64,000 nt of DNA. Source: Bacteroidia bacterium (GTDB lineage Bacteria > Bacteroidota > Bacteroidia > 2-12-FULL-35-15). A model generated the notes under the pieces. That model was not told the DNA's origin. It ran no database searches and saw only the letters and a list, made by a program, of their open reading frames with translations. This document shows, piece after piece, positions 1 through 64,000 of this stretch. The stretch covers positions 5,559 to 69,558 of the forward strand of contig JAVHPE010000161.1 of NCBI GenBank assembly GCA_036170475.1. The letters are read 5' to 3'. The translations under genes were made by a program, and so were the position numbers. Within the stretch, counting starts at the first letter, position 1. Every line of letters starts with the position of its first letter.

Positions 1-1631
1 AAATTGAAACACGCTATAGTAATCGTAATATTGGTGCTATACTACTTGCCAGTGATGGACTATATAATAAAGGAGGAAACCCGGTTTATTCTACAAATAA
101 AATAAAAGTACCTGTTTATACCATTGCTCTGGGTGATACAACTGTTAAAAAAGATATTATTCTTTTAAAAGTCGAACACAATCGTTTAGCATATTTAGGG
201 AATAAATTTCCAATGGAGATAGTTGTGAATGCCAAACAACTAAAGGGTAAAACAACAAGGCTTACTATCAATAAAGGAGAAAATACACTTTTTACGCAGA
301 CAATTAATTTTAATTCGGATGCCTTTACTACCACAATTCCTGTTTTGTTAGAAGCGAAAGAAGTTGGGTTGCAACACTACAAAATAAAGCTATCCACACT
401 TTCTGAAGAAGTAAACACAAGCAACAATATGCTCGATATATTTGTTGACGTGCTGGATGCCCGGCAAAAAATATTAATTTTAGCGGATGCCCCACACCCC
501 GATATTGCAGCTATAAAGGAATCCATAGAAGAAAATCAAAATTACGAAGTGGAAAGTTATCTACTTGACAATTTTGACAAATCCATAAAAAAATATAATC
601 TCGTAATCCTTCATCAATTGCCAAATTCACATAATCCCACTACTAAAATCATAAGTGAGTTAAATGTAGCCAACATTCCTGTTTGGTTTTTTTCCGGTGC
701 TACGGTAATTTTAAAAAGTGATTTATCTATTGCCTCTGGCACACAAAAAACGAATGAATGTGAAGCTGTACTGGAACCTAATTTCCCATTATTTACTATC
801 AGTGACGAGTTACGAAAAGCTGTTAAAAGTTTCCCTGCTTTGAGCTGCCCTTACGGTACTTATCCACCCAATAATAATAGCAATACCTTATTTTATCAGC
901 GTATTGGAATAGTGGACACAAAAACTTCATTGTTACATTTTAATATGGTTGGCGAAAATAAAATAGCGATTTTTTCGGGTGAAGGTATCTGGAAATGGCG
1001 TTTGCAGGACTTTGCATCACACGGCAATCATACTTTATTTGATGAGTTAATCTCAAAGACTGTTCAATTCCTTTCATTGAAAGTAGACAAGAGCTTTTTT
1101 AAAATTGCTTGTAAAAATAATTTTCTGGAAAACGAAACAATAGAACTTGAAGCGGAAGTGTATAATGAAAGTTACGAATTGATAAATGAACCAGAGATAA
1201 ACATTACCATCAGTAATGCGGAAAATAAAAAATTTCTTTACACTTTTAGCAAAACAAGTAATTCCTATCGCCTAAATGCTGGTATGATGCCCGTGGGAGA
1301 ATATAAATATGAAGCACAGGTTAAAGTAGGAGAAAAAATCTATCAACAACATGGAGAGTTTAGTGTAAGCGCATTACAAGTTGAATTAACAAATACAGTA
1401 GCTGATCATCAATTGCTTTACGGACTCTCCAAAAAGCATGATGGAGAAATGGTTTATCCAAACGAAATGGGAATATTAGCTAAAAAACTAAACAGTCGAA
1501 CGGATATAAAATCTGTCTCTTATTCACAAAAAAAATTATCTGATTTGATTAATTTAAAGTGGATATTCTTTTTAGTTCTCGCCCTGTTAAGCTTCGAATG
1601 GTTTATGCGTAAACGTAATGGGGCATATTAA
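1..1631 (+). CDS. VWA-domain-like membrane protein; 5' end lies outside the window
   Basis: Frame 3 is open from the window edge (IETRYSNRNIGAILLASDGLYNKGGNPV...), upstream of the ORF-track Met at 213. C-terminal TM helix plus basic tail WIFFLVLALLSFEWFMRKRNGAY is typical of Bacteroidota VWA/Bat-like proteins. Confidence 0.55.
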   Translation, partial: IETRYSNRNIGAILLASDGLYNKGGNPVYSTNKIKVPVYTIALGDTTVKKDIILLKVEHNRLAYLGNKFPMEIVVNAKQLKGKTTRLTINKGENTLFTQTINFNSDAFTTTIPVLLEAKEVGLQHYKIKLSTLSEEVNTSNNMLDIFVDVLDARQKILILADAPHPDIAAIKESIEENQNYEVESYLLDNFDKSIKKYNLVILHQLPNSHNPTTKIISELNVANIPVWFFSGATVILKSDLSIASGTQKTNECEAVLEPNFPLFTISDELRKAVKSFPALSCPYGTYPPNNNSNTLFYQRIGIVDTKTSLLHFNMVGENKIAIFSGEGIWKWRLQDFASHGNHTLFDELISKTVQFLSLKVDKSFFKIACKNNFLENETIELEAEVYNESYELINEPEINITISNAENKKFLYTFSKTSNSYRLNAGMMPVGEYKYEAQVKVGEKIYQQHGEFSVSALQVELTNTVADHQLLYGLSKKHDGEMVYPNEMGILAKKLNSRTDIKSVSYSQKKLSDLINLKWIFFLVLALLSFEWFMRKRNGAY

Positions 1632-1668
1632 TTGAATGCTTAGAACAAAGCAGAGAAAGAACTGCAAT

Positions 1669-2436
1669 TCAAATTACATCCCTTGGATCGTTGTTTGTGT
1701 CGGAGGAGCGTTCCTTACCTTTACCCCGCATCCTGATATTCATCATCTCCACAAACAAAGAAAAAGCTATGGCGGTATAAATAAATGCCTTGTTTATATG
1801 CTGATGAAAGGAATCCAAAATAAGAACGAAGCCTATCATTAACAAAAATGACAACGCTAAAACTTTAATTGTAGGATTTTTATTAATAAAATCACTTACC
1901 TTTTCTGAAAAAACTATCATAATTATCATAGCAATTATTACGGCAAAAATCATTATCAATAAATTAGTTACTAAGCCTACAGCTGTAAGTATGGAGTCAA
2001 ATGAAAATATAATGTCAACCAAAACAATCTGAACCACAATTGCATTAAAACTTATTCTCTTTATTTTTATTTCTGATTCTTCATAACCCTGAATTTTATT
2101 ATGCAATTCGATAGTTGTTTTGTAAAGTAAAAATACACCACCCGAAAATAAAATGACATCCCGGCCCGTAACGCCAAACTCTCCAATAGTGAATAATGCA
2201 TCTTTTAATCCTACAATCCAGGAAATCGACGACAATAAAAATACACGCATTATTAACGCGAGCAATAAACCAGTAGTACGAGCCTTACCCTGCTTTGAAC
2301 GGGGCAATTTGTCGGCTGTTATTGAAATAAAAATTATGTTATCAATTCCCAAAACTATCTCCAAAACGGATAAAGTAAGTAAACTAATTAGTGACGCTAT
2401 TGAAAATAATTCCTGAAAATCCTGAGCTAAATGCAT
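1669..2436 (-). CDS. TerC-family integral membrane protein
   Basis: 255 aa and multi-TM. N-terminal LEIVLGIDNIIFISI motif and repeated hydrophobic helices are characteristic of the TerC/YkoY family. Confidence 0.85.
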   Translation of the reverse strand: MHLAQDFQELFSIASLISLLTLSVLEIVLGIDNIIFISITADKLPRSKQGKARTTGLLLALIMRVFLLSSISWIVGLKDALFTIGEFGVTGRDVILFSGGVFLLYKTTIELHNKIQGYEESEIKIKRISFNAIVVQIVLVDIIFSFDSILTAVGLVTNLLIMIFAVIIAMIIMIVFSEKVSDFINKNPTIKVLALSFLLMIGFVLILDSFHQHINKAFIYTAIAFSLFVEMMNIRMRGKGKERSSDTNNDPRDVI

Positions 2437-2657
2437 AATATGAATTACATTTTTTGCAAAAGTACATACATTTTATTCAACCACATAAAAAACTTAATTT
2501 ACCAATTCTGTTTTTCTGATTCACTTTAGGTACAAAATTTTTAGTGTAGGATTACAGCATTTATAAGCAATTTGAATTCACAAAATATCATACACTTAAT
2601 GTTCGATATATTCACATCCGTTTCCTATCTTTGAAAAACAAATAAAAAAATCCTCAA

Positions 2658-2885
2658 TTGAATACAAACGAAGCAAATCCACAACTTTTATTGCAGTTAG
2701 TAAGTATGCCAATGCCATTTGGTAAATTCAAAGGAACACTGTTATGCAATCTTCCGGTATCCTACCTTGAATGGTTCCAGCGTAAAGGTTTCCCTGAAGG
2801 CAAATTGGGAATGCTTTTACAAACCATGCTTGAAATTAAAATGAATGGTTTGGAATACCTACTAAATCCATTGAAGAAAAAATAA
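2658..2885 (+). CDS. DUF3820-family small protein
   Basis: 75 aa. MPFGKFKGTLLCNLPVSYLEWFQRKGFPEGKLG matches the conserved DUF3820 (QS-regulated virulence factor-like) core. Confidence 0.7.
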   Translation: MNTNEANPQLLLQLVSMPMPFGKFKGTLLCNLPVSYLEWFQRKGFPEGKLGMLLQTMLEIKMNGLEYLLNPLKKK

Positions 2886-2977
2886 ATTTGTAAAAAACAT
2901 AACGAATTAACCATTTGTCTTTTCTCTTATTTTATTAAAGCTAACCTCTGAAATACAACGAATTCATATTAAAATTT

Positions 2978-5323
2978 ATTAAAAGTAAAAAAGAATTCGG
3001 TTTACTTTTTCTTATTTTACTAAGCGGTTGGTTTATATTTTGTCTGCCCTCTCCCCTATTCACCAATAAAACATGCACCGTTTTAGAAGACAACAATGGC
3101 AACCTCCTTTCTGCCCGTATTGCAGATGATGGGCAATGGCGTTTCCCAAATAGTAAACACATTCCCTTAAAATTCATATCAAGTATTGTTCAGTTTGAAG
3201 ATCGTAGTTTTTTTATTCACCCCGGATTTAATCCCTTCGCTTTTGCGCGTGCCATTATTCAAAATATAAAAGCAAAAAAAATAATAAGTGGCGGAAGTAC
3301 ATTGTCCATGCAGGTTATACGACTTTCCAGAAAAAAAAAGGAAAGAACAGTTTTTGAAAAATTAGTAGAAATTATTTTAGCGTTGCGACTGGAGCTAAGT
3401 TATCCAAAATCTGAAATACTCACGCTATACGCTTCCAATGCGCCATTTGGAGGAAATGTAGTTGGAATAGATGCTGCCTCCTGGCGATATTTTGGAAGAG
3501 AGGCAGAAAAACTTTCATGGGCAGAATCGGCAACATTAGCCATTCTCCCTAATTCCCCAAGTTTAATTTACCCGGGGAAAAATCAGGAACGCCTGCTTGC
3601 AAAGCGCAACCGTTTACTCGATCAATTATTTAAAGCGAAAGAAATTGATAAAGAAACATGTGAATTGGGTAAGCAAGAGTCTTTGCCAGGTAAGCCATAT
3701 CCTATTCCGCAAATTGCGCCACATTTATTACAACGTGCTGCAAAAGAAGGATTTACTGGAGAACGCATACTGTCTACAATTGACGGTCATTTACAGGAAC
3801 GTTTAAACGAAATCATCGAAAATCACCATAAAGTCTTAAAAGCAAACGAAATTCACAATGCCTGTGCACTCGTATTGGATGTAAGTACAGGAAATGTTTT
3901 AGCTTATGTTGGGAATACTGATAATACAGGGAAACCAGAATATGAAAGCGACGTAGATGTAATAACCGCTTCAAGAAGTACCGGCAGTATTCTAAAACCT
4001 TTTTTATTCGTTAGCATGCTCAACGACGGAGAATTGCTTTCTACCACATTGATTCCAGATATCCCAACACAAATTGCCGGTTATGTTCCTCAAAATTATA
4101 GTGGCTCTTTTGATGGTGCTGTCCCTGCAAAAAGAGCATTAGCACGTAGCTTGAATATACCTGCTGTTCGTATGCTTCAAAGTTATGGCATAGAAAAATT
4201 TAATTACAACCTAAAAAAAATCGGGATGACTACACTTACTTTTACTCCTGATCATTATGGATTATCAATAATATTAGGCGGTGCCGAAGGTAAATTATGG
4301 GACATCGCTGGAATGTATGCGAGCATGGCACGAACACTTAATAATTATACAACTTATAATGGCAAATATGATAAAGCTGATTTTCATCCTCCTGTTTATA
4401 TTCAACAAAAAAAAAAGAAACCGACCTTTGATGACGCTTCAACTCTTGATGCCGCTTCCATTTATTTAACATTCGAAGCGATGGTTGAAGTATCCAGACC
4501 AGATGAAGATGCCGGATGGAAACAATATACATCAGCAAGTAAAGTAGCCTGGAAAACAGGTACTAGTTTTGGTTACCGCGATGGATGGGCAGTTGGCGTT
4601 ACACCAAAATACGCGGTAGCCGTTTGGGTTGGAAATGCAGATGGGGAAGGTCGTCCCGGACTAATTGGTATTCAAACTGCGGCACCAATTATGTTTGATA
4701 TTTTCAGCCTGTTAAAGCCTGGTAAGTGGTTTCCACCACCTTATGATGAAATGGAAAAAGTAAAAATCTGCCATCAAAGCGGCTGCAGAGCTACGGATAT
4801 TTGCGAACAAATAGATAATAGTTGGATTCAAAAATCGGGGTTGCGTACAGAACCGTGTAAATATCATCGCATGATACATTTGGATGCGTCTGGAAAATTT
4901 CGTGTAAATAGTAATTGTGAAGATGTAAATAAAATGCGACATGTAAGTTGGTTTGTATTGCCTCCTACAATGGAATTGTATTACAAATCAAAAAATGCAA
5001 ATTATAAAGAATTACCTCCATTCAGAAGTGATTGTGAAACAAATGGATTAAATGCGATGGAAATTATTTACCCAAAACAATTCAGTAAAATTTATGTTCC
5101 TGTAGAACTGAATGGCACACTCGGCAAAACAGTTTTTCACGTTGCCCATCGCATGGCAAACAGCATTATATACTGGCACCTGGATGATATTTACATTGGC
5201 AGTACGCAAGGTATTCATCAAATGGCATTAAGTCCGGATGAAGGAATTCACACACTCACTCTGGTAGATGAAACAGGCGAGTCTATAGTTCAAAAGTTTG
5301 AAATAGTAAGCGGAAAGAAATAA
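2978..5323 (+). CDS. pbpC: Penicillin-binding protein 1C (GT51 transglycosylase + transpeptidase + PBP1C C-terminal domain); start codon non-canonical or uncertain
   Basis: Frame is open from 2945. Upstream of the ORF-track start it encodes a TM anchor (GLLFLILLSGWFIFCL) and GT51 motifs (VQFEDRSFFIHPGFNP, GGSTLSMQV). Downstream it shows STGSILKP (SxxK) and a PBP1C-type C-terminus. There is no ATG/GTG/TTG between 2945 and 3301. ATT at 2978 is chosen as the best candidate. Confidence 0.8.
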   Translation: MKSKKEFGLLFLILLSGWFIFCLPSPLFTNKTCTVLEDNNGNLLSARIADDGQWRFPNSKHIPLKFISSIVQFEDRSFFIHPGFNPFAFARAIIQNIKAKKIISGGSTLSMQVIRLSRKKKERTVFEKLVEIILALRLELSYPKSEILTLYASNAPFGGNVVGIDAASWRYFGREAEKLSWAESATLAILPNSPSLIYPGKNQERLLAKRNRLLDQLFKAKEIDKETCELGKQESLPGKPYPIPQIAPHLLQRAAKEGFTGERILSTIDGHLQERLNEIIENHHKVLKANEIHNACALVLDVSTGNVLAYVGNTDNTGKPEYESDVDVITASRSTGSILKPFLFVSMLNDGELLSTTLIPDIPTQIAGYVPQNYSGSFDGAVPAKRALARSLNIPAVRMLQSYGIEKFNYNLKKIGMTTLTFTPDHYGLSIILGGAEGKLWDIAGMYASMARTLNNYTTYNGKYDKADFHPPVYIQQKKKKPTFDDASTLDAASIYLTFEAMVEVSRPDEDAGWKQYTSASKVAWKTGTSFGYRDGWAVGVTPKYAVAVWVGNADGEGRPGLIGIQTAAPIMFDIFSLLKPGKWFPPPYDEMEKVKICHQSGCRATDICEQIDNSWIQKSGLRTEPCKYHRMIHLDASGKFRVNSNCEDVNKMRHVSWFVLPPTMELYYKSKNANYKELPPFRSDCETNGLNAMEIIYPKQFSKIYVPVELNGTLGKTVFHVAHRMANSIIYWHLDDIYIGSTQGIHQMALSPDEGIHTLTLVDETGESIVQKFEIVSGKK

Positions 5324-5543
5324 ACCAATTTTAAAATGTGTAAATTTGAAAACACGCTGATATGCAAATGTTTATTTCAGAACAAGACACAACTTAGGTT
5401 CTCGAAAAATTTGTTAATATCTATGATAACGAATCGGTACCAATATACGAATTGATAGGGTTTCGTAAATTCGTATTAATTCGTATTTCGTAGCTAATGT
5501 GCGTGAAGCTATGTGCGTTTGGTATAATTATCAAATTAATTTT

Positions 5544-6296
5544 ATGACTTTAACCATCAATATCATTTCCGGAATTTTACTATTTCTTCTTGCTCTTTTT
5601 GCATTCAAATATTTGGAAACTTTTTGGCTATATAAAATCAACAAACCCTATAAATGGGAAGAGTCTGTTAAAGATAAAAAGGTTTCATTAAAGCTAAAAT
5701 CGCTTGAACATAGGTACTATGACAAAATTCGCTTTTACAGCATCTGGTTTCAAATTGAACGATTAATAAAGGAAAAGGTAGTAGGAGATTTTGCCGAATT
5801 AGGAGTTCATAAAGGAGAAACTGCAAAACTTATCCATGAAATGAATTCTACTCAAAAATTACACCTATTCGATACGTTTGAAGGATTTAATGAAAATGAT
5901 TTACTATACGAAAACGAACATGGAAGGAAACATACCACTCAGGAATTTTCGGATACCGATTTAGAAACTGTGAAAAAATATATTCATGGAAATGATCATG
6001 TAATTTTTCATCCCGGCTATTTCCCTGCAACATCAATAGGTTTGGAGAATGAAAAATTTTCCTTTGTACATCTTGATGCGGACTTATATTTACCAACTAT
6101 TACAGGATTGAATTTTTTTTATCCACGACTTTCTCCCGGAGGGGTTATTATTGTTCATGATTACAATCATTCTTGGGATGGAATAAAAAAAGCATTTGAT
6201 GAATTTATGCCAACTATTCCAGAAAGTTTAATAGAGCTTACCGACTGGAAAGGAAGCGTAATGATTATGAAAAACAAGACGTTGAATGTAATTTAG
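5544..6296 (+). CDS. TylF/MycF-family (macrocin-O-methyltransferase-like) class I SAM methyltransferase with N-terminal TM helix
   Basis: Motifs AELGVHKGETA, DTFEGF, HLDADLY and GGVIIVHDY. ATG at 5544 is preferred over GTG 5499 because it precedes the TM helix LTINIISGILLFLLALFAF. Confidence 0.7.
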   Translation: MTLTINIISGILLFLLALFAFKYLETFWLYKINKPYKWEESVKDKKVSLKLKSLEHRYYDKIRFYSIWFQIERLIKEKVVGDFAELGVHKGETAKLIHEMNSTQKLHLFDTFEGFNENDLLYENEHGRKHTTQEFSDTDLETVKKYIHGNDHVIFHPGYFPATSIGLENEKFSFVHLDADLYLPTITGLNFFYPRLSPGGVIIVHDYNHSWDGIKKAFDEFMPTIPESLIELTDWKGSVMIMKNKTLNVI

Positions 6297-6357
6297 GCAG
6301 TATCGTTATTTTGCTTTTGATACATCTAGTATTATTATTTATTTTATTTAAAGTACA

Positions 6358-6828
6358 ATGAAAACAGCCTCCATTCATGAGCTTCAAAAGGAACTAAATG
6401 TTCTTGAGCCAAAACAACTGAAGGAGCTTTGTGTACGTTTGGCTAAATACAAAAAAGACAATAAAGAATTAATTTCATATTTACTATTTGAAGCATCCGA
6501 CGAAAAAACTTACATCAAAAATATAAAAGAAGAAATAGATATATTGTTTATTGGAATAAACAGGAATACAGCCTATCTGATAAAAAAAAGTCTTCGCAAA
6601 GTTTTAAGGTTTATTAATAAATTTATCAAATACTCGGGTTCTAAACAAACTGAAATTGAATTGAGAATTTATTTCTGTTTAAAAATAAAAACAACACAAA
6701 TTCCGATCGAAAATAATAGTGTTCTTTCCAACCTTTATAATCGTGAATGCGAAAAAATAAAAACTACCTTCTCAAAATTACATGAAGACCTGCAATATGA
6801 TTATAAAGAGGAATTAGAGAAATTGTAA
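6358..6828 (+). CDS. Hypothetical protein (Lys/Glu-rich, helical)
   Basis: 156-aa ORF with coding-like composition and no recognisable motif. Confidence 0.45.
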   Translation: MKTASIHELQKELNVLEPKQLKELCVRLAKYKKDNKELISYLLFEASDEKTYIKNIKEEIDILFIGINRNTAYLIKKSLRKVLRFINKFIKYSGSKQTEIELRIYFCLKIKTTQIPIENNSVLSNLYNRECEKIKTTFSKLHEDLQYDYKEELEKL

Positions 6829-6923
6829 AGTATTTTAATTTCGTTTTTACGGACATATAAAAATTATTTTTTTACCACCAAGACACTAAGAACCTTAGTT
6901 CGACTAATAATACGAAACTGTTT

Positions 6924-7072
6924 TGGCTAAAGCCCAATAAAATTACTTGTTATTCTACCACGGTCTGAAGACTGCGGCAACAATCCATGCAAATTATTAA
7001 ATCATTTGAAATAATTGCCACGCCTTTTAAGGCATGGATTTGATAGACCCTTGTTATTATTTGGCTTTAGCC
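6924..7072. repeat. Inverted-repeat element with GGCTAAAGCC / GGCTTTAGCC termini and internal hairpins
   Basis: Left arm is tggctaaagcccaataa.. (6924-). Right arm is ..ttattatttggctttagcc (-7072). Internal ccatgc...gcatgg pairing. Confidence 0.35.
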
Positions 7073-7100
7073 TAAATTAACAATCAAACTCAGGTTAAGT

Positions 7101-7320
7101 GGGTGTACGACAAATTTCCCTTTTTTAGAATTGTTCCGTAGGAACATTATATCGGTAGAAAAAATAACAACGAAACAATAAAAGTTCCGTCAGGAACGAA
7201 ACATTCTATATTCCGTGTCTACGACACTTTTATTTCTATAGGAATCAGAACTTCTACCAATATTTAACTCCTAACGGAGTTGGTAAAAAATAAACTAAAA
7301 GGGATATTTGTCGTACACCC
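7101..7320. mobile_element. MITE-like non-autonomous element: 24-bp terminal inverted repeats, flanking GGTTAAG direct repeat, four internal mini-hairpins
   Basis: TIRs are gggtgtacgacaaatTtccctttt (7101-7124) and aaaagggaTatttgtcgtacaccc (7297-7320), with 1 mismatch. GGTTAAG occurs at 7093-7099 and 7321-7327. Hairpins at 7133-7145, 7184-7197, 7215-7227 and 7268-7279. No ORF. Confidence 0.5.
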
Positions 7321-7578
7321 GGTTAAGAATAAAAAAATGAAACTATTTTTAAATCATTACTTTGCGCCTCTGAGTCTTTGCGGTAAATATTGTTTTTTTT
7401 AATTTTAGCAGAAATAAATGTTGAAATATTTCGATAATGGTTACCGCTAATCATAAAAAAATGCTGCAATTCAAGTATTTAGAACAAATTTGGAATAAAA
7501 TAAAATTTGTTAAAATCCTGTTTGACGAATGTTTATAAGTTGAATTACTCTTAACCTTAAATTTTGTAGCTTTGCTCT

Positions 7579-9117
7579 ATGACTGAATTCAAAACAAAAA
7601 TCGATATAAACTCCCACAGACGCACAACTAAACCCATTGCAAATCAACAACTTGTTGAAGGCAAAATGCCTCCTCAGGCAGTAGAATTGGAAGAAGCCGT
7701 TTTAGGAGCCTTAATGCTTGAAAGAGATGCATTAACCAATGTAATTGACATTCTTAAACCGCAAAGTTTTTATAAAGATGCGCATTCACGTATTTTTTCC
7801 GCTATTTACGAATTATTTAACCGATCTGAACCAGTTGATATTTTAACGGTTACACAGGAATTAAAAAAAACCGGAGAGCTGGATATTGTTGGAGGTGCAT
7901 ATTATATTACCAAATTAACCAACCGGGTTGCATCTGCCGCAAATGCCGAGTTTCATGCACGTATTATTTCACAAAAATATATTCAACGAGAGTTGATTCG
8001 TGTTTCAACAAAAACAATAAATGATGCATACGAAGAAGGTTCAGATGTATTTGATTTATTGGATAATGCTGAATCCAGCCTGTTTTCTATTATGGAAGGC
8101 AATATCAAAAAGAATTACGATAAAATGAGTACGCTCATTAATAAAGCTATCAAACAAATTGAAGAAACACAAAAAAACAAGGGAAGCTTTTCTGGTATCC
8201 CTTCGGGGTTAACAGCTTTGGATCGTTTAACCTCCGGTTGGCAAAAGTCCGATCTGGTTATCATTGCTGCAAGGCCGGCAATGGGAAAAACAGCATTGGT
8301 ATTGACGATGGCCCGTAATGCCGCTGTTGATTTTAATAAACCCGTCGCTATTTTTTCTCTGGAAATGTCCTCTTTGCAATTAGTAACCAGACTTATTTCA
8401 AGTGAATCTGAACTTCCTGCAGACAAGTTAAAAAAAGGGAACCTTGAAGATTACGAATTTCAACAACTGAATGATAAAATAAAAAAACTTGCGGAAGCAC
8501 CCTTATTTATTGACGATACACCCGGGTTATCGGTTTTTGAATTAAGAGCAAAAGCACGTAGGTTAAAAGAGCAACATAAAATTGAATTGATCATTGTTGA
8601 CTACCTACAATTGATGACCGCAGGTGGTGAAGGGAAAGGAAACCGTGAGCAGGAAATTGCTACCATATCACGTTCTTTAAAAGGTTTGGCAAAAGAGCTG
8701 GAAATACCTGTTATTGCGCTTGCACAGTTGAGCCGTGCGGTGGAAACAAGAGGAGGAGATAAACGTCCGGTACTTTCCGACTTACGTGAATCCGGCTCCA
8801 TTGAACAAGATGCGGATATGGTAATGTTTATTCATCGCCCGGAATATTATAACATTACTGAGGACTCAGAAGGAAATTCAAATTCCGGTGTTGCGGAACT
8901 GATTATTGCAAAACATCGTAATGGACCTGTCGACTCCGCAAAAACCCGTTTCATTTCACAATTTACTAAATTTACTGATCTGGAAAATTCAGGTCAGGCT
9001 ATGGATTACGGCTCTGCTGATGCCGGACTTACACCATCTCAGGATTTTGGTCAGCCTACTAATTCTGTAATTCGCAAATCAAAAATGAATGATATTGAGG
9101 AGGATCATCCGTTTTAG
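7579..9117 (+). CDS. dnaB: Replicative DNA helicase DnaB
   Basis: N-terminal PPQAVELEEAVLGALML, Walker A ARPAMGKT, Walker B LIIVDYLQLM, and RecA-like C-terminal domain motifs (ALAQLSR, SIEQDAD). Confidence 0.95.
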   Translation: MTEFKTKIDINSHRRTTKPIANQQLVEGKMPPQAVELEEAVLGALMLERDALTNVIDILKPQSFYKDAHSRIFSAIYELFNRSEPVDILTVTQELKKTGELDIVGGAYYITKLTNRVASAANAEFHARIISQKYIQRELIRVSTKTINDAYEEGSDVFDLLDNAESSLFSIMEGNIKKNYDKMSTLINKAIKQIEETQKNKGSFSGIPSGLTALDRLTSGWQKSDLVIIAARPAMGKTALVLTMARNAAVDFNKPVAIFSLEMSSLQLVTRLISSESELPADKLKKGNLEDYEFQQLNDKIKKLAEAPLFIDDTPGLSVFELRAKARRLKEQHKIELIIVDYLQLMTAGGEGKGNREQEIATISRSLKGLAKELEIPVIALAQLSRAVETRGGDKRPVLSDLRESGSIEQDADMVMFIHRPEYYNITEDSEGNSNSGVAELIIAKHRNGPVDSAKTRFISQFTKFTDLENSGQAMDYGSADAGLTPSQDFGQPTNSVIRKSKMNDIEEDHPF

Positions 9118-9187
9118 AAATTCCAGAATTGTTGATTTTTTGATTTGTAGATTTTTGAATTTTTTTTCAAATTCATCAATTATTTTT

Positions 9188-10456
9188 ATGAAACACTTAT
9201 TACTATTCCTTTCCCTTTTATTTATCTCCACTTTATCACAAGCGGCATATATTTTAATTCCTATGGATCTGAGTCAAAAAGATCACCTGAAAGCCTATGG
9301 AATAGCTTATTGGGTGCTTAAGCAAGATATAGAAGTAGATTGGTTGTTAAATTACCGTGGCGGTAGTTTTATGTTTAAAGACGCAAAAGAAATTGAAAAT
9401 GAATGTACTATTCGTGGTGTTACTTTTGAAGTGATTGCGGATTCCAGATCAACCTCCATACTTACCGAAATTTCAAATCCGGAAGTAAATATGGAAACTG
9501 TGAAACTCGAAAAGGCGCCCAAAGTGGCTGTGTATTCACCTAAAACAAAGCAACCCTGGGATGATGCTGTAACATTGGTACTTAAGTATGCCGAAATTCC
9601 TTATGATGTTGTTTATGATGATGAAATATTAAAAGACAAACTCCCCTTATATGATTGGCTTCACCTTCATCACGAAGATTTTACAGGGCAATATGGGCGT
9701 TTTTGGGCGATGTACCGCAATGCTGCGTGGTATCAAGAACAACAAAGAGTTTTAGAAGCAAGTGCTAAGTCTTTAGGCTTCGCAAAAGTTTCGCAAATGA
9801 AATTGGCTGTAGCAAAAAAAATACGTGATTTTACTTCGGGTGGTGGCTTTTTATTTGCTATGTGTTCAGCTCCGGATTCGTATGATATTGCCTTAGCGGC
9901 TGAAGGTTTGGATATTTGTGAAAACATGTTTGACGGTGATGGAACTACTCCAAATTATAATTCAAAACTCGATTTTTCAAAAACATTTGCATTCACTAAT
10001 TTTACGCTAAGTACCAATCCTAATGAGTACGCAAAATCTACTATTGATACCTACCTTACCCGCAAACAAAAATATGGAATAACAAGAGCAAATGATTTGT
10101 TTACACTATTTGATTTTTCAGCAAAATGGGATGTAGTTCCGACCATGCTTTGTCAAAACCACGAACAAATTATTAAAGGCTTCTGGGGACAAACCTGCGG
10201 GTTTGATAAATCAACTATTAAACCAAATGTATTGATATTAGGAGAAAACAAAGCGGCAAATGAAGCCCGGTACATTCATGGCGAGTATGGCAAAGGAACT
10301 TATACTTTTTACAGCGGACACGATCCGGAAGATTACGAGCATCGTGTTGAAGATCCTCCTACTGATTTAAGTCTGCATCCTAACTCTCCCGGCTACCGTT
10401 TAATTCTGAATAATATTCTTTTCCCCGCTGCGAAAAAGAAAAAGCAAAAGACGTAA
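9188..10456 (+). CDS. Conserved secreted protein of unknown function (a family sometimes auto-annotated 'asparagine synthetase B' next to dnaB in Bacteroidota, from memory)
   Basis: ATG 9188 gives a signal peptide MKHLLLFLSLLFISTLSQA. The 9089 start would overlap dnaB and adds a non-signal extension. Confidence 0.55.
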   Translation: MKHLLLFLSLLFISTLSQAAYILIPMDLSQKDHLKAYGIAYWVLKQDIEVDWLLNYRGGSFMFKDAKEIENECTIRGVTFEVIADSRSTSILTEISNPEVNMETVKLEKAPKVAVYSPKTKQPWDDAVTLVLKYAEIPYDVVYDDEILKDKLPLYDWLHLHHEDFTGQYGRFWAMYRNAAWYQEQQRVLEASAKSLGFAKVSQMKLAVAKKIRDFTSGGGFLFAMCSAPDSYDIALAAEGLDICENMFDGDGTTPNYNSKLDFSKTFAFTNFTLSTNPNEYAKSTIDTYLTRKQKYGITRANDLFTLFDFSAKWDVVPTMLCQNHEQIIKGFWGQTCGFDKSTIKPNVLILGENKAANEARYIHGEYGKGTYTFYSGHDPEDYEHRVEDPPTDLSLHPNSPGYRLILNNILFPAAKKKKQKT

Positions 10457-10463
10457 ACGAAGC

Positions 10464-10489
10464 CCCTTCTATACCTCTCCGAAGAAGGG
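10464..10489. terminator. Hairpin between convergent genes (cccttct-N12-agaaggg)
   Basis: 7-bp stem seen directly. No clear U-tract. Belongs to the CCTCTCC-containing mini-palindrome family. Confidence 0.3.
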
Positions 10490-10496
10490 AGGCTGA

Positions 10497-13070
10497 TTAT
10501 TTCAGTATTTCCAATGCTTCCGGAATGGAGATATATTCATTATTAAATGTTGCTACTACAAAAGCATCTGTAAGTCCGTACGTTTTAATAATAACATTCT
10601 TTAAATCTTCCGCTTCCTTATAACTGTTGAATAAACCAACCACATAACGTGTTAATCCACTCGAAGTCTTTTCTCCATTCAGGTCTTTTAGTTTTGCAAA
10701 AATGGCTAACTTATTATCAGGTGGTTGTTTTTTAAAAACACCAATTTGGACTTTAAATTTTACCAGCTTTTTATTAACTCCGCTAACTGCAGTATTATCA
10801 GCAGTTTCTGTAATGTTATCTTTATTTGCAAGCGTGGCGCCAGCTTCTTTCAGGGTAATGCGCTTACCATCTTTATAGGCTGTTATAAAAGCGCCGGGGT
10901 AACCACTTAACAACATATCTGTTTTAAGCTTAGCGGCAGGTTCCATAGAGGTAAACGATCCTGTCATATATTTATATAAGCCATCATCCGTTCGTATCTC
11001 AATTAAATCATTGATATCCCTAAATACCGCTTTTGAAAGGCGCTTTTTGTATGCTCCTAACTGAACGCGCAACACAATACCCGGCGTTGTAAAAACAGGG
11101 CTATTGCTGCTAATGTTTTTATTATTTGCCTGATTATTGGCTGTTACAGTATTGTTAGAATTTGTATTATTCTTAGCACTAGTGTTGTTCGCTTTATAAT
11201 TATTATTAGCAATATTAGAGGCAATATTTTTATTATTAGCGGTATTAAATGCGATATTATTAGGATAAATCTCTTCCACTTTATCTCCTTTATCCGTAAC
11301 TAAAAATACTTTTTTAAACTTTTTTAATTGGGTATCCTGTTCGTCAAGAGCTACTAACACAAATTGATCTGGCTTTAGCAGTGTAAAATGAAACGCGCCC
11401 GTTTCATCTGTTGTAGTAGTTTGTAATATCTGACCTTTTTCACTCATTAAATTCACTTTGGAATTTGCAAGCGGAGTTTTATCACTTCCGACCAGTTTCC
11501 CTGTAAAATCTTTACTTGATCCATTATCATTTGATACAGCAATGCTTGCAGGAGTCGCATCATAATACTTTGAATTCAACTTATATACCACTTTTGCATC
11601 CGCTAAACCATCTTTGATGAGTTCTTGTCTGCGTTTTTCAGCATCCTCATAATTAGTAAATTTCCCCGCGGTATAAATAGTAGAGGAATCACCTGTATTG
11701 GCGCTTGAAATATCATTAATGCTCAAAAATTTTGTCATTAAATTAGCCGGTAGTCCTTTTTTAAATGTTCCTAATTCAACGGCATATTCTTTTTGTTTCG
11801 ATTTGTTATATGCAGGGTCGCGGTTGTCAACTAACCCGAAATCTCCTGTTGAATCCATGTAAAGATTATACTGATATGCGATAAGTGAATCGGTTAATTG
11901 CAGACCTCTTGTATTTACAACAGCATTTTTAGGGGATTTAAGCTCATCATCTCTATAATTTGGGATTCCATCCTGATCATCATCTTTCGGACAGCCATTC
12001 ACATCTACTGGCACTCCGGGAGGCGTTCCTGCGCATAAGTCATTCCAATCAATAACACCATCTTTGTCATAGTCATCTTTTTCAAGAGCTGCAAAGTCAA
12101 CATCATTATAATTGTTTTCCAATTTTTTAGTTGCTTTTTTCTTTTCTCTTGCCTTTGTTTCCAGATTATAATGCAAAGAAAAAGAGGTCATCATAAAATT
12201 ATCATTCCTGCTGTTTCCCTTACGATTGCCTGTACTTTTTTCTGTAACGCCATCAATATAATCGGTAAAAGAAAAGTGCATTGTCGCGCCCATTTTAAAA
12301 TCGAAAAAGTCATTTATTTTAAGAACAACACCCGCTCCAACAGGTATTGCGAAAGAGCGTTCAGGATATTTTCCAAAATTATCCAGGTTCATTTCGCGTA
12401 TATCCGATTCATACGTATAATCGCGCTTTATTTCTATCGCAAGACCAGCGTCAGTTGCCTGCTCATCTTTATCCCGTATTGTTCCATCAGCCCAGTAATA
12501 ATATGTTTTACCATTTTTGTCTTTCCTGTCTATTTTTGACAGGAACTCAAAAGATTCGAATCCTAAGGAAACATAAGGGCTTATGGTACGTTTTGGAGGC
12601 AGGAGATTATCAAAATTATATTCTAAATTAATACCCCCAACACGAATTTGTGATTCAAAATTGAGGTTACGATTATTGGGTGCAAATCGTTCGTTTGCGC
12701 CCAGTTTCCCAAATATCACATGAAAACTTAATAATAAATAATCCTGAATGGGTTGTGAAACGCTTAAATCAAAAGCTAAGCGGCTAACCATAGGTGCCTG
12801 AAAGTGCTTATTGTATAAATCGCCGTAAAAGGAGAACATGCCTGTTCCTAAACCTATGGTAGGAGTGACAATTAATTCTGGGGAAGGTTGTTTTTTTATT
12901 GAATCTGATTTGACAAAATCTGTTGATTTATTTGATTTAGTGTTTGAACCATTATCATCCGTCAATTTCAAACTATTATCGCCCTTTTCAATAGGAACGG
13001 TTTGAGCGTACGAAAAATAAGTTATCAATAAAAAAACTAAAATGTACTTAAATTTGTGAATCATAAACAC
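10497..13070 (-). CDS. Large envelope protein: signal peptide, OM beta-barrel-like domain, TSP type-3 repeats, SPOR-like domain, CarboxypepD_reg-like Ig domain, Asn-rich linker, two more SPOR-like domains
   Basis: The N-terminal domain is homologous to the three paralogues downstream (FGKL, NFESQI, KNGKTYYYWADGTIRD, RDYTYE, FAIPVGAGV). TSP3 is DKDGVIDWNDLCAGTPPGVPVDVNGCPKDDDQDGIPNYRDDE. SPOR-like segments are LRVQLGAYKK...AFITAYKDGKRI and FKVQIGVFKK...AFVVATFNNEYI. Confidence 0.7.
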   Translation of the reverse strand: MFMIHKFKYILVFLLITYFSYAQTVPIEKGDNSLKLTDDNGSNTKSNKSTDFVKSDSIKKQPSPELIVTPTIGLGTGMFSFYGDLYNKHFQAPMVSRLAFDLSVSQPIQDYLLLSFHVIFGKLGANERFAPNNRNLNFESQIRVGGINLEYNFDNLLPPKRTISPYVSLGFESFEFLSKIDRKDKNGKTYYYWADGTIRDKDEQATDAGLAIEIKRDYTYESDIREMNLDNFGKYPERSFAIPVGAGVVLKINDFFDFKMGATMHFSFTDYIDGVTEKSTGNRKGNSRNDNFMMTSFSLHYNLETKAREKKKATKKLENNYNDVDFAALEKDDYDKDGVIDWNDLCAGTPPGVPVDVNGCPKDDDQDGIPNYRDDELKSPKNAVVNTRGLQLTDSLIAYQYNLYMDSTGDFGLVDNRDPAYNKSKQKEYAVELGTFKKGLPANLMTKFLSINDISSANTGDSSTIYTAGKFTNYEDAEKRRQELIKDGLADAKVVYKLNSKYYDATPASIAVSNDNGSSKDFTGKLVGSDKTPLANSKVNLMSEKGQILQTTTTDETGAFHFTLLKPDQFVLVALDEQDTQLKKFKKVFLVTDKGDKVEEIYPNNIAFNTANNKNIASNIANNNYKANNTSAKNNTNSNNTVTANNQANNKNISSNSPVFTTPGIVLRVQLGAYKKRLSKAVFRDINDLIEIRTDDGLYKYMTGSFTSMEPAAKLKTDMLLSGYPGAFITAYKDGKRITLKEAGATLANKDNITETADNTAVSGVNKKLVKFKVQIGVFKKQPPDNKLAIFAKLKDLNGEKTSSGLTRYVVGLFNSYKEAEDLKNVIIKTYGLTDAFVVATFNNEYISIPEALEILK

Positions 13071-13162
13071 AAATGTAATAAATCAATTTGATAATTTGAT
13101 ATTTTGGTAATTTGAAAGCAAACTTAATTAATTTTCAAATTTGTACAGTATCAAATTACAAA

Positions 13163-14449
13163 TTATCTATACCATTTTTGGCTGCTTGCCATCAATGCAT
13201 CCTGAACAGTAATGCGTCTTCCTTTACTATAGGCAGTAACAAATGGTACTGTATTTAAAGTTGAAGCTTTAGGTCTGAATGTTTCGCGGGCATCACGTGC
13301 CTCTTTATATTCATTGTGTGATCCAACAAGGTATTTTCTAAATCCCTGTTCACTTACAAGATTAATTGATGAAGCACTCAGGTTATAAAGATTGGCAACG
13401 GCATCGGCACTTTTGCCTTTGTGTAACGCTAATATTTGCACATGATAGACAATATTTCCTTGAGGAGGAGCAATGTGGGTTGCTTTAATAGTTGGATCCT
13501 CTTTAACAATTGGATCCTCCTTCACTATTGGGTCTTCCTTTACTTTTGGATCCACTTTTGCTACAGCACCATCATCGCTAATAGTTATTGTGCTTGTAGC
13601 AACAGGACTTTTTTGGGTTTGATCATTTTCAATGTAAGAGAACATTCCATCAATAACCTGATCGCCGCTTACATTCTCCACCTTTACTTTATAAGATATT
13701 TTAAACTCGGGTGTTGCCGGCAGCGAAACCCAAATATATCTTACTTTTTGATCTGCAAAAGAAAAAGAAGCACCAGCTGATTCTAAGGCTGTTGCAGTAA
13801 ATCCATAAGGCAATACCTCCATTAGTTTTGCGAAACCAGATAAATTCGCTTTTTTCACAGTAAGTTCAACGGTAAATTCACCGGAGGCAGTACCTGGAAC
13901 TGTTCGCACACAGCTAAAAGGTGATGCGTCTGTTTTTGTGGTGTTTGTTGTAGTTGGGGCATTATTTGCCGGAGGAGTTTTATCAGCGTCTGTATCCGCA
14001 TCATTGCTGGCAACAGCGCCATCACCACCAATATTAATGGTAGCCGCTTCTATATCATACGATTGTTTCGCATTATCAGTAACATAAGAAAATTTTCCCG
14101 CAATAGTTTGTTCTCCGCTGATTCCGGCAGCTACTTTTACTTTATAGGATACTTTAAATTCAGGATCATTCGGCAATGACATCCATATAAATTTTACCGT
14201 TTGAGTGCTGAAAGAAAATGAAGCTCCGTTATTTTTATCTTCTACAGCTGTAAAACCGGCAGGAAGCTCTTGTTGAAGTTTAGCAAAGCCAACAGTAGCA
14301 CCTTTTTTTATGGTTAACTCCACGGTAAATTCACTTTCAGCTTTTGCTGATGAAGGCACATTCTGTGTTACAGTAACTGCTTCAGTAAATAAAAACTGGT
14401 ATATCAACAATGCAAGAGTGTTGAATAGTAGAATTGCGAATTTTAACAT
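13163..14449 (-). CDS. Secreted protein with two internal ~115-aa Ig-like repeats, a KEDPIV tandem repeat and a C-terminal SPOR domain
   Basis: Repeat 1 (EFTVELTIKKGATVGFAKLQQELPAGFTA...KFIWMSLPNDPEFKVSYKVKV) is paralogous to repeat 2 (EFTVELTVKKANLSGFAKLMEVLPYGFTA...RYIWVSLPATPEFKISYKVKV). SPOR-like segment is YHVQILALHKGKS...PFVTAYSKGRRI. Confidence 0.7.
   Translation of the reverse strand: MLKFAILLFNTLALLIYQFLFTEAVTVTQNVPSSAKAESEFTVELTIKKGATVGFAKLQQELPAGFTAVEDKNNGASFSFSTQTVKFIWMSLPNDPEFKVSYKVKVAAGISGEQTIAGKFSYVTDNAKQSYDIEAATINIGGDGAVASNDADTDADKTPPANNAPTTTNTTKTDASPFSCVRTVPGTASGEFTVELTVKKANLSGFAKLMEVLPYGFTATALESAGASFSFADQKVRYIWVSLPATPEFKISYKVKVENVSGDQVIDGMFSYIENDQTQKSPVATSTITISDDGAVAKVDPKVKEDPIVKEDPIVKEDPTIKATHIAPPQGNIVYHVQILALHKGKSADAVANLYNLSASSINLVSEQGFRKYLVGSHNEYKEARDARETFRPKASTLNTVPFVTAYSKGRRITVQDALMASSQKWYR
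13491..13556. repeat. 18-nt in-frame tandem repeat (about 4 units; VDPKVK/EDPIVK/EDPIVK/EDPTIK)
   Basis: ttggatcctc-type units seen directly, inside the 13163-14449 CDS. Confidence 0.6.
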
Positions 14450-14561
14450 AGATTCATGGTATTAATTTAACAATTTATTAATTAAAATAATTTACTAGTT
14501 TGTTAATCACGGGCTAAACATTTTCAAATTGCCCCCATTTCAAGTTAGCACATTATTTATT

Positions 14562-15857
14562 TTATTGGTCAAAGAAAAAATCAATTAAGTCATTTAATTT
14601 TTCAACGGTAAAATCTGAATCACCTTCAAAAAATGCGTCAATAGCTTTCGCTATTTCGTCCGTTGAAATAGAACCGTCATTGTTTATATCCGCTGATTTT
14701 AATGCAAAAGGAATACCACCAGTACCTTTCCCTTTTGGTTTAAACTTCGATTCTACTTCTTTTAAATATTTTAAACTTGGATTTTCATTGAATAAGTTGC
14801 TACGTTCAGTTGCCTGTGCACTAAACTCTAATTGCTTGTCTGAAATCATTTTTTCAGTTTGTGTAACCCCATTTGCATCAACAAGTGCTCCTTTTTTAGT
14901 GAGAGGTTCTTTGTCAAGATAATCTGGAACACCATCTTCATCTCCGTCTTCAGGACATCCATTAGGAGTTACTTTTGTACCTTTAGGCGTTCCGGGGCAA
15001 ACATCATCACCGTCTTTTACCCCGTCTTCATCCGTATCTAAATTATCAATAGATGAAAAATCTACCGTTTCATAAACAGGGTTACTATCATCGTACGGTT
15101 TACCAAAGTTGTACTGAAATGCTACATTGGCATAAATATAGCGGTCATTTGTTCCCACTTTACAGTTGTCTATCCAATCAGTCATTGTAAAATAATAAGA
15201 GGCGCTCAGATCAATATAAAGATTATCAATTATTTTAAAATTCACGCCAAGTCCAACAGGGACGGCAAACGTATTGCGGGGATAATTAACCACAGAATCT
15301 TTTAACTGTGTTTCATACGTATAATCGCGTTGAATAACTTTCCCTCCGAATGTGCTATCAGGTAAATCCCGGATAGTTCCATCCGTCCAGTAATTATATT
15401 TTATTCCATTTTTATCAGTTAAATCGCTATAAGAATCAAATTTTAAATATCCAAAACCTACAAATAAATAGGGTGCAAAAACGCTGGAACGTTTAAAAAG
15501 AAAATCATTATCAAGATGCAATACCAGATTCAAATCCATCTGAGTTATTTTTGATTGAAAGTTAATGTTCCGTTTTACACCGTTTTCGCTATCCGCTAAT
15601 TTCCCAAAGAGGGCGTTAACCGATACACCTATAACACTACCAATACGTTGTTCAATAGTAAGATTATATCCTCCTTTTATCCTGCTTAATGAAGTTAAAT
15701 TTACCCCATTCCCCATATCGCCATCAAATGAAAGAACCCCTGTTCCTAATGCTAATGAAGGAAGCTGTTTTGTTTTTTTTGCTTTTTCATTTTGTGAATT
15801 GATTATTCCAACTAAAGCAAAAAATAAAAACAGGGTTAGTAAAATTTTTTTTATCAT
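14562..15857 (-). CDS. Barrel-TSP3-EF-hand outer-membrane protein, paralogue 1
   Basis: Signal peptide, beta-barrel-like N-domain, TSP3 (DTDEDGVKDGDDVCPGTPKGTKVTPNGCPEDGDEDGVPDYLDKEP), EF-hand loop DINNDGSISTDE, and tail LIDFFFDQ. Confidence 0.75.
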   Translation of the reverse strand: MIKKILLTLFLFFALVGIINSQNEKAKKTKQLPSLALGTGVLSFDGDMGNGVNLTSLSRIKGGYNLTIEQRIGSVIGVSVNALFGKLADSENGVKRNINFQSKITQMDLNLVLHLDNDFLFKRSSVFAPYLFVGFGYLKFDSYSDLTDKNGIKYNYWTDGTIRDLPDSTFGGKVIQRDYTYETQLKDSVVNYPRNTFAVPVGLGVNFKIIDNLYIDLSASYYFTMTDWIDNCKVGTNDRYIYANVAFQYNFGKPYDDSNPVYETVDFSSIDNLDTDEDGVKDGDDVCPGTPKGTKVTPNGCPEDGDEDGVPDYLDKEPLTKKGALVDANGVTQTEKMISDKQLEFSAQATERSNLFNENPSLKYLKEVESKFKPKGKGTGGIPFALKSADINNDGSISTDEIAKAIDAFFEGDSDFTVEKLNDLIDFFFDQ

Positions 15858-16358
15858 TTTGTTTAAATTAATGGTTGCTAGTGTTTTTTCAAAAAAACAT
15901 TAATAACTCATTTAAATTATCTTGAGCAAAACTATTCTATTTGATTTCTATTTTTAAGGTGTTTGTTTTGTAATTGTAAACAGGGTTTTGTTAATAACCG
16001 TTTATTTGAGGGAGAAAAAAAACAAAAGTACCTGCAATTATATAAACCATCACAACCTTGCAATGTCCTATAAAATCAAATACTTTAGGGGGATGTAAAT
16101 TAATTGTTTATTGGGGAGAATTAGTGTAAATAACTAATTCGAAAATTGATTAAATAATTTGCTAAAAATAATTTCAGGCAATTTGTAAATGCTTCTATTA
16201 TTTATTGATTTTCAGATACAGTTCGCATATATTTTTTTCTCTTATAGAATTGCGATAAACGAGGAATTTTTTTCAACAAGCCAAACCTGAAAAAAGATAA
16301 TCGGCAAAAACCCATGTTAACTGCCGTAAACGATGATTAACAAATCAGAAATGATTAT

Positions 16359-16470
16359 TAGAGTTTATATAAGTTAAGATACTATTCTATTTTTCGTAAC
16401 CTCTCCCCGTCCCTCTCCTTGAAAAAGGAGAGGGAGAGTTTGGAATCTGCCTTAACTTATATAAACTCTA
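16359..16470. repeat. Nested palindromic element, copy A (20-bp outer arms + GC-rich inner hairpin)
   Basis: Outer arms tagagtttatataagttaag (16359-16378) and cttaacttatataaactcta (16451-16470) are perfect. Inner stem is tccctctcctt-gaaa-aaggagaggga (16410-16435). It abuts the stop codon of paralogue 2. Confidence 0.8.
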
Positions 16471-17766
16471 TTATTGGTCAAAGAAAAAATCTATTAATTC
16501 ATTTAATTTTTCAACCGTTGAACCACCTTCAAAAAAACCGTCAATGGCAACCACCAACTCTTCAGCAGATATATATCCATCATTATTTAAGTCGCCATAT
16601 TTCAATGAGTTGGGAATAGTGTTAGCGCCTTTAGGATTATTTTTGCGTGCACTTATTGTTTGAGCTTCTATCTCTTTTAAATTTTTTAAACTAGGATTTT
16701 CATTAAATAAATTGCTACGTTCAGTAGCTGCAGCGCTAAATTCTTGTTGACTCTCTGATATCATTTTTTCAGTGAGGGTCACACCATTTGCATCCACATT
16801 TGCACCTGGTTTTGACTGAGGTTCTTCATCGAGATAATTGGGAACACCATCATCGTCGGAATCTACAGGACAACCATTCAGGGTTACTTTCACATTTTGG
16901 GGCGTTCCCGGGCAAACATCCATATCATCTTTTACACCATCCTGATCTGTATCCAGCTTATCAAGTGCAGAAAAATCAACGCTTTTATAAATCGGATTAC
17001 TCTCATCAAAAGGATCGCCGAGGTTAATTTGAAACGCTAAATTGATAAAAATAAAATGGTCTTTTCTCCCGGTTTTAAAGTTGTCTATCCAATCGGTTGT
17101 AGTGAAATAATAGGAGGCACCAAGATTAATATAGACCTTATCTATAATTTTAATACTCACGCCTATGCCTATTGGAAATGACAGTGCGCTATTTTTATAT
17201 TTAGCGCTATCGTTTAATTTTGTTTCATACGTGTAATCTCTTCTTAAAATTTTTGATCCCAGAGAGTCTTCAGGTACACTACGAATAGTTCCATCTGACC
17301 AATAATTATATTTTATCCCATCTTTATTTTTTAAATCCCCATAAGAATTAAATTTTAAAAATCCAAAACCTGTATATACATAAGGGGCAAAAATAAAGGA
17401 ACGCTTGAATGATACACCATTATCAAGATGAAATACAATATTCAAATCGGACTGAAATATTTTTGATTCAAAGTTTAAGTTTCGCTTTGCTCCCCGCTCG
17501 CTGTCGGCAATTTTCCCATAAATTTCATTGAACGAAATTCCAACAAATTGTCCAAAACGTTGTTCGATGGTTAGATTAAATGCCCCTTTTACTTTGCTTA
17601 ATGAAGTTAAATCTAATCCGTTTCCTATATCTCCATCAAATGAAAGCACTCCTCTTCCGAGGACTACATTAGGGAACTGTTTTTCCTTCATATACAATCG
17701 TTGCGAATAAACCATTCCAACGATAGAAAATAATAGAATTATTGATAGTAAAATTTTCTTTTTCAT
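16471..17766 (-). CDS. Barrel-TSP3-EF-hand outer-membrane protein, paralogue 2
   Basis: Same architecture as paralogue 1. EF-hand loop DLNNDGYISAEE and tail LIDFFFDQ. Confidence 0.75.
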   Translation of the reverse strand: MKKKILLSIILLFSIVGMVYSQRLYMKEKQFPNVVLGRGVLSFDGDIGNGLDLTSLSKVKGAFNLTIEQRFGQFVGISFNEIYGKIADSERGAKRNLNFESKIFQSDLNIVFHLDNGVSFKRSFIFAPYVYTGFGFLKFNSYGDLKNKDGIKYNYWSDGTIRSVPEDSLGSKILRRDYTYETKLNDSAKYKNSALSFPIGIGVSIKIIDKVYINLGASYYFTTTDWIDNFKTGRKDHFIFINLAFQINLGDPFDESNPIYKSVDFSALDKLDTDQDGVKDDMDVCPGTPQNVKVTLNGCPVDSDDDGVPNYLDEEPQSKPGANVDANGVTLTEKMISESQQEFSAAATERSNLFNENPSLKNLKEIEAQTISARKNNPKGANTIPNSLKYGDLNNDGYISAEELVVAIDGFFEGGSTVEKLNELIDFFFDQ

Positions 17767-17980
17767 CTTATTAAATTAGATTCAACCAAAACCTTCTACC
17801 TTAAGCCTCCAAGACAAACATAGGATTAGTAAGCCTCTCAGCAAGATAAATTGTAAGTGATTTAGCCGAAGAACTTTCCCCCTCCCCTTACCAACTCTTC
17901 CGGAAAAAATATTTTTATCTGTTGGAAGGAAAGCGGTAGTACTTTCTTAGAAACTAAGAGCGGTTTTATTAATTGATTAT

Positions 17981-18091
17981 TAGAGTTTATATAAGTTAAG
18001 AAACAATTCTGTTTTTTTAACCTCTCCCCTCCCCTCTCCTTGAAAAAGGAGAGGGAGAGTTTGGAATCAGCCTTAACTTATATAAACTCTA
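17981..18091. repeat. Nested palindromic element, copy B
   Basis: Identical 20-bp arms (17981-18000 and 18072-18091) and a near-identical inner hairpin. The TAG stop of paralogue 3 (18089-18091) lies inside the right arm. Confidence 0.8.
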
Positions 18092-19423
18092 TTGTTCAAA
18101 GAAATAATCAATCAGGTCATTTAATTTTTCAACCGTATAATCTGAATCTCCACCTCCTTCAAAGAATGCGTCAATCGCTTTCGCTATTTCATCTGTTGAA
18201 ATATAGCCATCACCATTTAGATCGGCAGATTTTAACGCAAACGGTATGCTGCTAACACCATTAGGATTGCTTTTGCGAGCACTTTTTGATTTCGCTTCTA
18301 CCTCTTTCAAATATTTTAAACTAGGATTTTCATTAAATAAGTTGCTACGTTCAGTTGCTAATGCATTAAATTCCGTTTGCTTGTCTGAAATCATTTTTTC
18401 AGTTTGTGTAACACCGTTTGCGTCAACAAATGCTCCTTTTTTTGTGAGCGGCTCCTTGTCCATATAATCAGGGACTCCATCTTCATCATTATCTTCGGGG
18501 CAACCATTAGAAGTTATTTTTGTACCCTTGGGAGTTCCCGGGCAAACATCATCGCCGTCTTTTACCCCATCCTCATCAGAATCTAAATTATCTATGGATG
18601 AAAAATCAACGGTTTCGTAAACGGGATTGCTATCATCGTAAGGCTTACCGAAGTTATATTGAATAGCTACATTCGCAAAAATGTAGCGATCATTTGTACC
18701 GTTTTTAAAATTATCGATCCAATCTGTCATAGTTAAATAATAAGAGGCACCCAGATTAATATAAAGATTATCTGTTATCTTAAGATTTACTCCAAGACCA
18801 ACCGGTATTGCAAATGTGCTATTAGAATATTTAGCGCTATCATTTAGTTTAGTTTCATACGTATAATCACGTTGAATAATTTTAGCGCCAGTGGTGCTAT
18901 CAGGTTGATCCCGAATAGTTCCATCAGTCCAGTAGTTATATTTTACTCCATTTTTGTCAGTTAAATCTCCATAAGGATCAAATTTTAAAAAGCCAAAACC
19001 GAAATAAAGATAAGGTGCAAAAATGCTGGTGCGTTTGAATAAAAGATCATTATCAAGATGTATAACTAAATTAAGATCGGCCTGTGTTATTTTTGATTCG
19101 AAATTTAAGTTTCGTTTGGCACCCATTTCACTATCTGCTAATTTCCCGAAGATTCCATTAATTGATACTCCAAAAGCCCTACCAATACGCTGTTCAAGAG
19201 CAACATTGTATCCTCCTCTTATTCTGCTTAAGGAAGTTAAATTTACACCATTTCCAATATCGCCATCAAATGAAAGCACGCCAAACCCAATGGCTAAAGA
19301 GGGGAGCTGTTTTGTTTTTCCCGCTTGCCCATCATCCTTTTTTTTATTTTTTTTGTCTTGCGCATTGTTTATTCCAACCACAGCAAACAATAGTAGCAGG
19401 ATTAACGAAATTTTCTTTATCAT
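18089..19423 (-). CDS. Barrel-TSP3-EF-hand outer-membrane protein, paralogue 3
   Basis: Very similar to paralogue 1. Extra Lys-rich N-terminal stretch (DKKNKKKDDG). EF-hand loop DLNGDGYISTDE and tail LIDYFFEQ. Confidence 0.75.
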   Translation of the reverse strand: MIKKISLILLLLFAVVGINNAQDKKNKKKDDGQAGKTKQLPSLAIGFGVLSFDGDIGNGVNLTSLSRIRGGYNVALEQRIGRAFGVSINGIFGKLADSEMGAKRNLNFESKITQADLNLVIHLDNDLLFKRTSIFAPYLYFGFGFLKFDPYGDLTDKNGVKYNYWTDGTIRDQPDSTTGAKIIQRDYTYETKLNDSAKYSNSTFAIPVGLGVNLKITDNLYINLGASYYLTMTDWIDNFKNGTNDRYIFANVAIQYNFGKPYDDSNPVYETVDFSSIDNLDSDEDGVKDGDDVCPGTPKGTKITSNGCPEDNDEDGVPDYMDKEPLTKKGAFVDANGVTQTEKMISDKQTEFNALATERSNLFNENPSLKYLKEVEAKSKSARKSNPNGVSSIPFALKSADLNGDGYISTDEIAKAIDAFFEGGGDSDYTVEKLNDLIDYFFEQ

Positions 19424-19687
19424 ATCGTATAGATTTAATAATAGCTAACACTTTTTCGAATGACTAAATTAGTGATTTTTTTAATATTAGTACAATTACA
19501 AAATAACTAAGCGAACCAAACTCCATAACAATCACAATATCAAATAGTTGGACAAACGGAAAACAGTAACCTATTTTGAAAAATTGCACACAAATTACGA
19601 ATCGTTACGAATAAACAAATTGTTGAGGGTTAGTAAATTCAAAATGATTTTACAGTTCGTAAGAAATGGATGAAAAGCATTTACAAT

Positions 19688-20797
19688 TTAATTGAGGCGG
19701 GTTTCGTATTCATACAATTTGCCATTATATAAAAAGCCGGTAGTATTTTTTCCATATTTCAAAACAGGCAGATCTCTGTATAGTTCAATTTGTATGGGTA
19801 TCTCGACTAAAAAATTATCCATCACTTTCCCTTTATAAAAATATTTCGCCCTGTTCGCGTTATCCAGATATAATAAGGAGTTTATACCAATTATCCTGTT
19901 TTTTTGCTCAATAATTTTTTCGAGCAGATATACTTTCCCTTCATAAAATAGTTTCAGCTCAGGTTTAAAATAATAAACAATTACATTTTCCTTCGCCTGA
20001 TAGGCGGTAGGTATGTATGATTCTAACTTTGTTGATTCTCCATTATAATACACCATAAAATTATCATCCATATCAAAATAACTTATTATGTTATCACTAA
20101 CAGTAAAGCTTTTGGGTAATTGGGTAGAGATTATTTTTATTTCACCATGATCAAATACATTGAAGGTGCTGTTAAACCTGTCAATATATGCGACAATATC
20201 TCTTCCGCATCTATAATTTCGAATGTCCGATGCTTGTGTTTCAATCACTTGTCCCTTATAATAAATTTTAAAATTATTGTTTAAATCGCTATAAGCAAAA
20301 ATATTTTTACCCGCTTTGCCTCCTTTGATAACCTTTGTAGAAACAGCCACTTCAATCGTTTTTATTTCTCCGCTTTCATACGCCATAATATCCAGACCAG
20401 GCAAAGCCTGCCAGATAACGATTGAATCACCGGCAAAAAAACGATCGGTCCAACTTGCTAACTCTGTTTTTCTTCCGTTTTGATAAAGCATCAGGCGCTG
20501 TTCCATTTTATAAACCAAGGCATACGCGGTAGCAACTATTTTATCGGGTACTGACTCTTCAATAGTTTTTGTTTCGCCATTGCAATACACTTTTAAATTA
20601 CTTTGCTTATCAATATAAGCAAGGTAATCATTGCCTATTTTAATACTATCAACAGGATAGCTTTCTAATTGCAGTGTATTGCCTTTATCAAAAACATAAA
20701 AATGATCATAGGAATCATAGTAATAGCCAATGCCTTCCTGTCCGAATGAAATTAAAACAATCAACAGAAGAAATGAAGTAAAAAATGTTTTTTTCAT
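19688..20797 (-). CDS. Secreted repeat protein (about 9-10 units of ~36 aa with a hydrophobic-x-hydrophobic-Y-x-x-G core)
   Basis: Signal peptide MKKTFFTSFLLLIVLISFGQ. Recurring units are LKVYCNGETK, LMLYQNGRKT, FKIYYKGQVI, FNVFDHGEIK, FMVYYNGEST, LKLFYEGKVY, AKYFYKGKVM and FLYNGKLY. Confidence 0.6.
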   Translation of the reverse strand: MKKTFFTSFLLLIVLISFGQEGIGYYYDSYDHFYVFDKGNTLQLESYPVDSIKIGNDYLAYIDKQSNLKVYCNGETKTIEESVPDKIVATAYALVYKMEQRLMLYQNGRKTELASWTDRFFAGDSIVIWQALPGLDIMAYESGEIKTIEVAVSTKVIKGGKAGKNIFAYSDLNNNFKIYYKGQVIETQASDIRNYRCGRDIVAYIDRFNSTFNVFDHGEIKIISTQLPKSFTVSDNIISYFDMDDNFMVYYNGESTKLESYIPTAYQAKENVIVYYFKPELKLFYEGKVYLLEKIIEQKNRIIGINSLLYLDNANRAKYFYKGKVMDNFLVEIPIQIELYRDLPVLKYGKNTTGFLYNGKLYEYETRLN

Positions 20798-21079
20798 TAA
20801 AATTGACTAGAATAATAAGGATGATTTTCTCAGAAATAATATATCAATAGTAAACACAAAATAATTTTAACGTGTTGAAGAAGGAAAAATTTGTGCAGGG
20901 ACTATTATATATATTTCAGGCAAAAATCATTTTTAAAATTATAAAACTCAAAAGAAAAGATTTGCCACAAAATCCACAGATAGCACGGTTTTTTTTATTT
21001 TTCAGATTAAATATTTAATTTGAAAAAATCGTGGAATATGTATAAAAAAACAAATACTTTGTAGCAAAAACAATTTGTA

Positions 21080-21793
21080 TTAAAAATTCGGTTTCAACAA
21101 ATACTTAGAATAAAATTCATTAATAATAGCCACCGCTTCATCTGCGGTATCAACTATTTTAAACAGCTCTAAATCTTTTTCGTTGATGTTGTGTTCTTGA
21201 ATCAACATGGTTTCTTTTACCCAACTCATCAATCCTTCCCAATATTTTTTTCCTACCCATACAATCGGGAAATGGGCTATTTTATTAGTTTGCATAAGTG
21301 TGATGGCTTCAAATAATTCATCTAATGTTCCAAAACCACCAGGCATAGCGATAAATCCCTGAGAATATTTCAGGAAAATAGTTTTACGAACAAAGAAATA
21401 ATCGAAGTTGATATTTTTATCGTTATCAATATAGGGATTAGAGGTTTGTTCAAAAGGTAAATCAATATTTAAGCCTACAGACTTTCCTCCACCCGCTTTA
21501 GCGCCTTTGTTAGCGGCTTCCATGATACCCGGACCGCCACCGGTAATTACACCATAGCCCTCCCGTGTGAGCTTAAAAGCGATTTCTTCTGCAAGCTTAT
21601 AGTAAGGGTTTTCAGGTTTTGTACGTGCCGAACCAAAAACAGTAACACAAGGACCAATACGGCTCATTTTTTCAAAGCCTTCCACAAACTCACTCATTAT
21701 TTTAAAAATCTGCCAGGAGTCAGAGGCTTTTATATCGTTCCAATCTTTAGAGGCAAAGGCTTTACGTATTTTATCTTCGTCTTGATTTGTCAT
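21080..21793 (-). CDS. LOG-family / TIGR00730 Rossmann-fold nucleotide-binding protein (cytokinin riboside 5'-monophosphate phosphoribohydrolase-like)
   Basis: Motifs GGGPGIMEAANKGA and PGGFGTLDELFE. Confidence 0.85.
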   Translation of the reverse strand: MTNQDEDKIRKAFASKDWNDIKASDSWQIFKIMSEFVEGFEKMSRIGPCVTVFGSARTKPENPYYKLAEEIAFKLTREGYGVITGGGPGIMEAANKGAKAGGGKSVGLNIDLPFEQTSNPYIDNDKNINFDYFFVRKTIFLKYSQGFIAMPGGFGTLDELFEAITLMQTNKIAHFPIVWVGKKYWEGLMSWVKETMLIQEHNINEKDLELFKIVDTADEAVAIINEFYSKYLLKPNF

Positions 21794-21803
21794 ATACTAC
21801 AAA

Positions 21804-21847
21804 TTGTTTTATTGTTTTATTGTTTTACGTTTTATTGTTTTACGTTT
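21804..21847. repeat. Short tandem repeat (ttgttttattgttttacg-type units)
   Basis: attgttttattgttttattgttttacgttttattgttttacgttt seen directly between uvrA and the LOG gene. Confidence 0.5.
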
Positions 21848-21880
21848 CTCAATCTCACTCCCTCTCTATCGGAGAGTGGA

Positions 21881-24742
21881 TTAAGGGGAAAGGTATTCTT
21901 TTAAAAATTTTGCGGTAAAACTAACATTATTTTTTATAATTTCTTCAGGTGTGCCTATGCAAAGTATGTTTCCTCCTCCATTTCCCCCTTCTAAGCCCAA
22001 ATCTATAATATAATCAGCCACTTTTATAATGTCCAAATTGTGTTCAATTACCAACACGGTATTTCCGCTATTAACCAATTTATCTAATACTTCCAGCAAT
22101 ATCCGAATGTCTTCAAAATGTAAACCTGTTGTTGGCTCATCTAAAATATAAAATGTGTTTCCTGTATTTCGTTTTGATAATTCAGTAGCCAATTTAACAC
22201 GTTGTGCTTCTCCACCTGATAATGTAGTGCTTTGCTGACCCAATGTAATATAACCTAAACCAACATCATGTAAGGTTTTTATTTTTTGAATAATAGAAGG
22301 AATGCTTGCAAAAAAATCAACGGCAACATCAATAGTCATATTTAGTACATCACTGATTGATTTTCCTTTAAAGCGAATTTCTAAGGTTTCTTTGTTATAA
22401 CGTTTTCCATTGCAGGTTTCACAATTGACATATACATCAGGTAAAAAGTTCATTTCGATAGTTCGCAATCCTGCACCCTGACAGGTTTCGCAGCGACCAC
22501 CTTTTACGTTGAAAGAAAATCGCCCGGGTTTATAACCGCGGATTTTTGCTTCCGGAATTTCAGCAAATAAATTCCTAATATCCGCGAAAACGGCGGTATA
22601 TGTTGCCGGGTTGCTCCGTGGAGTGCGTCCGATAGGCGATTGGTCAATTTCAATCACTTTATCAATATGCTCTATACCGGTAATGGATTTATACGGCATT
22701 GGTTTTTTTTCAGAACGATAAAAATATTTATTTAATATCGGATACAACGTTTCATTTACCAATGTAGATTTGCCACTCCCGGAAACACCGGTAACACAAA
22801 TAAATTTTCCTAAAGGAAATTCAACTGATACATTTTTTAAATTATTACCGGTTGCTCCTTTTAAAATTAAAAATTTGCCATTACCTTTTCTTCTTTCAGT
22901 TGGTGTTTTAATTTCCCTTATTCCATTAATATATTCAGCAGTAAGTGTGCTGAATTTTAAAATTTCTGTTGGTGTGCCTTGAGCTATAATCCGTCCACCA
23001 TGCACCCCTGCGAATGGTCCAATATCAATAACATGATCAGCCGCTAAAATCATTTCTTTATCGTGTTCCACAACAATAACCGAATTACCAATATCTCTAA
23101 GATTTTTCAAGGCTTTGATCAACCGCATATTATCCCGTTGGTGCAACCCAATACTTGGTTCATCTAAAATATATAAAACTCCTACCAATTGTGAACCAAT
23201 TTGTGTTGCCAGCCGTATGCGCTGTGCCTCGCCACCTGAGAGACTTCTGGAGCTTCGGTTAAGTGACAGGTAATCCAAACCTACATCAAGCAAAAATGAA
23301 ATGCGTGTACGAATTTCTTTTAATACCTCTTTTGCAATTATTTTTTGCTTAGCGCTCAGGCGTTTTTCAATATTCTTGAACCAATCGTTGAGTTCACTAA
23401 TTCCCATTTCTGATAATTCAGAAATACTTTTACCATCCACTTTGAAATGTAAAGATTCTTTCTTCAACCTGGTACCATTACATTTCGGACAGCAGACTTT
23501 GTTCATAAAACCTTGCACCCACTTTTCAGTAGTCGGAGAACTTTGTTCATCATTTTGTTTCGCGATAAAATTAGCGATACCTTCAAATGCTATACTATAG
23601 CTGGTTGCGGAACTCTCAGCGAATTGTTTCATTTTAAATATTTCATCTGAACCAAATAAAATAGTATTGATGGCTTCATCTGAAATATCATCCAATGGCG
23701 TATCTATTGTAAATCCGTATTTATCACCAATTGCCTCTAATTGCTTAAAGATCCAGGTAGTTTTATAAACACCTATCGGTACAATACCGCCTTTTCGGAT
23801 GCTTGATTTTTTATTAGGAATTATTTTATTAATGTCCACTTCAGACACCAGTCCTAAGCCGTTGCATTTTGGACAAGCACCGTAAGGCGAATTAAAAGAA
23901 AACAAATTGGGCTGTGGCTCATCGTAAGAAATACCGGATACGGGGCACATCAAATGCCTACTATAATATTCTATTTTTCCATACTCTTCCTCTAAAGTGC
24001 CTTTTGAAAAAGGCTGTACCATTATTATCCCTTTACCCTGTTTCATTGCTAATTGCAATGATTCTGAAATTCGCTGACGAGATTCATCATTCACTTCTAA
24101 TCTGTCAATTACAATTTCGATGTCATGAACTTTATAACGATCTAATTCAAACCGTTTAGTTAATTCACGTACTTCACCATCTATCCGGACACGTAAATAT
24201 CCCCATTTTTTTATTTGTTCAAACAATTCGCGGTAATGCCCTTTACGGCCTTTTACAATAGGTGCAAGCATTAAAATTTTTTTACCGGAGAACTTTTCAA
24301 GAATAAGATTTAATATCTGCTCATCGGAATAACGCACCATTTTTTCGCCGGTTACATAAGAATAAGCTTCGGAGGCGCGGGCAAAAAGCAAGCGCAAAAA
24401 ATCATAAATTTCAGTAATGGTGCCTACTGTAGAACGGGGATTTTTGTTAACCGTTTTTTGTTCAATGGAAATAACAGGGCTTAAACCCGTGATTTTATCA
24501 ACATCAGGACGTTCCATAGTACCCAAAAATTGTCTTGCATAAGCTGAAAAACTTTCGATATAACGTCTTTGACCTTCAGCATAAATGGTATCAAACGCCA
24601 GCGATGATTTACCACTTCCGCTTAATCCAGTAATTACCACAAACTGATTACGCGGAATAACAACATCAATATTTTTTAGGTTATGTACACGTGCCCCTAT
24701 AACTTCGAGGAATTCACTCTGGCTTACTATTTCTGTGGACAT
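21881..24742 (-). CDS. uvrA: Excinuclease ABC subunit A
   Basis: 953 aa. Two ABC ATPase modules (GLSGSGKSS, GVSGSGKST, LSGGEAQR twice) and zinc-finger Cys pairs (CPKCNG, CETCQG). Confidence 0.97.
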   Translation of the reverse strand: MSTEIVSQSEFLEVIGARVHNLKNIDVVIPRNQFVVITGLSGSGKSSLAFDTIYAEGQRRYIESFSAYARQFLGTMERPDVDKITGLSPVISIEQKTVNKNPRSTVGTITEIYDFLRLLFARASEAYSYVTGEKMVRYSDEQILNLILEKFSGKKILMLAPIVKGRKGHYRELFEQIKKWGYLRVRIDGEVRELTKRFELDRYKVHDIEIVIDRLEVNDESRQRISESLQLAMKQGKGIIMVQPFSKGTLEEEYGKIEYYSRHLMCPVSGISYDEPQPNLFSFNSPYGACPKCNGLGLVSEVDINKIIPNKKSSIRKGGIVPIGVYKTTWIFKQLEAIGDKYGFTIDTPLDDISDEAINTILFGSDEIFKMKQFAESSATSYSIAFEGIANFIAKQNDEQSSPTTEKWVQGFMNKVCCPKCNGTRLKKESLHFKVDGKSISELSEMGISELNDWFKNIEKRLSAKQKIIAKEVLKEIRTRISFLLDVGLDYLSLNRSSRSLSGGEAQRIRLATQIGSQLVGVLYILDEPSIGLHQRDNMRLIKALKNLRDIGNSVIVVEHDKEMILAADHVIDIGPFAGVHGGRIIAQGTPTEILKFSTLTAEYINGIREIKTPTERRKGNGKFLILKGATGNNLKNVSVEFPLGKFICVTGVSGSGKSTLVNETLYPILNKYFYRSEKKPMPYKSITGIEHIDKVIEIDQSPIGRTPRSNPATYTAVFADIRNLFAEIPEAKIRGYKPGRFSFNVKGGRCETCQGAGLRTIEMNFLPDVYVNCETCNGKRYNKETLEIRFKGKSISDVLNMTIDVAVDFFASIPSIIQKIKTLHDVGLGYITLGQQSTTLSGGEAQRVKLATELSKRNTGNTFYILDEPTTGLHFEDIRILLEVLDKLVNSGNTVLVIEHNLDIIKVADYIIDLGLEGGNGGGNILCIGTPEEIIKNNVSFTAKFLKEYLSP

Positions 24743-24797
24743 TTTAATATTAAGAATTCGAAATTAAGAATTGGAGATAAAAATGTAAAAAAACACA

Positions 24798-25451
24798 CTA
24801 TCTGATAGTCGGGATCGTGGAATTTCCCATGCCCCATTGTGTTACTGGAGATAAAAATAATGATTCCGCGGCATTTGAACTATTAGGATTGTAGCCATAT
24901 TTTCCAGTTCCTGAGTTTAAATTATAGTCGCCGTTCCCCTGTGAAATGTATGCTTTAAAACCAATTGAGCTATGTTCAGTAACTTTATATTCCAATCCAA
25001 CTAAGGCTGCTTTAAAGTTATTTTGTTTAGTGCTCATATTGTTAGCATCCATCATCACGGCGCCCGACATTATTAATCTCGGGTTTAACAGATAATTACC
25101 TCCAACAAAAACTAAATTCCCTGAAATGGGCTTATTGCTTGTATTTAAAACAGACTCATTCGGGCTTAATTGCATAAATGTGTTTCCTGATGCTGAATAA
25201 TGCATTAAACCAACATTCAAGTTAAATTTAGGAGTTACCTGATATCCAATTTTGGGAGCAATAAAAGAACTAAATACCGCACTTTTCGAAGAATTTAAGA
25301 AGCTAACACCAGTTCCTGCCATAACCGAGGTGGTTATTTTATCCTTCACACTTGTTTTCGGTTTTGAGAAATAATCGTCCTCTGTAGTAGTTTGCGCAAC
25401 GATAACAGAGGAACAACACAAAATCAAAATAGGAGTTATTAACTTTTTCAT
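24798..25451 (-). CDS. Small outer-membrane beta-barrel-like protein
   Basis: ATG 25451 gives a signal peptide MKKLITPILILCCSSVIVAQ. The rest shows an alternating beta-strand-like pattern. The ORF-track extension to 25598 runs through the ttaagaat repeat region. Confidence 0.55.
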   Translation of the reverse strand: MKKLITPILILCCSSVIVAQTTTEDDYFSKPKTSVKDKITTSVMAGTGVSFLNSSKSAVFSSFIAPKIGYQVTPKFNLNVGLMHYSASGNTFMQLSPNESVLNTSNKPISGNLVFVGGNYLLNPRLIMSGAVMMDANNMSTKQNNFKAALVGLEYKVTEHSSIGFKAYISQGNGDYNLNSGTGKYGYNPNSSNAAESLFLSPVTQWGMGNSTIPTIR

Positions 25452-25641
25452 CGTTATAAATTGTTTCTCAAAGTTAAACAAAAATAAATTAAACAAATAC
25501 TTTTGTGAATATCTTAAATTAAGAATGTAGAATTTAGAATTAAGAATTGAAATTCTGATACAATTTAAAAATGGGAATTCAAATTGTGAATTCTGCATTC
25601 TTAATTCTTAATTAATTCAGCATTCTATCAAAATACAGAAC

Positions 25642-25890
25642 ATGAAATTATTCATTAAAAATATCGATAAAGATATAAACGAAATGCAGTTAGAAGGCAT
25701 TTTTGCAAAATTTGGAGAGGTGCTCTCAACTAAAATAGTTTATGATACCATTACCTGGGAATCAAAAGGATTTGCTTTTCTTGAAATGGCAAAGAAAGAA
25801 GATGGACAAAAAGCCATTGAAGCTTTAAATGGTAAAGCATTAAGAGGTCGTGAATTGATAGTTCAGGAAGCGGAGGAAAGAAGGAAGTGA
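25642..25890 (+). CDS. RRM-type RNA-binding protein
   Basis: 82 aa. RNP-2 LFIKNI and RNP-1 KGFAFLEM. Confidence 0.85.
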   Translation: MKLFIKNIDKDINEMQLEGIFAKFGEVLSTKIVYDTITWESKGFAFLEMAKKEDGQKAIEALNGKALRGRELIVQEAEERRK

Positions 25891-25937
25891 AAAATCAGCC
25901 TCTCCAAAGCTCCCCGAAAGGGAGCGACTTATCTTCA

Positions 25938-27089
25938 TTGTATAGCTTACCTTTTTATATTCTCTTCTTTCTTTTTTTGTGCTCCTGTGGAAACAACGAA
26001 CCTGTTTCACAAAATCCGGGAATTGCTTCTGTTGTCGAGGATAGTGCGGCAATAAAGACTGTAAAAAAAATATATAATTCTAAAAAAGGGCTGCAATTAA
26101 ATGTGCTTTTCAAAAACAAAGTTAAAACGAATGGTTTTAACGGTTGTGTGTTGGTGGCTCAGCACGGACAAGTGATTTATGAAAATGCGATTGGGTTTTC
26201 AAATTTAAAAACAAAGAGTCCATTAACTATCAATTCAACATTTCAATTAGCTTCCACTTCAAAACCTTTAACTGCAGCGGCAATCCTATTGTTAAAAGAT
26301 CGTGGTAAACTTAATTTAACAGATAACCTTCAAAAATTTTTTCCTGACTTTCCATACTATAATATTACTTTGCAAATGCTTCTTACCCATCGTTCGGGCT
26401 TAAGCAATTATCTTTATTTTGGGGAACCGTATTGTGATGAAAACAATTGTTATAATGGAAAAACGTTTGATAATAATTCGATGATTCAATTAATGATGAG
26501 CGTGAAACCACCTATTTATTATGCTCCCAACAAAAAATTTGAATACTGCAATACCAATTACGCATTGCTTGCATCAATTATTGAAAAAGTGTCAGGGCTA
26601 AGCTATGCCGATTTTATGACTCAGAATATTTTCAAACCACTGGGAATGAACGATACCTGGGTTCATCGTCCGAAAAATGATACGTTGTATAAAAACAAAA
26701 CTACCGGGCACACTGCTAATGGCTTGATTGAAAAGGATATTTACGCTGATGATGTAATCGGAGATAAAGGGATTTATTCATCTGTTGATGACTTATTTAA
26801 ATGGGATCAGGCTTTATATTCTGAAAAACTTTTAAAGAAAAAAACAATTGAAGAAGCTTTTACAGGCTATAGCAATGAGCATAAAGGGAAGCGCAATTAT
26901 GGATACGGCTGGCGGTTAATTGATGACAACAAAGGCAATAAAATTGTTTATCACAACGGCTGGTGGCACGGATATAGCAGCCTGTTTTTTCGCAGAATAA
27001 AGGATCAAACTACTGTTATTTTATTATCTAATAAATACAATGGTAATATTTATCATATTGAAGATGTTTTAGCTATCCTTGATAATTAG
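25938..27089 (+). CDS. Serine hydrolase / class C beta-lactamase-family lipoprotein
   Basis: SxxK motif ASTSKPLT and YxN-like NTNYALL. TTG 25938 gives MYSLPFYILFFLFLCSC (lipobox). The alternative GTG 25887 overlaps the RRM stop but reads through a GC-rich hairpin. Confidence 0.7.
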   Translation: MYSLPFYILFFLFLCSCGNNEPVSQNPGIASVVEDSAAIKTVKKIYNSKKGLQLNVLFKNKVKTNGFNGCVLVAQHGQVIYENAIGFSNLKTKSPLTINSTFQLASTSKPLTAAAILLLKDRGKLNLTDNLQKFFPDFPYYNITLQMLLTHRSGLSNYLYFGEPYCDENNCYNGKTFDNNSMIQLMMSVKPPIYYAPNKKFEYCNTNYALLASIIEKVSGLSYADFMTQNIFKPLGMNDTWVHRPKNDTLYKNKTTGHTANGLIEKDIYADDVIGDKGIYSSVDDLFKWDQALYSEKLLKKKTIEEAFTGYSNEHKGKRNYGYGWRLIDDNKGNKIVYHNGWWHGYSSLFFRRIKDQTTVILLSNKYNGNIYHIEDVLAILDN

Positions 27090-27188
27090 TGTCTGTCCAT
27101 AGAGTCGAGAGTCTGAACTATAATTAATTCCCAATCCAGCGTATGGCATTGTCCTCCTAACAAAAAAAACATTGACATTCAAAGAATA

Positions 27189-30041
27189 TCAGATTTTAAA
27201 TTTTTTCAAATTATAAGTAAGTGTAAGCATATAATAACAATCCAACACATTTGTTTTGCTGTCTTCAATATACGTTTCAGTTACCGTTCTGGTAATACTT
27301 GTATTTTGCCCAAGCATATCAAACACACTTACTTTTACTTCGAGCGAACGATCTTTGAAAAATTTATAGGCAAGTGATGTATTCCATAACAAATAACTTT
27401 GATTAAAACTCTGAGAAAGTCCTGTATAAAGGGTGTGCGTTAAATTAGTATTAAGCACTACTTTTTTCATTAGTATCCAGTTCAATTTTAAAGAAGTAGT
27501 TTGATAAAAATAATTATTGTTTGCTTGTGTTTGAATGCTATTATTTACAATGCTATAATTGGCGTTGTAGGAAATATTAAAATCTAAATTTTCACTGATA
27601 TTACTACTTAAGCCTGTACCACCACTTAAATTATAGGTATTAGCAATATTGCTTACTTCATTGATCAATGCGGGTGTACGACTATAGTTTATTGATGTAT
27701 TAAAATTAAGATTGCATTTGATCCAACTAACAGGTAAAGCATAAGTAAGAAATCCTCTCCCATTCCAATATCCCTGAAGGTTAACAGGTGTTGTTAATTG
27801 GCTTCCTCTTTTTAAAATATATCCACCATTTATTGTTGTGTCTGTAGTTGGAATTAATGTGGAATTACCGACATAATTTTGCGCATAATTACCGTAAAGA
27901 AAAGCAAATAAACCGGTTGCTTTTTCCATATTGGATTTTCCATATCGTACTATTAAAGTATGTTGAAAATCTTGTTTCAAATTTGGATTACCTGTACTAA
28001 GCAACAGTGGGTTACTGTTGTTTATAACATTTTGTAACTGCGTAATAGAAGGAGTATTGGTAGATGTTCGGTACATAATTCTCAAATTGGTTCCTTGCGA
28101 GAATTTATAATTTAGCATTGCCTGCGGAAGAATGCTGAAAAAAGTTTTGTCAACAACAAATGCGACAGGAAAATTTTGATTTCCATTCAATGTTGCATAT
28201 TGAACATTTAAACTTGTCATGAACATATATTTCTTTTTGTTCAGATTATAACCAATGCCACCACGGTTCGACAAAGCAATACTTTTGTATTTATTACTCA
28301 GTAAAGTATCTAAAGATGAATAGTTATCATTTATTGAATTAAAATTATTGGTTTCCTTATCCGTATTGTTGTTGGTGTAAGAAGGAGTATATGTAAACAT
28401 TAGCTTGCTGAAACTGTCTAACGGTTCAGTATATACAAGACTTGAAGAAAGAGTATATCCTTTTGTATTTTGAGTGGAATGTTGATCAGTAATTGAACTG
28501 TCATTCAGAAAATAATATTTACTTAACGAATACAAACTACTGTTTCCACTTTTGTTATTCATATCAGTACCAATGTTCCATGAAATAGTTCTTCCGCGTT
28601 TTTCAAATTTATGTTGCAATAAAATATTGTTAGAAAAAGTGTAACCAGCATTATAAGAGCTATTAATGTTATTAGTTTGACTTTCTAAAGAATTTTCGTT
28701 TGTGCGAATATTGTTGCCAAATACAGTTGAATTGGCTTTATTATACTGCAAATTTAATTTTGGAGTAATTGTAATTGAATTAGAAGAATCAAGCTTTAAT
28801 TCAAATTTCACATTGAATCTATGATTGTAATTTTGATTTCTTGATTCATTGTTTTCATTATAATACAAGCCGCTATCCTTAGATGTAATATAGTCTCTGG
28901 TTAAAGTCGCACTATTTTTATTGTCGGTTTGATTAAAAAAATAACTTCCTGTTACTTTAATTTTTTGCCCCCATTTATCGCTATAATTTAATCCAATTGC
29001 CTGTGTAGTAGAAATGCCAGACTGCGGTCCGACTAAAAAATTATTGATACTATTTCCACCCGGACCACCGCCTCCTTGGTGTCCGCTACCGCCACCGGGT
29101 TTTCCCCCCATACCACCCCTCCCCTGCCCTCCCGTGCTACCTCCTGTTGCACCGAGTAAATCCTGAGTACTAAAATTTTGCTGGTTGATATTATTTGAAA
29201 GTCCGAGAATAGATATTCTTCTATCTCCGGTAAAAAGATTAATGTTGCCGCCTACAATGTAACGATCATCAGTTCCATAGCCGGCATATATTTTACCAAA
29301 TTGTCCATTGTTCATGCCGTTTTTTGTAACGATATTAATGGTTTTGTTTGATTGTCCATCATCAAAACCCGTGAACTGCGCCTGATCACTGGCTTTATCA
29401 TATATCTGAATCTTATCAATTATTTCAGCAGGTATATTTTTTAATGCCATATTGGGATCGTCGCCAAAGAAAGGTTTGCCATCTACTAACACCTGTTTCA
29501 CATCTTCACCATGAGCTTTTACTGTACCATTTTCGGAGGTAATACCGGGCATTTTTGAAATCAGATCCTCCGCATTAGCGTCCGGGTTAGTTTTATAGGC
29601 TTTGGCATTGTATCCAATAGTATCGCCACTTTGTTGAACACGTTCTTGTGTACCGGCAACAGTTATCGTTTTTAAAGAAGTTACGGATGTTTTTAGTTTG
29701 ATGATTCCGAAATTTTTTTCCTGCTGACTTTCGTTAAGTGAAAAACTTTCGGTTTTTAAAGTTTGGTATCCTAGTATTGAAAATTTTAATAAATAATTTC
29801 CAAAAGGAAGTGATTCAATTTTAAAATTTCCGTTTTCATCTGAAACAGCACCTTTTATTAGAGATGAATCTTTTGTGCTAATCACAGCTACCGGTGCGAA
29901 TGGTATTGTTTCCGATGTTTTTGTATCTTTAATAATTCCAGATACACTACCACTCCCAGTATTTTTGTTTTGAGCTTTCCCATTAAAAACACTTACTGTG
30001 TTAAAGACTAATAATAAAATTAAAAATGGTACAATCCTCAT
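27189..30041 (-). CDS. Outer-membrane beta-barrel family protein (CarboxypepD_reg-like N-domain + plug-like region + large barrel; TonB-dependent-receptor-like)
   Basis: 950 aa with a signal peptide. VSGIIKDTKTSETIPFAPVAV...GNFKIESLPFGNYLLKFS is CarboxypepD_reg-like. Contains a Gly-rich loop GGSTGGQGRGGMGGKPGGGSGHQGGGGPGG. The C-terminal strand ends in F-K-I. Confidence 0.75.
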   Translation of the reverse strand: MRIVPFLILLLVFNTVSVFNGKAQNKNTGSGSVSGIIKDTKTSETIPFAPVAVISTKDSSLIKGAVSDENGNFKIESLPFGNYLLKFSILGYQTLKTESFSLNESQQEKNFGIIKLKTSVTSLKTITVAGTQERVQQSGDTIGYNAKAYKTNPDANAEDLISKMPGITSENGTVKAHGEDVKQVLVDGKPFFGDDPNMALKNIPAEIIDKIQIYDKASDQAQFTGFDDGQSNKTINIVTKNGMNNGQFGKIYAGYGTDDRYIVGGNINLFTGDRRISILGLSNNINQQNFSTQDLLGATGGSTGGQGRGGMGGKPGGGSGHQGGGGPGGNSINNFLVGPQSGISTTQAIGLNYSDKWGQKIKVTGSYFFNQTDNKNSATLTRDYITSKDSGLYYNENNESRNQNYNHRFNVKFELKLDSSNSITITPKLNLQYNKANSTVFGNNIRTNENSLESQTNNINSSYNAGYTFSNNILLQHKFEKRGRTISWNIGTDMNNKSGNSSLYSLSKYYFLNDSSITDQHSTQNTKGYTLSSSLVYTEPLDSFSKLMFTYTPSYTNNNTDKETNNFNSINDNYSSLDTLLSNKYKSIALSNRGGIGYNLNKKKYMFMTSLNVQYATLNGNQNFPVAFVVDKTFFSILPQAMLNYKFSQGTNLRIMYRTSTNTPSITQLQNVINNSNPLLLSTGNPNLKQDFQHTLIVRYGKSNMEKATGLFAFLYGNYAQNYVGNSTLIPTTDTTINGGYILKRGSQLTTPVNLQGYWNGRGFLTYALPVSWIKCNLNFNTSINYSRTPALINEVSNIANTYNLSGGTGLSSNISENLDFNISYNANYSIVNNSIQTQANNNYFYQTTSLKLNWILMKKVVLNTNLTHTLYTGLSQSFNQSYLLWNTSLAYKFFKDRSLEVKVSVFDMLGQNTSITRTVTETYIEDSKTNVLDCYYMLTLTYNLKKFKI

Positions 30042-30423
30042 ATAATTTATGTTTAATTTTTCATACCGAATGAAAATTTAACTGCTTTTAAGTAATTATC
30101 ACTCTCATAACTTTATCTTTTGGATACTGAAATGTTACTCTCCTTAGCAAGGAACACTTATACAAAAGTAGTTAAAATTATTAACAGTTAACATTGTTAA
30201 CTAATTTTGCCATTCTTTACCGAATACAAAAATAGTTGAATACTAATAGCTTTGTTTAGTATGGTTAATACAAACAAAAATTACACTGTTTTACAACAAA
30301 TTCTGAAATATATCATAGCGAGAATTTTTCGTAGAACACATTTTTTTGCATTTTGTGCTCAAATTTTTAGATTTTATTTTGTAATTGCCCTATATTTGTC
30401 AAAATATCATAAAACAAAATCAA

Positions 30424-31275
30424 ATGAAAAAATTACTTTATTTAATTGCATTTTTACCATTGGCCTTTGGTTGCGGTGGCAATAAACAAGGAAGTGTATT
30501 ATCAGCTGAGGACAGTCTTAGAGCTGTTAGTGGAGGCCAGAAGGTGCGTATCCATGATCAGGATTCAAGTATGCAATCATTTATCCGTGGGTTCAACGAA
30601 ATTCAGGATAATCTGGATATAATAAAGGAAAAGGAAAAAATTGTTACTGCTTCAAGTAAAGATCCCGAAACTCGTAAAACAAAAGAGGAACAAATAGTTG
30701 CGGATATTCAGTCGATTTACGACATCATGAATAAAAACAAGCAACGTCTTGCTTCAATGAAAACAAAGTTGAAGGAATCCAATAAGAAAAACGATGAACT
30801 TGAAAAATTCATTACCCGGCTTACTGCTGAAATTGAATCGAAGGATGCACAAATTGGTGATTTAAAAACTCAATTGGAACAATTAAATGTTGCAATGACC
30901 AACTTAAACGTTAATTATCAGGAAGCAACACAGGAATCAGAAGTTAAAACTAAAAAATTAAATACCGCATTTTATGCATTTGGAACTTCCAAGGAATTAA
31001 TAAAAAATGGCGTGTTGACTAAAGAAGGAGGATTCATTGGACTTGGAAAAATTCAGAAAATGAAAGATGATTTTAATAAATCGTATTTTACTCAGGTTGA
31101 TATTTCTACCACCAATACAATTGTACTTGCCGCAAAAAAGGCAAAACTGATTACTACTCATCCTTCTGGTTCATACAAAATTGAAGGCGCCGATGGTAAA
31201 GCTGAAAAGCTTACTATTATTGATGCTGAAAACTTCTGGAGTACATCAAAATATTTAGTAATTGTAGTTGACTAG
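30424..31275 (+). CDS. Coiled-coil lipoprotein, unknown function
   Basis: ATG 30424 gives MKKLLYLIAFLPLAFGCGG (lipobox). The central part is heptad-like and Lys/Glu-rich. Confidence 0.6.
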   Translation: MKKLLYLIAFLPLAFGCGGNKQGSVLSAEDSLRAVSGGQKVRIHDQDSSMQSFIRGFNEIQDNLDIIKEKEKIVTASSKDPETRKTKEEQIVADIQSIYDIMNKNKQRLASMKTKLKESNKKNDELEKFITRLTAEIESKDAQIGDLKTQLEQLNVAMTNLNVNYQEATQESEVKTKKLNTAFYAFGTSKELIKNGVLTKEGGFIGLGKIQKMKDDFNKSYFTQVDISTTNTIVLAAKKAKLITTHPSGSYKIEGADGKAEKLTIIDAENFWSTSKYLVIVVD

Positions 31276-31290
31276 TTACTGCTTCGGAAT

Positions 31291-31334
31291 AAAAAAAAGA
31301 CCCCTCCATTAAGTATGGAAGGGTCTTTTTTTTT
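31291..31334. terminator. Bidirectional rho-independent terminator
   Basis: A8 - gacccctccat - taagt - atggaagggtc - T9, between convergent genes. 11-bp stem with one mismatch. Confidence 0.8.
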
Positions 31335-31336
31335 CA

Positions 31337-32809
31337 TCAATTGTTACTTTTTTTTGAAATTATAAAAAGCCCGATAAATGTTATAAATCCATTAACTATC
31401 AATAACTCAAAACCAAATTTATACCCTCCAAACAATAGCTGGGAATATTCATTCAGCAGATAACACATTAGTGGCGAAAGCACACAAACCAAGGGAACCC
31501 ATTTATCGTTTACAGCTTTTTTAGTAAATAATCCGAAAGAATATAAACCAAGCAATGGTCCGTATGTATATCCGGCTATGGTAAACAAATTGTTAATCAC
31601 TGCGTCATTATTAACCAATTTGAAAATTACAATAACCAACAATAATAAAAATGCAAAAGCAATATGAACGATATGCCGTATTATTATTTTATTTTCTTCC
31701 GATTTTATTTTGTTTTCTTTCAACCCTAAAAAGTCGATGCAAAATACGCTGGTCAGAGCAGTTAATGCACCATCAGCACTGGGGTAGGCTGCAGATATTA
31801 AACCAATAATAAAAAATATTGCCGAAAATGTGCCCAGATAATTTAATGCAATCGTCGGAAATACATTATCCGAAATTATTTTTCCGTTCCCATCCAGTAA
31901 TAAAGTTATGTTAGATTCATTTACATAAATATATAGCAATGCACCAAGTATAAGGAACAGTATATTTACAATCAGAACAACAAAAGTAAATGTGAGTACA
32001 TTTTTTTGAGCATCTCCTAAGGTTTTACAACTGATATTTTTCTGCATCATCTCCTGATCCAGACCTGTCATAGCAATAGCAATAAACATCCCACCAAAAA
32101 ATTGCTTTGGAAGAAATGATTTTAATTTCCAATCGCTGAAAATTACCTGTGAATAATGGCTATCCGCAATTTTATGGTATAAATCGCCAATGTTCAAATT
32201 CAGTTGTTTGCTAATAAATAAAATGGATAATAATACAGAAAGCAACATAAATGTGGTTTGTAAGGTATCTGTGTAAACAATTGTTTTTACCCCCCCCTGA
32301 TAGGTGTATAATAAAATCAAGGCAATGAAAACTGCCACCGTTACAAAAAATGGGACCCCCAAGGCATCAAAAACAAATACTTGTAATACATTAACTACAA
32401 TGTATAAACGAAAGGCAGCACCTATTGTCCGCGATAAAATAAAAAAGAATGCACCTGTTTTATAAGAATAATTTCCAAAACGTTGTAACAAATAGGAATA
32501 TATCGATGTAAGATTTAGCCGATAATATAATGGCAATAAAACAAAGGCGATGACCATATAACCTATGGAATAACCTAATACCACCTGCAAATAACCAAAC
32601 TGCGCCACGCCCACAGCACCAGGAACAGATATAAATGTAACTCCCGAAAGAGATGCGCCAATCATACCATACGCCACCAAATACCATTTTGATGAACGAT
32701 TACCAACAAAAAAACTTTCGTTATTTGCACCGCGTGATGTAAACCAGGTAACGCCAAACAATAAAATGGAATAAGTGATTACACAAGCCAGTATAAGTGT
32801 TGAGGACAT
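31337..32809 (-). CDS. Sodium:solute symporter (SSF) family transporter
   Basis: 490 aa with about 13 TM helices. N-terminus is FFVGNRSSKWYLVAYGMIGASLSGVTFISVPG, typical of SSF. Confidence 0.8.
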   Translation of the reverse strand: MSSTLILACVITYSILLFGVTWFTSRGANNESFFVGNRSSKWYLVAYGMIGASLSGVTFISVPGAVGVAQFGYLQVVLGYSIGYMVIAFVLLPLYYRLNLTSIYSYLLQRFGNYSYKTGAFFFILSRTIGAAFRLYIVVNVLQVFVFDALGVPFFVTVAVFIALILLYTYQGGVKTIVYTDTLQTTFMLLSVLLSILFISKQLNLNIGDLYHKIADSHYSQVIFSDWKLKSFLPKQFFGGMFIAIAMTGLDQEMMQKNISCKTLGDAQKNVLTFTFVVLIVNILFLILGALLYIYVNESNITLLLDGNGKIISDNVFPTIALNYLGTFSAIFFIIGLISAAYPSADGALTALTSVFCIDFLGLKENKIKSEENKIIIRHIVHIAFAFLLLLVIVIFKLVNNDAVINNLFTIAGYTYGPLLGLYSFGLFTKKAVNDKWVPLVCVLSPLMCYLLNEYSQLLFGGYKFGFELLIVNGFITFIGLFIISKKSNN

Positions 32810-32979
32810 TAGTTATTTTTGATTCCAGTATTACACATAACACAAAGGAAAACAATAAATAATTACTAATCACTTTGTACATTTTCAGTATATTAACAAA
32901 GTTCTTGACAATAATTTTTACTTTTGTAGGTAAACGATTGTAAAAATCATCGCCTTAAGGCAGAAAAAAACCTAATAAC

Positions 32980-33522
32980 ATGCAAATTACGAAGACCCCT
33001 ATTGCTGATTTATTAATTATTCAACCAAAAGTATTTGCAGACGATCGTGGCTATTTCTTTGAGTGCTACAGCAAAAATATTTTTCTTAAGCATGGGGTTG
33101 ATACCGATTTTGTACAGGACAATCAGTCATTATCACAAGCAGGTGTTTTACGTGGATTACATTTCCAAAACCCACCCTTTGCACAAGGTAAATTAGTGCG
33201 AGTAATTAAAGGAGCTATTTTAGATGTAGCCGTTGATTTACGTAAACAATCCGCTACGTATGGGAAATACTTTTCAATAGAATTAAATGAAAAAAACAAA
33301 ACAATGCTGTGGCTTCCCCATGGCTTTGCGCACGGTTTTTTAACATTAGAAAACGAAACCATTTTTTCTTACAAATGCAGTAATTATTACAATAAAGAGT
33401 CGGAAGATTGTATCTTTTGGAACGATAAAGAAATTGCAATCAAATGGGGGATCAAAACTCCAAATTTATCTGAAAAAGATAAATTTGGTAAACCTTTTAA
33501 AAATTTTGTAAGTCCTTTTTAA
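32980..33522 (+). CDS. rfbC: dTDP-4-dehydrorhamnose 3,5-epimerase
   Basis: Motifs DDRGYFFE, RGLHFQ, KLVRVIKGAILDVAVDLR and PHGFAHGF. Confidence 0.92.
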   Translation: MQITKTPIADLLIIQPKVFADDRGYFFECYSKNIFLKHGVDTDFVQDNQSLSQAGVLRGLHFQNPPFAQGKLVRVIKGAILDVAVDLRKQSATYGKYFSIELNEKNKTMLWLPHGFAHGFLTLENETIFSYKCSNYYNKESEDCIFWNDKEIAIKWGIKTPNLSEKDKFGKPFKNFVSPF

Positions 33523-33581
33523 ATTGGGAAAACATTTGTTACAATCTTTTCACTCTGAATAACCGGTATCAACTATTTAAA

Positions 33582-34670
33582 ATGTTAAAATCTTATTTCA
33601 ATAAATTTTTACTTTTCCTCATTTCAGCCAAAAAATATTTTCTTGTTTTTGGATGTGCAATGATTTTATTGAGTGTTATCAAACTCTTTAGCTATTCTTT
33701 TTCTGATAATCTTTCGGACAGTGATTATGAAGATTATTTTAGCGCCAGCAATAAAACCTTCAGCATACGGATTCCGAAAAATTTAAATTTTTCCGGAGAA
33801 AAAGTTCCTGTTACCGATTTCAGCGTGCGCGAAGCCATGGAACGCGAATTAGTGATTAATACCTATTGGCAATCTCAATCATTATTGCTCCATAAACGCG
33901 CCAATCGATGGTTTCCGGTAATCGAACCTGTCCTGAAAAAAAATAACATCCCTGATGATTTTAAATACATTGCCCTTATTGAAAGTCAATTGACAAATGT
34001 AGTGTCACCACAAGGCGCAACGGGGTTCTGGCAAATCATCGAATCTACCGGAACGGGGTATGGATTGGAAATCAGTAATGAAGTGGACGAACGCTATTAT
34101 GTAATAAAATCAACCGAAGCCGCCTGTAAATATTTTAATGAAGCCTATAAAATATTTAATAACTGGACATTGGTTGCCGCATCTTATAACCTTGGAATGG
34201 GTGGACTTAAAGGGCAGTTGGACAAGCAAAAAGTAATCAATTATTACGATTTATTATTAACAGAAGAAACAGCACGTTATGTTTTCAGAATTTTAGCCAT
34301 AAAAGAAATTATTGCCAGACCCAAAGTATATGGATATATGTTACGTAAAAAAGATTTGTACCCTGTAATTTCAACAAAAAAAATCACGATAGACTCTACA
34401 ATTCATAACCTTGCTGACTTTGCAATTTCTCAAAACATAAACTATAAAATTTTAAAATTATTTAATCCCTGGCTACGAACAAATAGCCTGACAAATCTCG
34501 GAAGAAAAAAATACAGTATTGAAATTCCGAAAAACGGAGTGAAAATTTACGATATGGATGGGAACTATGATGGCAGCGATATTTTAACTGCCAACGATTC
34601 CTTGAAATTGATTACAGTTTTTACCATAGGTAAGGATACAGTATTGCCAGACAAAAAACTAATAGAATAA
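33582..34670 (+). CDS. Lytic transglycosylase (SLT domain) protein, MltD-like without LysM
   Basis: ALIESQLTNVVSPQGATGFWQI (catalytic Glu motif) and AASYNLG. Confidence 0.8.
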   Translation: MLKSYFNKFLLFLISAKKYFLVFGCAMILLSVIKLFSYSFSDNLSDSDYEDYFSASNKTFSIRIPKNLNFSGEKVPVTDFSVREAMERELVINTYWQSQSLLLHKRANRWFPVIEPVLKKNNIPDDFKYIALIESQLTNVVSPQGATGFWQIIESTGTGYGLEISNEVDERYYVIKSTEAACKYFNEAYKIFNNWTLVAASYNLGMGGLKGQLDKQKVINYYDLLLTEETARYVFRILAIKEIIARPKVYGYMLRKKDLYPVISTKKITIDSTIHNLADFAISQNINYKILKLFNPWLRTNSLTNLGRKKYSIEIPKNGVKIYDMDGNYDGSDILTANDSLKLITVFTIGKDTVLPDKKLIE

Positions 34671-34838
34671 GTCATTTCCCACATAGTAGCTTATTTCAAA
34701 ATATACATCATTGCAATTTTCAGGATAACAAGTTTCTATTTTGAATTGCCACTTTCAAAATATTTATCAACAATTCACTGTGAATGTATTTTCACAGCAA
34801 TCAATTTCCGCAATTTAATATTGAGTACTATTGTAAGA

Positions 34839-35612
34839 ATGAAAAGCCATAAACCATTGATACTCGTAACCAATGACGATGGAGTAACCGCTCCCGGAAT
34901 TGTCGCATTGATAGAGGTAATGAAAACATTAGGTGATGTAATAGTTGTCGCACCGGATAAAGCGCAATCAGGGATGGGTCATGCCATTACTATTAATTCA
35001 ACATTACGGGTAAATAAAATAAAAATTTACGATGTAAAGGAGGAATACAGTTGTACAGGGACACCTGTTGATTGCGTTAAGTTTGCGGTAAATAAAATAA
35101 CCAATCGCAAACCCGATTTATGTGTTTCAGGGATTAATCATGGTACCAACATGTCAATAAACGTGATATATTCAGGCACAATGTCCGCCGCTGTAGAAGG
35201 AGCAATAGAAGGAATTCCTTCTATTGGTTTTTCCCTTTCGGATTATACTATTAATGCTGATTTTACAGCATCAAAAAAAATAGTGAAAACGATTGCAGAA
35301 AAAGTATTGAAAAATGGATTACCCGAAGGTGTTTGTTTAAATGTAAACGTTCCAAAATTAAAAACTGAATTAATAAAAGGAATAAAAATTTGTCGCCAGG
35401 CAAAAGCCAATTGGGTAGAACAATTTGATGAACGTCGCGATCCAAATGGGCAACCTTATTATTGGCTGACAGGGAAATTTGAAAATTCGGAAGTAAAAGA
35501 AAAAGACTCCGATGTTTGGGCATTGGAAAATGGTTATGTATCTATTGTCCCGACTCAGTTTGATATGACAGCGCATAAGGCAATTAAAGGAATTGAAAAA
35601 TGGAAATTATAG
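34839..35612 (+). CDS. surE: 5'/3'-nucleotidase SurE
   Basis: ATG 34839 gives MKSHKPLILVTNDDGVTAPGI. Also GINHGTNMSINVIYSGTMSAA. Confidence 0.92.
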   Translation: MKSHKPLILVTNDDGVTAPGIVALIEVMKTLGDVIVVAPDKAQSGMGHAITINSTLRVNKIKIYDVKEEYSCTGTPVDCVKFAVNKITNRKPDLCVSGINHGTNMSINVIYSGTMSAAVEGAIEGIPSIGFSLSDYTINADFTASKKIVKTIAEKVLKNGLPEGVCLNVNVPKLKTELIKGIKICRQAKANWVEQFDERRDPNGQPYYWLTGKFENSEVKEKDSDVWALENGYVSIVPTQFDMTAHKAIKGIEKWKL

Positions 35613-35797
35613 GAAAAATAGTTAAAAGTTAAAAGTTGGAAAGTGTAGTTCACTCCGAAAAGAGTTTTCGACACGAATTGCACGAATTATTTTTTTAAGA
35701 CATAATTGATAATCAGTGTATAAAATTAGTGAAATCAGTGTAAAATAAGGATTTAAAGGGTTTTCGGAGTAGACTCAACGTTTTAAATTAATAGCGA

Positions 35798-36094
35798 ATG
35801 AAGGATATTGATTTTGATAAAACATGGATTGGTTTAATACTGGGCATTATAGCTCCGGTTATCGCTTTATCGCTTTATTATTTTATCAATTACCGTTTTA
35901 TGACGATACATAATTTTATCAATTTCCTGAAGTTAGGCGACACCTATACACCATTAATTTCATTATGTGTTTTAGCTAATTTGGGTGTTTTTTATTTATT
36001 TATATGGAAAGAAAAATACAAAGGGGCGCGTGGTGTTATAGCATCTACCTTTATTTGGGCAGCCTTGGTTCTCTATCTAAAATTCTTTACCTAA
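35798..36094 (+). CDS. Small membrane protein (3 TM helices), unknown function
   Basis: 98-aa ORF with three clear hydrophobic helices, between surE and lpxB. Confidence 0.5.
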   Translation: MKDIDFDKTWIGLILGIIAPVIALSLYYFINYRFMTIHNFINFLKLGDTYTPLISLCVLANLGVFYLFIWKEKYKGARGVIASTFIWAALVLYLKFFT

Positions 36095-36100
36095 GCGCCG

Positions 36101-37198
36101 ATGAATTATTACATAATTGCCGGTGAAGCATCGGGGGATTTACACGCCTCTAACTTAATAAAAGAATTGAAACTTTTAGATGTGAACGCACAATTTCGCT
36201 GCTGGGGTGGAGATTTGATGAAGGAACAAGGTGCTGTATTGGTAAAACATTACCGTGAATTAGCATTTATGGGATTCACAGAAGTGTTGATGAACCTGCG
36301 AACCATCCTACATAATATTGATTTTTGCAAAAAAGATATTTCACAATATAAGCCAGATGTATTGATTTTAGTTGACTATCCGGGCTTTAACATACGAATT
36401 GCTGAATTCGCAAAAACCATAGGGATAAAAGTATTTTATTATATATCTCCACAAATATGGGCATGGAAACAATCACGGGTTCATAAAATTAAACAGGTAG
36501 TGGATAAAATGTTTGTGATTCTTCCTTTTGAAAAAGAGTTTTACCTACGCTTTAATTGTAATGTTGATTTTGTCGGACATCCTTTACTTGATGCAGTTGA
36601 AAACTATTCTAAACAGCCAGACACATTACCTATAAATACTGATAAGCCCATAATTGCGTTACTTCCCGGAAGTAGAAAACAAGAAATTACAACCATACTC
36701 CCTTTAATGCTTTCGATGCGGAAACATTATCCGGATTACCAGTTTGTCATTGCCGGCGCCCCTTCGCAAAACAAGGAATTTTATCAACCATTTATTTCAA
36801 ATGTAGATGTAAAAATTCTTTTCAATCAAACTTATCAATTATTACAAAAAGCCCATGTAGCAATAGTTACATCAGGTACAGCAACAATTGAAACCGCTTT
36901 GTTCGGAGTTCCTGAAGTAGTTTGTTATAAAGGGGGCGCAATTTCCTTTGCCATAGCGAAACAGTTAGTAAAGGTAAAATACATTTCACTTGTAAACTTA
37001 ATTATGGATAAGGAAATTGTGAAAGAATTAATACAAAACGAATTAAATGAAACTAATCTTAAAGTGGAACTTGATAAATTATTAAACCCTGATTCAAGAA
37101 AAAAAATAGTGTCGGATTATGCTGAACTTATACAAAAATTAGGTGGTGCGGGAGCATCAAAAAAAACTGCCGGTTTAATGATCAATTATTTGAAATGA
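36101..37198 (+). CDS. lpxB: Lipid-A-disaccharide synthase
   Basis: N-terminus YIIAGEASGDLHASNLI and central LLPGSR. Length 365 aa. Confidence 0.92.
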   Translation: MNYYIIAGEASGDLHASNLIKELKLLDVNAQFRCWGGDLMKEQGAVLVKHYRELAFMGFTEVLMNLRTILHNIDFCKKDISQYKPDVLILVDYPGFNIRIAEFAKTIGIKVFYYISPQIWAWKQSRVHKIKQVVDKMFVILPFEKEFYLRFNCNVDFVGHPLLDAVENYSKQPDTLPINTDKPIIALLPGSRKQEITTILPLMLSMRKHYPDYQFVIAGAPSQNKEFYQPFISNVDVKILFNQTYQLLQKAHVAIVTSGTATIETALFGVPEVVCYKGGAISFAIAKQLVKVKYISLVNLIMDKEIVKELIQNELNETNLKVELDKLLNPDSRKKIVSDYAELIQKLGGAGASKKTAGLMINYLK

Positions 37199-38385
37199 AA
37201 AAAAACATTTTTTTACTATTTTTATTGTCATTATTTTTTGTATTCCCATCGTACGCAAAATTTCAATCAAGCGCGAATACAGTTAGCGTAAGAATTTTGA
37301 CAACAAAAATTATCAACACTTTTATATTTTCACCTTTAGGGTGTACCTATTCTGTCTACGGTGATGGTAGATTATTGGCGGATTGTGATCCCTCAGGTAT
37401 CTTTCAAATGAGCATTGAAAAAGACTCCATCCAGTTAAAAACATTTGAAAAAAATATTGGAAAATTCTCTGTCATAAAAATGATCGCAAAGGAGTCCTAT
37501 GCGGCATTTAAAATAAAATCAGTAATTCCACAGGGAAAAGTACGCACGTATGATGATAATTTGGAGATTACCATAACTCCTGATAATAGCCAGTTTTTGC
37601 TCATCAATAAAGTTGATTTGGAAAATTACATTGCCGGTGTTGTTCAATCAGAAGGAGGAAAAGGCAGTAATCTGGAATATTATAAGATACAGGCAGTTTT
37701 ATGTCGCACCTATTTGTTAGCTCACCTAAATCGTCATATTCTGGAAGGATACGAGGTATGTGACGATGTACATTGTCAGGCTTATACAAGTAAAGCGAGC
37801 GAAGCGGATATTTTAAAAGCTGTTCTTGATGTTAAAGGAATTGTTGTTGTAGATAATAATTTGAATTTGATTACAGCCGCATTTCATTCAAATTGTGGAG
37901 GTGAAACCTGCAATTCACAAGATGTTTGGGCTATGCCAACGACTTATTTAAAGTCTGTTAAAGACACATTTTGTCTGAAGCAATCACAAGCCTACTGGCA
38001 GCGCACCATTCCTCTTGAAGACTGGCAAGCCTACCTGCAATTAAAACATAAATACCCTGTAGATGACACCATAAATTCTATCGGCGCTACATCATTCTCT
38101 CAATCTTCCGGCAGGGCCATTTATTTTAAAGATAAAGAATTAAAAATTCCACTCAAAAACATCCGTGCCGATTTTAAATTAAAATCTACTTATTTTTCAA
38201 TCGAACAAAAAGGCGATTCAATAATTTTTAAAGGTCGCGGATATGGGCATGGTGTTGGACTTTGCCAGGAAGGAGCTATGCAAATGGCTAAATTGAAATA
38301 TTCTTATGAATATATCTTGCATTATTATTATAAAGATGTGAGTTTGGTAGATGTGTCTGCTCTAAATTATTTTAGACAAGAATAA
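37195..38385 (+). CDS. SpoIID/LytB domain protein (amidase-enhancer-like)
   Basis: Motifs AQAVLCRTY, CDDVHCQAY, FHSNCGGET and GYGHGVGLCQEGA. ATGA overlap with lpxB. Confidence 0.85.
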   Translation: MKKNIFLLFLLSLFFVFPSYAKFQSSANTVSVRILTTKIINTFIFSPLGCTYSVYGDGRLLADCDPSGIFQMSIEKDSIQLKTFEKNIGKFSVIKMIAKESYAAFKIKSVIPQGKVRTYDDNLEITITPDNSQFLLINKVDLENYIAGVVQSEGGKGSNLEYYKIQAVLCRTYLLAHLNRHILEGYEVCDDVHCQAYTSKASEADILKAVLDVKGIVVVDNNLNLITAAFHSNCGGETCNSQDVWAMPTTYLKSVKDTFCLKQSQAYWQRTIPLEDWQAYLQLKHKYPVDDTINSIGATSFSQSSGRAIYFKDKELKIPLKNIRADFKLKSTYFSIEQKGDSIIFKGRGYGHGVGLCQEGAMQMAKLKYSYEYILHYYYKDVSLVDVSALNYFRQE

Positions 38386-38434
38386 ATTATTAATCATGCG
38401 CTTCGGTAGATTTAGTTTACTAATTTGCTACAGT

Positions 38435-39328
38435 TTAGTGATTCACAATAAATTTTTTTACAGAAAAATTTACTGAATCTGAATATTTCAAAAAATACAC
38501 ACCATTATTCAGTAGTCGTGTATCAATAATTTCTCCAATGAAGTTTTGATTGTTATAGAGCATTTGCCCAGTGTAATTAAGTATTTGTATTGTTTGTTTT
38601 GTTGATTTATTACCGGGTCCCATTTTTTGAATTGCCAAATTGTCTGTGGCAGGATTGGGATAAACAGAAATAAAATTGTCATTTTGTGGTTCAGTAATTC
38701 CCTCCATCAAATCATCTTTAATGAGAAAATCATCTATCATCCAGCCATCATGAGAAGTAGAATTACTGTCGGTAATATAGGTAAACCGGAAAAGAATTGT
38801 ATCGGCAGGAGAATAAATCCCCATAGTTGAATAGTTATCCATTAATGTAAGGTCAAATGTTTGCCAGCCAACGGTGGATCCTGCTAAGGTAGGTTTTGCC
38901 GCTGCCCATAGAAAATTATAGGCACTGTCCTGGGTCAATAAATTAATCCAAACAGTATGTGCAGAGTCGGGCGAAACTTCAATTAGTCCTCTATCAGTTG
39001 AATCTCCATCCATTTGATACCAAAAGTTCAATGACAAATGATGAAAAGGAATAGGGGATGTTAAATGTTTCAGATAAAATATGAATGTGTCGTTAGGAGG
39101 AACGGGATTTAATTTATCCGTTATAATTACATGTGGTATAGAAAGAGCAGTAGTAAAAACTGTTTTAGCAGGTTGTCCAATTTGCCAAATACAATTAGGA
39201 TTGGCGAGAGTATCTACAGAAATTCTGTCCAGATTTGTCGGACAATCAAAGTCAATTCCCCAAATGTATTGACCGAATGAATTCGCCGCAGTTAATGTCA
39301 ACGAAACTAAAATTAGAATTTTTTTCAT
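38435..39328 (-). CDS. Secreted protein with T9SS (Por) C-terminal sorting domain
   Basis: ATG 39328 gives a signal peptide MKKILILVSLTLTAANSFGQ. C-terminus is VYPNPATDNLAI...LNNGVYFLKY...KKFIV. Confidence 0.75.
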   Translation of the reverse strand: MKKILILVSLTLTAANSFGQYIWGIDFDCPTNLDRISVDTLANPNCIWQIGQPAKTVFTTALSIPHVIITDKLNPVPPNDTFIFYLKHLTSPIPFHHLSLNFWYQMDGDSTDRGLIEVSPDSAHTVWINLLTQDSAYNFLWAAAKPTLAGSTVGWQTFDLTLMDNYSTMGIYSPADTILFRFTYITDSNSTSHDGWMIDDFLIKDDLMEGITEPQNDNFISVYPNPATDNLAIQKMGPGNKSTKQTIQILNYTGQMLYNNQNFIGEIIDTRLLNNGVYFLKYSDSVNFSVKKFIVNH

Positions 39329-39453
39329 TGCAGTAACAATTAATATAGACTTCAATTCAGGTTTGTCAGTGTTGCCGATTTCGTAACCAAATTTATAAAC
39401 TTTATAAGTATGCTAAAAAATTTTGCTCCCTACGGTTTTTGCCTTTATAGTAT

Positions 39454-40365
39454 TTAATAATGTTGCGCCCCTTCAATAACCCTGAAAATATGTAAAATAG
39501 ATGGGAATAAAGCATCCATGGATTCCTGCGCACCTTTGGTTGAACCCGGCAATGTCATAATAAGTGTATTGCCTTTCATGCCTGCAATGCCCCTGGATAA
39601 CATAGAAAAAGGGGTTCGGTCCTGACCGTAATTTCTTGCCGCTTCCATTATTCCCTGAACTTCCTTGTCCAATAGAGGTTTTATTGCCTCAGGTGAATTA
39701 TCTCTTGGTGAAAGACCTGTGCCCCCGGTTAAAATAATCAAGTCGATTTTAGTTGCGTGCAAGTTCAATACTTTTTCCTGTATCCCTTTTGTATCATCCG
39801 GTATTACAGAGTAATCAGTAATAGCAACCTTACACGATTCTAATTTTTTGATAATCGCTTTGCCTGCTTTATCCGTTTTTTTGCCTGCTGAAATACTATC
39901 AGAACATACAATTACAGCCGCTTTTAAATCGGTACGGAATTTATCAATGAAGTCGGATTTGCCACCTTTTTTCTCCAGTAATTTTATGGATTGAATTTCA
40001 ATTCCTTTATCAATAGGCTTAAGCATATCATACATGGTAAGTGCAATCACTGACGCACCGTGCATGGCTTCTACTTCAACTCCGGTTTTATAGATGGTAT
40101 GAACTTCTATTTCAATGAAAATTTCTAATCCCTTGATATCAAATCTTACGGCAGTATATTCAACCGGCATAGGATGGCAGTCAGGAATCATATCGCTGGT
40201 CCTTTTTACAGCAAATAGCCCGGCCGTTTTTGCCATTTCAAAAACATCACCTTTCGGAACGCTTTTATTTACAATAGCATCAACAGTTTCTTTTTTGCTG
40301 ACTTTTACAATCGCCTGTGCTTTTGCCATGCGATGCGTACTTGATTTGAATGTTATATCTACCAT
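39454..40365 (-). CDS. moaC: Bifunctional MoaC (cyclic pyranopterin monophosphate synthase) / MoaB-MogA-like protein
   Basis: N-terminal half is MoaC-like ([23 protein letters not shown]). C-terminal half is MogA/MoaB-like ([12 protein letters not shown]). Confidence 0.88.
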
Positions 40366-40407
40366 AATTTAATGTGCTGATTTATTGATGTGCTAATGTG
40401 CTGATTT

Positions 40408-40854
40408 TCATGATTTATTTTCTTTCCAAACATGGGAGGCATCTTCAAAAATTTCTTTTCCCCAGATGGGAACATCTGCTTTAATTTGTTCGACAATTTC
40501 GTGGCAGGCGTCAAAAGCATCTTTACGATGTATGGATGAAACAAATACAAACAAACATATTTCGCCGGCTTTAACAGTTCCAAGGCTGTGATAAATGTGC
40601 ATACAAACTAAATTGTAGTTTGCGAAAGCTGCTTCCCGTATTTCATGCAATTTTTGTTCAGCCATTTCATTGTAAGTCGAATAGTCAATTGCAACAACTG
40701 TTTTGTTATCAATGATATCATTTCGGACCTGTCCTAAAAAAATGTCATGCCCACCGATAGTAGTTTTTTTACTGTGTTTTGAAATACTGTCAGCAATAAA
40801 AGCAGAAGTTATTGGACCTTCAATAAATACGCTATGTTTCTTTTTCTCTGTCAT
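40408..40854 (-). CDS. moaE: Molybdopterin synthase catalytic subunit MoaE
   Basis: 148 aa. GGHDIFLGQVRN, VFVSSIHRKDAFDAC and PIWGKE. Confidence 0.85.
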   Translation of the reverse strand: MTEKKKHSVFIEGPITSAFIADSISKHSKKTTIGGHDIFLGQVRNDIIDNKTVVAIDYSTYNEMAEQKLHEIREAAFANYNLVCMHIYHSLGTVKAGEICLFVFVSSIHRKDAFDACHEIVEQIKADVPIWGKEIFEDASHVWKENKS

Positions 40855-40897
40855 TTTAAATTAAAAATTTATGATTATTTTGCATTAGTAAATTTAA

Positions 40898-41131
40898 TTA
40901 CCCTCCCGAAAAGGGCGGTAATAGTGCCACCGTATCTTTATCATTTAACGAGGTGTTTCCCTGAACAATTTTTTTATTTACCGCCAATAGATAGTTAAAT
41001 GCCACTAATTTAGGATACTGTTCGATAAGTTTTTGATTTAATTCGTTCGTATTTTTTACATCTAAAATTCTTAACTCAGCTTTTCCGGTTATTTCGGCAA
41101 GTTGTCCGAATGCAAGTAAATTAATTTCCAT
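40898..41131 (-). CDS. moaD: Molybdopterin synthase sulfur-carrier subunit MoaD
   Basis: 77 aa, ubiquitin-like, with a C-terminal ...PPFSGG di-glycine. Confidence 0.85.
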   Translation of the reverse strand: MEINLLAFGQLAEITGKAELRILDVKNTNELNQKLIEQYPKLVAFNYLLAVNKKIVQGNTSLNDKDTVALLPPFSGG

Positions 41132-41720
41132 TTTGTAATTTTTTAATTGCTTTTTCTAAATCCTCTTTGGTATTGACATTAAAAAAAACTGAATCATTGA
41201 ATAAATTATTATCATCAACATTTAATTTCAGGATGGAAAAATAACTAATCAAATCCTGTAATTTGAAAATATTTTGACGAATCAGATCGTTCCATTTGCT
41301 CAAACACCCTTTTGAATATACTCCAAACATTGGTTCAATTTTTTGATGGTAAATCGGCAAAGTTATTTGTGCCTGAGCGGTCTGACTTATAACAAACTCA
41401 ATAGAACGGCTTGTTACAAATGGCATATCGCAGCTTACAATGAAGTTTTTTTCGACATCAGTATGATTTAATGCGACATGAATTCCTCCTGCAGGACCTA
41501 TGTTTGTTACAAGATCACTAATTACTTCAATACCGAATTTTTCATAATCAGGATTATTGGAAACAATTACCAGCTTATTAACTGCAGGTTTCACCTGCTC
41601 CATCACATGTTGTATAATTGCTTTCCCGTTGAAAAGAATTAAGCCTTTGTCAATACCCATGCGTAAACTCTTTCCACCGGCAAGAATGTAGCCATTGATT
41701 GTATTTATTTTAGTAACCAT
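41121..41720 (-). CDS. mobA: Molybdenum cofactor guanylyltransferase MobA
   Basis: GYILAGGKSLRMGIDKGL and VSCDMPF. Confidence 0.85.
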   Translation of the reverse strand: MVTKINTINGYILAGGKSLRMGIDKGLILFNGKAIIQHVMEQVKPAVNKLVIVSNNPDYEKFGIEVISDLVTNIGPAGGIHVALNHTDVEKNFIVSCDMPFVTSRSIEFVISQTAQAQITLPIYHQKIEPMFGVYSKGCLSKWNDLIRQNIFKLQDLISYFSILKLNVDDNNLFNDSVFFNVNTKEDLEKAIKKLQNGN

Positions 41721-41723
41721 AAC

Positions 41724-42458
41724 TCAGGTAATAATTAGCTTAATAGATGCAATTATCAATACAACAGCCAATAATTTATTCAAAAAACGGTTATCAAATT
41801 TCTTCGCCCCAAAATATGAACCGGCTATTCCTCCCGCCAATGCAATAATTATCATTAAACCCATTTCATTTTTATATTCGAAGCCTTTTGTAAATAGACC
41901 AGCCAGACCGGCTACTGAGTTAACAAAAATGAATAATGCGGAAACAGCGGCTGTTTTTTTCATATCTGCCCAGTGTAGGAGCAAAATGATGGGGCTTAAA
42001 ATGATTCCGCCACCTATTCCTATCAAACCAGAAAACAAACCAATAGCCGCTCCGATTATAAGTGCAATAACAATATTTTGTCTGACTTCTAATTTCTCTG
42101 TTTGGATCTTTACTCCTAATAGTTTTATCACCGAAAAAAGTAAAAGAACAGCCAATATTTTTTTATATAAACCTGCGTCAACAGTTATCATGCCTCCTAT
42201 AAATGCGGCAGGAAATGAAGCTAAAGCGAATGGCCAAAAGAGATTCCATTTAAAATATCCGCTTCGGTAATATTGAACAAATGCAATAAGTGAAACAAAA
42301 ACATTCAACAACAATGCTGTTGGTCGCATTGTTTCAGGAGCAAATGAAAAAAAAGTCATCAATGCCAGATAACCGCTTGCACCGCCATGTCCGACTGAGG
42401 AATACAAGAATGCGACAGCAACCAGTAAAATATAAAATAGAAGAAGTGATGCTGTCAT
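41724..42458 (-). CDS. TauE/SafE (DUF81) family anion-exporter-like membrane protein
   Basis: 244 aa with about 8 TM helices and two internal halves carrying GxGGG motifs (VGHGGASGY, IGIGGGIIL). Confidence 0.75.
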   Translation of the reverse strand: MTASLLLFYILLVAVAFLYSSVGHGGASGYLALMTFFSFAPETMRPTALLLNVFVSLIAFVQYYRSGYFKWNLFWPFALASFPAAFIGGMITVDAGLYKKILAVLLLFSVIKLLGVKIQTEKLEVRQNIVIALIIGAAIGLFSGLIGIGGGIILSPIILLLHWADMKKTAAVSALFIFVNSVAGLAGLFTKGFEYKNEMGLMIIIALAGGIAGSYFGAKKFDNRFLNKLLAVVLIIASIKLIIT

Positions 42459-42802
42459 TGTTTATTGTTTTTATTCAACTTGGTTGAAAAAGTTGTTTTG
42501 AATTTTTGAAATTCAATTTCCATCTGATGAAAGTGTTTTAGTAGATTTTCTCCTTCAAATGTTAATATGGTTCCTCCGCCATCACTGCCACCTATCGTTT
42601 TAATTACAATCTTTTTTTTTGCTCCACGATTCATTTCATTGACCATAGTCCATGCCTGACGGTAGGATATTTCTAATGACTGCGCAGCTTTTGAAATAGA
42701 GCCCAGCTCTTTAATTTTCTCCAACAATCTGGCGCGGCCTTTTCCGATTTGTAACCCGGCAACTTCCAACCATAAATTCCCTTTTATTTGAAATAAATTC
42801 AT
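42455..42802 (-). CDS. ModE N-terminal-domain-only winged-HTH regulator (no Mop/TOBE domain)
   Basis: GKGRARLLEKIKELGSISKAAQSLEISYRQAWTMVNEMN...GGSDGGGTILT matches the ModE/LysR-type HTH N-domain. Only 115 aa. Confidence 0.75.
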   Translation of the reverse strand: MNLFQIKGNLWLEVAGLQIGKGRARLLEKIKELGSISKAAQSLEISYRQAWTMVNEMNRGAKKKIVIKTIGGSDGGGTILTFEGENLLKHFHQMEIEFQKFKTTFSTKLNKNNKQ

Positions 42803-42809
42803 AATGATC

Positions 42810-43994
42810 TCAATTTAACAAATGAATTTCCACTAACTCACCTTTTTGAAACTCGGTTTTAGTTTCGTCGAGCTGAATAATGCAATCGGCAAACGCAAAG
42901 GAGTTCATCAGGTATGACTCTTGTGCCTGTAAAGGAATAACTTTGTTCCCTGATAGCAGTCCTTTAAGAAAATAGGTCAATCCTTCTTTTTTACTGTAGG
43001 AGGATGATAAAGGAAGATAAATGCTTTCTTCCTTTTTAGTTTTAAATCCCATCATTTTTTTTAAAGCAGGAGCAATGTATTCGTAATAACAGGTCAATAA
43101 AGCGGATGGATTCCCGGGTAAACCAAATACCATCGTGTTTTTATATTTTCCGAAATAGATTGGCATACCGGGCTTTTGTTTCACTTTATGAAATATACGT
43201 TGCACCCCGCAGTTATCAAATGCTTTAGTCACAAAATCGTAATCGCCTACGGAAACGCCACCGGAAAGAATCATTACGTCACAATCCGGAAGATTATTTT
43301 TTATGATGTTGGTAATTTCCTGTTCGTTATCATCAACACTTAAAATCTTCTTTGGTGTAATGTTTAATGCCTTTAACGCAGCATTTAAACTATATGAATT
43401 GCATTCGTATATTTTGCCCGGTTCCAATGCTTGCCCGGGTTTGTTTAATTCTTTTCCTGTAGTAATTATGCAGACACGGGGAGGAAGGAACACGTGTACC
43501 TTATCAAAACCTAATCCGGATAAAAATCCTGCTGCGCCAGCAGAAATTTTGCATCCTGCTTTCAGGGCAAGACTTCCATTTGTAGTTTGTGATCCTTTCA
43601 GCCGGATGTTTGCACCTTTTTTTAATTGAGTATCATTAATAAAAAGTTGATTTTCCCGAACAGTAACTTTTTCCTGCATTACAACAGTATCGCTACCTTC
43701 AGGTACAGGCGCTCCGGTAAAAATGCGAATGGCTGTATTGGGTAATAGTTTTTTGGTTGGAAAAACACCGGCAGGGATTTCGCCGTCAATTTTAAAAGCC
43801 TGATTCCCTTTCAAGTCATCAAATCTAAAACCATATCCATCCATTGCCGATTGATCAAACGAAGGAACATCAATTGTAGAATAAACGTCCTCTGCTAGTA
43901 TAAGACCGGTTGCATCATATAATGAAATACTAATTGGAGCAAGATGTTTTGTGTTTTCGGTTACTAATTGTTTTGCTTCTGAAACTGAAATCAT
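42810..43994 (-). CDS. moeA: Molybdopterin molybdotransferase MoeA
   Basis: VPSFDQSAMDGYGF, ILSGGVSVGDYDF and GLPGNPSA. Confidence 0.9.
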   Translation of the reverse strand: MISVSEAKQLVTENTKHLAPISISLYDATGLILAEDVYSTIDVPSFDQSAMDGYGFRFDDLKGNQAFKIDGEIPAGVFPTKKLLPNTAIRIFTGAPVPEGSDTVVMQEKVTVRENQLFINDTQLKKGANIRLKGSQTTNGSLALKAGCKISAGAAGFLSGLGFDKVHVFLPPRVCIITTGKELNKPGQALEPGKIYECNSYSLNAALKALNITPKKILSVDDNEQEITNIIKNNLPDCDVMILSGGVSVGDYDFVTKAFDNCGVQRIFHKVKQKPGMPIYFGKYKNTMVFGLPGNPSALLTCYYEYIAPALKKMMGFKTKKEESIYLPLSSSYSKKEGLTYFLKGLLSGNKVIPLQAQESYLMNSFAFADCIIQLDETKTEFQKGELVEIHLLN

Positions 43995-44041
43995 AATTTT
44001 TTTTCGATATGTTAATTAAGTAATAACGGTAGCTAAAAAAA

Positions 44042-45025
44042 TTAGCCGCCTAGTCCTATCATGCTTCTTTCGCGGTTTTCCGTATTTTTTTTTCCCCAGT
44101 TATCGTTTTCATTATTTCCGCCCAGCATTTCATATTTCCCTTGTACACAAGCATGTATTAATGGCTCAATGTCTTTTCCCTGACGCAATGTGTTAAGCAA
44201 ATCAGTTTCCTGTTTCGCAAAGAGGCAGTTATACATTTTGCCATCAGAAGTCAGCCGCATTCGATTACATCCGCTGCAAAAAGGTTCGCTCATTGTGCTG
44301 ATTACAGCAAATGTCCCAAGGTGCTTTGGTACAAAATATTTTTTTGCCGTATCATTTTTTTCATTCAGTAACTTTATATAATGATATTTCGATGAAATTA
44401 CATCTAAAATTTGCTTGTGAGTAAACATTTTATCCTTGCTCCATTCATTTCCTGTAAAGGGCATAAACTCTATAAAACGAACATGCACAGGAGCATCTTT
44501 TGTCCATTCAATGAAGTTTAAGATCTCATCATCATTAAAGTTTTTTATGGCAACCGTATTAACCTTCACATGAAAATCCTTTGACAACAATAAATTAATG
44601 TTGTCCCTAACACGGCTGAACTCATCGCGTTGTGTGATGGAAAGATACTTTTCTTTTTTCATGGTGTCCAAACTGACATTCACTGATTTTACTCCTGCTT
44701 CTTTGAATGTTTCAATAAACTCATGAACAAAAACCCCATTAGTAGTGATGGCAAGTTCTATTGGATATTTTGATAGTCGCTGAATAATTTCTTTTGCATC
44801 TCTCCTTACCAATGGTTCACCGCCGGTAAGACGAATTTTTTTAACTCCTGATTTTACAAAAACAGCAGCAATACGTTCAATTTCATCCGCATTCATGCGT
44901 GGAGCATTTGCGAAAACGCCTTTAGGCAAATCTTCCGGTGTACAGTAACTGCAACGCAGATTACATTTATCTGTGATGGAAATTCTCAGATAATCATGAA
45001 TACGGTTGAATTTGTCTGTTAGCAT
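44042..45025 (-). CDS. moaA: GTP 3',8-cyclase MoaA (radical SAM)
   Basis: CNLRCSYC radical-SAM cluster, C-terminal CSGCNRMRLTSDGKMYNCLF cluster, and a GG tail. Confidence 0.92.
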   Translation of the reverse strand: MLTDKFNRIHDYLRISITDKCNLRCSYCTPEDLPKGVFANAPRMNADEIERIAAVFVKSGVKKIRLTGGEPLVRRDAKEIIQRLSKYPIELAITTNGVFVHEFIETFKEAGVKSVNVSLDTMKKEKYLSITQRDEFSRVRDNINLLLSKDFHVKVNTVAIKNFNDDEILNFIEWTKDAPVHVRFIEFMPFTGNEWSKDKMFTHKQILDVISSKYHYIKLLNEKNDTAKKYFVPKHLGTFAVISTMSEPFCSGCNRMRLTSDGKMYNCLFAKQETDLLNTLRQGKDIEPLIHACVQGKYEMLGGNNENDNWGKKNTENRERSMIGLGG

Positions 45026-45071
45026 TTGTGAAATTAATTAGGTCTGTAGGTTCCGGTAAGTGATTTAAAAA

Positions 45072-45803
45072 TTATGCTCTTTTTATTTTTTTAACGCATT
45101 TTTCCAAAATGAATTTATCCAATTTGTCATGTTTTGAAATTGTAATTTTTCGTTTATTTAATATTATAATTTGTTCTTTTTCGAAAAAAGCCAGTGTACG
45201 GCTCATTTCCCCGGCTGAAGTTGCTGCCATATCCGCCATTTCTTGTCTCGTAAGCAAAATATCCAATAAAAAACGATCTTCTCCTGAAGATTTCCCAAAT
45301 TTATCTTTGAGAATCAGCAAAACCATCGCAATTCTAGCTTGGACACAGAATTGATTGAAATTTCTATACTGAATTTCCATACAACTAAGCTGTTGAGCAT
45401 AAAATTCTAAGAGATGCAGAGCAAATTTATGATTTTCTTTGAGTGTTTCCAAAAATAATTCTAATTCGAAAAAACAAAAAGCAGCATTTTCAAGAGCCGC
45501 TGCACTTACTAAATATATTTTTTCTGCAAAACTTCTTATGCCCAACATTTCTCCAGCAGTAGCAATACGAAAAATATTTTGTTTCCCATTTTCAGCGGTA
45601 TTAAAAACTTTTACGCTTCCATCAAAAATAAAACTAACCCCGGTAACCATATTCCCTTCGCGGAAAACAGATTGCCCTTTTTTATACAAAATAAATAATT
45701 TCCGGCTGTCTAAAACAGACTTCCATTTTTGTGAACAATGTTTGTTTATCAAACATTTTGATTGTAAACATGTTTTGCAAAGGGGAGAATTAGAGTTATG
45801 CAT
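45072..45803 (-). CDS. Crp/Fnr-family regulator with N-terminal Cys cluster (FNR-like)
   Basis: N-terminus is CKTCLQSKCLINKHC (C-x2-C-x4-C-x5-C). It also has a cNMP-binding-like beta-roll and a C-terminal HTH TRQEMADMAATSAGEMSRTL. Confidence 0.75.
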   Translation of the reverse strand: MHNSNSPLCKTCLQSKCLINKHCSQKWKSVLDSRKLFILYKKGQSVFREGNMVTGVSFIFDGSVKVFNTAENGKQNIFRIATAGEMLGIRSFAEKIYLVSAAALENAAFCFFELELFLETLKENHKFALHLLEFYAQQLSCMEIQYRNFNQFCVQARIAMVLLILKDKFGKSSGEDRFLLDILLTRQEMADMAATSAGEMSRTLAFFEKEQIIILNKRKITISKHDKLDKFILEKCVKKIKRA

Positions 45804-45811
45804 TTTTTTGT

Positions 45812-46027
45812 TTACTTACCTGAAGTTGCATTCGTACTTTTTATTTCCTCTGTGACATCATCCATGCCTTTGGAGCTTTTTTTAAATTCATTAATACCCT
45901 TTCCAAATCCTTTCATTAGTTCAGGAATTTTTTTACCGCCGAAAAGCAGAAGAATAATAATTCCAATAATTACTAATTCGGGACCGCCAAGACCCATTAT
46001 TCCTATAATCATTCCTAATGTTATCAT
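45812..46027 (-). CDS. tatA: Twin-arginine translocase subunit TatA/E
   Basis: 71 aa. [37 protein letters not shown] is the canonical TatA TM-hinge-amphipathic helix. Confidence 0.88.
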
Positions 46028-46063
46028 TTAGTTTGTTGTTAAATTGTTTATACTCTTTAAGGT

Positions 46064-46112
46064 AAAAAAGTCCTGTAAATTCAGATTGAATTGAGAATTA
46101 TTATTTACAGGA
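46064..46112 (-). terminator. Candidate rho-independent terminator/attenuator between the Mo-enzyme genes and tatA
   Basis: Minus-sense tcctgtaaat-N22-atttacagga followed by cttttttacc. 10-bp perfect stem with a large loop. Confidence 0.45.
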
Positions 46113-46266
46113 GTATTAATGCGAATCAAGGATTGAATTTTTGTTGATATAAATTAAACTAAATTTTATTACCGGATTAATCTACTTTTAATAAATTAAC
46201 TCCTTCAATTTTCAACCCCTGATTCACATCAAAAATAATTTCAAAAAGGCGCACAATTTTTCAATT

Positions 46267-48780
46267 TTATGCTTTATAAATTTTTACACAATTTTCTTTG
46301 TGTAAAGCCTGACCACTAATTGGGTCACCTTTGGTAGTACGTAAATTTGCGTCTGAAGAACCGCGTCCTTTCGCCTCTGAGCCAAATGCCCAATGTCCAA
46401 AGCCATGTTGCGAACCTACTACTTCGGGATGAATACCCTCAGTCAATTGTGCTTTCGCTTTCATTTTTCCAAATTTAGATTCTACCCACACCTTATCTCC
46501 GTTTTTAATTCCAAGTTTCTGCGCTGTTTTGGTATTTATTTGCAAAGGATTTTCTGGTTTGAGATCTAATAGCCAACGATTATTTTGGGTGCGTGTGTGT
46601 GTGTGTGTTGATTCCTTCCAATTAATTAAAAAGAGAGGAAATTCTGCATCCGGATACCAATCGCGTTGTTTGTAATTTGGAAATTCGATACAGGCATTAC
46701 CAACGGCATCTTTTTTCCCTTTTAAAACGTTTAAAACAAATTCCGCTTTTCCTGAAGGTGTCATAAAGCCTTTTACTGCTTTTTTTACTTCTTGTCCACT
46801 TTCATCTTTCACCAAAAGATAGGTTCCCATTCGTTTACCTCCATTTTCTTTGGGCTTGTCATAAATGTGTTCAACATCAACACCATCAATTGAAACCTTA
46901 ACTATGGTGGCTGTTTTTAGCTTTTCGGGATCAATAGCCTTTTTATATTTTTCATATTCCGTTTTGCCAGTTGTCCAGACTGCGCCAGGAAGTTTTTTAA
47001 ATTCTGCCAGGGTCATTTTTGGTGCTCCGTTAATAATTTCTTTTGAAAGAAATTCTTCATACCATTTTGTTAAACTTTCTACCCGTTCTCCGGAAATAGG
47101 ATTATTCCAGAAAAAATCTTTTCCTTCTTTATCTTTCAAACCTACCCTTCTTCCCAATTCTACTACAAATTCAGCTTCCGTTGGTTGGCCAAAAATGGGT
47201 TTTACCACAGGTTGCCGCAACGTGAGCGAAGGCCATGTAACCCAATTTCCTGTCCAATCATATCGTTCCAGATAAGTTACACCGGGTATTACAATATCTG
47301 CAAATTGGGCTGTTTCAGATAGGAAAATATCGTTTACTACTACAAATTCAAGATTACTCAATGCCTTTGCAACTGTATCTGTTCCGGGAACTGACATCAA
47401 TAAATTTTGGAAAACAATAATGGCCATTTTAGCTTTATACTGCCCTTTTCCATCAGCAAGTTGCTGTAATATTTCAGGATATACTCCTGATGAATGAAAC
47501 ATCGGATACATTTTGTTATCGTTGGAAAAACGTGGCTTTGATGTTTTTTCAAACTCAATATGCTGATGGTCATTTCCTTTTTTATTTGGAAATATCAAGG
47601 TTCCAGGACGGTCGTATCCACCAACTAATGCATTTAATGCTGCGATTGCAGCTCCACCATTCACTCCATTCGAATGTTGACCGGGACCAGACCATGCATC
47701 CGCCAATGCAGGTTTTGTAGTGGAAAAATCAATTGCAATACGTTCAATAGTAGCGGCAGGAATAGTGGTAATTTTTTCTGCCCATTCTGGTGTTTTGTCT
47801 TTTACATGTTCTGAAAATTCTTTAAAACCGTATGACCATTCGTTAACGAATTTCTCATCGTACAATTTATCCCTGATAATTACATGAGACATTGCCAATG
47901 CCATCGCACCATCGGTAGAAGGACGGATAGGAATCCATTCGTTGGCTTTACGTGCTGTGTATGACATATAAGGGTCAACCACAACTAGCTTAGCTCCTTT
48001 TTCAATTGCACGGGTAATGATTCTCGGAAGTAACGACCATTTTGTTGCTCCAAGCGGATTCCAACCAAAAAGTAAAATATATTTTGATTGTATGGCATCA
48101 ATTAATGGTCTTTCATCACCTACAACCGATTTGAATGCTGCCTTTCTTGTGGTATCACATAAACCGGAATGGTTGTTATAATTTGGTGTACCGTATAAAT
48201 CGCAAAAATCGCTTTGTATGTGTGTAAAACTATGGTCTTCCGAAAACCACAGCAAAGATTCCGGTGTTCCGTCATCTTTCAATTTTTTCATTTTAGCTGC
48301 AATAGTACTATATGCCTCTTCCCAAGAAATTTCTACAAATTTAGGATCTTCTCCAATTCCTTTTTTTGGATTGGTACGTTTAACGGGTTTTGCCAAACGA
48401 TCCGGATCATACAGTGTCATCATTCCTGCATTTCCTTTTGGGCACATTACAGAACCGCCTTCCAAAGCGCAATTTTTTTCAAAATCATCAGAAATATTGC
48501 TGAATCCAATTGGGTTATAGGAGTTAGGTTTAATCCGAATAAGTTTTCCATCCACCACTTGACATTTTATTCCCGTTTGTCCGCCACACATATTGCAGCA
48601 ACTTGGGATCCATTCTCCGGCAGTAAAGTCATATCGTTTATCAACTTCCTCTGCAAATTTTTCGGGGCTGAGTGCCAAGGCTTTAGAAAACCATGATGAT
48701 CCGAGAAGAAGACCTCCTGTTCCCAAAGCGGCTTTTGCTAAAAAACTTTTACGGGTTTCTTTATTACTATTATTATCCAT
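46267..48780 (-). CDS. Periplasmic molybdopterin (Mo/W-bisPGD, DMSO-reductase-family) oxidoreductase catalytic subunit, Psr/Phs/Arr/Ttr-like, substrate unknown
   Basis: Tat-like signal ETRKSFLAKAALGTGGLLLGS. N-terminal FS0 cluster Cys residues are CCNMCGGQTGIKC...MCPKG. Candidate Mo-ligand motif is NNHSGLCDTTRK. Conserved TPEWAEKITTIPAATIERIA. C-terminal THTHTRTQNNRWL and domain IV. Confidence 0.85.
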   Translation of the reverse strand: MDNNSNKETRKSFLAKAALGTGGLLLGSSWFSKALALSPEKFAEEVDKRYDFTAGEWIPSCCNMCGGQTGIKCQVVDGKLIRIKPNSYNPIGFSNISDDFEKNCALEGGSVMCPKGNAGMMTLYDPDRLAKPVKRTNPKKGIGEDPKFVEISWEEAYSTIAAKMKKLKDDGTPESLLWFSEDHSFTHIQSDFCDLYGTPNYNNHSGLCDTTRKAAFKSVVGDERPLIDAIQSKYILLFGWNPLGATKWSLLPRIITRAIEKGAKLVVVDPYMSYTARKANEWIPIRPSTDGAMALAMSHVIIRDKLYDEKFVNEWSYGFKEFSEHVKDKTPEWAEKITTIPAATIERIAIDFSTTKPALADAWSGPGQHSNGVNGGAAIAALNALVGGYDRPGTLIFPNKKGNDHQHIEFEKTSKPRFSNDNKMYPMFHSSGVYPEILQQLADGKGQYKAKMAIIVFQNLLMSVPGTDTVAKALSNLEFVVVNDIFLSETAQFADIVIPGVTYLERYDWTGNWVTWPSLTLRQPVVKPIFGQPTEAEFVVELGRRVGLKDKEGKDFFWNNPISGERVESLTKWYEEFLSKEIINGAPKMTLAEFKKLPGAVWTTGKTEYEKYKKAIDPEKLKTATIVKVSIDGVDVEHIYDKPKENGGKRMGTYLLVKDESGQEVKKAVKGFMTPSGKAEFVLNVLKGKKDAVGNACIEFPNYKQRDWYPDAEFPLFLINWKESTHTHTRTQNNRWLLDLKPENPLQINTKTAQKLGIKNGDKVWVESKFGKMKAKAQLTEGIHPEVVGSQHGFGHWAFGSEAKGRGSSDANLRTTKGDPISGQALHKENCVKIYKA

Positions 48781-48839
48781 GATATTTATGATTTAAGTTT
48801 CTTTTGTTTTTATTGTTATAGAATTAATTCATGCATGCA

Positions 48840-49736
48840 TTACGTTAAATAATACACACTTGGATTGGTGCCTTTTTCTTCTTTAAGACGAAAATGTTTT
48901 CTTGTTTTAAGAAGTTCCTGCAAATTATCACCAGTAACAAGGCATTTTGCATTAGGGTCTTTTAAATTACCAAAATGAATTGCTCTTGCCATGCAAGTAC
49001 GTGAACATGCTGTTGGTTCACGATACTCTCCGTTTTCATCCTGAAGATGTAAGCACAACATACATTTCCTTGACAGGGTAACCGGAGCTTTTTCTTTTTC
49101 AGCATCACGTATGCCATACTTTGCATTAAATTCACTTGATGGAATAAGATTAAATGGATTTTTAGGGTCGGCAATGTAATTTTTACCGACATCTATTACA
49201 CGCGCTCCATAAGGGCATGCTTTAACACAATCACCTGCACCAACGCATTTATCATAATTAGTTATTACAATTCCATCGTCCCGTTTATATGTAGCATTAT
49301 TAGGGTCATTTAGTAGAGTTGTTGCATTATTAGGACAAACCGGTATGCAAGGCGGATTTTCGCAGTGCATACATGGGTGGGTATAAGAATTGAAAGTAGT
49401 TTTTGGATATGCTCCTTTTTCCTCTTCTATAAAACGATTGTAAAAAACACCCGGAGGAGTTTTGTTTTCATTTTTGCAGGCTACAACACATGCTTTGCAA
49501 GCGACACAACGTTTCAGGTCAATGATAAAACCCCATTGTGCACCTTTTTTACCAGTAGTGGACTGAACTTTTGGACTATTTGCAGATGCCGCAAATGGAA
49601 TTGCAGATAGTAATGCGAAGCCTCCAATTTTTTTCAAAAAATCAGCCCGACTTGTTCCACTCATTTCAGTTTCTTTTTCAAGAAAGGCATCTAATTTTTC
49701 AATACCTTCTTCGTTTTTATTTTCGTTGGGTTCCAT
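48840..49736 (-). CDS. 4Fe-4S dicluster-type electron-transfer subunit (PsrB/DmsB/TtrB-like) with its own signal peptide
   Basis: Cluster motifs are CVACKACVVACKNEN, CMHCENPPCIPVCP, CVGAGDCVKACPYGA and CMLCLH...CSRTCMARAIHFG. N-terminus is SRADFLKKIGGFALLSAIPFAASA. An alternative start is ATG 49664. Confidence 0.85.
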   Translation of the reverse strand: MEPNENKNEEGIEKLDAFLEKETEMSGTSRADFLKKIGGFALLSAIPFAASANSPKVQSTTGKKGAQWGFIIDLKRCVACKACVVACKNENKTPPGVFYNRFIEEEKGAYPKTTFNSYTHPCMHCENPPCIPVCPNNATTLLNDPNNATYKRDDGIVITNYDKCVGAGDCVKACPYGARVIDVGKNYIADPKNPFNLIPSSEFNAKYGIRDAEKEKAPVTLSRKCMLCLHLQDENGEYREPTACSRTCMARAIHFGNLKDPNAKCLVTGDNLQELLKTRKHFRLKEEKGTNPSVYYLT

Positions 49737-49770
49737 ATTTTTCTTTTATTTTTTTATGTTAGAAAAAGTA

Positions 49771-50976
49771 TTATTTAAATACATAGTAGAAGGTCAAGCG
49801 CACAACCATATCAGATTTTCTTTCATAATATTTTGCCCGGTCTGAAGCTTTTGTAGCATCATATGACGAAGGTTTGGCTCTCATATCGGTGTAAGAATTC
49901 ATCCAGATATTAGGTATGAAATGCACATTGTTAGTGGGTGTATAATCCAAACCAACAGTTAAAAACCCTTCATTATAATATGTTGCAATGGATGGCATTT
50001 TGTATCCTTTTTGGTAGCCCTTATTATAGATATCATAACGGGCAAAAGCATATAGTTTATCTTTTAAAATAGTGCCTCTTGCAAAAATGCTTAACCCCAT
50101 CGGTTTGTAATCAAGGGTATCTTTATTTTTGCCGGTAGCAATAAACCCTGTTGTATCTATTACCTGATTTTTTTGAGTTTGAGATACATATTCCACTCCT
50201 ACTGTGAACAATTTGTGTTGGTATGCTATAAATCCTTCTAAACTTCTGATACTTTTAAGGACGTGTTTCGAGCCTCCGGTTGGTATGTAAAGCTGATCCT
50301 CATAGTCATAATTTAAAGCCAAAAGAACTTTTGCGTCTAACAAACTGGCGTCAAATCCGGCATAAGCTTTTTCTAAGTTGTTGTCTTCAGGTTTACTACC
50401 TTTTCCTGTCGCCCACATAACATGATATCCCACTTTGTTTTTTCCTTCTGTCTCCAATTTGAATAAGCTTGAAATTCGTATTCCAAGATCGTTGGAAGGA
50501 AGTAGTTTTCTTGCATCACCAAAGACTTTTTCTACTGAACGATAGGCCCATGTTTTTTCTGCAAGTGAAAAACTGGTGGTGCCTACCTGTCCGATATAAA
50601 GTGTATGTTTTGGTAGAAAATTTTTCCATTCCAGGTTACATGATTTAATTAATGAGGTTCTGTCTCCTCCGGCAGTCAGTATTCCATCACTTGCTTCGAA
50701 AAGCAAATGTGCGGTAAAGTTCTGGGATATGCCGTAATCGTAACCAAGATAAATTCTTCGCAGCGAAATGCTGGTTTGGGATTTTTTTGTTTTAGCAAAT
50801 TCAGACTCACCAAAATTGATAATGGTGTCGCCTCCTATTTTATTATAAAAATCGCCAAAGGCTAATCCCCATAGTTTGCCACTTGGTTTAAATTCTTCCT
50901 TTGGTTTCTCCTGTGCGTTTATCTGGATTGCAAACATTACCAGTAAAAGGCTTGATAAAAATGTTTTCGTTTTCAT
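49771..50976 (-). CDS. Outer-membrane porin-like beta-barrel (possibly OprO/P-type anion porin); first gene of the Mo-enzyme operon
   Basis: Signal peptide MKTKTFLSSLLLVMFAIQINAQ. Alternating amphipathic strands. SLRRIYLGYDYGISQNFTAHLLFE resembles the F-x-hR-R-A-R-L block of phosphate-selective porins. Aromatic-rich C-terminal strand LTFYYVFK. Confidence 0.55.
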   Translation of the reverse strand: MKTKTFLSSLLLVMFAIQINAQEKPKEEFKPSGKLWGLAFGDFYNKIGGDTIINFGESEFAKTKKSQTSISLRRIYLGYDYGISQNFTAHLLFEASDGILTAGGDRTSLIKSCNLEWKNFLPKHTLYIGQVGTTSFSLAEKTWAYRSVEKVFGDARKLLPSNDLGIRISSLFKLETEGKNKVGYHVMWATGKGSKPEDNNLEKAYAGFDASLLDAKVLLALNYDYEDQLYIPTGGSKHVLKSIRSLEGFIAYQHKLFTVGVEYVSQTQKNQVIDTTGFIATGKNKDTLDYKPMGLSIFARGTILKDKLYAFARYDIYNKGYQKGYKMPSIATYYNEGFLTVGLDYTPTNNVHFIPNIWMNSYTDMRAKPSSYDATKASDRAKYYERKSDMVVRLTFYYVFK

Positions 50977-51038
50977 ACTTTTTATTTTTAAGATTTTAAT
51001 TAAAATTTGTTTGTTTGTTTTAAGTGTGCAAAATCATT

Positions 51039-51054
51039 GGCAAGATTGACACCA
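51039..51054 (-). promoter_or_regulatory. Candidate sigma-54 (-24/-12) promoter for the porin/Fe-S/Mo operon
   Basis: Minus-sense TGGTGTcaatcTTGCC gives GG-N10-GC with correct spacing versus consensus TGGCAC-N5-TTGC. It lies 63-78 nt upstream of ATG 50976, immediately downstream of a sigma-54 activator gene. Confidence 0.55.
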
Positions 51055-51138
51055 ATCATTGTATAAAAAAAATAATTTTTACAAAGCCCTACTATTACAG
51101 CGATTTACGCTTATTTGATAGAAAATACGTCAATAAAA

Positions 51139-51179
51139 AATGTGCGATATTTCGCATTATTAACGAATTATCGCACATT
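51139..51179. promoter_or_regulatory. Perfect 11-bp inverted repeat AATGTGCGATA-N19-TATCGCACATT: enhancer (UAS) site and/or terminator of the sensor operon
   Basis: Seen directly. Its centre is about 105 nt upstream of the -24 element. On the minus strand the 3' arm runs into a T-rich tract (cacattttttatt), so a terminator role is equally possible. Confidence 0.45.
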
Positions 51180-51243
51180 TTAAAGTAAAAAAAGTGATTA
51201 TAAATTGAAAAAAAGACTGCTGATAGATCAGGTAAATATAATA

Positions 51244-52602
51244 TTAACTGTTAATCGAATGCTTTTCCATTTTTGAGCGTAGCGTTGAGAGTGGAATTCC
51301 AAGCATTTCAGCGGCTTTGGATTTATTGTTTTTATTTTTTTCTAAAGCAAACTTAATAGAGGAAATTTCCACTTCAGATAATGTTTGTTCAAGATTTTTT
51401 GTACCAATAATAGAGCACAAATCAGCAAACTTGTAGTTTCTAATTTCCGATGGCACATGCTGTATCTCTATTTTTCCGGCATCAGCAATAATTACCATCC
51501 TTTCTGATATGTTTTTTAATTCTCTTACATTCCCCCGCCAACTATAATCATTTAAGAGTTTATATACTTCGTTTGAAATTACAAGTTCTTTCCCTTGAGA
51601 ATACTTGTTTACATAATGGTCAAGTAATTTTTTAATGTCTTTTTTTCGCTCTCTAAGAGGTTGAAGATAAATCGGAAAAACATTTAATCTATAAAAAAGG
51701 TCTTCACGAAATTTACCTTCATTAACCATCAGGCGAAGATCTTTTTTAGTAGATACTATTAAGCGAATATTAATTTTAATGGGTATTGAACTTCCAACTC
51801 GTTCAATTTCTTTTTCCTGCAACACTCTTAAAAGTTTTACTTGTAAATCTAAAGGAATATCATCTATGTCATCAAGGTATAAAGTGCCTCCGTTAGCCGA
51901 TTCAAAACGGCCTTTTTTATCTTGATCAGCACCTGTGAATGCACCTTTAACATGTCCAAAAAGTTCGCTTTCAAATATTTCCCGTGATAAAATGGCACAA
52001 CTTACTTTTATCAAAGGTTGTTTCTTACGAGCGCTATTATAATGAATAATATTTGTTACATGTTCTTTTCCTGTTCCTGTTTCACCGTTGATTAATACAG
52101 TTGTGTCCTTTTCTGCAATTAATTTTATTAAGTCAAAAAGCTCTTTATTAGTTTCATTTTCTCCTATATATGCTGATAAATCATACTTGCTTTCAATTTG
52201 ATTTCTAAGTACTTTATTTTCCTTTTTTACAGAATTCAATTCATTGATACGTTCAATGATCAACAAAATTTCTTCCAACTTAAATGGTTTTGTTATGTAA
52301 TCATAAGCTCCGTTTTTCATTGCTTCTACAGCATTATCAACTGTTCCAAACGCTGTCATTACAACAACGGTTATTTCCGGTTTTGTTTTTTTTATTTTGG
52401 AAAGCAACTCTAATCCATCCATCCCAGGCATTTTCAAATCTGTAATTATTATTTCAGGACAATATTCTTCCATGCTGATAAATACTGATTCTGCATTAGA
52501 AAATTCACGAACATCAAATCCTTGATCACGCAAATCATCAGCGAGTGTTACCCGAATTATCCTTTCATCTTCAACAACTGCAATTTTAGTTTTATTTTCC
52601 AT
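51244..52602 (-). CDS. Sigma-54-dependent response regulator (NtrC/AioR-type: REC + AAA+ + Fis-HTH)
   Basis: REC domain (phospho-Asp context IIITDLKMPGMDG), Walker A GETGTGKE, GAFTGA sigma-54 contact loop, and a C-terminal HTH AAEMLGIPLSTLRSKMEKH. Confidence 0.92.
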   Translation of the reverse strand: MENKTKIAVVEDERIIRVTLADDLRDQGFDVREFSNAESVFISMEEYCPEIIITDLKMPGMDGLELLSKIKKTKPEITVVVMTAFGTVDNAVEAMKNGAYDYITKPFKLEEILLIIERINELNSVKKENKVLRNQIESKYDLSAYIGENETNKELFDLIKLIAEKDTTVLINGETGTGKEHVTNIIHYNSARKKQPLIKVSCAILSREIFESELFGHVKGAFTGADQDKKGRFESANGGTLYLDDIDDIPLDLQVKLLRVLQEKEIERVGSSIPIKINIRLIVSTKKDLRLMVNEGKFREDLFYRLNVFPIYLQPLRERKKDIKKLLDHYVNKYSQGKELVISNEVYKLLNDYSWRGNVRELKNISERMVIIADAGKIEIQHVPSEIRNYKFADLCSIIGTKNLEQTLSEVEISSIKFALEKNKNNKSKAAEMLGIPLSTLRSKMEKHSINS

Positions 52603-54124
52603 TTAGGAGTATATTTTCGTTTTTAATAGTAAGAACAACAGTAAATGTCATCCCATCTTTTTCATTTCGTTTTGCTGATATTTTTCCTCCATGTTGCTCA
52701 ACTATTCTATAACAAACGGCTAAACCAAGACCAGTTCCCTGTCGTATTTTTTTAAATGTATAAAAAGGATCAAATATTTTTTGAAGCTTTTCAGGCGGGA
52801 TACCAATTCCATTATCAGAAATAACTAATATCAAATAATCATCCTTGGCGGTTAAATTAATTTCAATTTTACCTTTCAAATCAGGATCATCTATTTTCTT
52901 TTCATCAATTGCATCAATACTATTTAAAAGAAGATTGAGAACTAACTGCTCAATATGGTTAATACTCGCCTTAGTGAGTGGTATATTCAGAGAACTATTT
53001 TTAATTATTGAGATTTTGGATTTTTCCAATTGGAAAGAAATTAACATTAAAACATTTTCAATTAGTATTAAAAGATTTACATCTGAAAATACAAGCTCTT
53101 GCTTTCGACTAAAATTTAAAAGCCCCCCAACTACATTTTCAATTTTATTAATCGCCTCCGATATCATTTCAAAATACTTAATATTCTGATTTACGTTCTC
53201 CGGTTCTTTTGAAATTCTTCGAATACAACTTTTTATTCCGGCAATAGGATTATTTATTTCATGGGCAACACCAGCTGAAAGCGTTCCCAATGAAGCCATT
53301 TTTTCAGTTTGTACAAATGAATCCTGTGTTTCCTGTAGTTCAACATAAGTATCCTTCAATCGCAGAACCATTTCATTATATCTGAAAATTAATACGTCTA
53401 TTTCGTCTTCTATTCCTAATACATTTTTCCATTTTGCAACTCGTTTCAGACGAAATTGCGCATTGTCTTCTTTATTACTTGGAATATTAAAAGACTTTAA
53501 ATTAAATTTCTCAGAAGTTTTTGTAATATACTTTATTGGTGTGGTAATAATAAAAGCAAAAAATAATGCTGCACTAATTCCAAAAAAAAGAAAAAGCACA
53601 ACCATTTTTATAAAAATCGCATTTGAAGTTGAAATGTTTTTAGTGTAGTTGTCTTCAAATAAACCCACACGCACAACACCTAATGTCCCATTTAAAACAG
53701 GTATTGCAATATCTCTTATCTCTTTTGATGTTTTGTTATCTTTTAATCTAACTGTATTACTACTTTTTTTATTTATAAGAAAGTTTGCCTCAATAAGTTT
53801 TGAAGGAACTGAATTCTTAAATGTATGTGCTAAAACATTGTTTTTACTATCTAAAATGAACACATAAGCGAAATTGGAATCTATCCTGATCTGGTCGGTA
53901 ACTAAATTATTTAAGGCAGCCAAATCATCATATAAAATTGGCTCAACACTCCTTTCTGCAATTATTTTGGCGGTTGTTAAACCGTGATGAGTAAGCTCTG
54001 ATTCAAACAGTTGATAAACTGATTTATTTAAAAGATATAAATTGGTTGAACCAAAAACAGCTACTATCGCAGCAATTGCTATTGAAAATTTCCAAAATAA
54101 GGGGAGGGAGAAATGTCTTTTCAT
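52592..54124 (-). CDS. Sensor histidine kinase (2 TM helices flanking a ~140-aa periplasmic domain, HisKA, HATPase_c)
   Basis: H-box GVAHEINNP, N-box LLLNSIDA, and G-boxes DNGIGI and GTGLGLAV. Overlaps the RR gene by 11 nt. Confidence 0.9.
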   Translation of the reverse strand: MKRHFSLPLFWKFSIAIAAIVAVFGSTNLYLLNKSVYQLFESELTHHGLTTAKIIAERSVEPILYDDLAALNNLVTDQIRIDSNFAYVFILDSKNNVLAHTFKNSVPSKLIEANFLINKKSSNTVRLKDNKTSKEIRDIAIPVLNGTLGVVRVGLFEDNYTKNISTSNAIFIKMVVLFLFFGISAALFFAFIITTPIKYITKTSEKFNLKSFNIPSNKEDNAQFRLKRVAKWKNVLGIEDEIDVLIFRYNEMVLRLKDTYVELQETQDSFVQTEKMASLGTLSAGVAHEINNPIAGIKSCIRRISKEPENVNQNIKYFEMISEAINKIENVVGGLLNFSRKQELVFSDVNLLILIENVLMLISFQLEKSKISIIKNSSLNIPLTKASINHIEQLVLNLLLNSIDAIDEKKIDDPDLKGKIEINLTAKDDYLILVISDNGIGIPPEKLQKIFDPFYTFKKIRQGTGLGLAVCYRIVEQHGGKISAKRNEKDGMTFTVVLTIKNENILLNGK

Positions 54125-55038
54125 TCTTTTATAAATCGAATCATTTCTTCAATATGATTATAATCAGCTTCTTTCCCTTCTACAAATTTGTCTATTGATA
54201 ATTTATTAAGTATTTTTTTTCCCTCTGTATCCTCATGTAAGGTAGTTAGTATTTTTTTTAATTTTTCCTTCGTTTCTTTCTTCAAATTTGCCGGAACTAC
54301 AACAGGGGATATTGCAAAATCTTCTGATTTTTCAATAATTTTAATCTGTGTTACCGATTCAGGATGATGCTCTGCCATGTATTCATAAATCAAACCGTCA
54401 ACAGAAGCTCCATCAATTACTCCTTTTGAAATAAGTTGCATCGAAATATCGTGTGCGTAAGAAAACACAGTTGAGCCAAAAAATTCGCCACTCTTAAATC
54501 CTAACTCTTTAACTCGTTTATCCGCGTATAATTTCCCGGAATTCGACAGAGGATCGGTATATGCGAAAGTTTTGCCTTTTAATTCTATAAATTTAGTGAT
54601 AGATGATGTTTTAGGAACAATGATATATGACTGGTAAAAAGGTTTGCCATAGCAAACAGGAACTGCGAGTAATTCCAAATTACAATTCTTCTTATCCATC
54701 ACATAAGCTCCAGTGCAAATAAAGGCGAGATCTACTTCATTTTGCGCAAGCAATTGATCTACTTCTTTGTAGGTTTTTCGTTGTTTGAACTCAATTTTAT
54801 AATCAAGTTTTTTAGAGATATAATTAAAAAGTTCCTCATAAAAAGTAAATGTTTCTCTTGGAGAGATTATAGCAGAGACCGCAACATTTAGTTTTTGAAT
54901 AGTATCCTTTTTTGTGGTTTGTGATTTTTTTATATTTTGATCTGAGAAATCAATAATTTTAGTGTCTCCGTTGTTTTGGTTTGGTTGCCCGCAACTATAC
55001 GCTAAAATGATGCAACAAAAAGTAAATAAAAGTCTCAT
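54121..55038 (-). CDS. PhnD-type (phosphonate/oxyanion) periplasmic substrate-binding lipoprotein, AioX/ArxX-like position
   Basis: Lipobox LAYSCGQ. FAYTDPLSNSGKLY matches the PhnD 'dp-S-x-SG' ligand loop. ATGA overlap with the kinase gene. Confidence 0.75.
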   Translation of the reverse strand: MRLLFTFCCIILAYSCGQPNQNNGDTKIIDFSDQNIKKSQTTKKDTIQKLNVAVSAIISPRETFTFYEELFNYISKKLDYKIEFKQRKTYKEVDQLLAQNEVDLAFICTGAYVMDKKNCNLELLAVPVCYGKPFYQSYIIVPKTSSITKFIELKGKTFAYTDPLSNSGKLYADKRVKELGFKSGEFFGSTVFSYAHDISMQLISKGVIDGASVDGLIYEYMAEHHPESVTQIKIIEKSEDFAISPVVVPANLKKETKEKLKKILTTLHEDTEGKKILNKLSIDKFVEGKEADYNHIEEMIRFIKE

Positions 55039-55430
55039 TTTAAAAATTGTTTCTACTCAAATGTATTTCAAGATTTTAAAATGAATTATGACTTTAGTCA
55101 TGCTGAAAACTGTTATATACCACATTTTAAATTTTTTCATATAAAATCAGGTAAAGTAGTTTCATTGTGTAGAAAGTGAATTTGGTGAAGCCAAGCGATA
55201 GTTTGTAATGGGGAACAAACATACCGTACTGAAAACAGTGAGAGAGTCAATAATAGGAGCGATAGTTAAAACGCTCAACCGAATTTTGTTAGCGCAATAG
55301 CACATCCGTTGTAAGTGTTTTTAAGTTAAATTTTAACAAGCAGAATAAAAGTTTATCAGAGCATGTTTCCTATTCATGCGACTTGTCAGGCGTGAAATAA
55401 AAATTATTTCAATTAATTATAGATAGTGGT

Positions 55431-55745
55431 TTATTCTTTAATAAATTTTTGCGTACTGTTTTTTCCATTTTCCGAAATGATATTTATAAAGTACAATCCT
55501 TTTGAAAGAGAAGAAATATCAATTGAATTATTTTCATGTTTCACATTTACAGTTTGTCCCCAATAATTTAAACACTGAATGTTTTTTATTTTTTCAGATG
55601 ATTCAATAAATAAATAAATTTCCGTTGGCAGGATTAGGATAAATATCTACAGTTGTGTAAGAGTAATTTTGTTCGGAAACATCTGTTACAGTGACCCCCA
55701 TAAAATAAAGCCTGTTGGTATTATGGTCATAAATCATAACGCCCA
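55431..55745 (-). pseudogene. Remnant of a T9SS-sorted protein gene (C-terminal sorting domain only; frameshifted)
   Basis: Minus strand reads ...VTVTDVSEQNYSYTTVDIYPNPANGN in one frame. A 1-nt shift then occurs in the atttatttatttatt run (about 55620). After it the frame reads LFIESSEKIKNIQCLNYWGQTVNVKHENNSIDISSLSKGLYFINIISENGKNSTQKFIKE*. Confidence 0.65.
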
Positions 55746-55769
55746 TTAATGGATTTAAAGAAATTGAAC

Positions 55770-55885
55770 ACCCTAACATCTGTAAGCCCCATCGGGGCGT
55801 AATATTGCGCTCCTACGGAGCTAAAAGGCGGAGGTAATTGATGTTTTCTACCAATATTATGCTCCTCTGGAGCAGTTAGTGCGTA
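55770..55885. repeat. Hairpin-rich repeat of the same family as the interior of the 7101-7320 element
   Basis: 13-nt hairpins gccccatcggggc (55786-55798), gctcctacggagc (55809-55821) and gctcctctggagc (55861-55873). ttttctaccaatatt-hairpin parallels ttctaccaatattt-ctcctaacggag at 7253-7279. Confidence 0.55.
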
Positions 55886-56030
55886 ACATGAGTTAGTAAC
55901 ATAAAAGTAGTAATTATGATTTTTGTATTTTACAAAAGCCGCAATCATCACTTAATAAATTGATAAATCTTGTTCTGCCTGAAACCAAACTGTCTTCGAA
56001 GCACATAGTGCGATGGGTATTCCTTTATGA

Positions 56031-56308
56031 TTAAAGATTTTTCAGGTAATATTTTTTACGAATCCAGAAAGCAACATTCACGAGGGCAATTAAAGCCGAC
56101 ACTTCCACCAATGTCCCTATAACTCACACAAATGCCTACCCGCTGTTGATTCCGAAAACACCAATAGCAACAGCAATAGCTAATTCAAAATTGTTTCCAG
56201 CTGCGGTAAATGCAATAGATGCGCTTTTTGAATAATCTGCTCCCATCTTTTTTCCTAAAAGGAAACTTATCAAAAACATAATGGCAAAGAAGATAACTAA
56301 AGGGATTT
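56031..56308 (-). pseudogene. acr3: ACR3-family arsenite efflux transporter remnant (C-terminal ~90 codons, two in-frame stops)
   Basis: Minus strand reads [89 protein letters not shown]. It matches the conserved ACR3 C-terminus ([38 protein letters not shown]). The N-terminal ~260 codons are absent. Confidence 0.75.
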
Positions 56309-56346
56309 AATGTCTATTGTTTCGATAATTTCTTTTCACGCATGCG

Positions 56347-56847
56347 CTATTTTTTCTTTACTGGTCGACCTGTTTTAAAAATCTCAAATGCTAAAAGCTG
56401 TTGTTCTTTTGTGAGTCCTTCGGTAACCATTACTAATGATTCTTTCCTTAACGCTTCCTGCCAATTTCCGCTCAGTTCCTTCATGGCAACAGCAGTCGTG
56501 GCAAATTTAGAATCGTGTCCCAGAACAATTTTCCTAAAGTGGTTGTTAATTGTATCATTAATTACATTGTAGTTTTGGGGAGTGTATTCATCAAGTGTGC
56601 TTGAACCTCTTCCAAAGGCAAAAGTAAAACTCATATTTTTACCCTTAATTTTCCCACCATACCAATCTTTTCCCTGCTCCACTTCAAGTGAATCAGTTCC
56701 ATGCTCATCTCCCAGTATAAAGTCCGGAGGGAAATCAAAAATATAATTCTTGATTTGAATCGTCTTCCAATTTGACTTGTCAGAATAGTTGTCCTGATTA
56801 CAGGCAAAAAATAAAAGTGAAAAAATGATTGAAAGTTTTAGTTTCAT
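56347..56847 (-). CDS. Hypothetical lipoprotein
   Basis: ATG 56847 gives MKLKLSIIFSLLFFACNQ (lipobox). No recognisable domain. Confidence 0.5.
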   Translation of the reverse strand: MKLKLSIIFSLLFFACNQDNYSDKSNWKTIQIKNYIFDFPPDFILGDEHGTDSLEVEQGKDWYGGKIKGKNMSFTFAFGRGSSTLDEYTPQNYNVINDTINNHFRKIVLGHDSKFATTAVAMKELSGNWQEALRKESLVMVTEGLTKEQQLLAFEIFKTGRPVKKK

Positions 56848-56999
56848 GAAATTACTTTGTTGGTATGTTTTGCTGATGCTTATTATTGAACGATTCAGCA
56901 AATATCGCAAAATTTTAATCTCTTTTAATGAATTTTATATTCGATATAACATTGTCTGTGTAGCGTTTGTTGATGTTTTTTAATTAATATGCGTAAAAC

Positions 57000-58106
57000 T
57001 CAAAGAACCGGCAATTTTAACCATTTTTTCCAAACGGAATAACTGGGGCGTTGTACCATATTTTCATCAATCAATCCCGTATCTTTCCAGAGTAAGGGCA
57101 GTTCCTGAGTATAGCCAATCGCGTTGAAAGTATTAATAGCTGCATCATAATCATAAGCACAAAACCAAATAATAAATTTCGCATTATTTTTTTGGCAGAA
57201 ATCAAATAAATAATTTACATAATCTTCCTGCCACTGTACATTGCCTTCTTTACTCAGTCCGGTAAGGTTAAGATCTTCTGCAATATAACCTGTCTCAGCA
57301 ACAGCAAAAGATTTAGCTGAATTAATATCCGCAAATGATTGAAACAATCCACCTGGTATCAGCGACGGGCTGCTTGAGCCATGAACAGGAGATCCAATGT
57401 AGGTATAAGGATAAGCACTTATTGTAATCCAGTCGGTATAGGGTTCTAATTGTTTTGCATTGGTCAAAAATTTGGGATCGGGAGTAACCATAAGACTTAT
57501 AAAGCAAGGTTTATTTGGGTAAATTAATTTTAATTTATCATGTACCATTGAAAGAAATTGTTTGTACTCTTCAAAGGCGCTTGCCTCCCAATCCCCCAGG
57601 TTACTTTCAACACCAAAATTAATATAGTCAGCATTTAGCTGACCTGCTAAATAAACAATAAATTTCACGTAGGCATCAACAACCATTGTATCATTAAAAT
57701 GTTTTAACGCCCAATCGTTAACATAAGCAGCATTGGGTAAATCGCCATAATATCCGGCACGCTCTTTCCGACTGATTTTAAGGGCAGCTACACTCAATAA
57801 AACTTTTTTACCGGAATTTGTTTTTTGTTTCCTTCTGTCAATATCTTCCAGTAATTTTTGAGGTAATGGAAGGTCATTGTAAATTTCTTCCCATGGAACT
57901 CCATCATCAAAATGATGCGAAACTATATCACAATTATCATTAATAAAGTTATAGCTAAGATTGTAAGCTGCGGCTGTAAAGTCAGGAGGCCAAGGTGTTA
58001 CACCCAGATAAAAACTGCGGGTATCATATTTCAGTTTATCTTTTTTACAGGAATTTGCAAATAAGATAATGCTGCTTAAAAATAATAATACAACTATTTT
58101 TTTCAT
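57000..58106 (-). CDS. Lipoprotein, possibly a clan GH-A-like TIM-barrel glycoside hydrolase
   Basis: Lipobox LFANSCKK. Candidate catalytic pair is FGVESN and FAVAETGY. The assignment is motif-level only. Confidence 0.4.
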   Translation of the reverse strand: MKKIVVLLFLSSIILFANSCKKDKLKYDTRSFYLGVTPWPPDFTAAAYNLSYNFINDNCDIVSHHFDDGVPWEEIYNDLPLPQKLLEDIDRRKQKTNSGKKVLLSVAALKISRKERAGYYGDLPNAAYVNDWALKHFNDTMVVDAYVKFIVYLAGQLNADYINFGVESNLGDWEASAFEEYKQFLSMVHDKLKLIYPNKPCFISLMVTPDPKFLTNAKQLEPYTDWITISAYPYTYIGSPVHGSSSPSLIPGGLFQSFADINSAKSFAVAETGYIAEDLNLTGLSKEGNVQWQEDYVNYLFDFCQKNNAKFIIWFCAYDYDAAINTFNAIGYTQELPLLWKDTGLIDENMVQRPSYSVWKKWLKLPVL

Positions 58107-58108
58107 CG

Positions 58109-58615
58109 TTATTTACTTTTGTTAATATAATACGTTTTGGATTTTAAATAATAGGCTACACCAATATGTGGCGAAAATGAAATGTTTAAAAAATTAGTGG
58201 GGCCTAATGATATTTTTGGTTTCGCTTCCACAATAATGCTTAATTGCTTTACATCCGCAAGTGGTATAAACTCAATCCCCAATGGCACCTGAAGTCCGGG
58301 TATGTAGCTGTCAAATGTGATTCCAATTCCTGAATACACTTTTACTTTTGGATTATTTACAAATCTGCAATTGCGGTTAAATTCCAATACAAAAAAAGGA
58401 AGAGCGCTATAGGTCATGCCTCCTTTGAAATCAGAGAACCATTTTTTTGTTAAATTACTTCTATATCCGATTTGCTTTTGGAGCGGATATATCGCAAAAC
58501 CTTTAATGATTTTGGTGGCTTCAAAATTAGCGTTTTTGAATGTGGCACTGTCTTGTGCGTTTAGCGACTGATATATTATCATAAATGATAAAAAGGAAAT
58601 TAATTTTATTTTCAT
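58109..58615 (-). CDS. Small outer-membrane beta-barrel-like protein
   Basis: Signal peptide MKIKLISFLSFMIIYQSLNAQ and alternating strands. 168 aa. Confidence 0.45.
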   Translation of the reverse strand: MKIKLISFLSFMIIYQSLNAQDSATFKNANFEATKIIKGFAIYPLQKQIGYRSNLTKKWFSDFKGGMTYSALPFFVLEFNRNCRFVNNPKVKVYSGIGITFDSYIPGLQVPLGIEFIPLADVKQLSIIVEAKPKISLGPTNFLNISFSPHIGVAYYLKSKTYYINKSK

Positions 58616-58631
58616 GTTAAAGCTATTTTGG

Positions 58632-59345
58632 TTATTTATAAATCAAAAAAATTGCCGGACGTTTATTAATATCAGGGATTTGTTTTTTCCAGTTAAAAAC
58701 ACTTTTTGTTTTAATGAATTCTGTCGGAAGGGTGATATCGCAGGCAATGCAAAGTGGAGTTTTATTATCGCAAGTTGATAAAATATCATCCAGTATATGT
58801 GCATTACGGTAAGGTGTTTCGATAAATAATTGGGTTTGATTTTTTTCTTTTGCCAGTCTTTCAAGGTCTTTTATTTTTTTAATACGCTCGCTACGTTCCT
58901 TTGGTAGATACCCATTGAAAGTAAAACTTTGTCCGTTAAAACCGGATGCCATTAAAGCAAGGAAAATAGAAGAAGGACCAACTAAAGGAACAACTTTAAT
59001 ATTCCGTTCATGTGCTAATTTTACAACTTCAGCTCCGGGGTCAGCAATACCGGGACAACCGGCTTCTGAAATAATTCCAATATTTTTTCCTAAATTAATA
59101 GAATTCAGATAACCGGAAATTTCACTGGATTCAGTATGTTGATTTAAGGGGTGTAGAATAATTTCCTGTAAGGGTTTTACAATTCCTATTTTCTTTAAAT
59201 AATGACGTGCTGTTTTTTCGTTTTCAACAATATATTCATCAATTAAATTAATAATTTGATTTATTTTAACAGGAATGACATCAGCTGTTTCGGCAGTATC
59301 ACCAAGTGTTGTGGGAATTAAATAAAGTGTACCTTTTTCAGTCAT
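58632..59345 (-). CDS. Tetrapyrrole-methylase-fold SAM-dependent methyltransferase (RsmI-like family)
   Basis: GTLYLIPTTLGD, ISEAGCPGIADPGAEVV and GPSSIFLALMASGF. ATG 59345 avoids overlap with the upstream gene. Confidence 0.7.
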   Translation of the reverse strand: MTEKGTLYLIPTTLGDTAETADVIPVKINQIINLIDEYIVENEKTARHYLKKIGIVKPLQEIILHPLNQHTESSEISGYLNSINLGKNIGIISEAGCPGIADPGAEVVKLAHERNIKVVPLVGPSSIFLALMASGFNGQSFTFNGYLPKERSERIKKIKDLERLAKEKNQTQLFIETPYRNAHILDDILSTCDNKTPLCIACDITLPTEFIKTKSVFNWKKQIPDINKRPAIFLIYK

Positions 59346-59373
59346 TTTTAAGCTTTCACTATGGTGAGATGTA

Positions 59374-60765
59374 TTATTTAATTTTTCCACTTTTTGCCCA
59401 TTCTTCAATTTGTTTTTCGGTACGATTTTGTGCAGAATTAATTATTGTTAAATATGTTTTGTCGGCCATAAATACTGAATATGTAAAGTTAGTTTTATAA
59501 TCGGGATTCCAATTTTTCAATTCTATGAATTTCCGTTTTAGCAATTCAATCTTGTTTTTGTTATCTTTTGAAATGATAACAATTTTTGTAATGGGAGTTT
59601 TTGACATTTTATCAATTGAATTTTCTGAAATATTATCTTCAGTCTGGGACATTGACTTATATGGAAAGAATTGATTGATGTAATTGAAATCATCTGAATT
59701 ATCAGTAAGTACAGAACGATAGGTCATTATATTATTTAACTCTGAAATCCAATCTGAGAAGTTGGTGTCGTATATTTTTATATAATTATCTACAAATGAT
59801 TTGTCGAATGATTTTTGATTTGAAATATATTCTTTAACCAAAGGGTAAATTTTCTTTGCCATAAGGTTAATGTATTTCTGGTTATACCATTCTGCGCTGT
59901 CTTCTTTCTGATTCAATTGTTCATAAACAGTTCCATTACCTATTGCAGTTGCCAGTGCTTCATTTAATAACAGATAAGCGTACGTACTATGTATAGAGGG
60001 ATTGGAATTAAACCATTTATCTATTTCTTTTTTTACTGAGAGAGATTGTTCATTATATAAAATATGAAAAATTTCGTGTAGCATTATGCTAAGCAACAGA
60101 TTATAATCCTTAAAGTCGTTAGGTATTGCACTTGCAGCATTATTACAGAATGCTTCGGCAGTAAAGACTTTTGAATTGGGCAATGGATAAATAGCAATTT
60201 CAAAAGGGATAGCATTATCCCAGGATGAGTTATAAAATTTCTTTCCAATGTCGAAATAGGATGCAATATTTTTTGAAACAATAAAACTTGAAAGTTCAGT
60301 TAATTGTTTTTCAAATTTTTCTTTATTGGGTTGGTAAACCAATTCCTGATAAACAGGACTGAACGTACTTAATATTGAAGTCAACTTTATTACATCTGTA
60401 ATAGGGATTATTCCGACTGAATTAAACTTAAATTCATCTAAAGTTTTACTTCTTATTAAATTTCTTTTCAATAATGAACCTGTCATCCCCGGGAATTTCT
60501 GACCATAAGGGTATTCTGTAAAATCATAAGAATAGTCAATGTTCAGCGTGTCAAATTCGGCAATAAGTTTATTATATTTATCCTGATTGAATTTTGAATT
60601 AGTAAAAAGTTTTTTAAAAGGATTGTCAGGATAATGGGTTGAAAGATTTTCTACAAAAACAAAAACTGCCAGGGGTTCAGAAAATTTGACTTCAAATTTA
60701 GTTTCCTGTCCCCATGTTTTGATAACAAATGAAAACAGTAAAAATAAAATGCTGATCTTTTTCAT
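59374..60765 (-). CDS. Secreted hypothetical protein with HExxH motif (putative zinc metallopeptidase)
   Basis: ATG 60765 gives a signal peptide MKKISILFLLFSFVIKTWGQ. There is a single HEIFH motif in LLSIMLHEIFHILYNEQ. Confidence 0.5.
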   Translation of the reverse strand: MKKISILFLLFSFVIKTWGQETKFEVKFSEPLAVFVFVENLSTHYPDNPFKKLFTNSKFNQDKYNKLIAEFDTLNIDYSYDFTEYPYGQKFPGMTGSLLKRNLIRSKTLDEFKFNSVGIIPITDVIKLTSILSTFSPVYQELVYQPNKEKFEKQLTELSSFIVSKNIASYFDIGKKFYNSSWDNAIPFEIAIYPLPNSKVFTAEAFCNNAASAIPNDFKDYNLLLSIMLHEIFHILYNEQSLSVKKEIDKWFNSNPSIHSTYAYLLLNEALATAIGNGTVYEQLNQKEDSAEWYNQKYINLMAKKIYPLVKEYISNQKSFDKSFVDNYIKIYDTNFSDWISELNNIMTYRSVLTDNSDDFNYINQFFPYKSMSQTEDNISENSIDKMSKTPITKIVIISKDNKNKIELLKRKFIELKNWNPDYKTNFTYSVFMADKTYLTIINSAQNRTEKQIEEWAKSGKIK

Positions 60766-60798
60766 GTTTGAAGTGTTCTTAAAAATCACATAACGATA

Positions 60799-61269
60799 TC
60801 ACTTATTCGAAGTTTGTAGGGAAAGCGCAATCACATCACACGCTTTTTCTAATAAAATAAAGACATTTTCAAAACCCTGCTCCCCGCCAAAATAGGGATC
60901 AGGCACAGCCATATTAGAATTTGGGAAAACGCGATTCAATATCAGTTCAACTTTAAGTTTATCTTTTTCATTTCGAGCTAGGGCAATTATATCAGAATAA
61001 TTAGAGCTGTCCATTGCAAAAATAGTGTCGAATTTATCAAAATCATCCACCTGAAATTGTCTGGCTTTTAATTTAGAAATATCAATACCATGATTTCTTG
61101 CATTCGAAACAGTGCGGTTATCAGGATGTTCACCAACATGATTATTGATTGTTCCCGCAGAATCGATACGAATATCAAGATATAATTTTTCAGTTTTGTC
61201 TCTTAAAATACCTTCAGCCAAAGGAGAACGACAAATATTACCCAAACAAACCATTAAATAAGATACCAT
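60799..61269 (-). CDS. Low-molecular-weight protein-tyrosine phosphatase
   Basis: P-loop VCLGNICRSP (CX5R-S) and the DP general-acid motif VPDPYFG. Confidence 0.88.
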   Translation of the reverse strand: MVSYLMVCLGNICRSPLAEGILRDKTEKLYLDIRIDSAGTINNHVGEHPDNRTVSNARNHGIDISKLKARQFQVDDFDKFDTIFAMDSSNYSDIIALARNEKDKLKVELILNRVFPNSNMAVPDPYFGGEQGFENVFILLEKACDVIALSLQTSNK

Positions 61270-61307
61270 AAAATAATTAAAAAAAAAATAATTTTTCTCT
61301 AAAAAAG

Positions 61308-62240
61308 CTATAAATACATTTGCAACAGAATTTCCATTTCTTTCTGCAATTTCAAGGCTTCTTCCCGTGCTTTCTCAGCAAAATTTTTACCCATACTTGC
61401 ATAAATAATTCCACGAGAAGAGTTCACTAACAAACCACATTGTTTATTCATTCCATGTTTTGCGACATCATGTAAACTACCACCTTGCGCACCAACACCG
61501 GGAACTAACAAAAAATTATCCGGAACAAGTTTACGAATTTCAAGAAGCATTTCCGCTTTAGTTGCACCAACAACATACATCATATTATCGGGAGAACTCC
61601 ATTTTTTGGAAGTTTCCAGAACATGTTCAAACAACCTCAGTCTTCCTTCGACTTCGCTCAGGACATGCTTTCCCTCGCCAAGGCTCATCCGTCCTTCGGA
61701 CAGCTTGTCCAAAGGAGAAGGAAAAAATCGGAAGTGATTTTTTTGAGAGGAGAGTTGAAGGGATATAGTTTGGAAATTATCTGCTCCTTTATTTGATGTC
61801 AGTGCCAATAAAATCACCCATTTATTTTTGTATTCAAGAAATGGAGTAACGCTGTCTTCACCCATATAGGGCGCAACAGTAATTGCATCAAAATTCAAAT
61901 TTTCTAAAAATGCTTTTGCGTACATTTTAGAGGTATTTCCAATATCGCCGCGTTTTGCATCAGCAATGGTAAAAACAGTTGCATACCTTTTATTAATGTA
62001 ATTGATAGTTTTTTCCAGACTAATCCAACCTTGGGCACCTTGAGCTTCATAGAATGCCATATTGGGTTTATAAGAAACACATAAATCATGGGTGGCATCA
62101 ATAATCTGTTGGTTGAATTCAAAAACAGGATCCTCAGTCTTCAACAGATGACTGGGGATTTTAGTAATATCGGTATCCAAACCAATGCAAAGAAAGCTTT
62201 TTTTCTTTTTAATACTTAAAAACAGATCTTCTCTGGTCAT
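61308..62240 (-). CDS. pyrF: Orotidine-5'-phosphate decarboxylase (type 2) carrying an in-frame insertion
   Basis: Motifs [24 protein letters not shown] and VPGVGAQGG. 310 aa, against about 270-280 aa recalled for this subfamily. Confidence 0.9.
61635..61748. repeat. GC-rich repeat-like insertion inside pyrF (encodes ...[39 protein letters not shown]...)
   Basis: A local stretch of about 80 nt is about 55% G+C by hand count, inside an AT-rich gene. The peptide resembles translations of widespread Bacteroidota/Chlorobi palindromic repeats (DKL.., LSEVEG). Boundaries are approximate. Confidence 0.55.
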
Positions 62241-62689
62241 TATGTGTTTTTTAATTCTTTTGGAAAATCCTGTTTAATGATATATACACCATCCATGGGG
62301 GTTTCCATTGGAAGCGCATCACGAAGATAAAAATACAAATGCGTTTCATCATTTTTATCGTTCACTATTTTCTCCGTTTTTTTTAATAATTTTTTCGAAA
62401 CAGCGAACTGCATATTTTTTCCACTTTCTGTAACACAATCAACAATAGTCATATCCCAAATTTCAAAACTAAATTCCTTATTGTCAGGAAAAAATCCCGC
62501 TAAGGTATAAATTGCATTGTTTTTTATTTTGAATTCCTTTAAAGGTTCAGACACTTTAAGCTCGTCTTCCCACAGGTATTTAATGTTGTCTTCCGATTCT
62601 TGCCCATCGTTAAAATCATCAGCAATGCCTTGATTAAACTCAGAGTTAACAAGTAAAAAGTGCAGGTGTAAATTCATAGTTTTTAACAT
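62240..62689 (-). CDS. Hypothetical protein
   Basis: 149-aa acidic protein, tightly packed between the thiolase gene (7-nt overlap) and pyrF (1-nt overlap). Confidence 0.5.
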
Positions 62690-63891
62690 TTTTCAATTAT
62701 CACAGCAAACCCCTGCCCTACTCCAATACAAAGTGTCACGAGTGCGTAGCGTTTATTTTGTTCCTGCAATTCAATCGCAGCCGAATTTAAAATTCTCGCA
62801 CCACTCATCCCCAATGGATGACCGAGTGCTATGCCACCGCCATTAGGATTAATTCGCGAATCATTATCTGCAAGTCCCCATGTACGTGTGCAGGCTAAGG
62901 ATTGAGACGCGAATGCTTCATTGAGTTCAATTATATCAATATCTTTCATTGTTAAGCCTGCACGTTTCAATGCCATATTACTTGCTGCAACCGGACCAAT
63001 TCCCATAATACGCGGTTCAACACCTGCTACTCCACTAGACACAATCCTTGCTTTTGGAATTAAATTGTATTTATTGACTGCACCTTCTGATGCCAATAAA
63101 ATAGCGGCTGCTCCATCATTCAAACCTGATGAATTACCGGCTGTTACTGTCCCACCTTCTTTACGAAAAGATGCTTTTAATTTTCCTAAACCTGCTAATG
63201 AAGTATCCGGTTTTATGAATTCATCTTTATCGAAAATTTTAGGATCTCCTTTTTTTTGTGGTATTTCAACGGCAATAATTTCTTTTGCGAAACGACCTTT
63301 TGACTTAGCAGCAATAGCTTTTTGCTGACTCCAAAAAGCAAATTTATCTTGATCTTCACGGTTAATATTATCCCGTTCTGCCAGATTTTCAGCTGTTTCG
63401 CCCATCCCTTCAATTCCAAATAGCTCCTTCATTTTAGGATTTACAAAACGCCAGCCAATTGAGGAATCAAATAATTGCTGATCTCTGCCGAAAGCGGATG
63501 AAGCCTTTGACATCACTAAAGGGCAACGAGTCATGTTTTCAACACCACCGGCAATCATTAAATCAGCTTCGCCAACAATAATAGTGCGTGCCGCTGACAT
63601 AGCAGCTGATAAACCCGAAGCACACAAACGATTTACCGTTTCTCCCGGAACAGTATATGGCAATCCAGCCAGCAACAATGCCATACGAGCTACATTACGG
63701 TTATCTTCACCCGCCTGATTGGCGCAACCCATTATCACATCCCCAATTTCTTTGGGATCAATTTTGGGATTACGTTTCATTAATTCTTTTAACACCAAGG
63801 CGGCCAAATCATCGGTGCGTATGGTAGATAACGTTCCACCTAAATTCCCAATTGGAGTGCGGACTCCGTCAATTAAGTATGCTTGTTTCAT
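62683..63891 (-). CDS. Acetyl-CoA C-acyl/acetyltransferase (thiolase)
   Basis: Active-site Cys context VNRLCASGL, and C-terminal NEAFASQ, GGGIALGHPLGMSGAR and CIGVGQG. Confidence 0.93.
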   Translation of the reverse strand: MKQAYLIDGVRTPIGNLGGTLSTIRTDDLAALVLKELMKRNPKIDPKEIGDVIMGCANQAGEDNRNVARMALLLAGLPYTVPGETVNRLCASGLSAAMSAARTIIVGEADLMIAGGVENMTRCPLVMSKASSAFGRDQQLFDSSIGWRFVNPKMKELFGIEGMGETAENLAERDNINREDQDKFAFWSQQKAIAAKSKGRFAKEIIAVEIPQKKGDPKIFDKDEFIKPDTSLAGLGKLKASFRKEGGTVTAGNSSGLNDGAAAILLASEGAVNKYNLIPKARIVSSGVAGVEPRIMGIGPVAASNMALKRAGLTMKDIDIIELNEAFASQSLACTRTWGLADNDSRINPNGGGIALGHPLGMSGARILNSAAIELQEQNKRYALVTLCIGVGQGFAVIIEKC

Positions 63892-63910
63892 AATTAAGAT
63901 ATTTTTAGCA

Positions 63911-63978
63911 CAGATAACGAATGGTTATGAATTTACGAATCTGCGTGATTCGTAAATTCGTTTTTTATTCGTTATCTG
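63911..63978. repeat. Nested perfect palindrome upstream of the thiolase gene
   Basis: Outer arms are cagataacgaat (63911-63922) and attcgttatctg (63967-63978). Inner arms are gaatttacgaatc (63929-63941) and gattcgtaaattc (63947-63959) with loop tgcgt. Confidence 0.8.
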
Positions 63979-64000
63979 TACAATCCTTCAACTATATTTT

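Follow-up and report, generated by a model that had tools for sequence, protein, structure and literature searches.

A Bacteroidia molybdoenzyme locus with an ArrX/AioX-type sensor and without a NrfD anchor

The ArrAB(C)/ArrXSR systems of Shewanella sp. ANA-3 and Chrysiogenes arsenatis combine a periplasmic, Tat-exported, Cys-ligated Mo-bisPGD subunit and a four-cluster Fe-S subunit with a three-component X-S-R sensor and adjacent ars genes. Anchorless AB forms exist, and that of Shewanella is fed by CymA. PcrAB and EbdABC (also Ser, Clr and Ddh) are soluble periplasmic complexes that have no subunit for quinol oxidation. PcrB (CKGAQAC) and EbdB (CKGHRHC) have another residue in place of the second Cys of Fe-S group III, and in their structures this substitution creates a [3Fe-4S] FS4 cluster communicating with a haem protein. 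In the AioXSR and ArxXSR systems a periplasmic PhnD-like sensor, whose pocket contains a Cys, works with a kinase in the membrane and a sigma-54 response regulator that drives an RpoN promoter before the Mo-enzyme genes (PMC5908839). Members of the X family sense arsenite as well as arsenate, and XSR similarity tracks organismal phylogeny, not ligand (PMC5908839). XSR-like genes also adjoin a different enzyme, 'SreABC', in a Methanoperedens element (PMC13444090). Here we compare with these systems a locus in a 64-kb stretch of DNA from a Bacteroidia bacterium, referred to as the window.

Organization of the locus

The locus spans 39454-55038 on the minus strand and consists of 16 co-directional ORFs, all intact when their coordinates were checked in the window. 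The gene labels agree with Pfam and NCBIfam matches, which confirms the gene content, strand and coordinates of the initial annotation. Its count of seventeen genes is reached only if the MoaC-MoaB fusion is taken as two. The description of the locus as an island does not hold in the sense of foreign DNA: its GC content is like that of the flanks in the 64-kb window, the flanks are housekeeping genes, and there is no tRNA. An assembly artefact at the B-A junction was ruled out because the junction is identical in five of the five independently assembled contigs listed, out of 13 that carry the exact A protein.

Table 1. Features of the locus and its upstream region, by position in the window.
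Feature	Position	Strand	Evidence
acr3 (arsenite efflux) remnant	56004..56354	-	tblastn with seven Acr3 proteins of homologous loci
X, periplasmic PhnD-like ArrX/AioX-type oxyanion-binding lipoprotein, sensor partner	54121..55038	-	Pfam Phosphonate-bd 1.6e-56
S, membrane histidine kinase, periplasmic single-Cache domain	52592..54124	-	sCache_3_2, HisKA, HATPase_c
R, sigma-54-dependent response regulator, NtrC/AtoC type	51244..52602	-	Response_reg, Sigma54_activat, AAA_lid_14, HTH_8
18-nt inverted repeat, candidate activator-binding site (UAS)	51137..51181	.	94% complementary arms
Sigma-54 type -24/-12 promoter match TGGTGTCAATCTTGC	51040..51054	-	pattern match
Outer-membrane porin, 401 aa, first cistron, distant OprO/OprP (Porin_O_P) relative	49771..50976	-	BLAST cluster, hhalign
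B, four-cluster Fe-S subunit, group III CVGAGDC	48840..49736	-	Fer4 families, motif survey
A, Mo-bisPGD catalytic subunit, Cys208 ligand	46267..48780	-	Pfam Molybdopterin, Molydop_binding
Hairpin then T-run between A and tatA	46066..46117	-	inverted-repeat search
tatA	45812..46027	-	TatA_B_E 2e-16
Crp/Fnr regulator, N-terminal Cys cluster C9, C12, C17, C23	45072..45803	-	cNMP_binding, HTH_Crp_2
Moco/bis-MGD pathway: moaA, moeA, modE-N, tauE-family permease, mobA, moaD, moaE, moaC-moaB fusion	39454..45025	-	Pfam

The porin gave no direct Pfam match. It falls in the same BLAST cluster as the porins of 38 homologous loci, and profile-profile comparison by hhalign matches it to their Porin_O_P-type group at 98.5% (E 2.8e-15); 4 of the 16 aligned members of this group match Pfam Porin_O_P directly. 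The hairpin reported between A and tatA is present as an inverted repeat with 15-nt arms (87% complementary) and a 22-nt loop, followed by TTTTTT. It was not called by a stricter terminator scan and could be a weak terminator or attenuator. The downstream genes have counterparts in homologous loci: tatA follows A in L003, L007, L021 and L071, Fnr-type regulators recur in nine loci and flank A in L006/L010 and L007, and comparable Moco and TauE blocks adjoin the enzyme genes in L021, L032, L044 and L071.

The catalytic subunit and the loss of the anchor

A scores below every NCBIfam equivalog cutoff: 393 bits for PhsA (cutoff 694), 244 for ArrA (cutoff 1600) and 95 for TtrA (cutoff 1750), the last over the C-terminal domain only. 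Its best sequence matches are PhsA and PsrA 2vpw (7e-75), and PcrA is matched at only 1.3e-26. In a neighbor-joining tree built on the N-terminal ~383 columns, the lineage of A is monophyletic with 100% support and stands apart from the Psr/Phs, Sre, Srd and Arr/Arx groups; its placement as sister to Arr/Arx receives 36% support. The tree and the scores bear out the earlier suggestion that A may come from an uncharacterised clade, and A nests within none of the characterised ones. On these data A belongs to a clearly distinct lineage of Mo-bisPGD enzymes with a Cys ligand, itself uncharacterised. The lineage is found almost only in MAGs, under ~20 phylum-level labels and many from groundwater, and we know of no characterised member and of no cultured arsenate respirer that uses it. 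Many homologues carry the JGI name thiosulfate/polysulfide reductase chain A.

Alignment pairs HSGLCDTTRK of A with HSSVCAEAHK of ArrA, and FSEDHSF with RGRYSH, in agreement with the annotated ArrA-like HS-x2-C-x4-K pattern and the absence of (R/K)GRY. Compared with the ArrA active-site residues (PMC10654088), H204, S205, C208 and K213 of A equal H189, S190, C193 and K198, Arg165/Tyr166 are replaced by Asp182/His183, and an invariant R224 occupies the position of Y210. Thermus PsrA has neither the His-Ser before the Cys nor the Lys after it. The best Foldseek match of the A model, which is of modest quality, is ArrA (E 2.3e-33, TM 0.60).

A tblastn search with five NrfD proteins of relatives found no NrfD homologue in the 64-kb window, no ORF of the window contains a CxxCH motif, and no electron donor is visible there. 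The reported lack of a quinol-dehydrogenase anchor or cytochrome therefore stands, and none had been overlooked in the locus. The accompanying claim that there is no multi-TM gene is correct for an anchor but not for TauE, which is multi-TM and belongs to a transporter family. Operons of the lineage usually have the order B-NrfD-A, and NrfD is still found between B and A in the two relatives nearest to this locus, at 82% and 77% identity. The anchorless layout is real here, but the gene orders of the lineage indicate that it is a derived state and not the ancestral one. NrfD (C) was lost at least five times, and the loci without it are polyphyletic in the neighbor-joining tree. The leading porin and Fe-S-before-Mo order, first described as an unusual combination, are the rule in the lineage.

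Loss of the anchor is correlated with a change in B that the initial annotation missed. The second Cys of group III is gone in 13 of 14 B-A loci, compared to 0 of 59 NrfD-bearing loci (Fisher p 1.6e-13); in the window, CIGCRYC has become CVGAGDC. PsrB and ArrB keep all four Cys of group III. By analogy with PcrB and EbdB, the distal cluster of B, FS4, is predicted to be [3Fe-4S], which suggests a soluble AB enzyme using a haem partner encoded elsewhere. The Cys change would explain how the anchorless form can work. B evolves ~2x faster than in C-containing sisters (dN/dS ~0.14), and A shows no rate acceleration (dN/dS ~0.06). A and B carry variant Tat motifs, RK and RA respectively, which the NrfD-containing relatives L007 and L010 share.

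The sensor system and the arsenic context

The best solved-structure matches of X are ArrX (6x6b, 1.4e-47) and AioX (6esk, 1.6e-34). X retains all seven AioX pocket positions (Y, C, Y, S, S, H, D; positions from PMC5908839), and the same seven residues are present in 11 of 11 X proteins upstream of homologous operons. Its lipobox is LAYSC, and its match to the NCBIfam 'putative selenate ABC SBP' model is weak (72 bits, cutoff 250). On these matches and residues X is classed as an ArrX/AioX-type arsenic-oxyanion sensor, a narrower identity than the original PhnD-like label. Because XSR similarity follows phylogeny, the better score of X to ArrX says little, and the XSR-like genes beside 'SreABC' indicate that the sensor is no unique definer of the enzyme's substrate. 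X overlaps S by 4 nt and S overlaps R by 11 nt; R scores 426 bits on AtoC and 423 bits on NtrC (NCBIfam). In 12 loci, spread over several phyla, B(C)A has X-S-R in front of it.

The annotated -24/-12 match before the porin gene is present. The window contains 10 matches to this pattern where 9.2 are expected by chance, a frequency no lower than random, so it is only by its position that TGGTGTCAATCTTGC becomes a candidate sigma-54 promoter. The inverted repeat, with a 9-nt spacer between its arms, is located ~85-140 nt upstream of this promoter match and may be the binding site of the activator.

The acr3 remnant was also correctly noted, and lies 1 kb upstream of the sensor genes. It covers the C-terminal ~117 aa only, with 51-68% identity to intact Acr3 among the best matches (E down to 5e-33), and its region contains neither a full-length ORF nor a Pfam match. 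The Bacteroidota MAG L059 has the intact arrangement acr3-X-S-R-porin-tatA-B-C-A, and its Acr3 scores 417 bits on NCBIfam acr3. Across the homologous loci surveyed, ars genes recur beside the operon; X, acr3 or arsC is found in 20 of ~85 loci, and arsC in six.

Proposed function and relation to known systems

We tentatively propose that the locus is an arsenic-oxyanion-responsive respiratory module, most likely an arsenate-induced, anaerobically expressed periplasmic arsenate reductase. X would report the oxyanion to the Cache-domain kinase S, S would phosphorylate R, and R on the inverted repeat would open the -24/-12 promoter and turn on porin-B-A. An FNR-like regulator and a dedicated tatA and Moco pathway follow immediately downstream. 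The OprP-like porin would admit the anionic substrate to the periplasm, where the Tat-exported AB heterodimer would turn it over at the Cys-ligated Mo-bisPGD site, most probably reducing arsenate to arsenite. With NrfD, the lineage's usual quinol-oxidising subunit, deleted and FS4 meanwhile converted from [4Fe-4S] to [3Fe-4S], the enzyme would be a soluble periplasmic dimer that, like PcrAB or Shewanella ArrAB, receives its electrons from a haem protein, the gene of which would lie beyond the 64-kb window.

The pocket of X, its ArrX/AioX kinship and the ars neighbours leave the substrate less open than first thought, although it is still something we infer. The OprP-related porin in 38 loci argues for an anionic substrate, the Cys cluster of the Fnr-type regulator for anaerobic use, and the low dN/dS of A and B together with the identical junction for an enzyme that still functions. 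With menaquinol at about -75 mV and the As(V)/As(III) couple at about +60 to +140 mV, electrons run downhill from the quinol; most host phyla are menaquinone users, and this speaks for a parent enzyme that, when coupled to quinol, works as a reductase. Several points argue against arsenate: no characterised member of the lineage and no cultured arsenate respirer that uses it is known, Asp182/His183 in place of Arg165/Tyr166 are unexpected in an arsenate pocket, arsenic-type neighbours occur in only about a quarter of the loci, a high-potential [3Fe-4S] FS4 fits electron exit at least as well as entry, and many hosts (Nitrospira, Tepidiforma, Armatimonadota) are aerobes. If the arsenate reading is true, the AB operon may give groundwater bacteria a way of respiring arsenic that has so far escaped notice.

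The reverse direction, in which the enzyme would oxidise arsenite (or antimonite) anaerobically or microaerobically under the same regulatory logic, is unlikely. Electrons would leave by way of the [3Fe-4S] FS4, be taken up by a soluble cytochrome c and end at an oxidase or nitrate reductase, in the manner of Aio or the Arx-like enzymes. The conserved X pocket includes the arsenite-binding Cys, and R is of the sigma-54 type, as are AioR and ArxR but not ArrR (PMC5908839). D182 and H183 suit neutral As(OH)3, the A clade groups weakly with Arr/Arx, and many hosts are aerobes or nitrate reducers by their record titles. High-potential [3Fe-4S] clusters would provide a downhill exit, whereas the parent enzyme has a haemless NrfD in mostly menaquinone phyla, and arsenite to menaquinone is uphill. 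Uncharged arsenite has no need of an anion-selective OprP-like porin, and the FNR-type regulator next to the enzyme and the cationic pocket of K213, R212 and R224 also speak against oxidation.

It is improbable that the enzyme reduces a different oxyanion of tetrahedral or octahedral geometry, such as selenate, selenite, antimonate or tellurate, to which X would then be adapted. The anion porin, the weak selenate-SBP match of X, the ability of Acr3 to export Sb(III) and the gene order of srdBCA (SrdA is listed in PMC7331816) are compatible with it, but in the tree the A clade lies away from SrdA, X has the same pocket as the arsenic sensors, and arsC, which is arsenate-specific, occurs in six loci. 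More doubtful still is a reductase of polysulfide, thiosulfate or tetrathionate whose arsenic neighbours reflect coincidence or thioarsenic chemistry. The top sequence matches, the JGI names, the B-C-A order common to ttrBCA and the nearby TauE-family genes fit such an enzyme. However, the PhsA score is far under its cutoff, the 100%-supported A clade stands apart from Psr/Phs, the HS...K residues are missing from Thermus PsrA, the surroundings of the operon are enriched in acr3 and arsC, and ArrX/AioX-type sensors did not bind thiosulfate or tetrathionate in ITC (PMC5908839). Finally, it is highly improbable that NrfD loss inactivated the complex and that its genes are becoming pseudogenes like the truncated acr3, since the absent electron partner, the faster evolution of B and the variant Tat motifs are set against 16 intact ORFs, low dN/dS in both subunits, variant Tat motifs in NrfD-containing relatives as well, and repeated occurrence of the same anchor loss and Cys substitution in other phyla.

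Among the known systems compared, the locus shares with ArrAB(C)/ArrXSR the subunit architecture, the occurrence of anchorless forms, the H-S-x2-C-x4-K motif, the Foldseek match, the X-S-R sensor with the same pocket and the adjacent ars genes. It differs in the position of A outside the Arr/Arx clade and far under the ArrA cutoff, SEDH for (R/K)GRY and Arg for Y210, an FS0 motif of CC-x2-C-x7-C, the B-(C)-A order with a porin in front, the incomplete group III of B, and a sigma-54 activator as R, which ArrR is not (PMC5908839). PsrABC/PhsABC are closest by sequence, and the lineage's parent form has a haemless NrfD-type subunit like PsrC; they differ in clade, in the order A-B-C, in lacking the HS...K residues (Thermus PsrA), in the Tat-type leader that B of the window carries itself, and in a sensor and neighbours that here point to arsenic. 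TtrBCA/SrdBCA have the B-C-A order, Cys ligand, B signal peptide and NrfD-type C in common with the lineage (PMC7331816), but A is ~200 aa shorter than TtrA, matches its model only in the C-terminal domain and does not group with SrdA. PcrAB/EbdABC share the soluble form and the replaced Cys but are Asp-ligated, distant kin in the same superfamily; the resemblance of B to PcrB/EbdB is convergent, four Cys being the norm for B in this lineage. AioXSR/ArxXSR match the locus in sensor, kinase and sigma-54 regulator. The regulated enzyme differs, being neither ArxA nor AioBA, which has a Rieske plus a [3Fe-4S] cluster, and the score of X is better against ArrX than against AioX.

Operon layout and the absent membrane anchor

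Pfam and NCBIfam agree with the gene labels that the initial annotation had assigned to the operon. The X and S genes overlap by 4 nt and the S and R genes by 11 nt, and a hairpin with a T-run is located after the A gene. The locus had been described as a self-contained island. The 16-gene unit is real, but nothing shows that it is foreign. A horizontally acquired island was rejected because there is no GC deviation, no tRNA in a scan of the window, and no border-marking repeat; base composition is even along the window. The remaining window genes (DnaB, UvrA, LpxB, SurE, PBP1, T9SS cargo) are ordinary chromosome. An Rfam search of the window returned no match, including to a Moco riboswitch or any other RNA.

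Features of the window and of homologous loci from other genomes (L numbers)
Sequence	Feature	Coordinates	Strand	Description
Window	Operon	55038-39454	minus	16 closely packed ORFs, all intact
Window	X		minus	Phosphonate-bd binding protein; lipoprotein signal ends LAYSC
Window	S		minus	Kinase; sCache_3_2 domain flanked by two transmembrane segments
Window	R		minus	Sigma-54 activator, NtrC/AtoC type
Window	Outer-membrane protein (porin)		minus	401 aa; after R
Window	B		minus	298 aa; four-cluster ferredoxin-like subunit
Window	A		minus	837 aa; Mo-bisPGD subunit
Window	TatA, then Crp/Fnr regulator		minus	Downstream of A
Window	moaA, moeA, ModE N-terminal domain protein, TauE-family permease, mobA, moaD, moaE, MoaC-MoaB fusion			Last block
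Window	ModE N-terminal (HTH) protein	42455-42802		Stand-alone, 115 aa, no molybdate-binding Mop domains; within Moco cluster
Window	TauE/SafE-family permease	41724-42458		Within Moco genes
Window	FS0 motif of A	48780-48560		Residues 61-113: C61-C62-x2-C65-x7-C73 ... C113
Window	Variant twin-arginine motif of A	48750-48765
Window	Variant twin-arginine motif of B	49650-49665
Window	Insertion in B	49290-49335		Residues ~135-150, CPNNATTLLNDPNNATYKRD
Window	-24/-12 match	51040-51054		TGGTGTCAATCTTGC, upstream of porin gene
Window	Inverted repeat	51137-51181		18 nt; precedes TGGTGTCAATCTTGC
Window	Acr3 remnant	56004-56354	minus	Last ~117 residues only
Window	LMWPc gene	60799-61269		Wzb-like phosphatase
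Window	Four tandem paralogues	13163-19423		428, 431, 431, 444 aa; followed by a 10-bladed propeller protein gene
L019	Multihaem c-type cytochrome gene	16352-18906
L045	Multihaem c-type cytochrome gene	11695-15215
L062	Multihaem c-type cytochrome gene	13690-14496
L087	Multihaem c-type cytochrome gene	6-353		3-haem gene directly adjoins A
L089	Multihaem c-type cytochrome gene	1949-3592
L038	Tandem B-C-B-C before A	5306-15701		Verrucomicrobiales; then a second, distant A-like gene
L059	Split kinase gene	3271-4794		Adjacent ORFs 3271-3870 and 3874-4794
L034	AhpD-like gene	12368-12730		Just downstream of A

TauE/SafE permease and Moco genes occur together beside the enzyme in seven loci of different phyla; outside the window, the permease gene lies within or beside the Moco genes in L021, L024, L032, L044, L061, and L071. 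It is possibly a transporter of molybdate, tungstate, or another anion. The four tandem paralogues are unrelated to the operon finding; two have weak OMP beta-barrel matches and two have weak thrombospondin type 3 repeat matches.

The absence of an anchor or cytochrome from the locus had been claimed from sequence reading. The whole 64-kb window was searched by tblastn with five NrfD subunits from relatives, and all window ORFs were scanned for CxxCH. Both searches were empty, which rules out an overlooked anchor or cytochrome. Of the three CISM subunits, A and B are present and C is absent from the 64 kb, though relatives have it. The B-A junction is identical in the five independently assembled contigs shown, among 13 that carry the exact A protein.

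Homologues of A number in the hundreds (47-82% identity), come nearly all from metagenome-assembled genomes (MAGs), and are named in their records only as molybdopterin-dependent oxidoreductase or thiosulfate/polysulfide reductase chain A. We compared 80 loci from one-genome-per-species contigs and nine fetched through exact proteins; the 80 carry about twenty phylum-level labels, many from groundwater. Their standard order is B-NrfD-A. The two closest relatives, L007 (82% identity) and L006/L010 (77%, Bacteroidetes RIFCSPLOWO2), both have this order, and L007 shares the downstream tatA and Fnr genes with the window. Alignment of the window to L007 by blastn matches B (68% nucleotide identity) and A (77%) and cleanly skips a 1.2-kb NrfD gene. 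The 59-nt B-A spacer of the window was examined and contained no NrfD remnant or deletion scar. The anchorless combination pointed out earlier is therefore genuine as to the missing anchor, but because the lineage standard is B-NrfD-A it is a derived state. One locus, L038, has a tandem arrangement that is possibly a duplicated electron-transfer module.

In 14 loci B is followed directly by A (the window, L008, L015, L019, L020, L027, L031, L044, L045, L046, L050, L060, L062, and L070), and two more-distant loci have the order A-B. These anchorless loci are scattered in a neighbor-joining (NJ) tree of A. The window is sister to NrfD-bearing L007 (99%) and L008 to NrfD-bearing L001 (94%), L019, L020, and L027 group together as a trio (99%), L044 is paired with L021, and L046 belongs to the other subclade. 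This scatter indicates that the anchor was lost at least five times.

Iron-sulfur subunit B in anchored and anchorless loci

In DmsB and NarH, the distal cluster FS4 faces the membrane subunit, and its ligands are Cys 1 to 3 of group III and the final Cys of group II. A [3Fe-4S] cluster results when the second group III Cys is replaced (DmsB C102; Trp in NarH). The structures of PcrB and EbdB, which belong to soluble periplasmic enzymes, contain a [3Fe-4S] FS4.

Cys group III of B is C-I-G-C-(R/K)-Y-C in 59 of 59 alignable NrfD-containing loci. Of the 14 B-A loci, 13 have A, K, I, T, L, or Y in place of the second Cys. Loss of this Cys is associated with the absence of NrfD (Fisher p 1.6e-13). 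A column-by-column contrast separates the two groups only at four motif positions (I, C, R, and Y) and at one Val just before group IV. Window B reads CVGAGDC. In HMMER alignments to solved structures, PsrB (CIACGAC) and ArrB (CIGCKKC) keep all four Cys, unlike window B, and the substitutions in PcrB (CKGAQAC) and EbdB (CKGHRHC) fall in the same columns as that of the window. Window B thus has the NarH/PcrB/EbdB-type replacement of the second group III Cys by a non-ligand residue. Each of the anchor losses, at least five in number, was accompanied by the same ligand loss.

The two subunits have evolved at different rates. The distance of A to L010 is 0.209 for the window versus 0.212 for L007, and window A has a dN/dS of about 0.06. 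The corresponding B distances are 0.357 versus 0.164, so window B evolved about twice as fast, with a dN/dS of about 0.14 that denotes purifying selection. Because A is unchanged in rate and B is faster yet constrained, we read the change in B as remodelling of its partner-facing end and not as decay. AB is probably a soluble periplasmic dimer with a haem protein as its redox partner. Multihaem ORFs occur within 8 kb in 5 of 16 loci lacking C versus 7 of 69 containing it (p=0.044), which is at most suggestive of a cytochrome partner for anchorless enzymes; none is present in this window. The multihaem genes near five anchorless loci (see the table) are electron-partner candidates in those genomes.

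Two other properties of the subunits were recorded. Ten residues are inserted between Cys groups II and III of window B; they resemble a local duplication and occur in no other aligned B subunit, closest relatives included. The Bacteroidota branch alone, including L007 and L010, has variant twin-arginine motifs, (S/T)-R-K-S-F-L in A and S-R-(A/S)-(D/E)-F-L with a single Arg in B; other phyla have RR in both subunits. Because the same variants occur in NrfD-containing relatives, they have no link to anchor loss.

Catalytic subunit A

Subunit A passes no curated NCBIfam equivalog cutoff. Its scores are 393 bits for PhsA (cutoff 694), 244 for ArrA (NF041714; cutoff 1600), and 95 for TtrA (cutoff 1750), and the TtrA match covers only the C-terminal domain. 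The nearest proteins by sequence are PsrA (7e-75) and then ArrA (4e-60). Foldseek ranks ArrA first (TM 0.60) and PsrA second (0.53) from a modest AlphaFold2 model (mean pLDDT 66, cofactor regions poor) that was used only for this ranking.

The NJ tree was built from 383 N-terminal columns with 200 bootstraps. Its references were the N-terminal ~400-aa sequences in Data Set S1 of Leu et al. 2020 (PMC7327174), which include no TtrA. The lineage forms a single clade (100%) outside ArrA/ArxA, PsrA/PhsA, SreA, and SrdA; it groups with Arr/Arx/ActB at only 36% support. The separate clade and the scores below the equivalog cutoffs uphold the suggestion, made in the initial annotation, of an uncharacterised clade. 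An unnamed Data Set S1 sequence, GCA_001828545, falls in a basal subclade of A-B order with L087 and L089. TtrA and SrdA share the B-C-A gene order with the lineage, but A itself does not group with SrdA. The NaoABC antimonite oxidase (PMC11521347) was considered as the identity of the clade and rejected because NaoABC resembles NapA and includes a Rieske subunit. Unnamed MopB lineages with a Cys ligand, known from MAGs, are mentioned by Wells et al. 2023 (PMC10100899). Our literature search found no paper that describes this lineage or links it to arsenic.

The substrate-contact residues of ArrA are Y166, H189, S190, K198, and Y210 (PMC10654088). They map to H183, H204, S205, K213, and R224 of window A, and the Mo ligand C193 maps to C208, so the HS-x2-C-x4-K pattern recognized at first reading matches the ArrA site. 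The Thermus PsrA structure lacks this motif. All mapped residues are invariant in the lineage save for S or A at S205 and one His-to-Ala exception at H183. ArrA R165, also a substrate-contact position, maps to D182, which is likewise invariant. The arginine of (R/K)GRY is therefore Asp in the lineage, and an invariant new Arg stands at the Y210 position; R224 could be the relocated positive charge of the ArrA arginine. Neither (R/K)GRY nor GRGWG had been seen in the sequence, and the aligned position indeed reads WFSEDH in the window compared to YGRGWG in ArxA of PHS-1. Window A lacks the xGRGWG motif and lies outside the Arx branch of the tree.

The FS0 motif of A is also unusual. Among 20 aligned members, C61, C62, C65, and C113 never vary, and most members have Thr or Ser where ArrA has the canonical third Cys (C68).

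Sensor, porin, and proposed substrate of the lineage

The best structural matches of X are ArrX of Chrysiogenes arsenatis (1.4e-47) and AioX of Rhizobium NT-26 (1.6e-34), with PtxB, HtxB, and PhnD far behind. The AioX/ArxX/ArrX subfamily has a pocket of Y88, C106, Y131, S161, S163, H192, and D210, and PhnD lacks the Cys (Badilla et al., PMC5908839). AioX and ArxX bind arsenite, ArrX binds arsenate, and none of the three binds selenate, sulfate, thiosulfate, or tetrathionate (PMC5908839). All seven pocket residues are identical in window X. The pocket is conserved, with S163 as S or T, in 10 other X proteins, each encoded alongside a kinase and a response regulator ahead of a homologous B(C)A operon, in MAGs of Planctomycetota, Latescibacterota, Elusimicrobiota, Chloroflexota, Bacteroidota, and Firestonebacteria. 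Like members of the AioX/ArxX/ArrX subfamily, X shares its locus with a kinase, a response regulator, and the operon of a molybdoenzyme, here in the order X-S-R-promoter-porin-B-A, and no ABC transporter permease or ATPase gene accompanies it. X is predicted on these grounds to be an arsenic-oxyanion sensor. XSR similarity follows organismal phylogeny (PMC5908839), so the higher ArrX score is no guide to the ligand. A 2026 study found arrXSR-like genes beside a different enzyme, 'SreABC' (PMC13444090), a parallel that also warns against deducing the substrate from the sensor alone.

R is sigma-54-dependent, like AioR and ArxR, whereas other loci of the lineage have a short response regulator in its place, like ArrR. 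The sigma-54 promoter proposed earlier has the right placement before the porin gene; the bare -24/-12 pattern is no rarer than chance, so position alone argues for TGGTGTCAATCTTGC. The Crp/Fnr regulator has an N-terminal C9-x2-C12-x4-C17-x5-C23 and a central Cys, a spacing different from that of E. coli FNR, and scores 47 bits on the NCBIfam Fnr model (cutoff 228). In L059, a Bacteroidota MAG, the kinase gene is split in two, which reflects a frameshift, a stop, or a sequencing error.

Genes for arsenic handling turn up repeatedly near operons of the lineage. Clustering of all flanking ORFs across loci located Acr3 in seven loci, thioredoxin-type ArsC in six independent loci, and ArsR/SmtB regulators in six. 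The L059 Acr3 reaches 417 bits on the NCBIfam acr3 model, and ArsC reaches 159 bits on TIGR02691, narrowly missing the cutoff of 174. Counting only X, Acr3, and ArsC, 20 of ~85 loci carry at least one (p~4e-16 against a 2% background, which is our own generous estimate and not a measurement). The acr3 remnant reported near the sensor genes was recovered by tblastn with Acr3 of homologous loci, and L059 has the intact version of the window layout, acr3-X-S-R-porin-tatA-B-C-A. The window LMWPc gene, which could pass for arsC, was rejected as such because its product resembles Wzb (67 bits) and reaches 24.7 bits on the ArsC-Trx model (cutoff 174).

The first-cistron porin family is present in 38 loci, including 13 of 16 anchorless ones. 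Some members match Pfam Porin_O_P (PF07396) directly (4 of 16 in one set). The window porin does not, but its subgroup and the Porin_O_P-type subgroup match when their profiles are compared (98.5%, E 2.8e-15). A conserved OprP-like channel would argue for an anionic substrate in need of high-flux outer-membrane passage. Other accessory genes are a TorD/DmsD-like chaperone gene directly after A in 15 loci (8 of 16 anchorless, L015, L019, L027, L031, L044, L045, L062, and L089, versus 7 of ~69 anchored, all containing C) and an AhpD/carboxymuconolactone-decarboxylase-like gene (~110 aa) shortly after A in 13 loci, with weak NCBIfam matches to AhpD-domain selenoproteins, including an ArsM-AhpD fusion model. 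Neither gene is present in the window.

Our tentative reading is that the operon encodes an arsenic-oxyanion-induced, FNR-gated module. X-S-R and sigma-54 would switch on the porin and a soluble AB molybdoenzyme upon sensing an arsenic oxyanion, and AB would most probably reduce arsenate with electrons from a haem protein encoded elsewhere. The anchorless [3Fe-4S] form would have arisen repeatedly from a quinol-coupled B-NrfD-A enzyme. The reverse direction, oxidation of arsenite or antimonite, is unlikely. The sigma-54 type of R, the acidic active-site residues of A, and a predicted high-potential exit cluster agree with oxidation, but the OprP-like porin is a better fit for arsenate, a phosphate analogue, than for uncharged arsenite. 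The porin would fit other oxyanions equally well, and an enzyme for one of these is improbable. A sulfur-compound reductase is a slightly poorer prospect still, as the PhsA score is below its cutoff and the lineage separates from PsrA and PhsA in the tree. Decay of the operon is very improbable given an A rate like that of its sisters and the low dN/dS of both subunits.

The module proposed for the window may be one instance of something wider. With some reserve, we suggest that B-(NrfD)-A is a third dissimilatory arsenic-oxyanion oxidoreductase family beside Arr/Arx and Aio, spread by gene transfer through ~20 phyla of mostly uncultured groundwater bacteria and unseen by arrA/arxA/aioA surveys. 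Its soluble form would have arisen repeatedly through NrfD loss and conversion of FS4 from [4Fe-4S] to [3Fe-4S], one convergent switch, and the window would be its Bacteroidota representative, equipped with a dedicated arsenate porin. Bacteria with arrA are credited with mobilising arsenic in aquifers, and gene surveys depend on arrA, arxA, and aioA. Should arsenate or arsenite be a substrate of the lineage, some arsenic respirers have escaped notice, among them groundwater groups in Planctomycetota, Omnitrophota, Methylomirabilota, Nitrospirota, Chloroflexota, and Bacteroidota. The operon-encoded OprP-like porin suggests that oxyanion passage over the outer membrane can limit such respiration. 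Whatever the substrate, the same complex with and without its quinol-oxidising subunit is a clean natural experiment in respiratory-enzyme design, and the coupling of subunit loss to one specific cluster-ligand change yields a directly testable statement on the fit between FS4 chemistry and the electron-transfer partner. XSR-controlled periplasmic CISM oxyanion enzymes are already known; the uncharacterised catalytic lineage and the convergent change from an anchored to a soluble form are new here.

What the first reader, a model, noticed from the sequence alone, without database searches (positions are those of the whole stretch)
46267..50976. Porin - Fe-S - Mo subunit operon with degenerate twin-arginine motifs on both soluble subunits
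The Mo subunit signal reads T-R-K-S-F-L-A-K (RK instead of RR). The Fe-S subunit reads S-R-A-D-F-L-K-K (RA), followed by a hydrophobic core and an A-S-A cleavage-type site.

In most two-subunit Tat substrates only the catalytic subunit carries the signal and the Fe-S partner hitch-hikes. TtrB is a known exception.

A single-Arg motif on the Fe-S subunit raises three possibilities: Sec export, an uncleaved signal-anchor tethering the complex to the membrane (which would partly substitute for the missing anchor subunit), or a vestigial signal.

The first gene is a 401-aa barrel with a block resembling the R-R-x-R-L motif region of phosphate/anion-selective porins. That would give substrate-specific outer-membrane entry.
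Basis: partly seen in the sequence, partly recalled or inferred. Interest (0 to 1): 0.68.

Follow-up and report, generated by a model that had tools for sequence, protein, structure and literature searches.

The report
Anchor-less periplasmic molybdoenzyme operon with porin
The three genes encode an outer-membrane anion channel and a two-subunit molybdenum enzyme from a widespread, unstudied family that may act on arsenic oxyanions. This copy has lost its membrane anchor, altered the iron-sulfur cluster that used to face the anchor, and carries unusual but conserved export signals.

Summary
Three minus-strand genes encode a 401-aa barrel, a 298-aa Fe-S subunit (B) with S-R-A-D-F-L-K-K, and an 837-aa Mo subunit (A) with T-R-K-S-F-L-A-K.

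Neither motif is an error. RK occurs in 28 of the 120 best A homologues and in all close relatives. The single Arg in B recurs in the six closest B orthologues.

The family's usual gene order is B, NrfD anchor, A (67 of 80 genome loci). The window and its closest B orthologues (one seen in its locus) lack the anchor, although relatives whose A is 77-82% identical keep it.

Anchor loss coincides with loss of one Cys in B: 13 of 14 anchor-less loci, 0 of 62 anchored ones. This predicts a [3Fe-4S] distal cluster, as in perchlorate reductase PcrB. B also lost a TPR domain and a lipobox Cys, which argues for a soluble enzyme rather than a signal-anchor.

The barrel is a remote relative of Porin_O_P, with no direct Pfam hit.

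The upstream sensor protein resembles the arsenate and arsenite sensors ArrX and AioX, with all seven pocket residues conserved. Arsenic-resistance genes flank the operon in other genomes. The substrate is unproven.

The parts
54121..55038 (-). Periplasmic sensor-type binding protein (X), of the AioX/ArxX/ArrX subfamily within the PhnD-like fold
   Evidence: Pfam PF12974, E 1.6e-56. Best solved relatives are ArrX (E 1.4e-47), AioX (1e-34), PtxB (3e-19) and PhnD (6e-9). Residues Y90, C108, Y135, S165, S167, H196 and D214 match the seven AioX pocket residues with identical spacing.
52592..54124 (-). Sensor histidine kinase (S)
   Evidence: sCache_3_2, HisKA and HATPase_c domains. Its start overlaps the X gene's stop, and its stop overlaps the R gene's start.
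51244..52602 (-). Sigma-54-dependent response regulator (R)
   Evidence: Response_reg, Sigma54_activat and HTH_8 domains. This is the same class as AioR and ArxR (PMC5908839).
51141..51177 (-). Inverted repeat TGTGCGATA-N19-TATCGCACA, a candidate upstream activator site for the regulator
   Evidence: Read directly. The same repeat with the same spacing lies upstream of the barrel gene in relative L090. Its function is inferred.
51039..51055 (-). TTGGTGTCAATCTTGCC, a candidate sigma-54 -24/-12 promoter with GG-N10-GC spacing
   Evidence: L090 has TTGGTTTTAGTATTGCC at the same place. A stricter consensus search (TGGCAC-N5-TTGC, up to 1 mismatch) did not pick it up, so this is a weak, conservation-based call.
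49771..50976 (-). Outer-membrane 16-strand beta-barrel, a remote relative of phosphate-selective porins O/P, with a Sec-type signal (…QINA/QEK)
   Evidence: No Pfam, NCBIfam or PDB sequence hit. 8 of 60 family members hit PF07396. hhalign against Porin_O_P gives 96.4%. AlphaFold pLDDT is 87.6. Foldseek finds OprP at TM 0.60. Homologues are linked to the same operon in 15 other loci.
48840..49736 (-). Fe-S subunit B: four cysteine groups (4+4+3+4 Cys) and an N-terminal Tat-like signal with a single Arg
   Evidence: Fer4_11 and related domains. The best NCBIfam matches are DsrO, TtrB, NrfC and ArrB, all below their cut-offs. PDB matches are PsrB (E 9e-30) and ArrB.
49581..49652 (-). B signal: S-R-A-D-F-L-K-K followed by the core IGGFALLSAIPFAASA
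   Evidence: Conserved in P0241, P0242, P0243, L091 and L001.
49212..49247 (-). B cysteine group III, C-V-G-A-G-D-C-V-K-A-C-P: the second Cys is replaced by Ala167, predicting a [3Fe-4S] distal cluster (FS4)
   Evidence: It aligns with PcrB 'CKGAQAC' and EbdB 'CKGHRHC', whereas PsrB and ArrB keep the Cys. Anchored relatives have CIGCRYC.
46267..48780 (-). Mo-bisPGD catalytic subunit A of the Psr/Phs-like lineage, with an RK Tat signal, the FS0 motif C61-C62-x2-C65…C113, and Cys208 as the likely Mo ligand
   Evidence: PF00384 and PF01568. PhsA scores 393 bits against a cut-off of 694; ArrA scores 244 against 1600. PsrA (2vpw) gives E 7e-75, and the alignment places Cys208 on its Cys ligand. Invariant residues are listed.
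48733..48756 (-). A signal motif T-R-K-S-F-L-A-K
   Evidence: RK is present in 28 of the 120 best homologues and in the closest relatives P0002, P0003 and L093.
45812..46027 (-). tatA (TatA/E family, 71-aa ORF; translation may start at the internal Met)
   Evidence: The identical product is annotated PF02416. A homologue lies in the same position in L081, and tatA homologues are linked to the operon in about 10 other loci.
45072..45803 (-). Crp/Fnr-family regulator with an N-terminal C9-x2-C12-x4-C17-x5-C23 cluster, possibly oxygen-sensing
   Evidence: cNMP_binding and HTH_Crp_2 domains. FnrL is the best NCBIfam match, E 4e-15. It is conserved downstream of the operon in L001 and L081.
39454..45025 (-). 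Molybdenum cofactor gene block: moaA, moeA, a ModE-like repressor domain, a TauE-family permease, mobA, moaE-like, and a moaC/moaB-like fusion
   Evidence: The assignments for 40408-40854 and 39454-40365 were made by eye and were not tested with a profile search.

Best explanation
**What it is.** The finding sits inside a roughly 15.6-kb single-strand module (39454-55038):
- an ArrX/AioX-like periplasmic sensor protein, a histidine kinase and a sigma-54 response regulator
- a sigma-54-type promoter
- the porin, Fe-S subunit B, Mo subunit A and tatA
- an Fnr-like regulator
- molybdenum cofactor genes

**The enzyme.** It belongs to a very widespread, uncharacterised branch of the Psr/Phs-like complex iron-sulfur molybdoenzymes. 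The ancestral gene order of this branch is B, NrfD quinol anchor, A.

**What changed in this lineage.** A small Bacteroidota sub-clade that includes the window converted the enzyme to a soluble periplasmic heterodimer through four changes:
1. It deleted the anchor gene.
2. B lost its N-terminal TPR domain.
3. B's lipobox-like Cys became a signal-peptidase-I type A-S-A site.
4. B lost the Cys and Tyr of the C-I-G-C-R-Y-C motif that faces the anchor. The distal cluster should therefore be [3Fe-4S].

**How it most likely works (inferred).**
- A and B receive their cofactors in the cytoplasm.
- They are exported folded by the Tat pathway, helped by the operon's own TatA.
- Export uses signals in which the second Arg is Lys (A) or Ala (B). 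These are lineage-conserved, functional variants rather than decay.
- B's weak signal is tolerable because B probably travels in complex with A.
- In the periplasm the enzyme exchanges electrons through the [3Fe-4S] cluster with a soluble carrier that is not encoded nearby, instead of with quinol.
- The substrate is a small oxyanion that enters through the OprO/P-like porin and induces the operon through the sensor protein.
- Arsenate or arsenite is the best-supported candidate, but it is unproven.
For: **Family and architecture.**
- 2595 homologues of A were found. The best 120 are 56-82% identical across many phyla.
- 67 of 80 genome loci have an NrfD gene (PF03916) between B and A.
- The closest relatives, L081 (82%) and L001 (77%), keep it. 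The window does not.
- The anchor-less sub-clade is real:
  - P0241, P0242 and P0243 are 91%, 76% and 72% identical to B and show the same features.
  - L093 shows barrel, B, 57 nt, then A.

**Cys loss tracks anchor loss.**
- Anchored loci: 62 with the Cys, 0 without.
- Anchor-less loci: 1 with the Cys, 13 without.
- Fisher p = 9e-14.
- The anchor-less loci fall in at least 4 separate groups on both the A and B trees.
- The position aligns with the Ala of PcrB and the His of EbdB.
- CIGCRYC matches DmsB Cys102/Tyr104, cited as anchor-interface residues.

**Tat export.**
- tatA lies in the operon.
- tatA or tatC is linked in other loci.
- RK occurs in 28 of 120 A homologues.
- The DsrO, TtrB and NrfC profiles align from the SRADFLKK motif onward.
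- The motif and core are conserved between orthologues.
- The twin Arg is not mechanistically essential for Tat (PMC7317946).

**Soluble rather than tethered.** The ASA/TSA/TSA/SNS sites contrast with SGC/AGC in anchored relatives. Core hydrophobicity is unchanged.

**Regulation.** The palindrome and the TTGG-N8-TTGCC element are conserved in L090.

**Porin.**
-.
- 35 of 80 loci carry a barrel gene of one of three kinds in the operon.
- 11 of the 13 other anchor-less loci do so. L011 and L056 have none called.

**Arsenic lead.**
- ArrX and AioX are the best solved relatives of the sensor protein.
- All seven pocket residues are conserved here and in 14 other linked sensor proteins.
- ACR3, ArsR, ArsP and ArsC-like genes lie within 8 kb in about 12 other loci.
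Against: - No experiment exists on any member of the family, and no signal-peptide predictor was available.
- In E. coli even Arg-to-Lys changes are poorly tolerated (PMC7317946). An R-A motif may therefore be non-functional on its own.
- No tatC, TorD-like chaperone, cytochrome c or ars gene lies in the window.
- The electron partner is unknown. An NrfD gene could exist elsewhere in the genome.
- The [3Fe-4S] assignment rests on motif analogy only.
- The correlation statistic is not phylogenetically corrected, and the trees are simple neighbour-joining trees.
- ArrX-like sensors also accompany Sre-like enzymes in archaea, and pocket residues alone do not set ligand specificity (PMC5908839). 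The arsenic assignment is therefore only a lead.
- Foldseek does not separate OprP from general porins.
Confidence: 0.6

Rival explanations
1. B's N-terminus is an uncleaved signal-anchor that tethers the A-B dimer to the cytoplasmic membrane. It would partly replace the lost NrfD subunit.
For: - Anchored relatives appear membrane-tethered at this segment. In L001, L091 and P0245 a TPR domain precedes the motif and a lipobox-like S-G-C or A-G-C follows the core.
- A single-Arg signal with a 16-residue core could remain in the membrane.
Against: - All four members of the anchor-less Bacteroidota clade have small-x-small sites at the end of the core and have lost the Cys.
- The core contains Gly-Gly and Pro and is no more hydrophobic than in RR orthologues.
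- The TPR domain that would sit on the cytoplasmic side is deleted.
- Loss of the anchor-facing Cys and Tyr fits an enzyme that has left the membrane.
Confidence: 0.13
2. The complex is still membrane-bound and quinol-coupled. An NrfD-type subunit is encoded elsewhere in the genome, outside the 64-kb window.
For: - Only 64 kb could be inspected.
- L010 has an NrfD-like fragment several kb upstream of an otherwise anchor-less operon.
Against: - In 62 of 62 anchored loci, B keeps C-I-G-C-R-Y-C (L012 and L040 have minor variants that keep the Cys). The window and 12 of 13 other anchor-less loci have lost the Cys.
- The C gene lies between B and A in both relatives whose A is 77-82% identical to the window's (L081, L001).
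Confidence: 0.1
3. The operon is decaying after loss of its anchor. The degenerate RK and RA motifs and the missing Cys would then be early signs of pseudogenisation.
For: - Several features are lost at once: the anchor, the TPR domain, one Cys and the second Arg.
- B sits on a long branch in the tree.
- One orthologue, P0241, also lacks a Cys in group I.
- The A gene in L093 is called in two pieces on a contig with 2.4x coverage.
Against: - All three ORFs are intact, and identical in 8 contigs.
- The same architecture is kept in orthologues down to 72% identity, with the other 15 cluster cysteines retained.
- The same combination arose in at least 3 other lineages and makes up 41 of the 120 closest B homologues.
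- The promoter elements are conserved.
Confidence: 0.05
4. B is exported unfolded by Sec, because its single-Arg signal no longer engages Tat.
For: - The R-A motif lacks the twin Arg.
- Many Tat-like signals can engage Sec when fused to Sec-compatible passengers (PMC7317946).
Against: - B needs four Fe-S clusters, which are inserted in the cytoplasm. This is established knowledge of Tat substrates (PMC7317946).
- F-L-K-K and the weakly hydrophobic Gly-rich core are conserved.
- tatA is in the operon.
- B can travel with A.
Confidence: 0.03

Closest known systems
Polysulfide/thiosulfate reductase PsrABC and PhsABC (Thermus thermophilus PsrABC, PDB 2vpw)
   Same: - It is the closest solved structure for both A (E 7e-75) and B (E 9e-30).
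- A has a Cys-ligated Mo-bisPGD site plus an FS0 cluster, and B is a four-cluster ferredoxin.
- The family's anchored form has an NrfD-type subunit.
   Different: - The gene order is B-C-A, not A-B-C.
- A scores only 393 bits against the PhsA cut-off of 694, and has an insert of about 170 residues and a C-C-x2-C FS0 motif.
- B carries its own Tat-type signal, which Thermus PsrB lacks.
- The window copy has no C subunit and only three Cys in group III.
Tetrathionate reductase TtrBCA with TtrSR (Salmonella), and selenate reductase SrdBCA (Bacillus selenatarsenatis)
   Same: - The B-C-A gene order matches.
- B has its own Tat signal, and TtrB naturally lacks one of the two Arg residues (Hinsley 2001, cited in PMC7317946).
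- Sensing uses a PhnD-fold periplasmic domain.
   Different: - TtrA matches only the C-terminal domain of A (95 bits against a cut-off of 1750).
- TtrB's variant is K-R, not R-x.
- TtrS has the binding domain fused to the kinase, whereas here it is a separate protein.
Respiratory arsenate reductase ArrAB with ArrXSR, and arsenite oxidases Arx and Aio with their XSR modules
   Same: - A separate X-type binding protein, a kinase and (as for Aio and Arx) a sigma-54 regulator sit upstream.
- The sensor protein is closest to ArrX and then AioX, with all pocket residues conserved.
- Shewanella ArrAB is likewise a soluble periplasmic A-B dimer without an anchor (own knowledge).
- ars genes are frequent neighbours.
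   Different: - A is not an ArrA or ArxA: it scores 244 bits against a cut-off of 1600.
- ArrB keeps all four Cys in group III.
- No porin is known in arr, arx or aio operons.
Perchlorate reductase PcrAB and ethylbenzene dehydrogenase EbdABC (soluble periplasmic type II DMSO-reductase enzymes)
   Same: - B's group III motif has a non-Cys residue at the same position (PcrB C-K-G-A-Q-A-C, EbdB C-K-G-H-R-H-C).
- These enzymes are soluble and periplasmic and have no quinol-oxidising anchor.
   Different: - Their catalytic subunits are Asp-ligated NarG-type proteins and unrelated at family level.
- The resemblance in B is convergent, since the window's B branches among Cys-containing anchored relatives.
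Phosphate- and pyrophosphate-selective porins OprP and OprO (Pfam PF07396)
   Same: - A 16-strand barrel of similar size, with TM 0.58-0.60.
- Remote profile-level homology.
- A conserved basic block (R73, R74) aligns with the F-R-x-R-R block of Porin_O_P.
- Bona fide PF07396 porins occupy the same operon position in other phyla.
   Different: - The window protein itself is not detected by PF07396.
- General porins (OmpT, PorB, Omp32) score equally well by fold.
- Selectivity is untested.

Membership tests
Tat (twin-arginine) signal peptide | Consecutive Arg-Arg in the S/T-R-R-x-F-L-K motif | tested here: not met
   A has R-K and B has R-A. The variants are conserved in orthologues.
Tat (twin-arginine) signal peptide | The rest of the motif (hydrophobic residue at +2, Leu, Lys), a weakly hydrophobic Gly/Ser-rich core, and an A-x-A site | tested here: met
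   A reads S-F-L-A-K, then AALGTGGLLLGSSW, then A-L-A. B reads D-F-L-K-K, then IGGFALLSAIPFA, then A-S-A. B's core hydrophobicity equals that of RR orthologues.
Tat (twin-arginine) signal peptide | Export depends on TatABC | not testable with these tools
   Only circumstantial: tatA is in the operon, and tatA or tatC is linked in other loci.
Porin_O_P (PF07396) | Match to the family HMM above the gathering score | tested here: not met
   No hit even at E = 10. 8 of 60 homologues hit at E <= 0.01, best 6.6e-6.
Porin_O_P (PF07396) | Homology detectable at profile level, and a 16-strand barrel fold | tested here: met
   hhalign gives 96.4%, E 1.1e-9, over 275 columns. The AlphaFold model has pLDDT 87.6 and 16 strands. 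OprP gives TM 0.60 and OprO 0.58.
Porin_O_P (PF07396) | Anion or phosphate selectivity through an arginine ladder | not testable with these tools
   Only the conserved basic residues are seen (R73, R74, K111, R146, K150, R393).
Psr/Phs-type complex iron-sulfur molybdoenzyme (A-B-C) | Catalytic subunit with Mo-bisPGD domains, an FS0 cluster and a Cys Mo ligand | tested here: met
   PF00384, PF01568 and PF04879. Cys208 aligns with the PsrA ligand. FS0 is the variant C61-C62-x2-C65…C113, and all four are invariant.
Psr/Phs-type complex iron-sulfur molybdoenzyme (A-B-C) | Four-cluster subunit with four complete Cys groups | tested here: not met
   Groups I, II and IV are complete. Group III is C-x2-A-x2-C-x3-C-P.
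Psr/Phs-type complex iron-sulfur molybdoenzyme (A-B-C) | NrfD-type membrane anchor encoded with A and B | tested here: not met
   B and A are 59 nt apart, and there is no NrfD homologue in 64 kb. The anchor is present in 67 of 80 related loci.
PhsA, ArrA and TtrA equivalogs (NCBIfam NF012032, NF041714, NF011567) | Score above the curated cut-off | tested here: not met
   Scores against cut-offs are 393/694, 244/1600 and 95/1750.
AioX/ArxX/ArrX arsenic-oxyanion sensor proteins | Closest to ArrX/AioX rather than PhnD/PtxB, with the seven pocket residues including the Cys that PhnD lacks | tested here: met
   E-values are 1.4e-47 (ArrX), 1e-34 (AioX), 3e-19 (PtxB) and 6e-9 (PhnD). Seven of seven residues match with identical spacing.
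AioX/ArxX/ArrX arsenic-oxyanion sensor proteins | Binds arsenate or arsenite at physiological concentration | not testable with these tools
   PMC5908839 notes that pocket residues alone do not determine which oxyanion is bound.

The most novel reading that the evidence does not exclude
The whole family, in both its anchored B-NrfD-A form and its soluble porin-B-A form, may be a previously unrecognised lineage of dissimilatory arsenic-oxyanion oxidoreductases. It would be distinct from Arr, Arx and Aio. It is widespread in groundwater and soil bacteria of many phyla and is missed by arrA- and aioA-based surveys. Within it, repeated loss of the quinol anchor would be mechanistically coupled to conversion of the distal [4Fe-4S] cluster to [3Fe-4S], re-wiring the enzyme to soluble electron carriers.
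Probability: 0.3. Interest if true: 0.85.

Novelty: new variant of a known kind. Interest (0 to 1): 0.6.

Why it matters
**Tat targeting.** The locus offers natural, conserved Tat-type signals with R-K and R-x on the two subunits of one cofactor-laden enzyme, next to a dedicated tatA. This is a ready-made system for asking how far the twin-arginine rule can bend, and whether two-signal complexes tolerate one weak signal.

**Enzyme evolution.** The strict co-occurrence of anchor loss with loss of the DmsB-Cys102-equivalent, in several independent lineages, is a clean comparative example. It shows how a membrane-bound respiratory enzyme becomes a soluble one. It also predicts a [3Fe-4S] cluster that can be checked by EPR.

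**Environmental relevance.** The enzyme family is large: 2595 homologues were scored, mostly from groundwater metagenome-assembled genomes. It is highly conserved and has no assigned substrate. The ArrX/AioX-type sensor, the phosphate-porin-like channel and the neighbouring ars genes point to arsenic oxyanions. If that holds, the family would add an overlooked player to arsenic mobilisation in aquifers.

Tried and rejected
**Searches that led nowhere.**
- Pfam (E up to 10), NCBIfam, and PDB sequence and profile searches gave nothing useful for the barrel itself. Only family-level and fold-level tests worked.
- tblastn for NrfD and a scan for CxxCH cytochromes in the window were both negative.
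- Pfam on the larger ORFs in the rest of the window found housekeeping genes only.
- A search for the strict sigma-54 consensus TGGCAC-N5-TTGC, with up to 1 mismatch, found two sites elsewhere, no more than chance. The operon's candidate promoter was found only by reading the sequence and comparing it with L090.
- Literature searches for a description of this family found no characterised member. Reviews mention only unnamed Cys-ligated 'PsrA/PhsA/SrrA-like' lineages from metagenomes.

**Ideas tested and rejected.**
- Extra hydrophobicity compensating for the single Arg in B: rejected (1.88 against 1.87 +/- 0.27).
- A sequencing or assembly error: rejected (and the orthologues).
- Translation of B starting later: rejected. 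The upstream D-x-F-L-E-K-E stretch is conserved at protein level, and P0243 has no internal Met near the motif.
- Membership of ArrA/ArxA, TtrA/SrdA or PhsA: rejected on curated cut-offs.

**Not run.** TatP, SignalP and TMHMM were not available. The search of protein representatives and the second structure job were not used, because they would not have changed the conclusions.

Full report
**1. The observation**

One search lists three co-directional minus-strand ORFs at exactly the stated coordinates:
- a 401-aa protein (49771-50976)
- a 298-aa protein (48840-49736)
- an 837-aa protein (46267-48780)

Pfam identifies the last as a molybdopterin oxidoreductase (PF00384, PF01568, weak PF04879). 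The middle one is a multi-cluster ferredoxin (Fer4_11 and relatives). The first has no hit.

The motifs are as described:
- A residues 9-16 are T-R-K-S-F-L-A-K.
- B residues 29-36 are S-R-A-D-F-L-K-K. The core IGGFALLSAIPFAASA follows.

B and A are separated by 59 nt. The same arrangement, base for base at the protein level, is present on 8 independently assembled contigs from different sequencing runs. It is therefore not an assembly artefact.

**2. The enzyme family**

- The A subunit has 2595 homologues at E <= 1e-20. The best 120 are 56-82% identical, although they come from many phyla: Planctomycetota, Omnitrophota, Methylomirabilota/Rokubacteria, Nitrospirota, Chloroflexota, Elusimicrobiota, Acidobacteriota and Bdellovibrionota. 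Nearly all are metagenome-assembled genomes from groundwater and soil.
- No curated equivalog claims it. PhsA scores 393 bits against a cut-off of 694, ArrA 244 against 1600, and TtrA 95 against 1750.
- The closest solved structures are Thermus PsrA (E 7e-75) and PsrB (E 9e-30), then Shewanella ArrA and ArrB.
- The PsrA alignment puts Cys208 on the Mo ligand.
- The FS0 motif is unusual. C61, C62, C65 and C113 are invariant, and the usual third Cys is Thr, Ser or Cys.
- I found no paper that characterises a member.

**3. Gene order and the missing anchor**

- In 67 of 80 genome loci, a protein of about 400 aa lies between B and A. It is an NrfD-family anchor (PF03916, E 1e-46). The ancestral order is therefore B-C-A, as in ttrBCA and srdBCA.
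- The two relatives closest to the window's A have the anchor: L081 at 82% and L001 at 77%. The window does not, and no NrfD homologue exists anywhere in its 64 kb.
- The loss is shared by a small Bacteroidota sub-clade:
  - B orthologues P0241, P0242 and P0243 are 91%, 76% and 72% identical and have the same features.
  - Contig L093 shows barrel, B, 57 nt, then A.
- Thirteen further loci from other phyla also lack the anchor.
- On neighbour-joining trees of A and of B, these fall into at least four separate groups. The window's B nests among anchored Bacteroidota and Planctomycetota sequences, on a long branch.

**4. A correlated change in the Fe-S subunit**

- All 62 anchored loci with a readable B keep the second Cys of the third cysteine group. 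Sixty read C-I-G-C-R-Y-C, and L012 and L040 have close variants.
- Thirteen of 14 anchor-less loci, including the window, have replaced that Cys with Ala, Leu, Ile, Thr, Lys or Tyr. They have also lost the Arg-Tyr pair (window C-V-G-A-G-D-C).
- Fisher p is 9e-14, not corrected for phylogeny.
- Among the 120 closest B homologues in the protein database, 41 are of this non-Cys type.
- In HMMER alignments the window's Ala167 lies on the Ala of perchlorate reductase PcrB (C-K-G-A-Q-A-C) and the His of ethylbenzene dehydrogenase EbdB. PsrB and ArrB keep the Cys.
- From established knowledge of these proteins:
  - This position is the one whose absence gives the [3Fe-4S] FS4 cluster of NarH-type subunits (FS4 is stated as [3Fe-4S] in PMC8301774).
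  - It corresponds to DmsB Cys102. C-I-G-C-R-Y-C is the DmsB motif, and Cys102 and Tyr104 are cited as anchor-interface residues (citing Cheng 2005).
- I infer that the cluster that used to face the quinol anchor is [3Fe-4S] in the window's enzyme, and that it now serves a soluble partner. This is a prediction, not a demonstration.

**5. The signals**

*Subunit A.*
- 89 of the 120 best homologues have RR and 28 have RK.
- All close Bacteroidota relatives have S/T-R-K-S-F-L-A-K.

*Subunit B.*
- Almost every family member has its own Tat-type signal, so a signal on B is the rule in this class and not an exception.
- RR dominates and RK is common. A single Arg (R-A, R-S, R-G, R-E, R-I, R-V, R-D) occurs in roughly 7%.
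- The six closest B orthologues, down to 58% identity (P0241-P0245 and L001), all have a single Arg: SRADFLKK, SRADFLKK, SREGFLKK, NRADFLKS, SRGDFLRS and SRSEFLKT.
- Between the window and P0241, the 22 residues TSRADFLKKIGGFALLSAIPFA are identical while both flanks diverge. This argues against a vestigial signal.
- The NCBIfam profiles of DsrO, TtrB and NrfC align from residue 28-29 onward, that is, from the motif.
- B's core is no more hydrophobic than in RR orthologues (1.88 against 1.87 +/- 0.27). The hydrophobic compensation described for Arg-less signals (PMC7317946) is therefore not seen.

*Other evidence on export.*
- A 71-aa TatA-family gene lies directly downstream of A in the window (45812-46027) and in L081.
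- tatA or tatC is linked to the operon in more than ten other loci.
- B has 15 cluster-binding cysteines, so Sec export of an unfolded protein is implausible.

I conclude that both subunits are Tat substrates. They probably move as one complex, which would relax selection on B's second Arg. That last step is inference.

**6. Tethered or soluble?**

- Anchored Bacteroidota relatives (L001, L091/P0244, P0245) have a B of 408-417 aa. A TPR domain of about 130 aa precedes the motif in the same frame, and the core ends in a lipobox-like S-G-C or A-G-C.
- The same TPR-B fusion, with a canonical RR, occurs in Planctomycetota (P0250, P0257).
- The anchor-less clade has deleted the TPR domain but kept the short acidic linker. 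It has replaced the Cys with small-x-small sites: ASA, TSA, TSA and SNS.
Cleavage was not tested.

**7. The barrel**

- The window protein has no Pfam hit even at E = 10 and no PDB sequence hit.
- Its family has 443 homologues, mostly Bacteroidota 'hypothetical proteins'. Eight of 60 members reach PF07396 at E <= 0.01.
- A profile-profile comparison with bona fide Porin_O_P proteins from orthologous operons of other phyla gives 96.4% probability over 275 columns. It aligns the invariant F-R-R-I-Y-L-G block with the F-R-x-R-R block of Porin_O_P.
- The AlphaFold model (pLDDT 87.6) is a 16-strand barrel.
- Foldseek returns OprP at TM 0.60 and OprO at 0.58. OmpT, PorB and Omp32 score similarly.
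- Barrel genes of three kinds accompany the operon in 35 of 80 loci: this family, true Porin_O_P, and a BBP2-like type. They accompany it in 11 of the 13 other anchor-less loci; none is called in L011 or L056.
- A dedicated anion channel is a reasonable reading. Selectivity is untested.

**8. Regulation and the substrate lead**

*Regulators.*
- Upstream, on the same strand, lie a PhnD-fold binding protein, a histidine kinase and a sigma-54 response regulator.
- Between the regulator gene and the barrel gene lie an inverted repeat (TGTGCGATA-N19-TATCGCACA) and TTGG-N8-TTGCC with -24/-12 spacing. Both are conserved in L090.
- Downstream, an Fnr-like regulator carries an N-terminal four-Cys cluster.

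*The sensor protein.*
- Its best solved relatives are the arsenate sensor ArrX (E 1.4e-47) and the arsenite sensor AioX (1e-34). These are far ahead of PtxB (3e-19) and PhnD (6e-9).
- The seven AioX pocket residues named in PMC5908839 (Y88, C106, Y131, S161, S163, H192, D210) correspond to Y90, C108, Y135, S165, S167, H196 and D214, with identical spacing.
- They are conserved in all 15 binding proteins linked to this enzyme family.

*Neighbouring arsenic genes in other loci, within 8 kb.*
- ACR3 arsenite efflux genes in 5 loci (TIGR00832, 377 bits against a cut-off of 283)
- ArsR-family regulators in 7 loci
- ArsP-like permeases in 4 loci
- an ArsC-like gene in L001

None of these lies in the window.

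*Caveats.* ArrXSR-like modules also accompany Sre-like enzymes in archaea, and pocket residues do not fix the ligand (PMC5908839). I therefore treat arsenate or arsenite as the leading candidate substrate, at about 0.3-0.4, and not as a finding.

**9. Verdict**

The degenerate motifs are conserved, probably functional Tat variants.

The more informative features were not in the finding:
- the operon's own tatA
- the derived and recurrent loss of the NrfD anchor
- its tight coupling to a predicted [4Fe-4S]-to-[3Fe-4S] change
- the ArrX/AioX-type sensor

The locus is a new variant of a known kind of enzyme, within a large family that has no assigned function.

Noticed in passing
window 45812-46027 (-): A 71-aa TatA/E-family gene lies directly downstream of the Mo subunit gene. 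The same arrangement is seen in the 82% relative L081.
   Followed up: yes
window 49212-49247 (-); loci L006, L010, L011, L014, L019, L024, L037, L038, L039, L043, L059, L068, L093: The second Cys of cysteine group III in the Fe-S subunit is replaced wherever the NrfD anchor gene is missing (13 of 14 loci). It is never replaced where the anchor is present (0 of 62). L056 lacks the anchor but keeps the Cys, and may be an intermediate.
   Followed up: yes
L001 5445-6674; L091 5514-6740; proteins P0245, P0250, P0257, P0273, P0288, P0350: In several phyla the Fe-S subunit is fused in frame to an N-terminal TPR domain of about 130 aa that sits upstream of the Tat motif. A folded domain in front of a Tat signal is odd. 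It might act as a built-in proofreading chaperone, since neither of the two TPR-fusion loci examined (L001, L091) has a TorD-like gene; this was not checked for the other fusions. Alternatively it could make the signal an internal membrane anchor.
   Followed up: partly
window 48571-48603 (-); alignment A1: The FS0 cluster motif of the Mo subunit is C-C-x2-C-G-G-Q-T. The usual third Cys is replaced by Thr, Ser or Cys, and an extra invariant Cys sits next to the first. This may be a signature of the family.
   Followed up: no
window 51141-51177 and 51039-51055 (-); L090 about 3975-4011 and 4097-4113: A conserved palindrome (TGTGCGATA-N19-TATCGCACA) and TTGG-N8-TTGCC lie upstream of the barrel gene. 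They are candidates for the activator site and the sigma-54 promoter.
   Followed up: partly
window 41724-42458 (-); L012, L016, L025, L037, L045, L057, L069: A TauE/SafE-family permease is embedded among the molybdenum cofactor genes, next to a ModE-like repressor domain. It recurs near the operon in 7 other loci. Its role is unknown; it could transport an anion or molybdate.
   Followed up: no
window 45072-45803 (-); L001 10608-11369; L081 4555-5316: The Crp/Fnr-family regulator downstream of the operon has an N-terminal C-x2-C-x4-C-x5-C cluster. This is conserved in L001 and suggests oxygen-responsive control.
   Followed up: no
L036 14456-17067; L027, L028, L067, L072, L006, L073, L074, L075, L057, L091, L001: Arsenic-resistance genes (ACR3, ArsR, ArsP-like, ArsC-like) lie within 8 kb of the operon in about 12 other loci. 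A small CMD/AhpD-like gene recurs in 10 loci.
   Followed up: partly
proteins P0063-P0120 and B subunits of L002, L003, L005, L039, L052, L062, L070: In many lineages the Tat signal of A and/or B ends in a lipobox (for example A-S-G-C or L-G-G-C). This suggests Tat-exported lipoproteins, a second way of tethering the enzyme.
   Followed up: no
L074-L078, L042 (Chloroflexota): The B subunits of these loci start directly at the first cluster motif and have no signal peptide. Their A subunits keep RR signals, which fits hitch-hiking of B.
   Followed up: no
protein P0241 (91% orthologue of B): The second Cys of group I is Gly (C-V-A-G-K-A-C). This may be a sequencing error on a 1.7-kb contig, or a second cluster change.
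   Followed up: no
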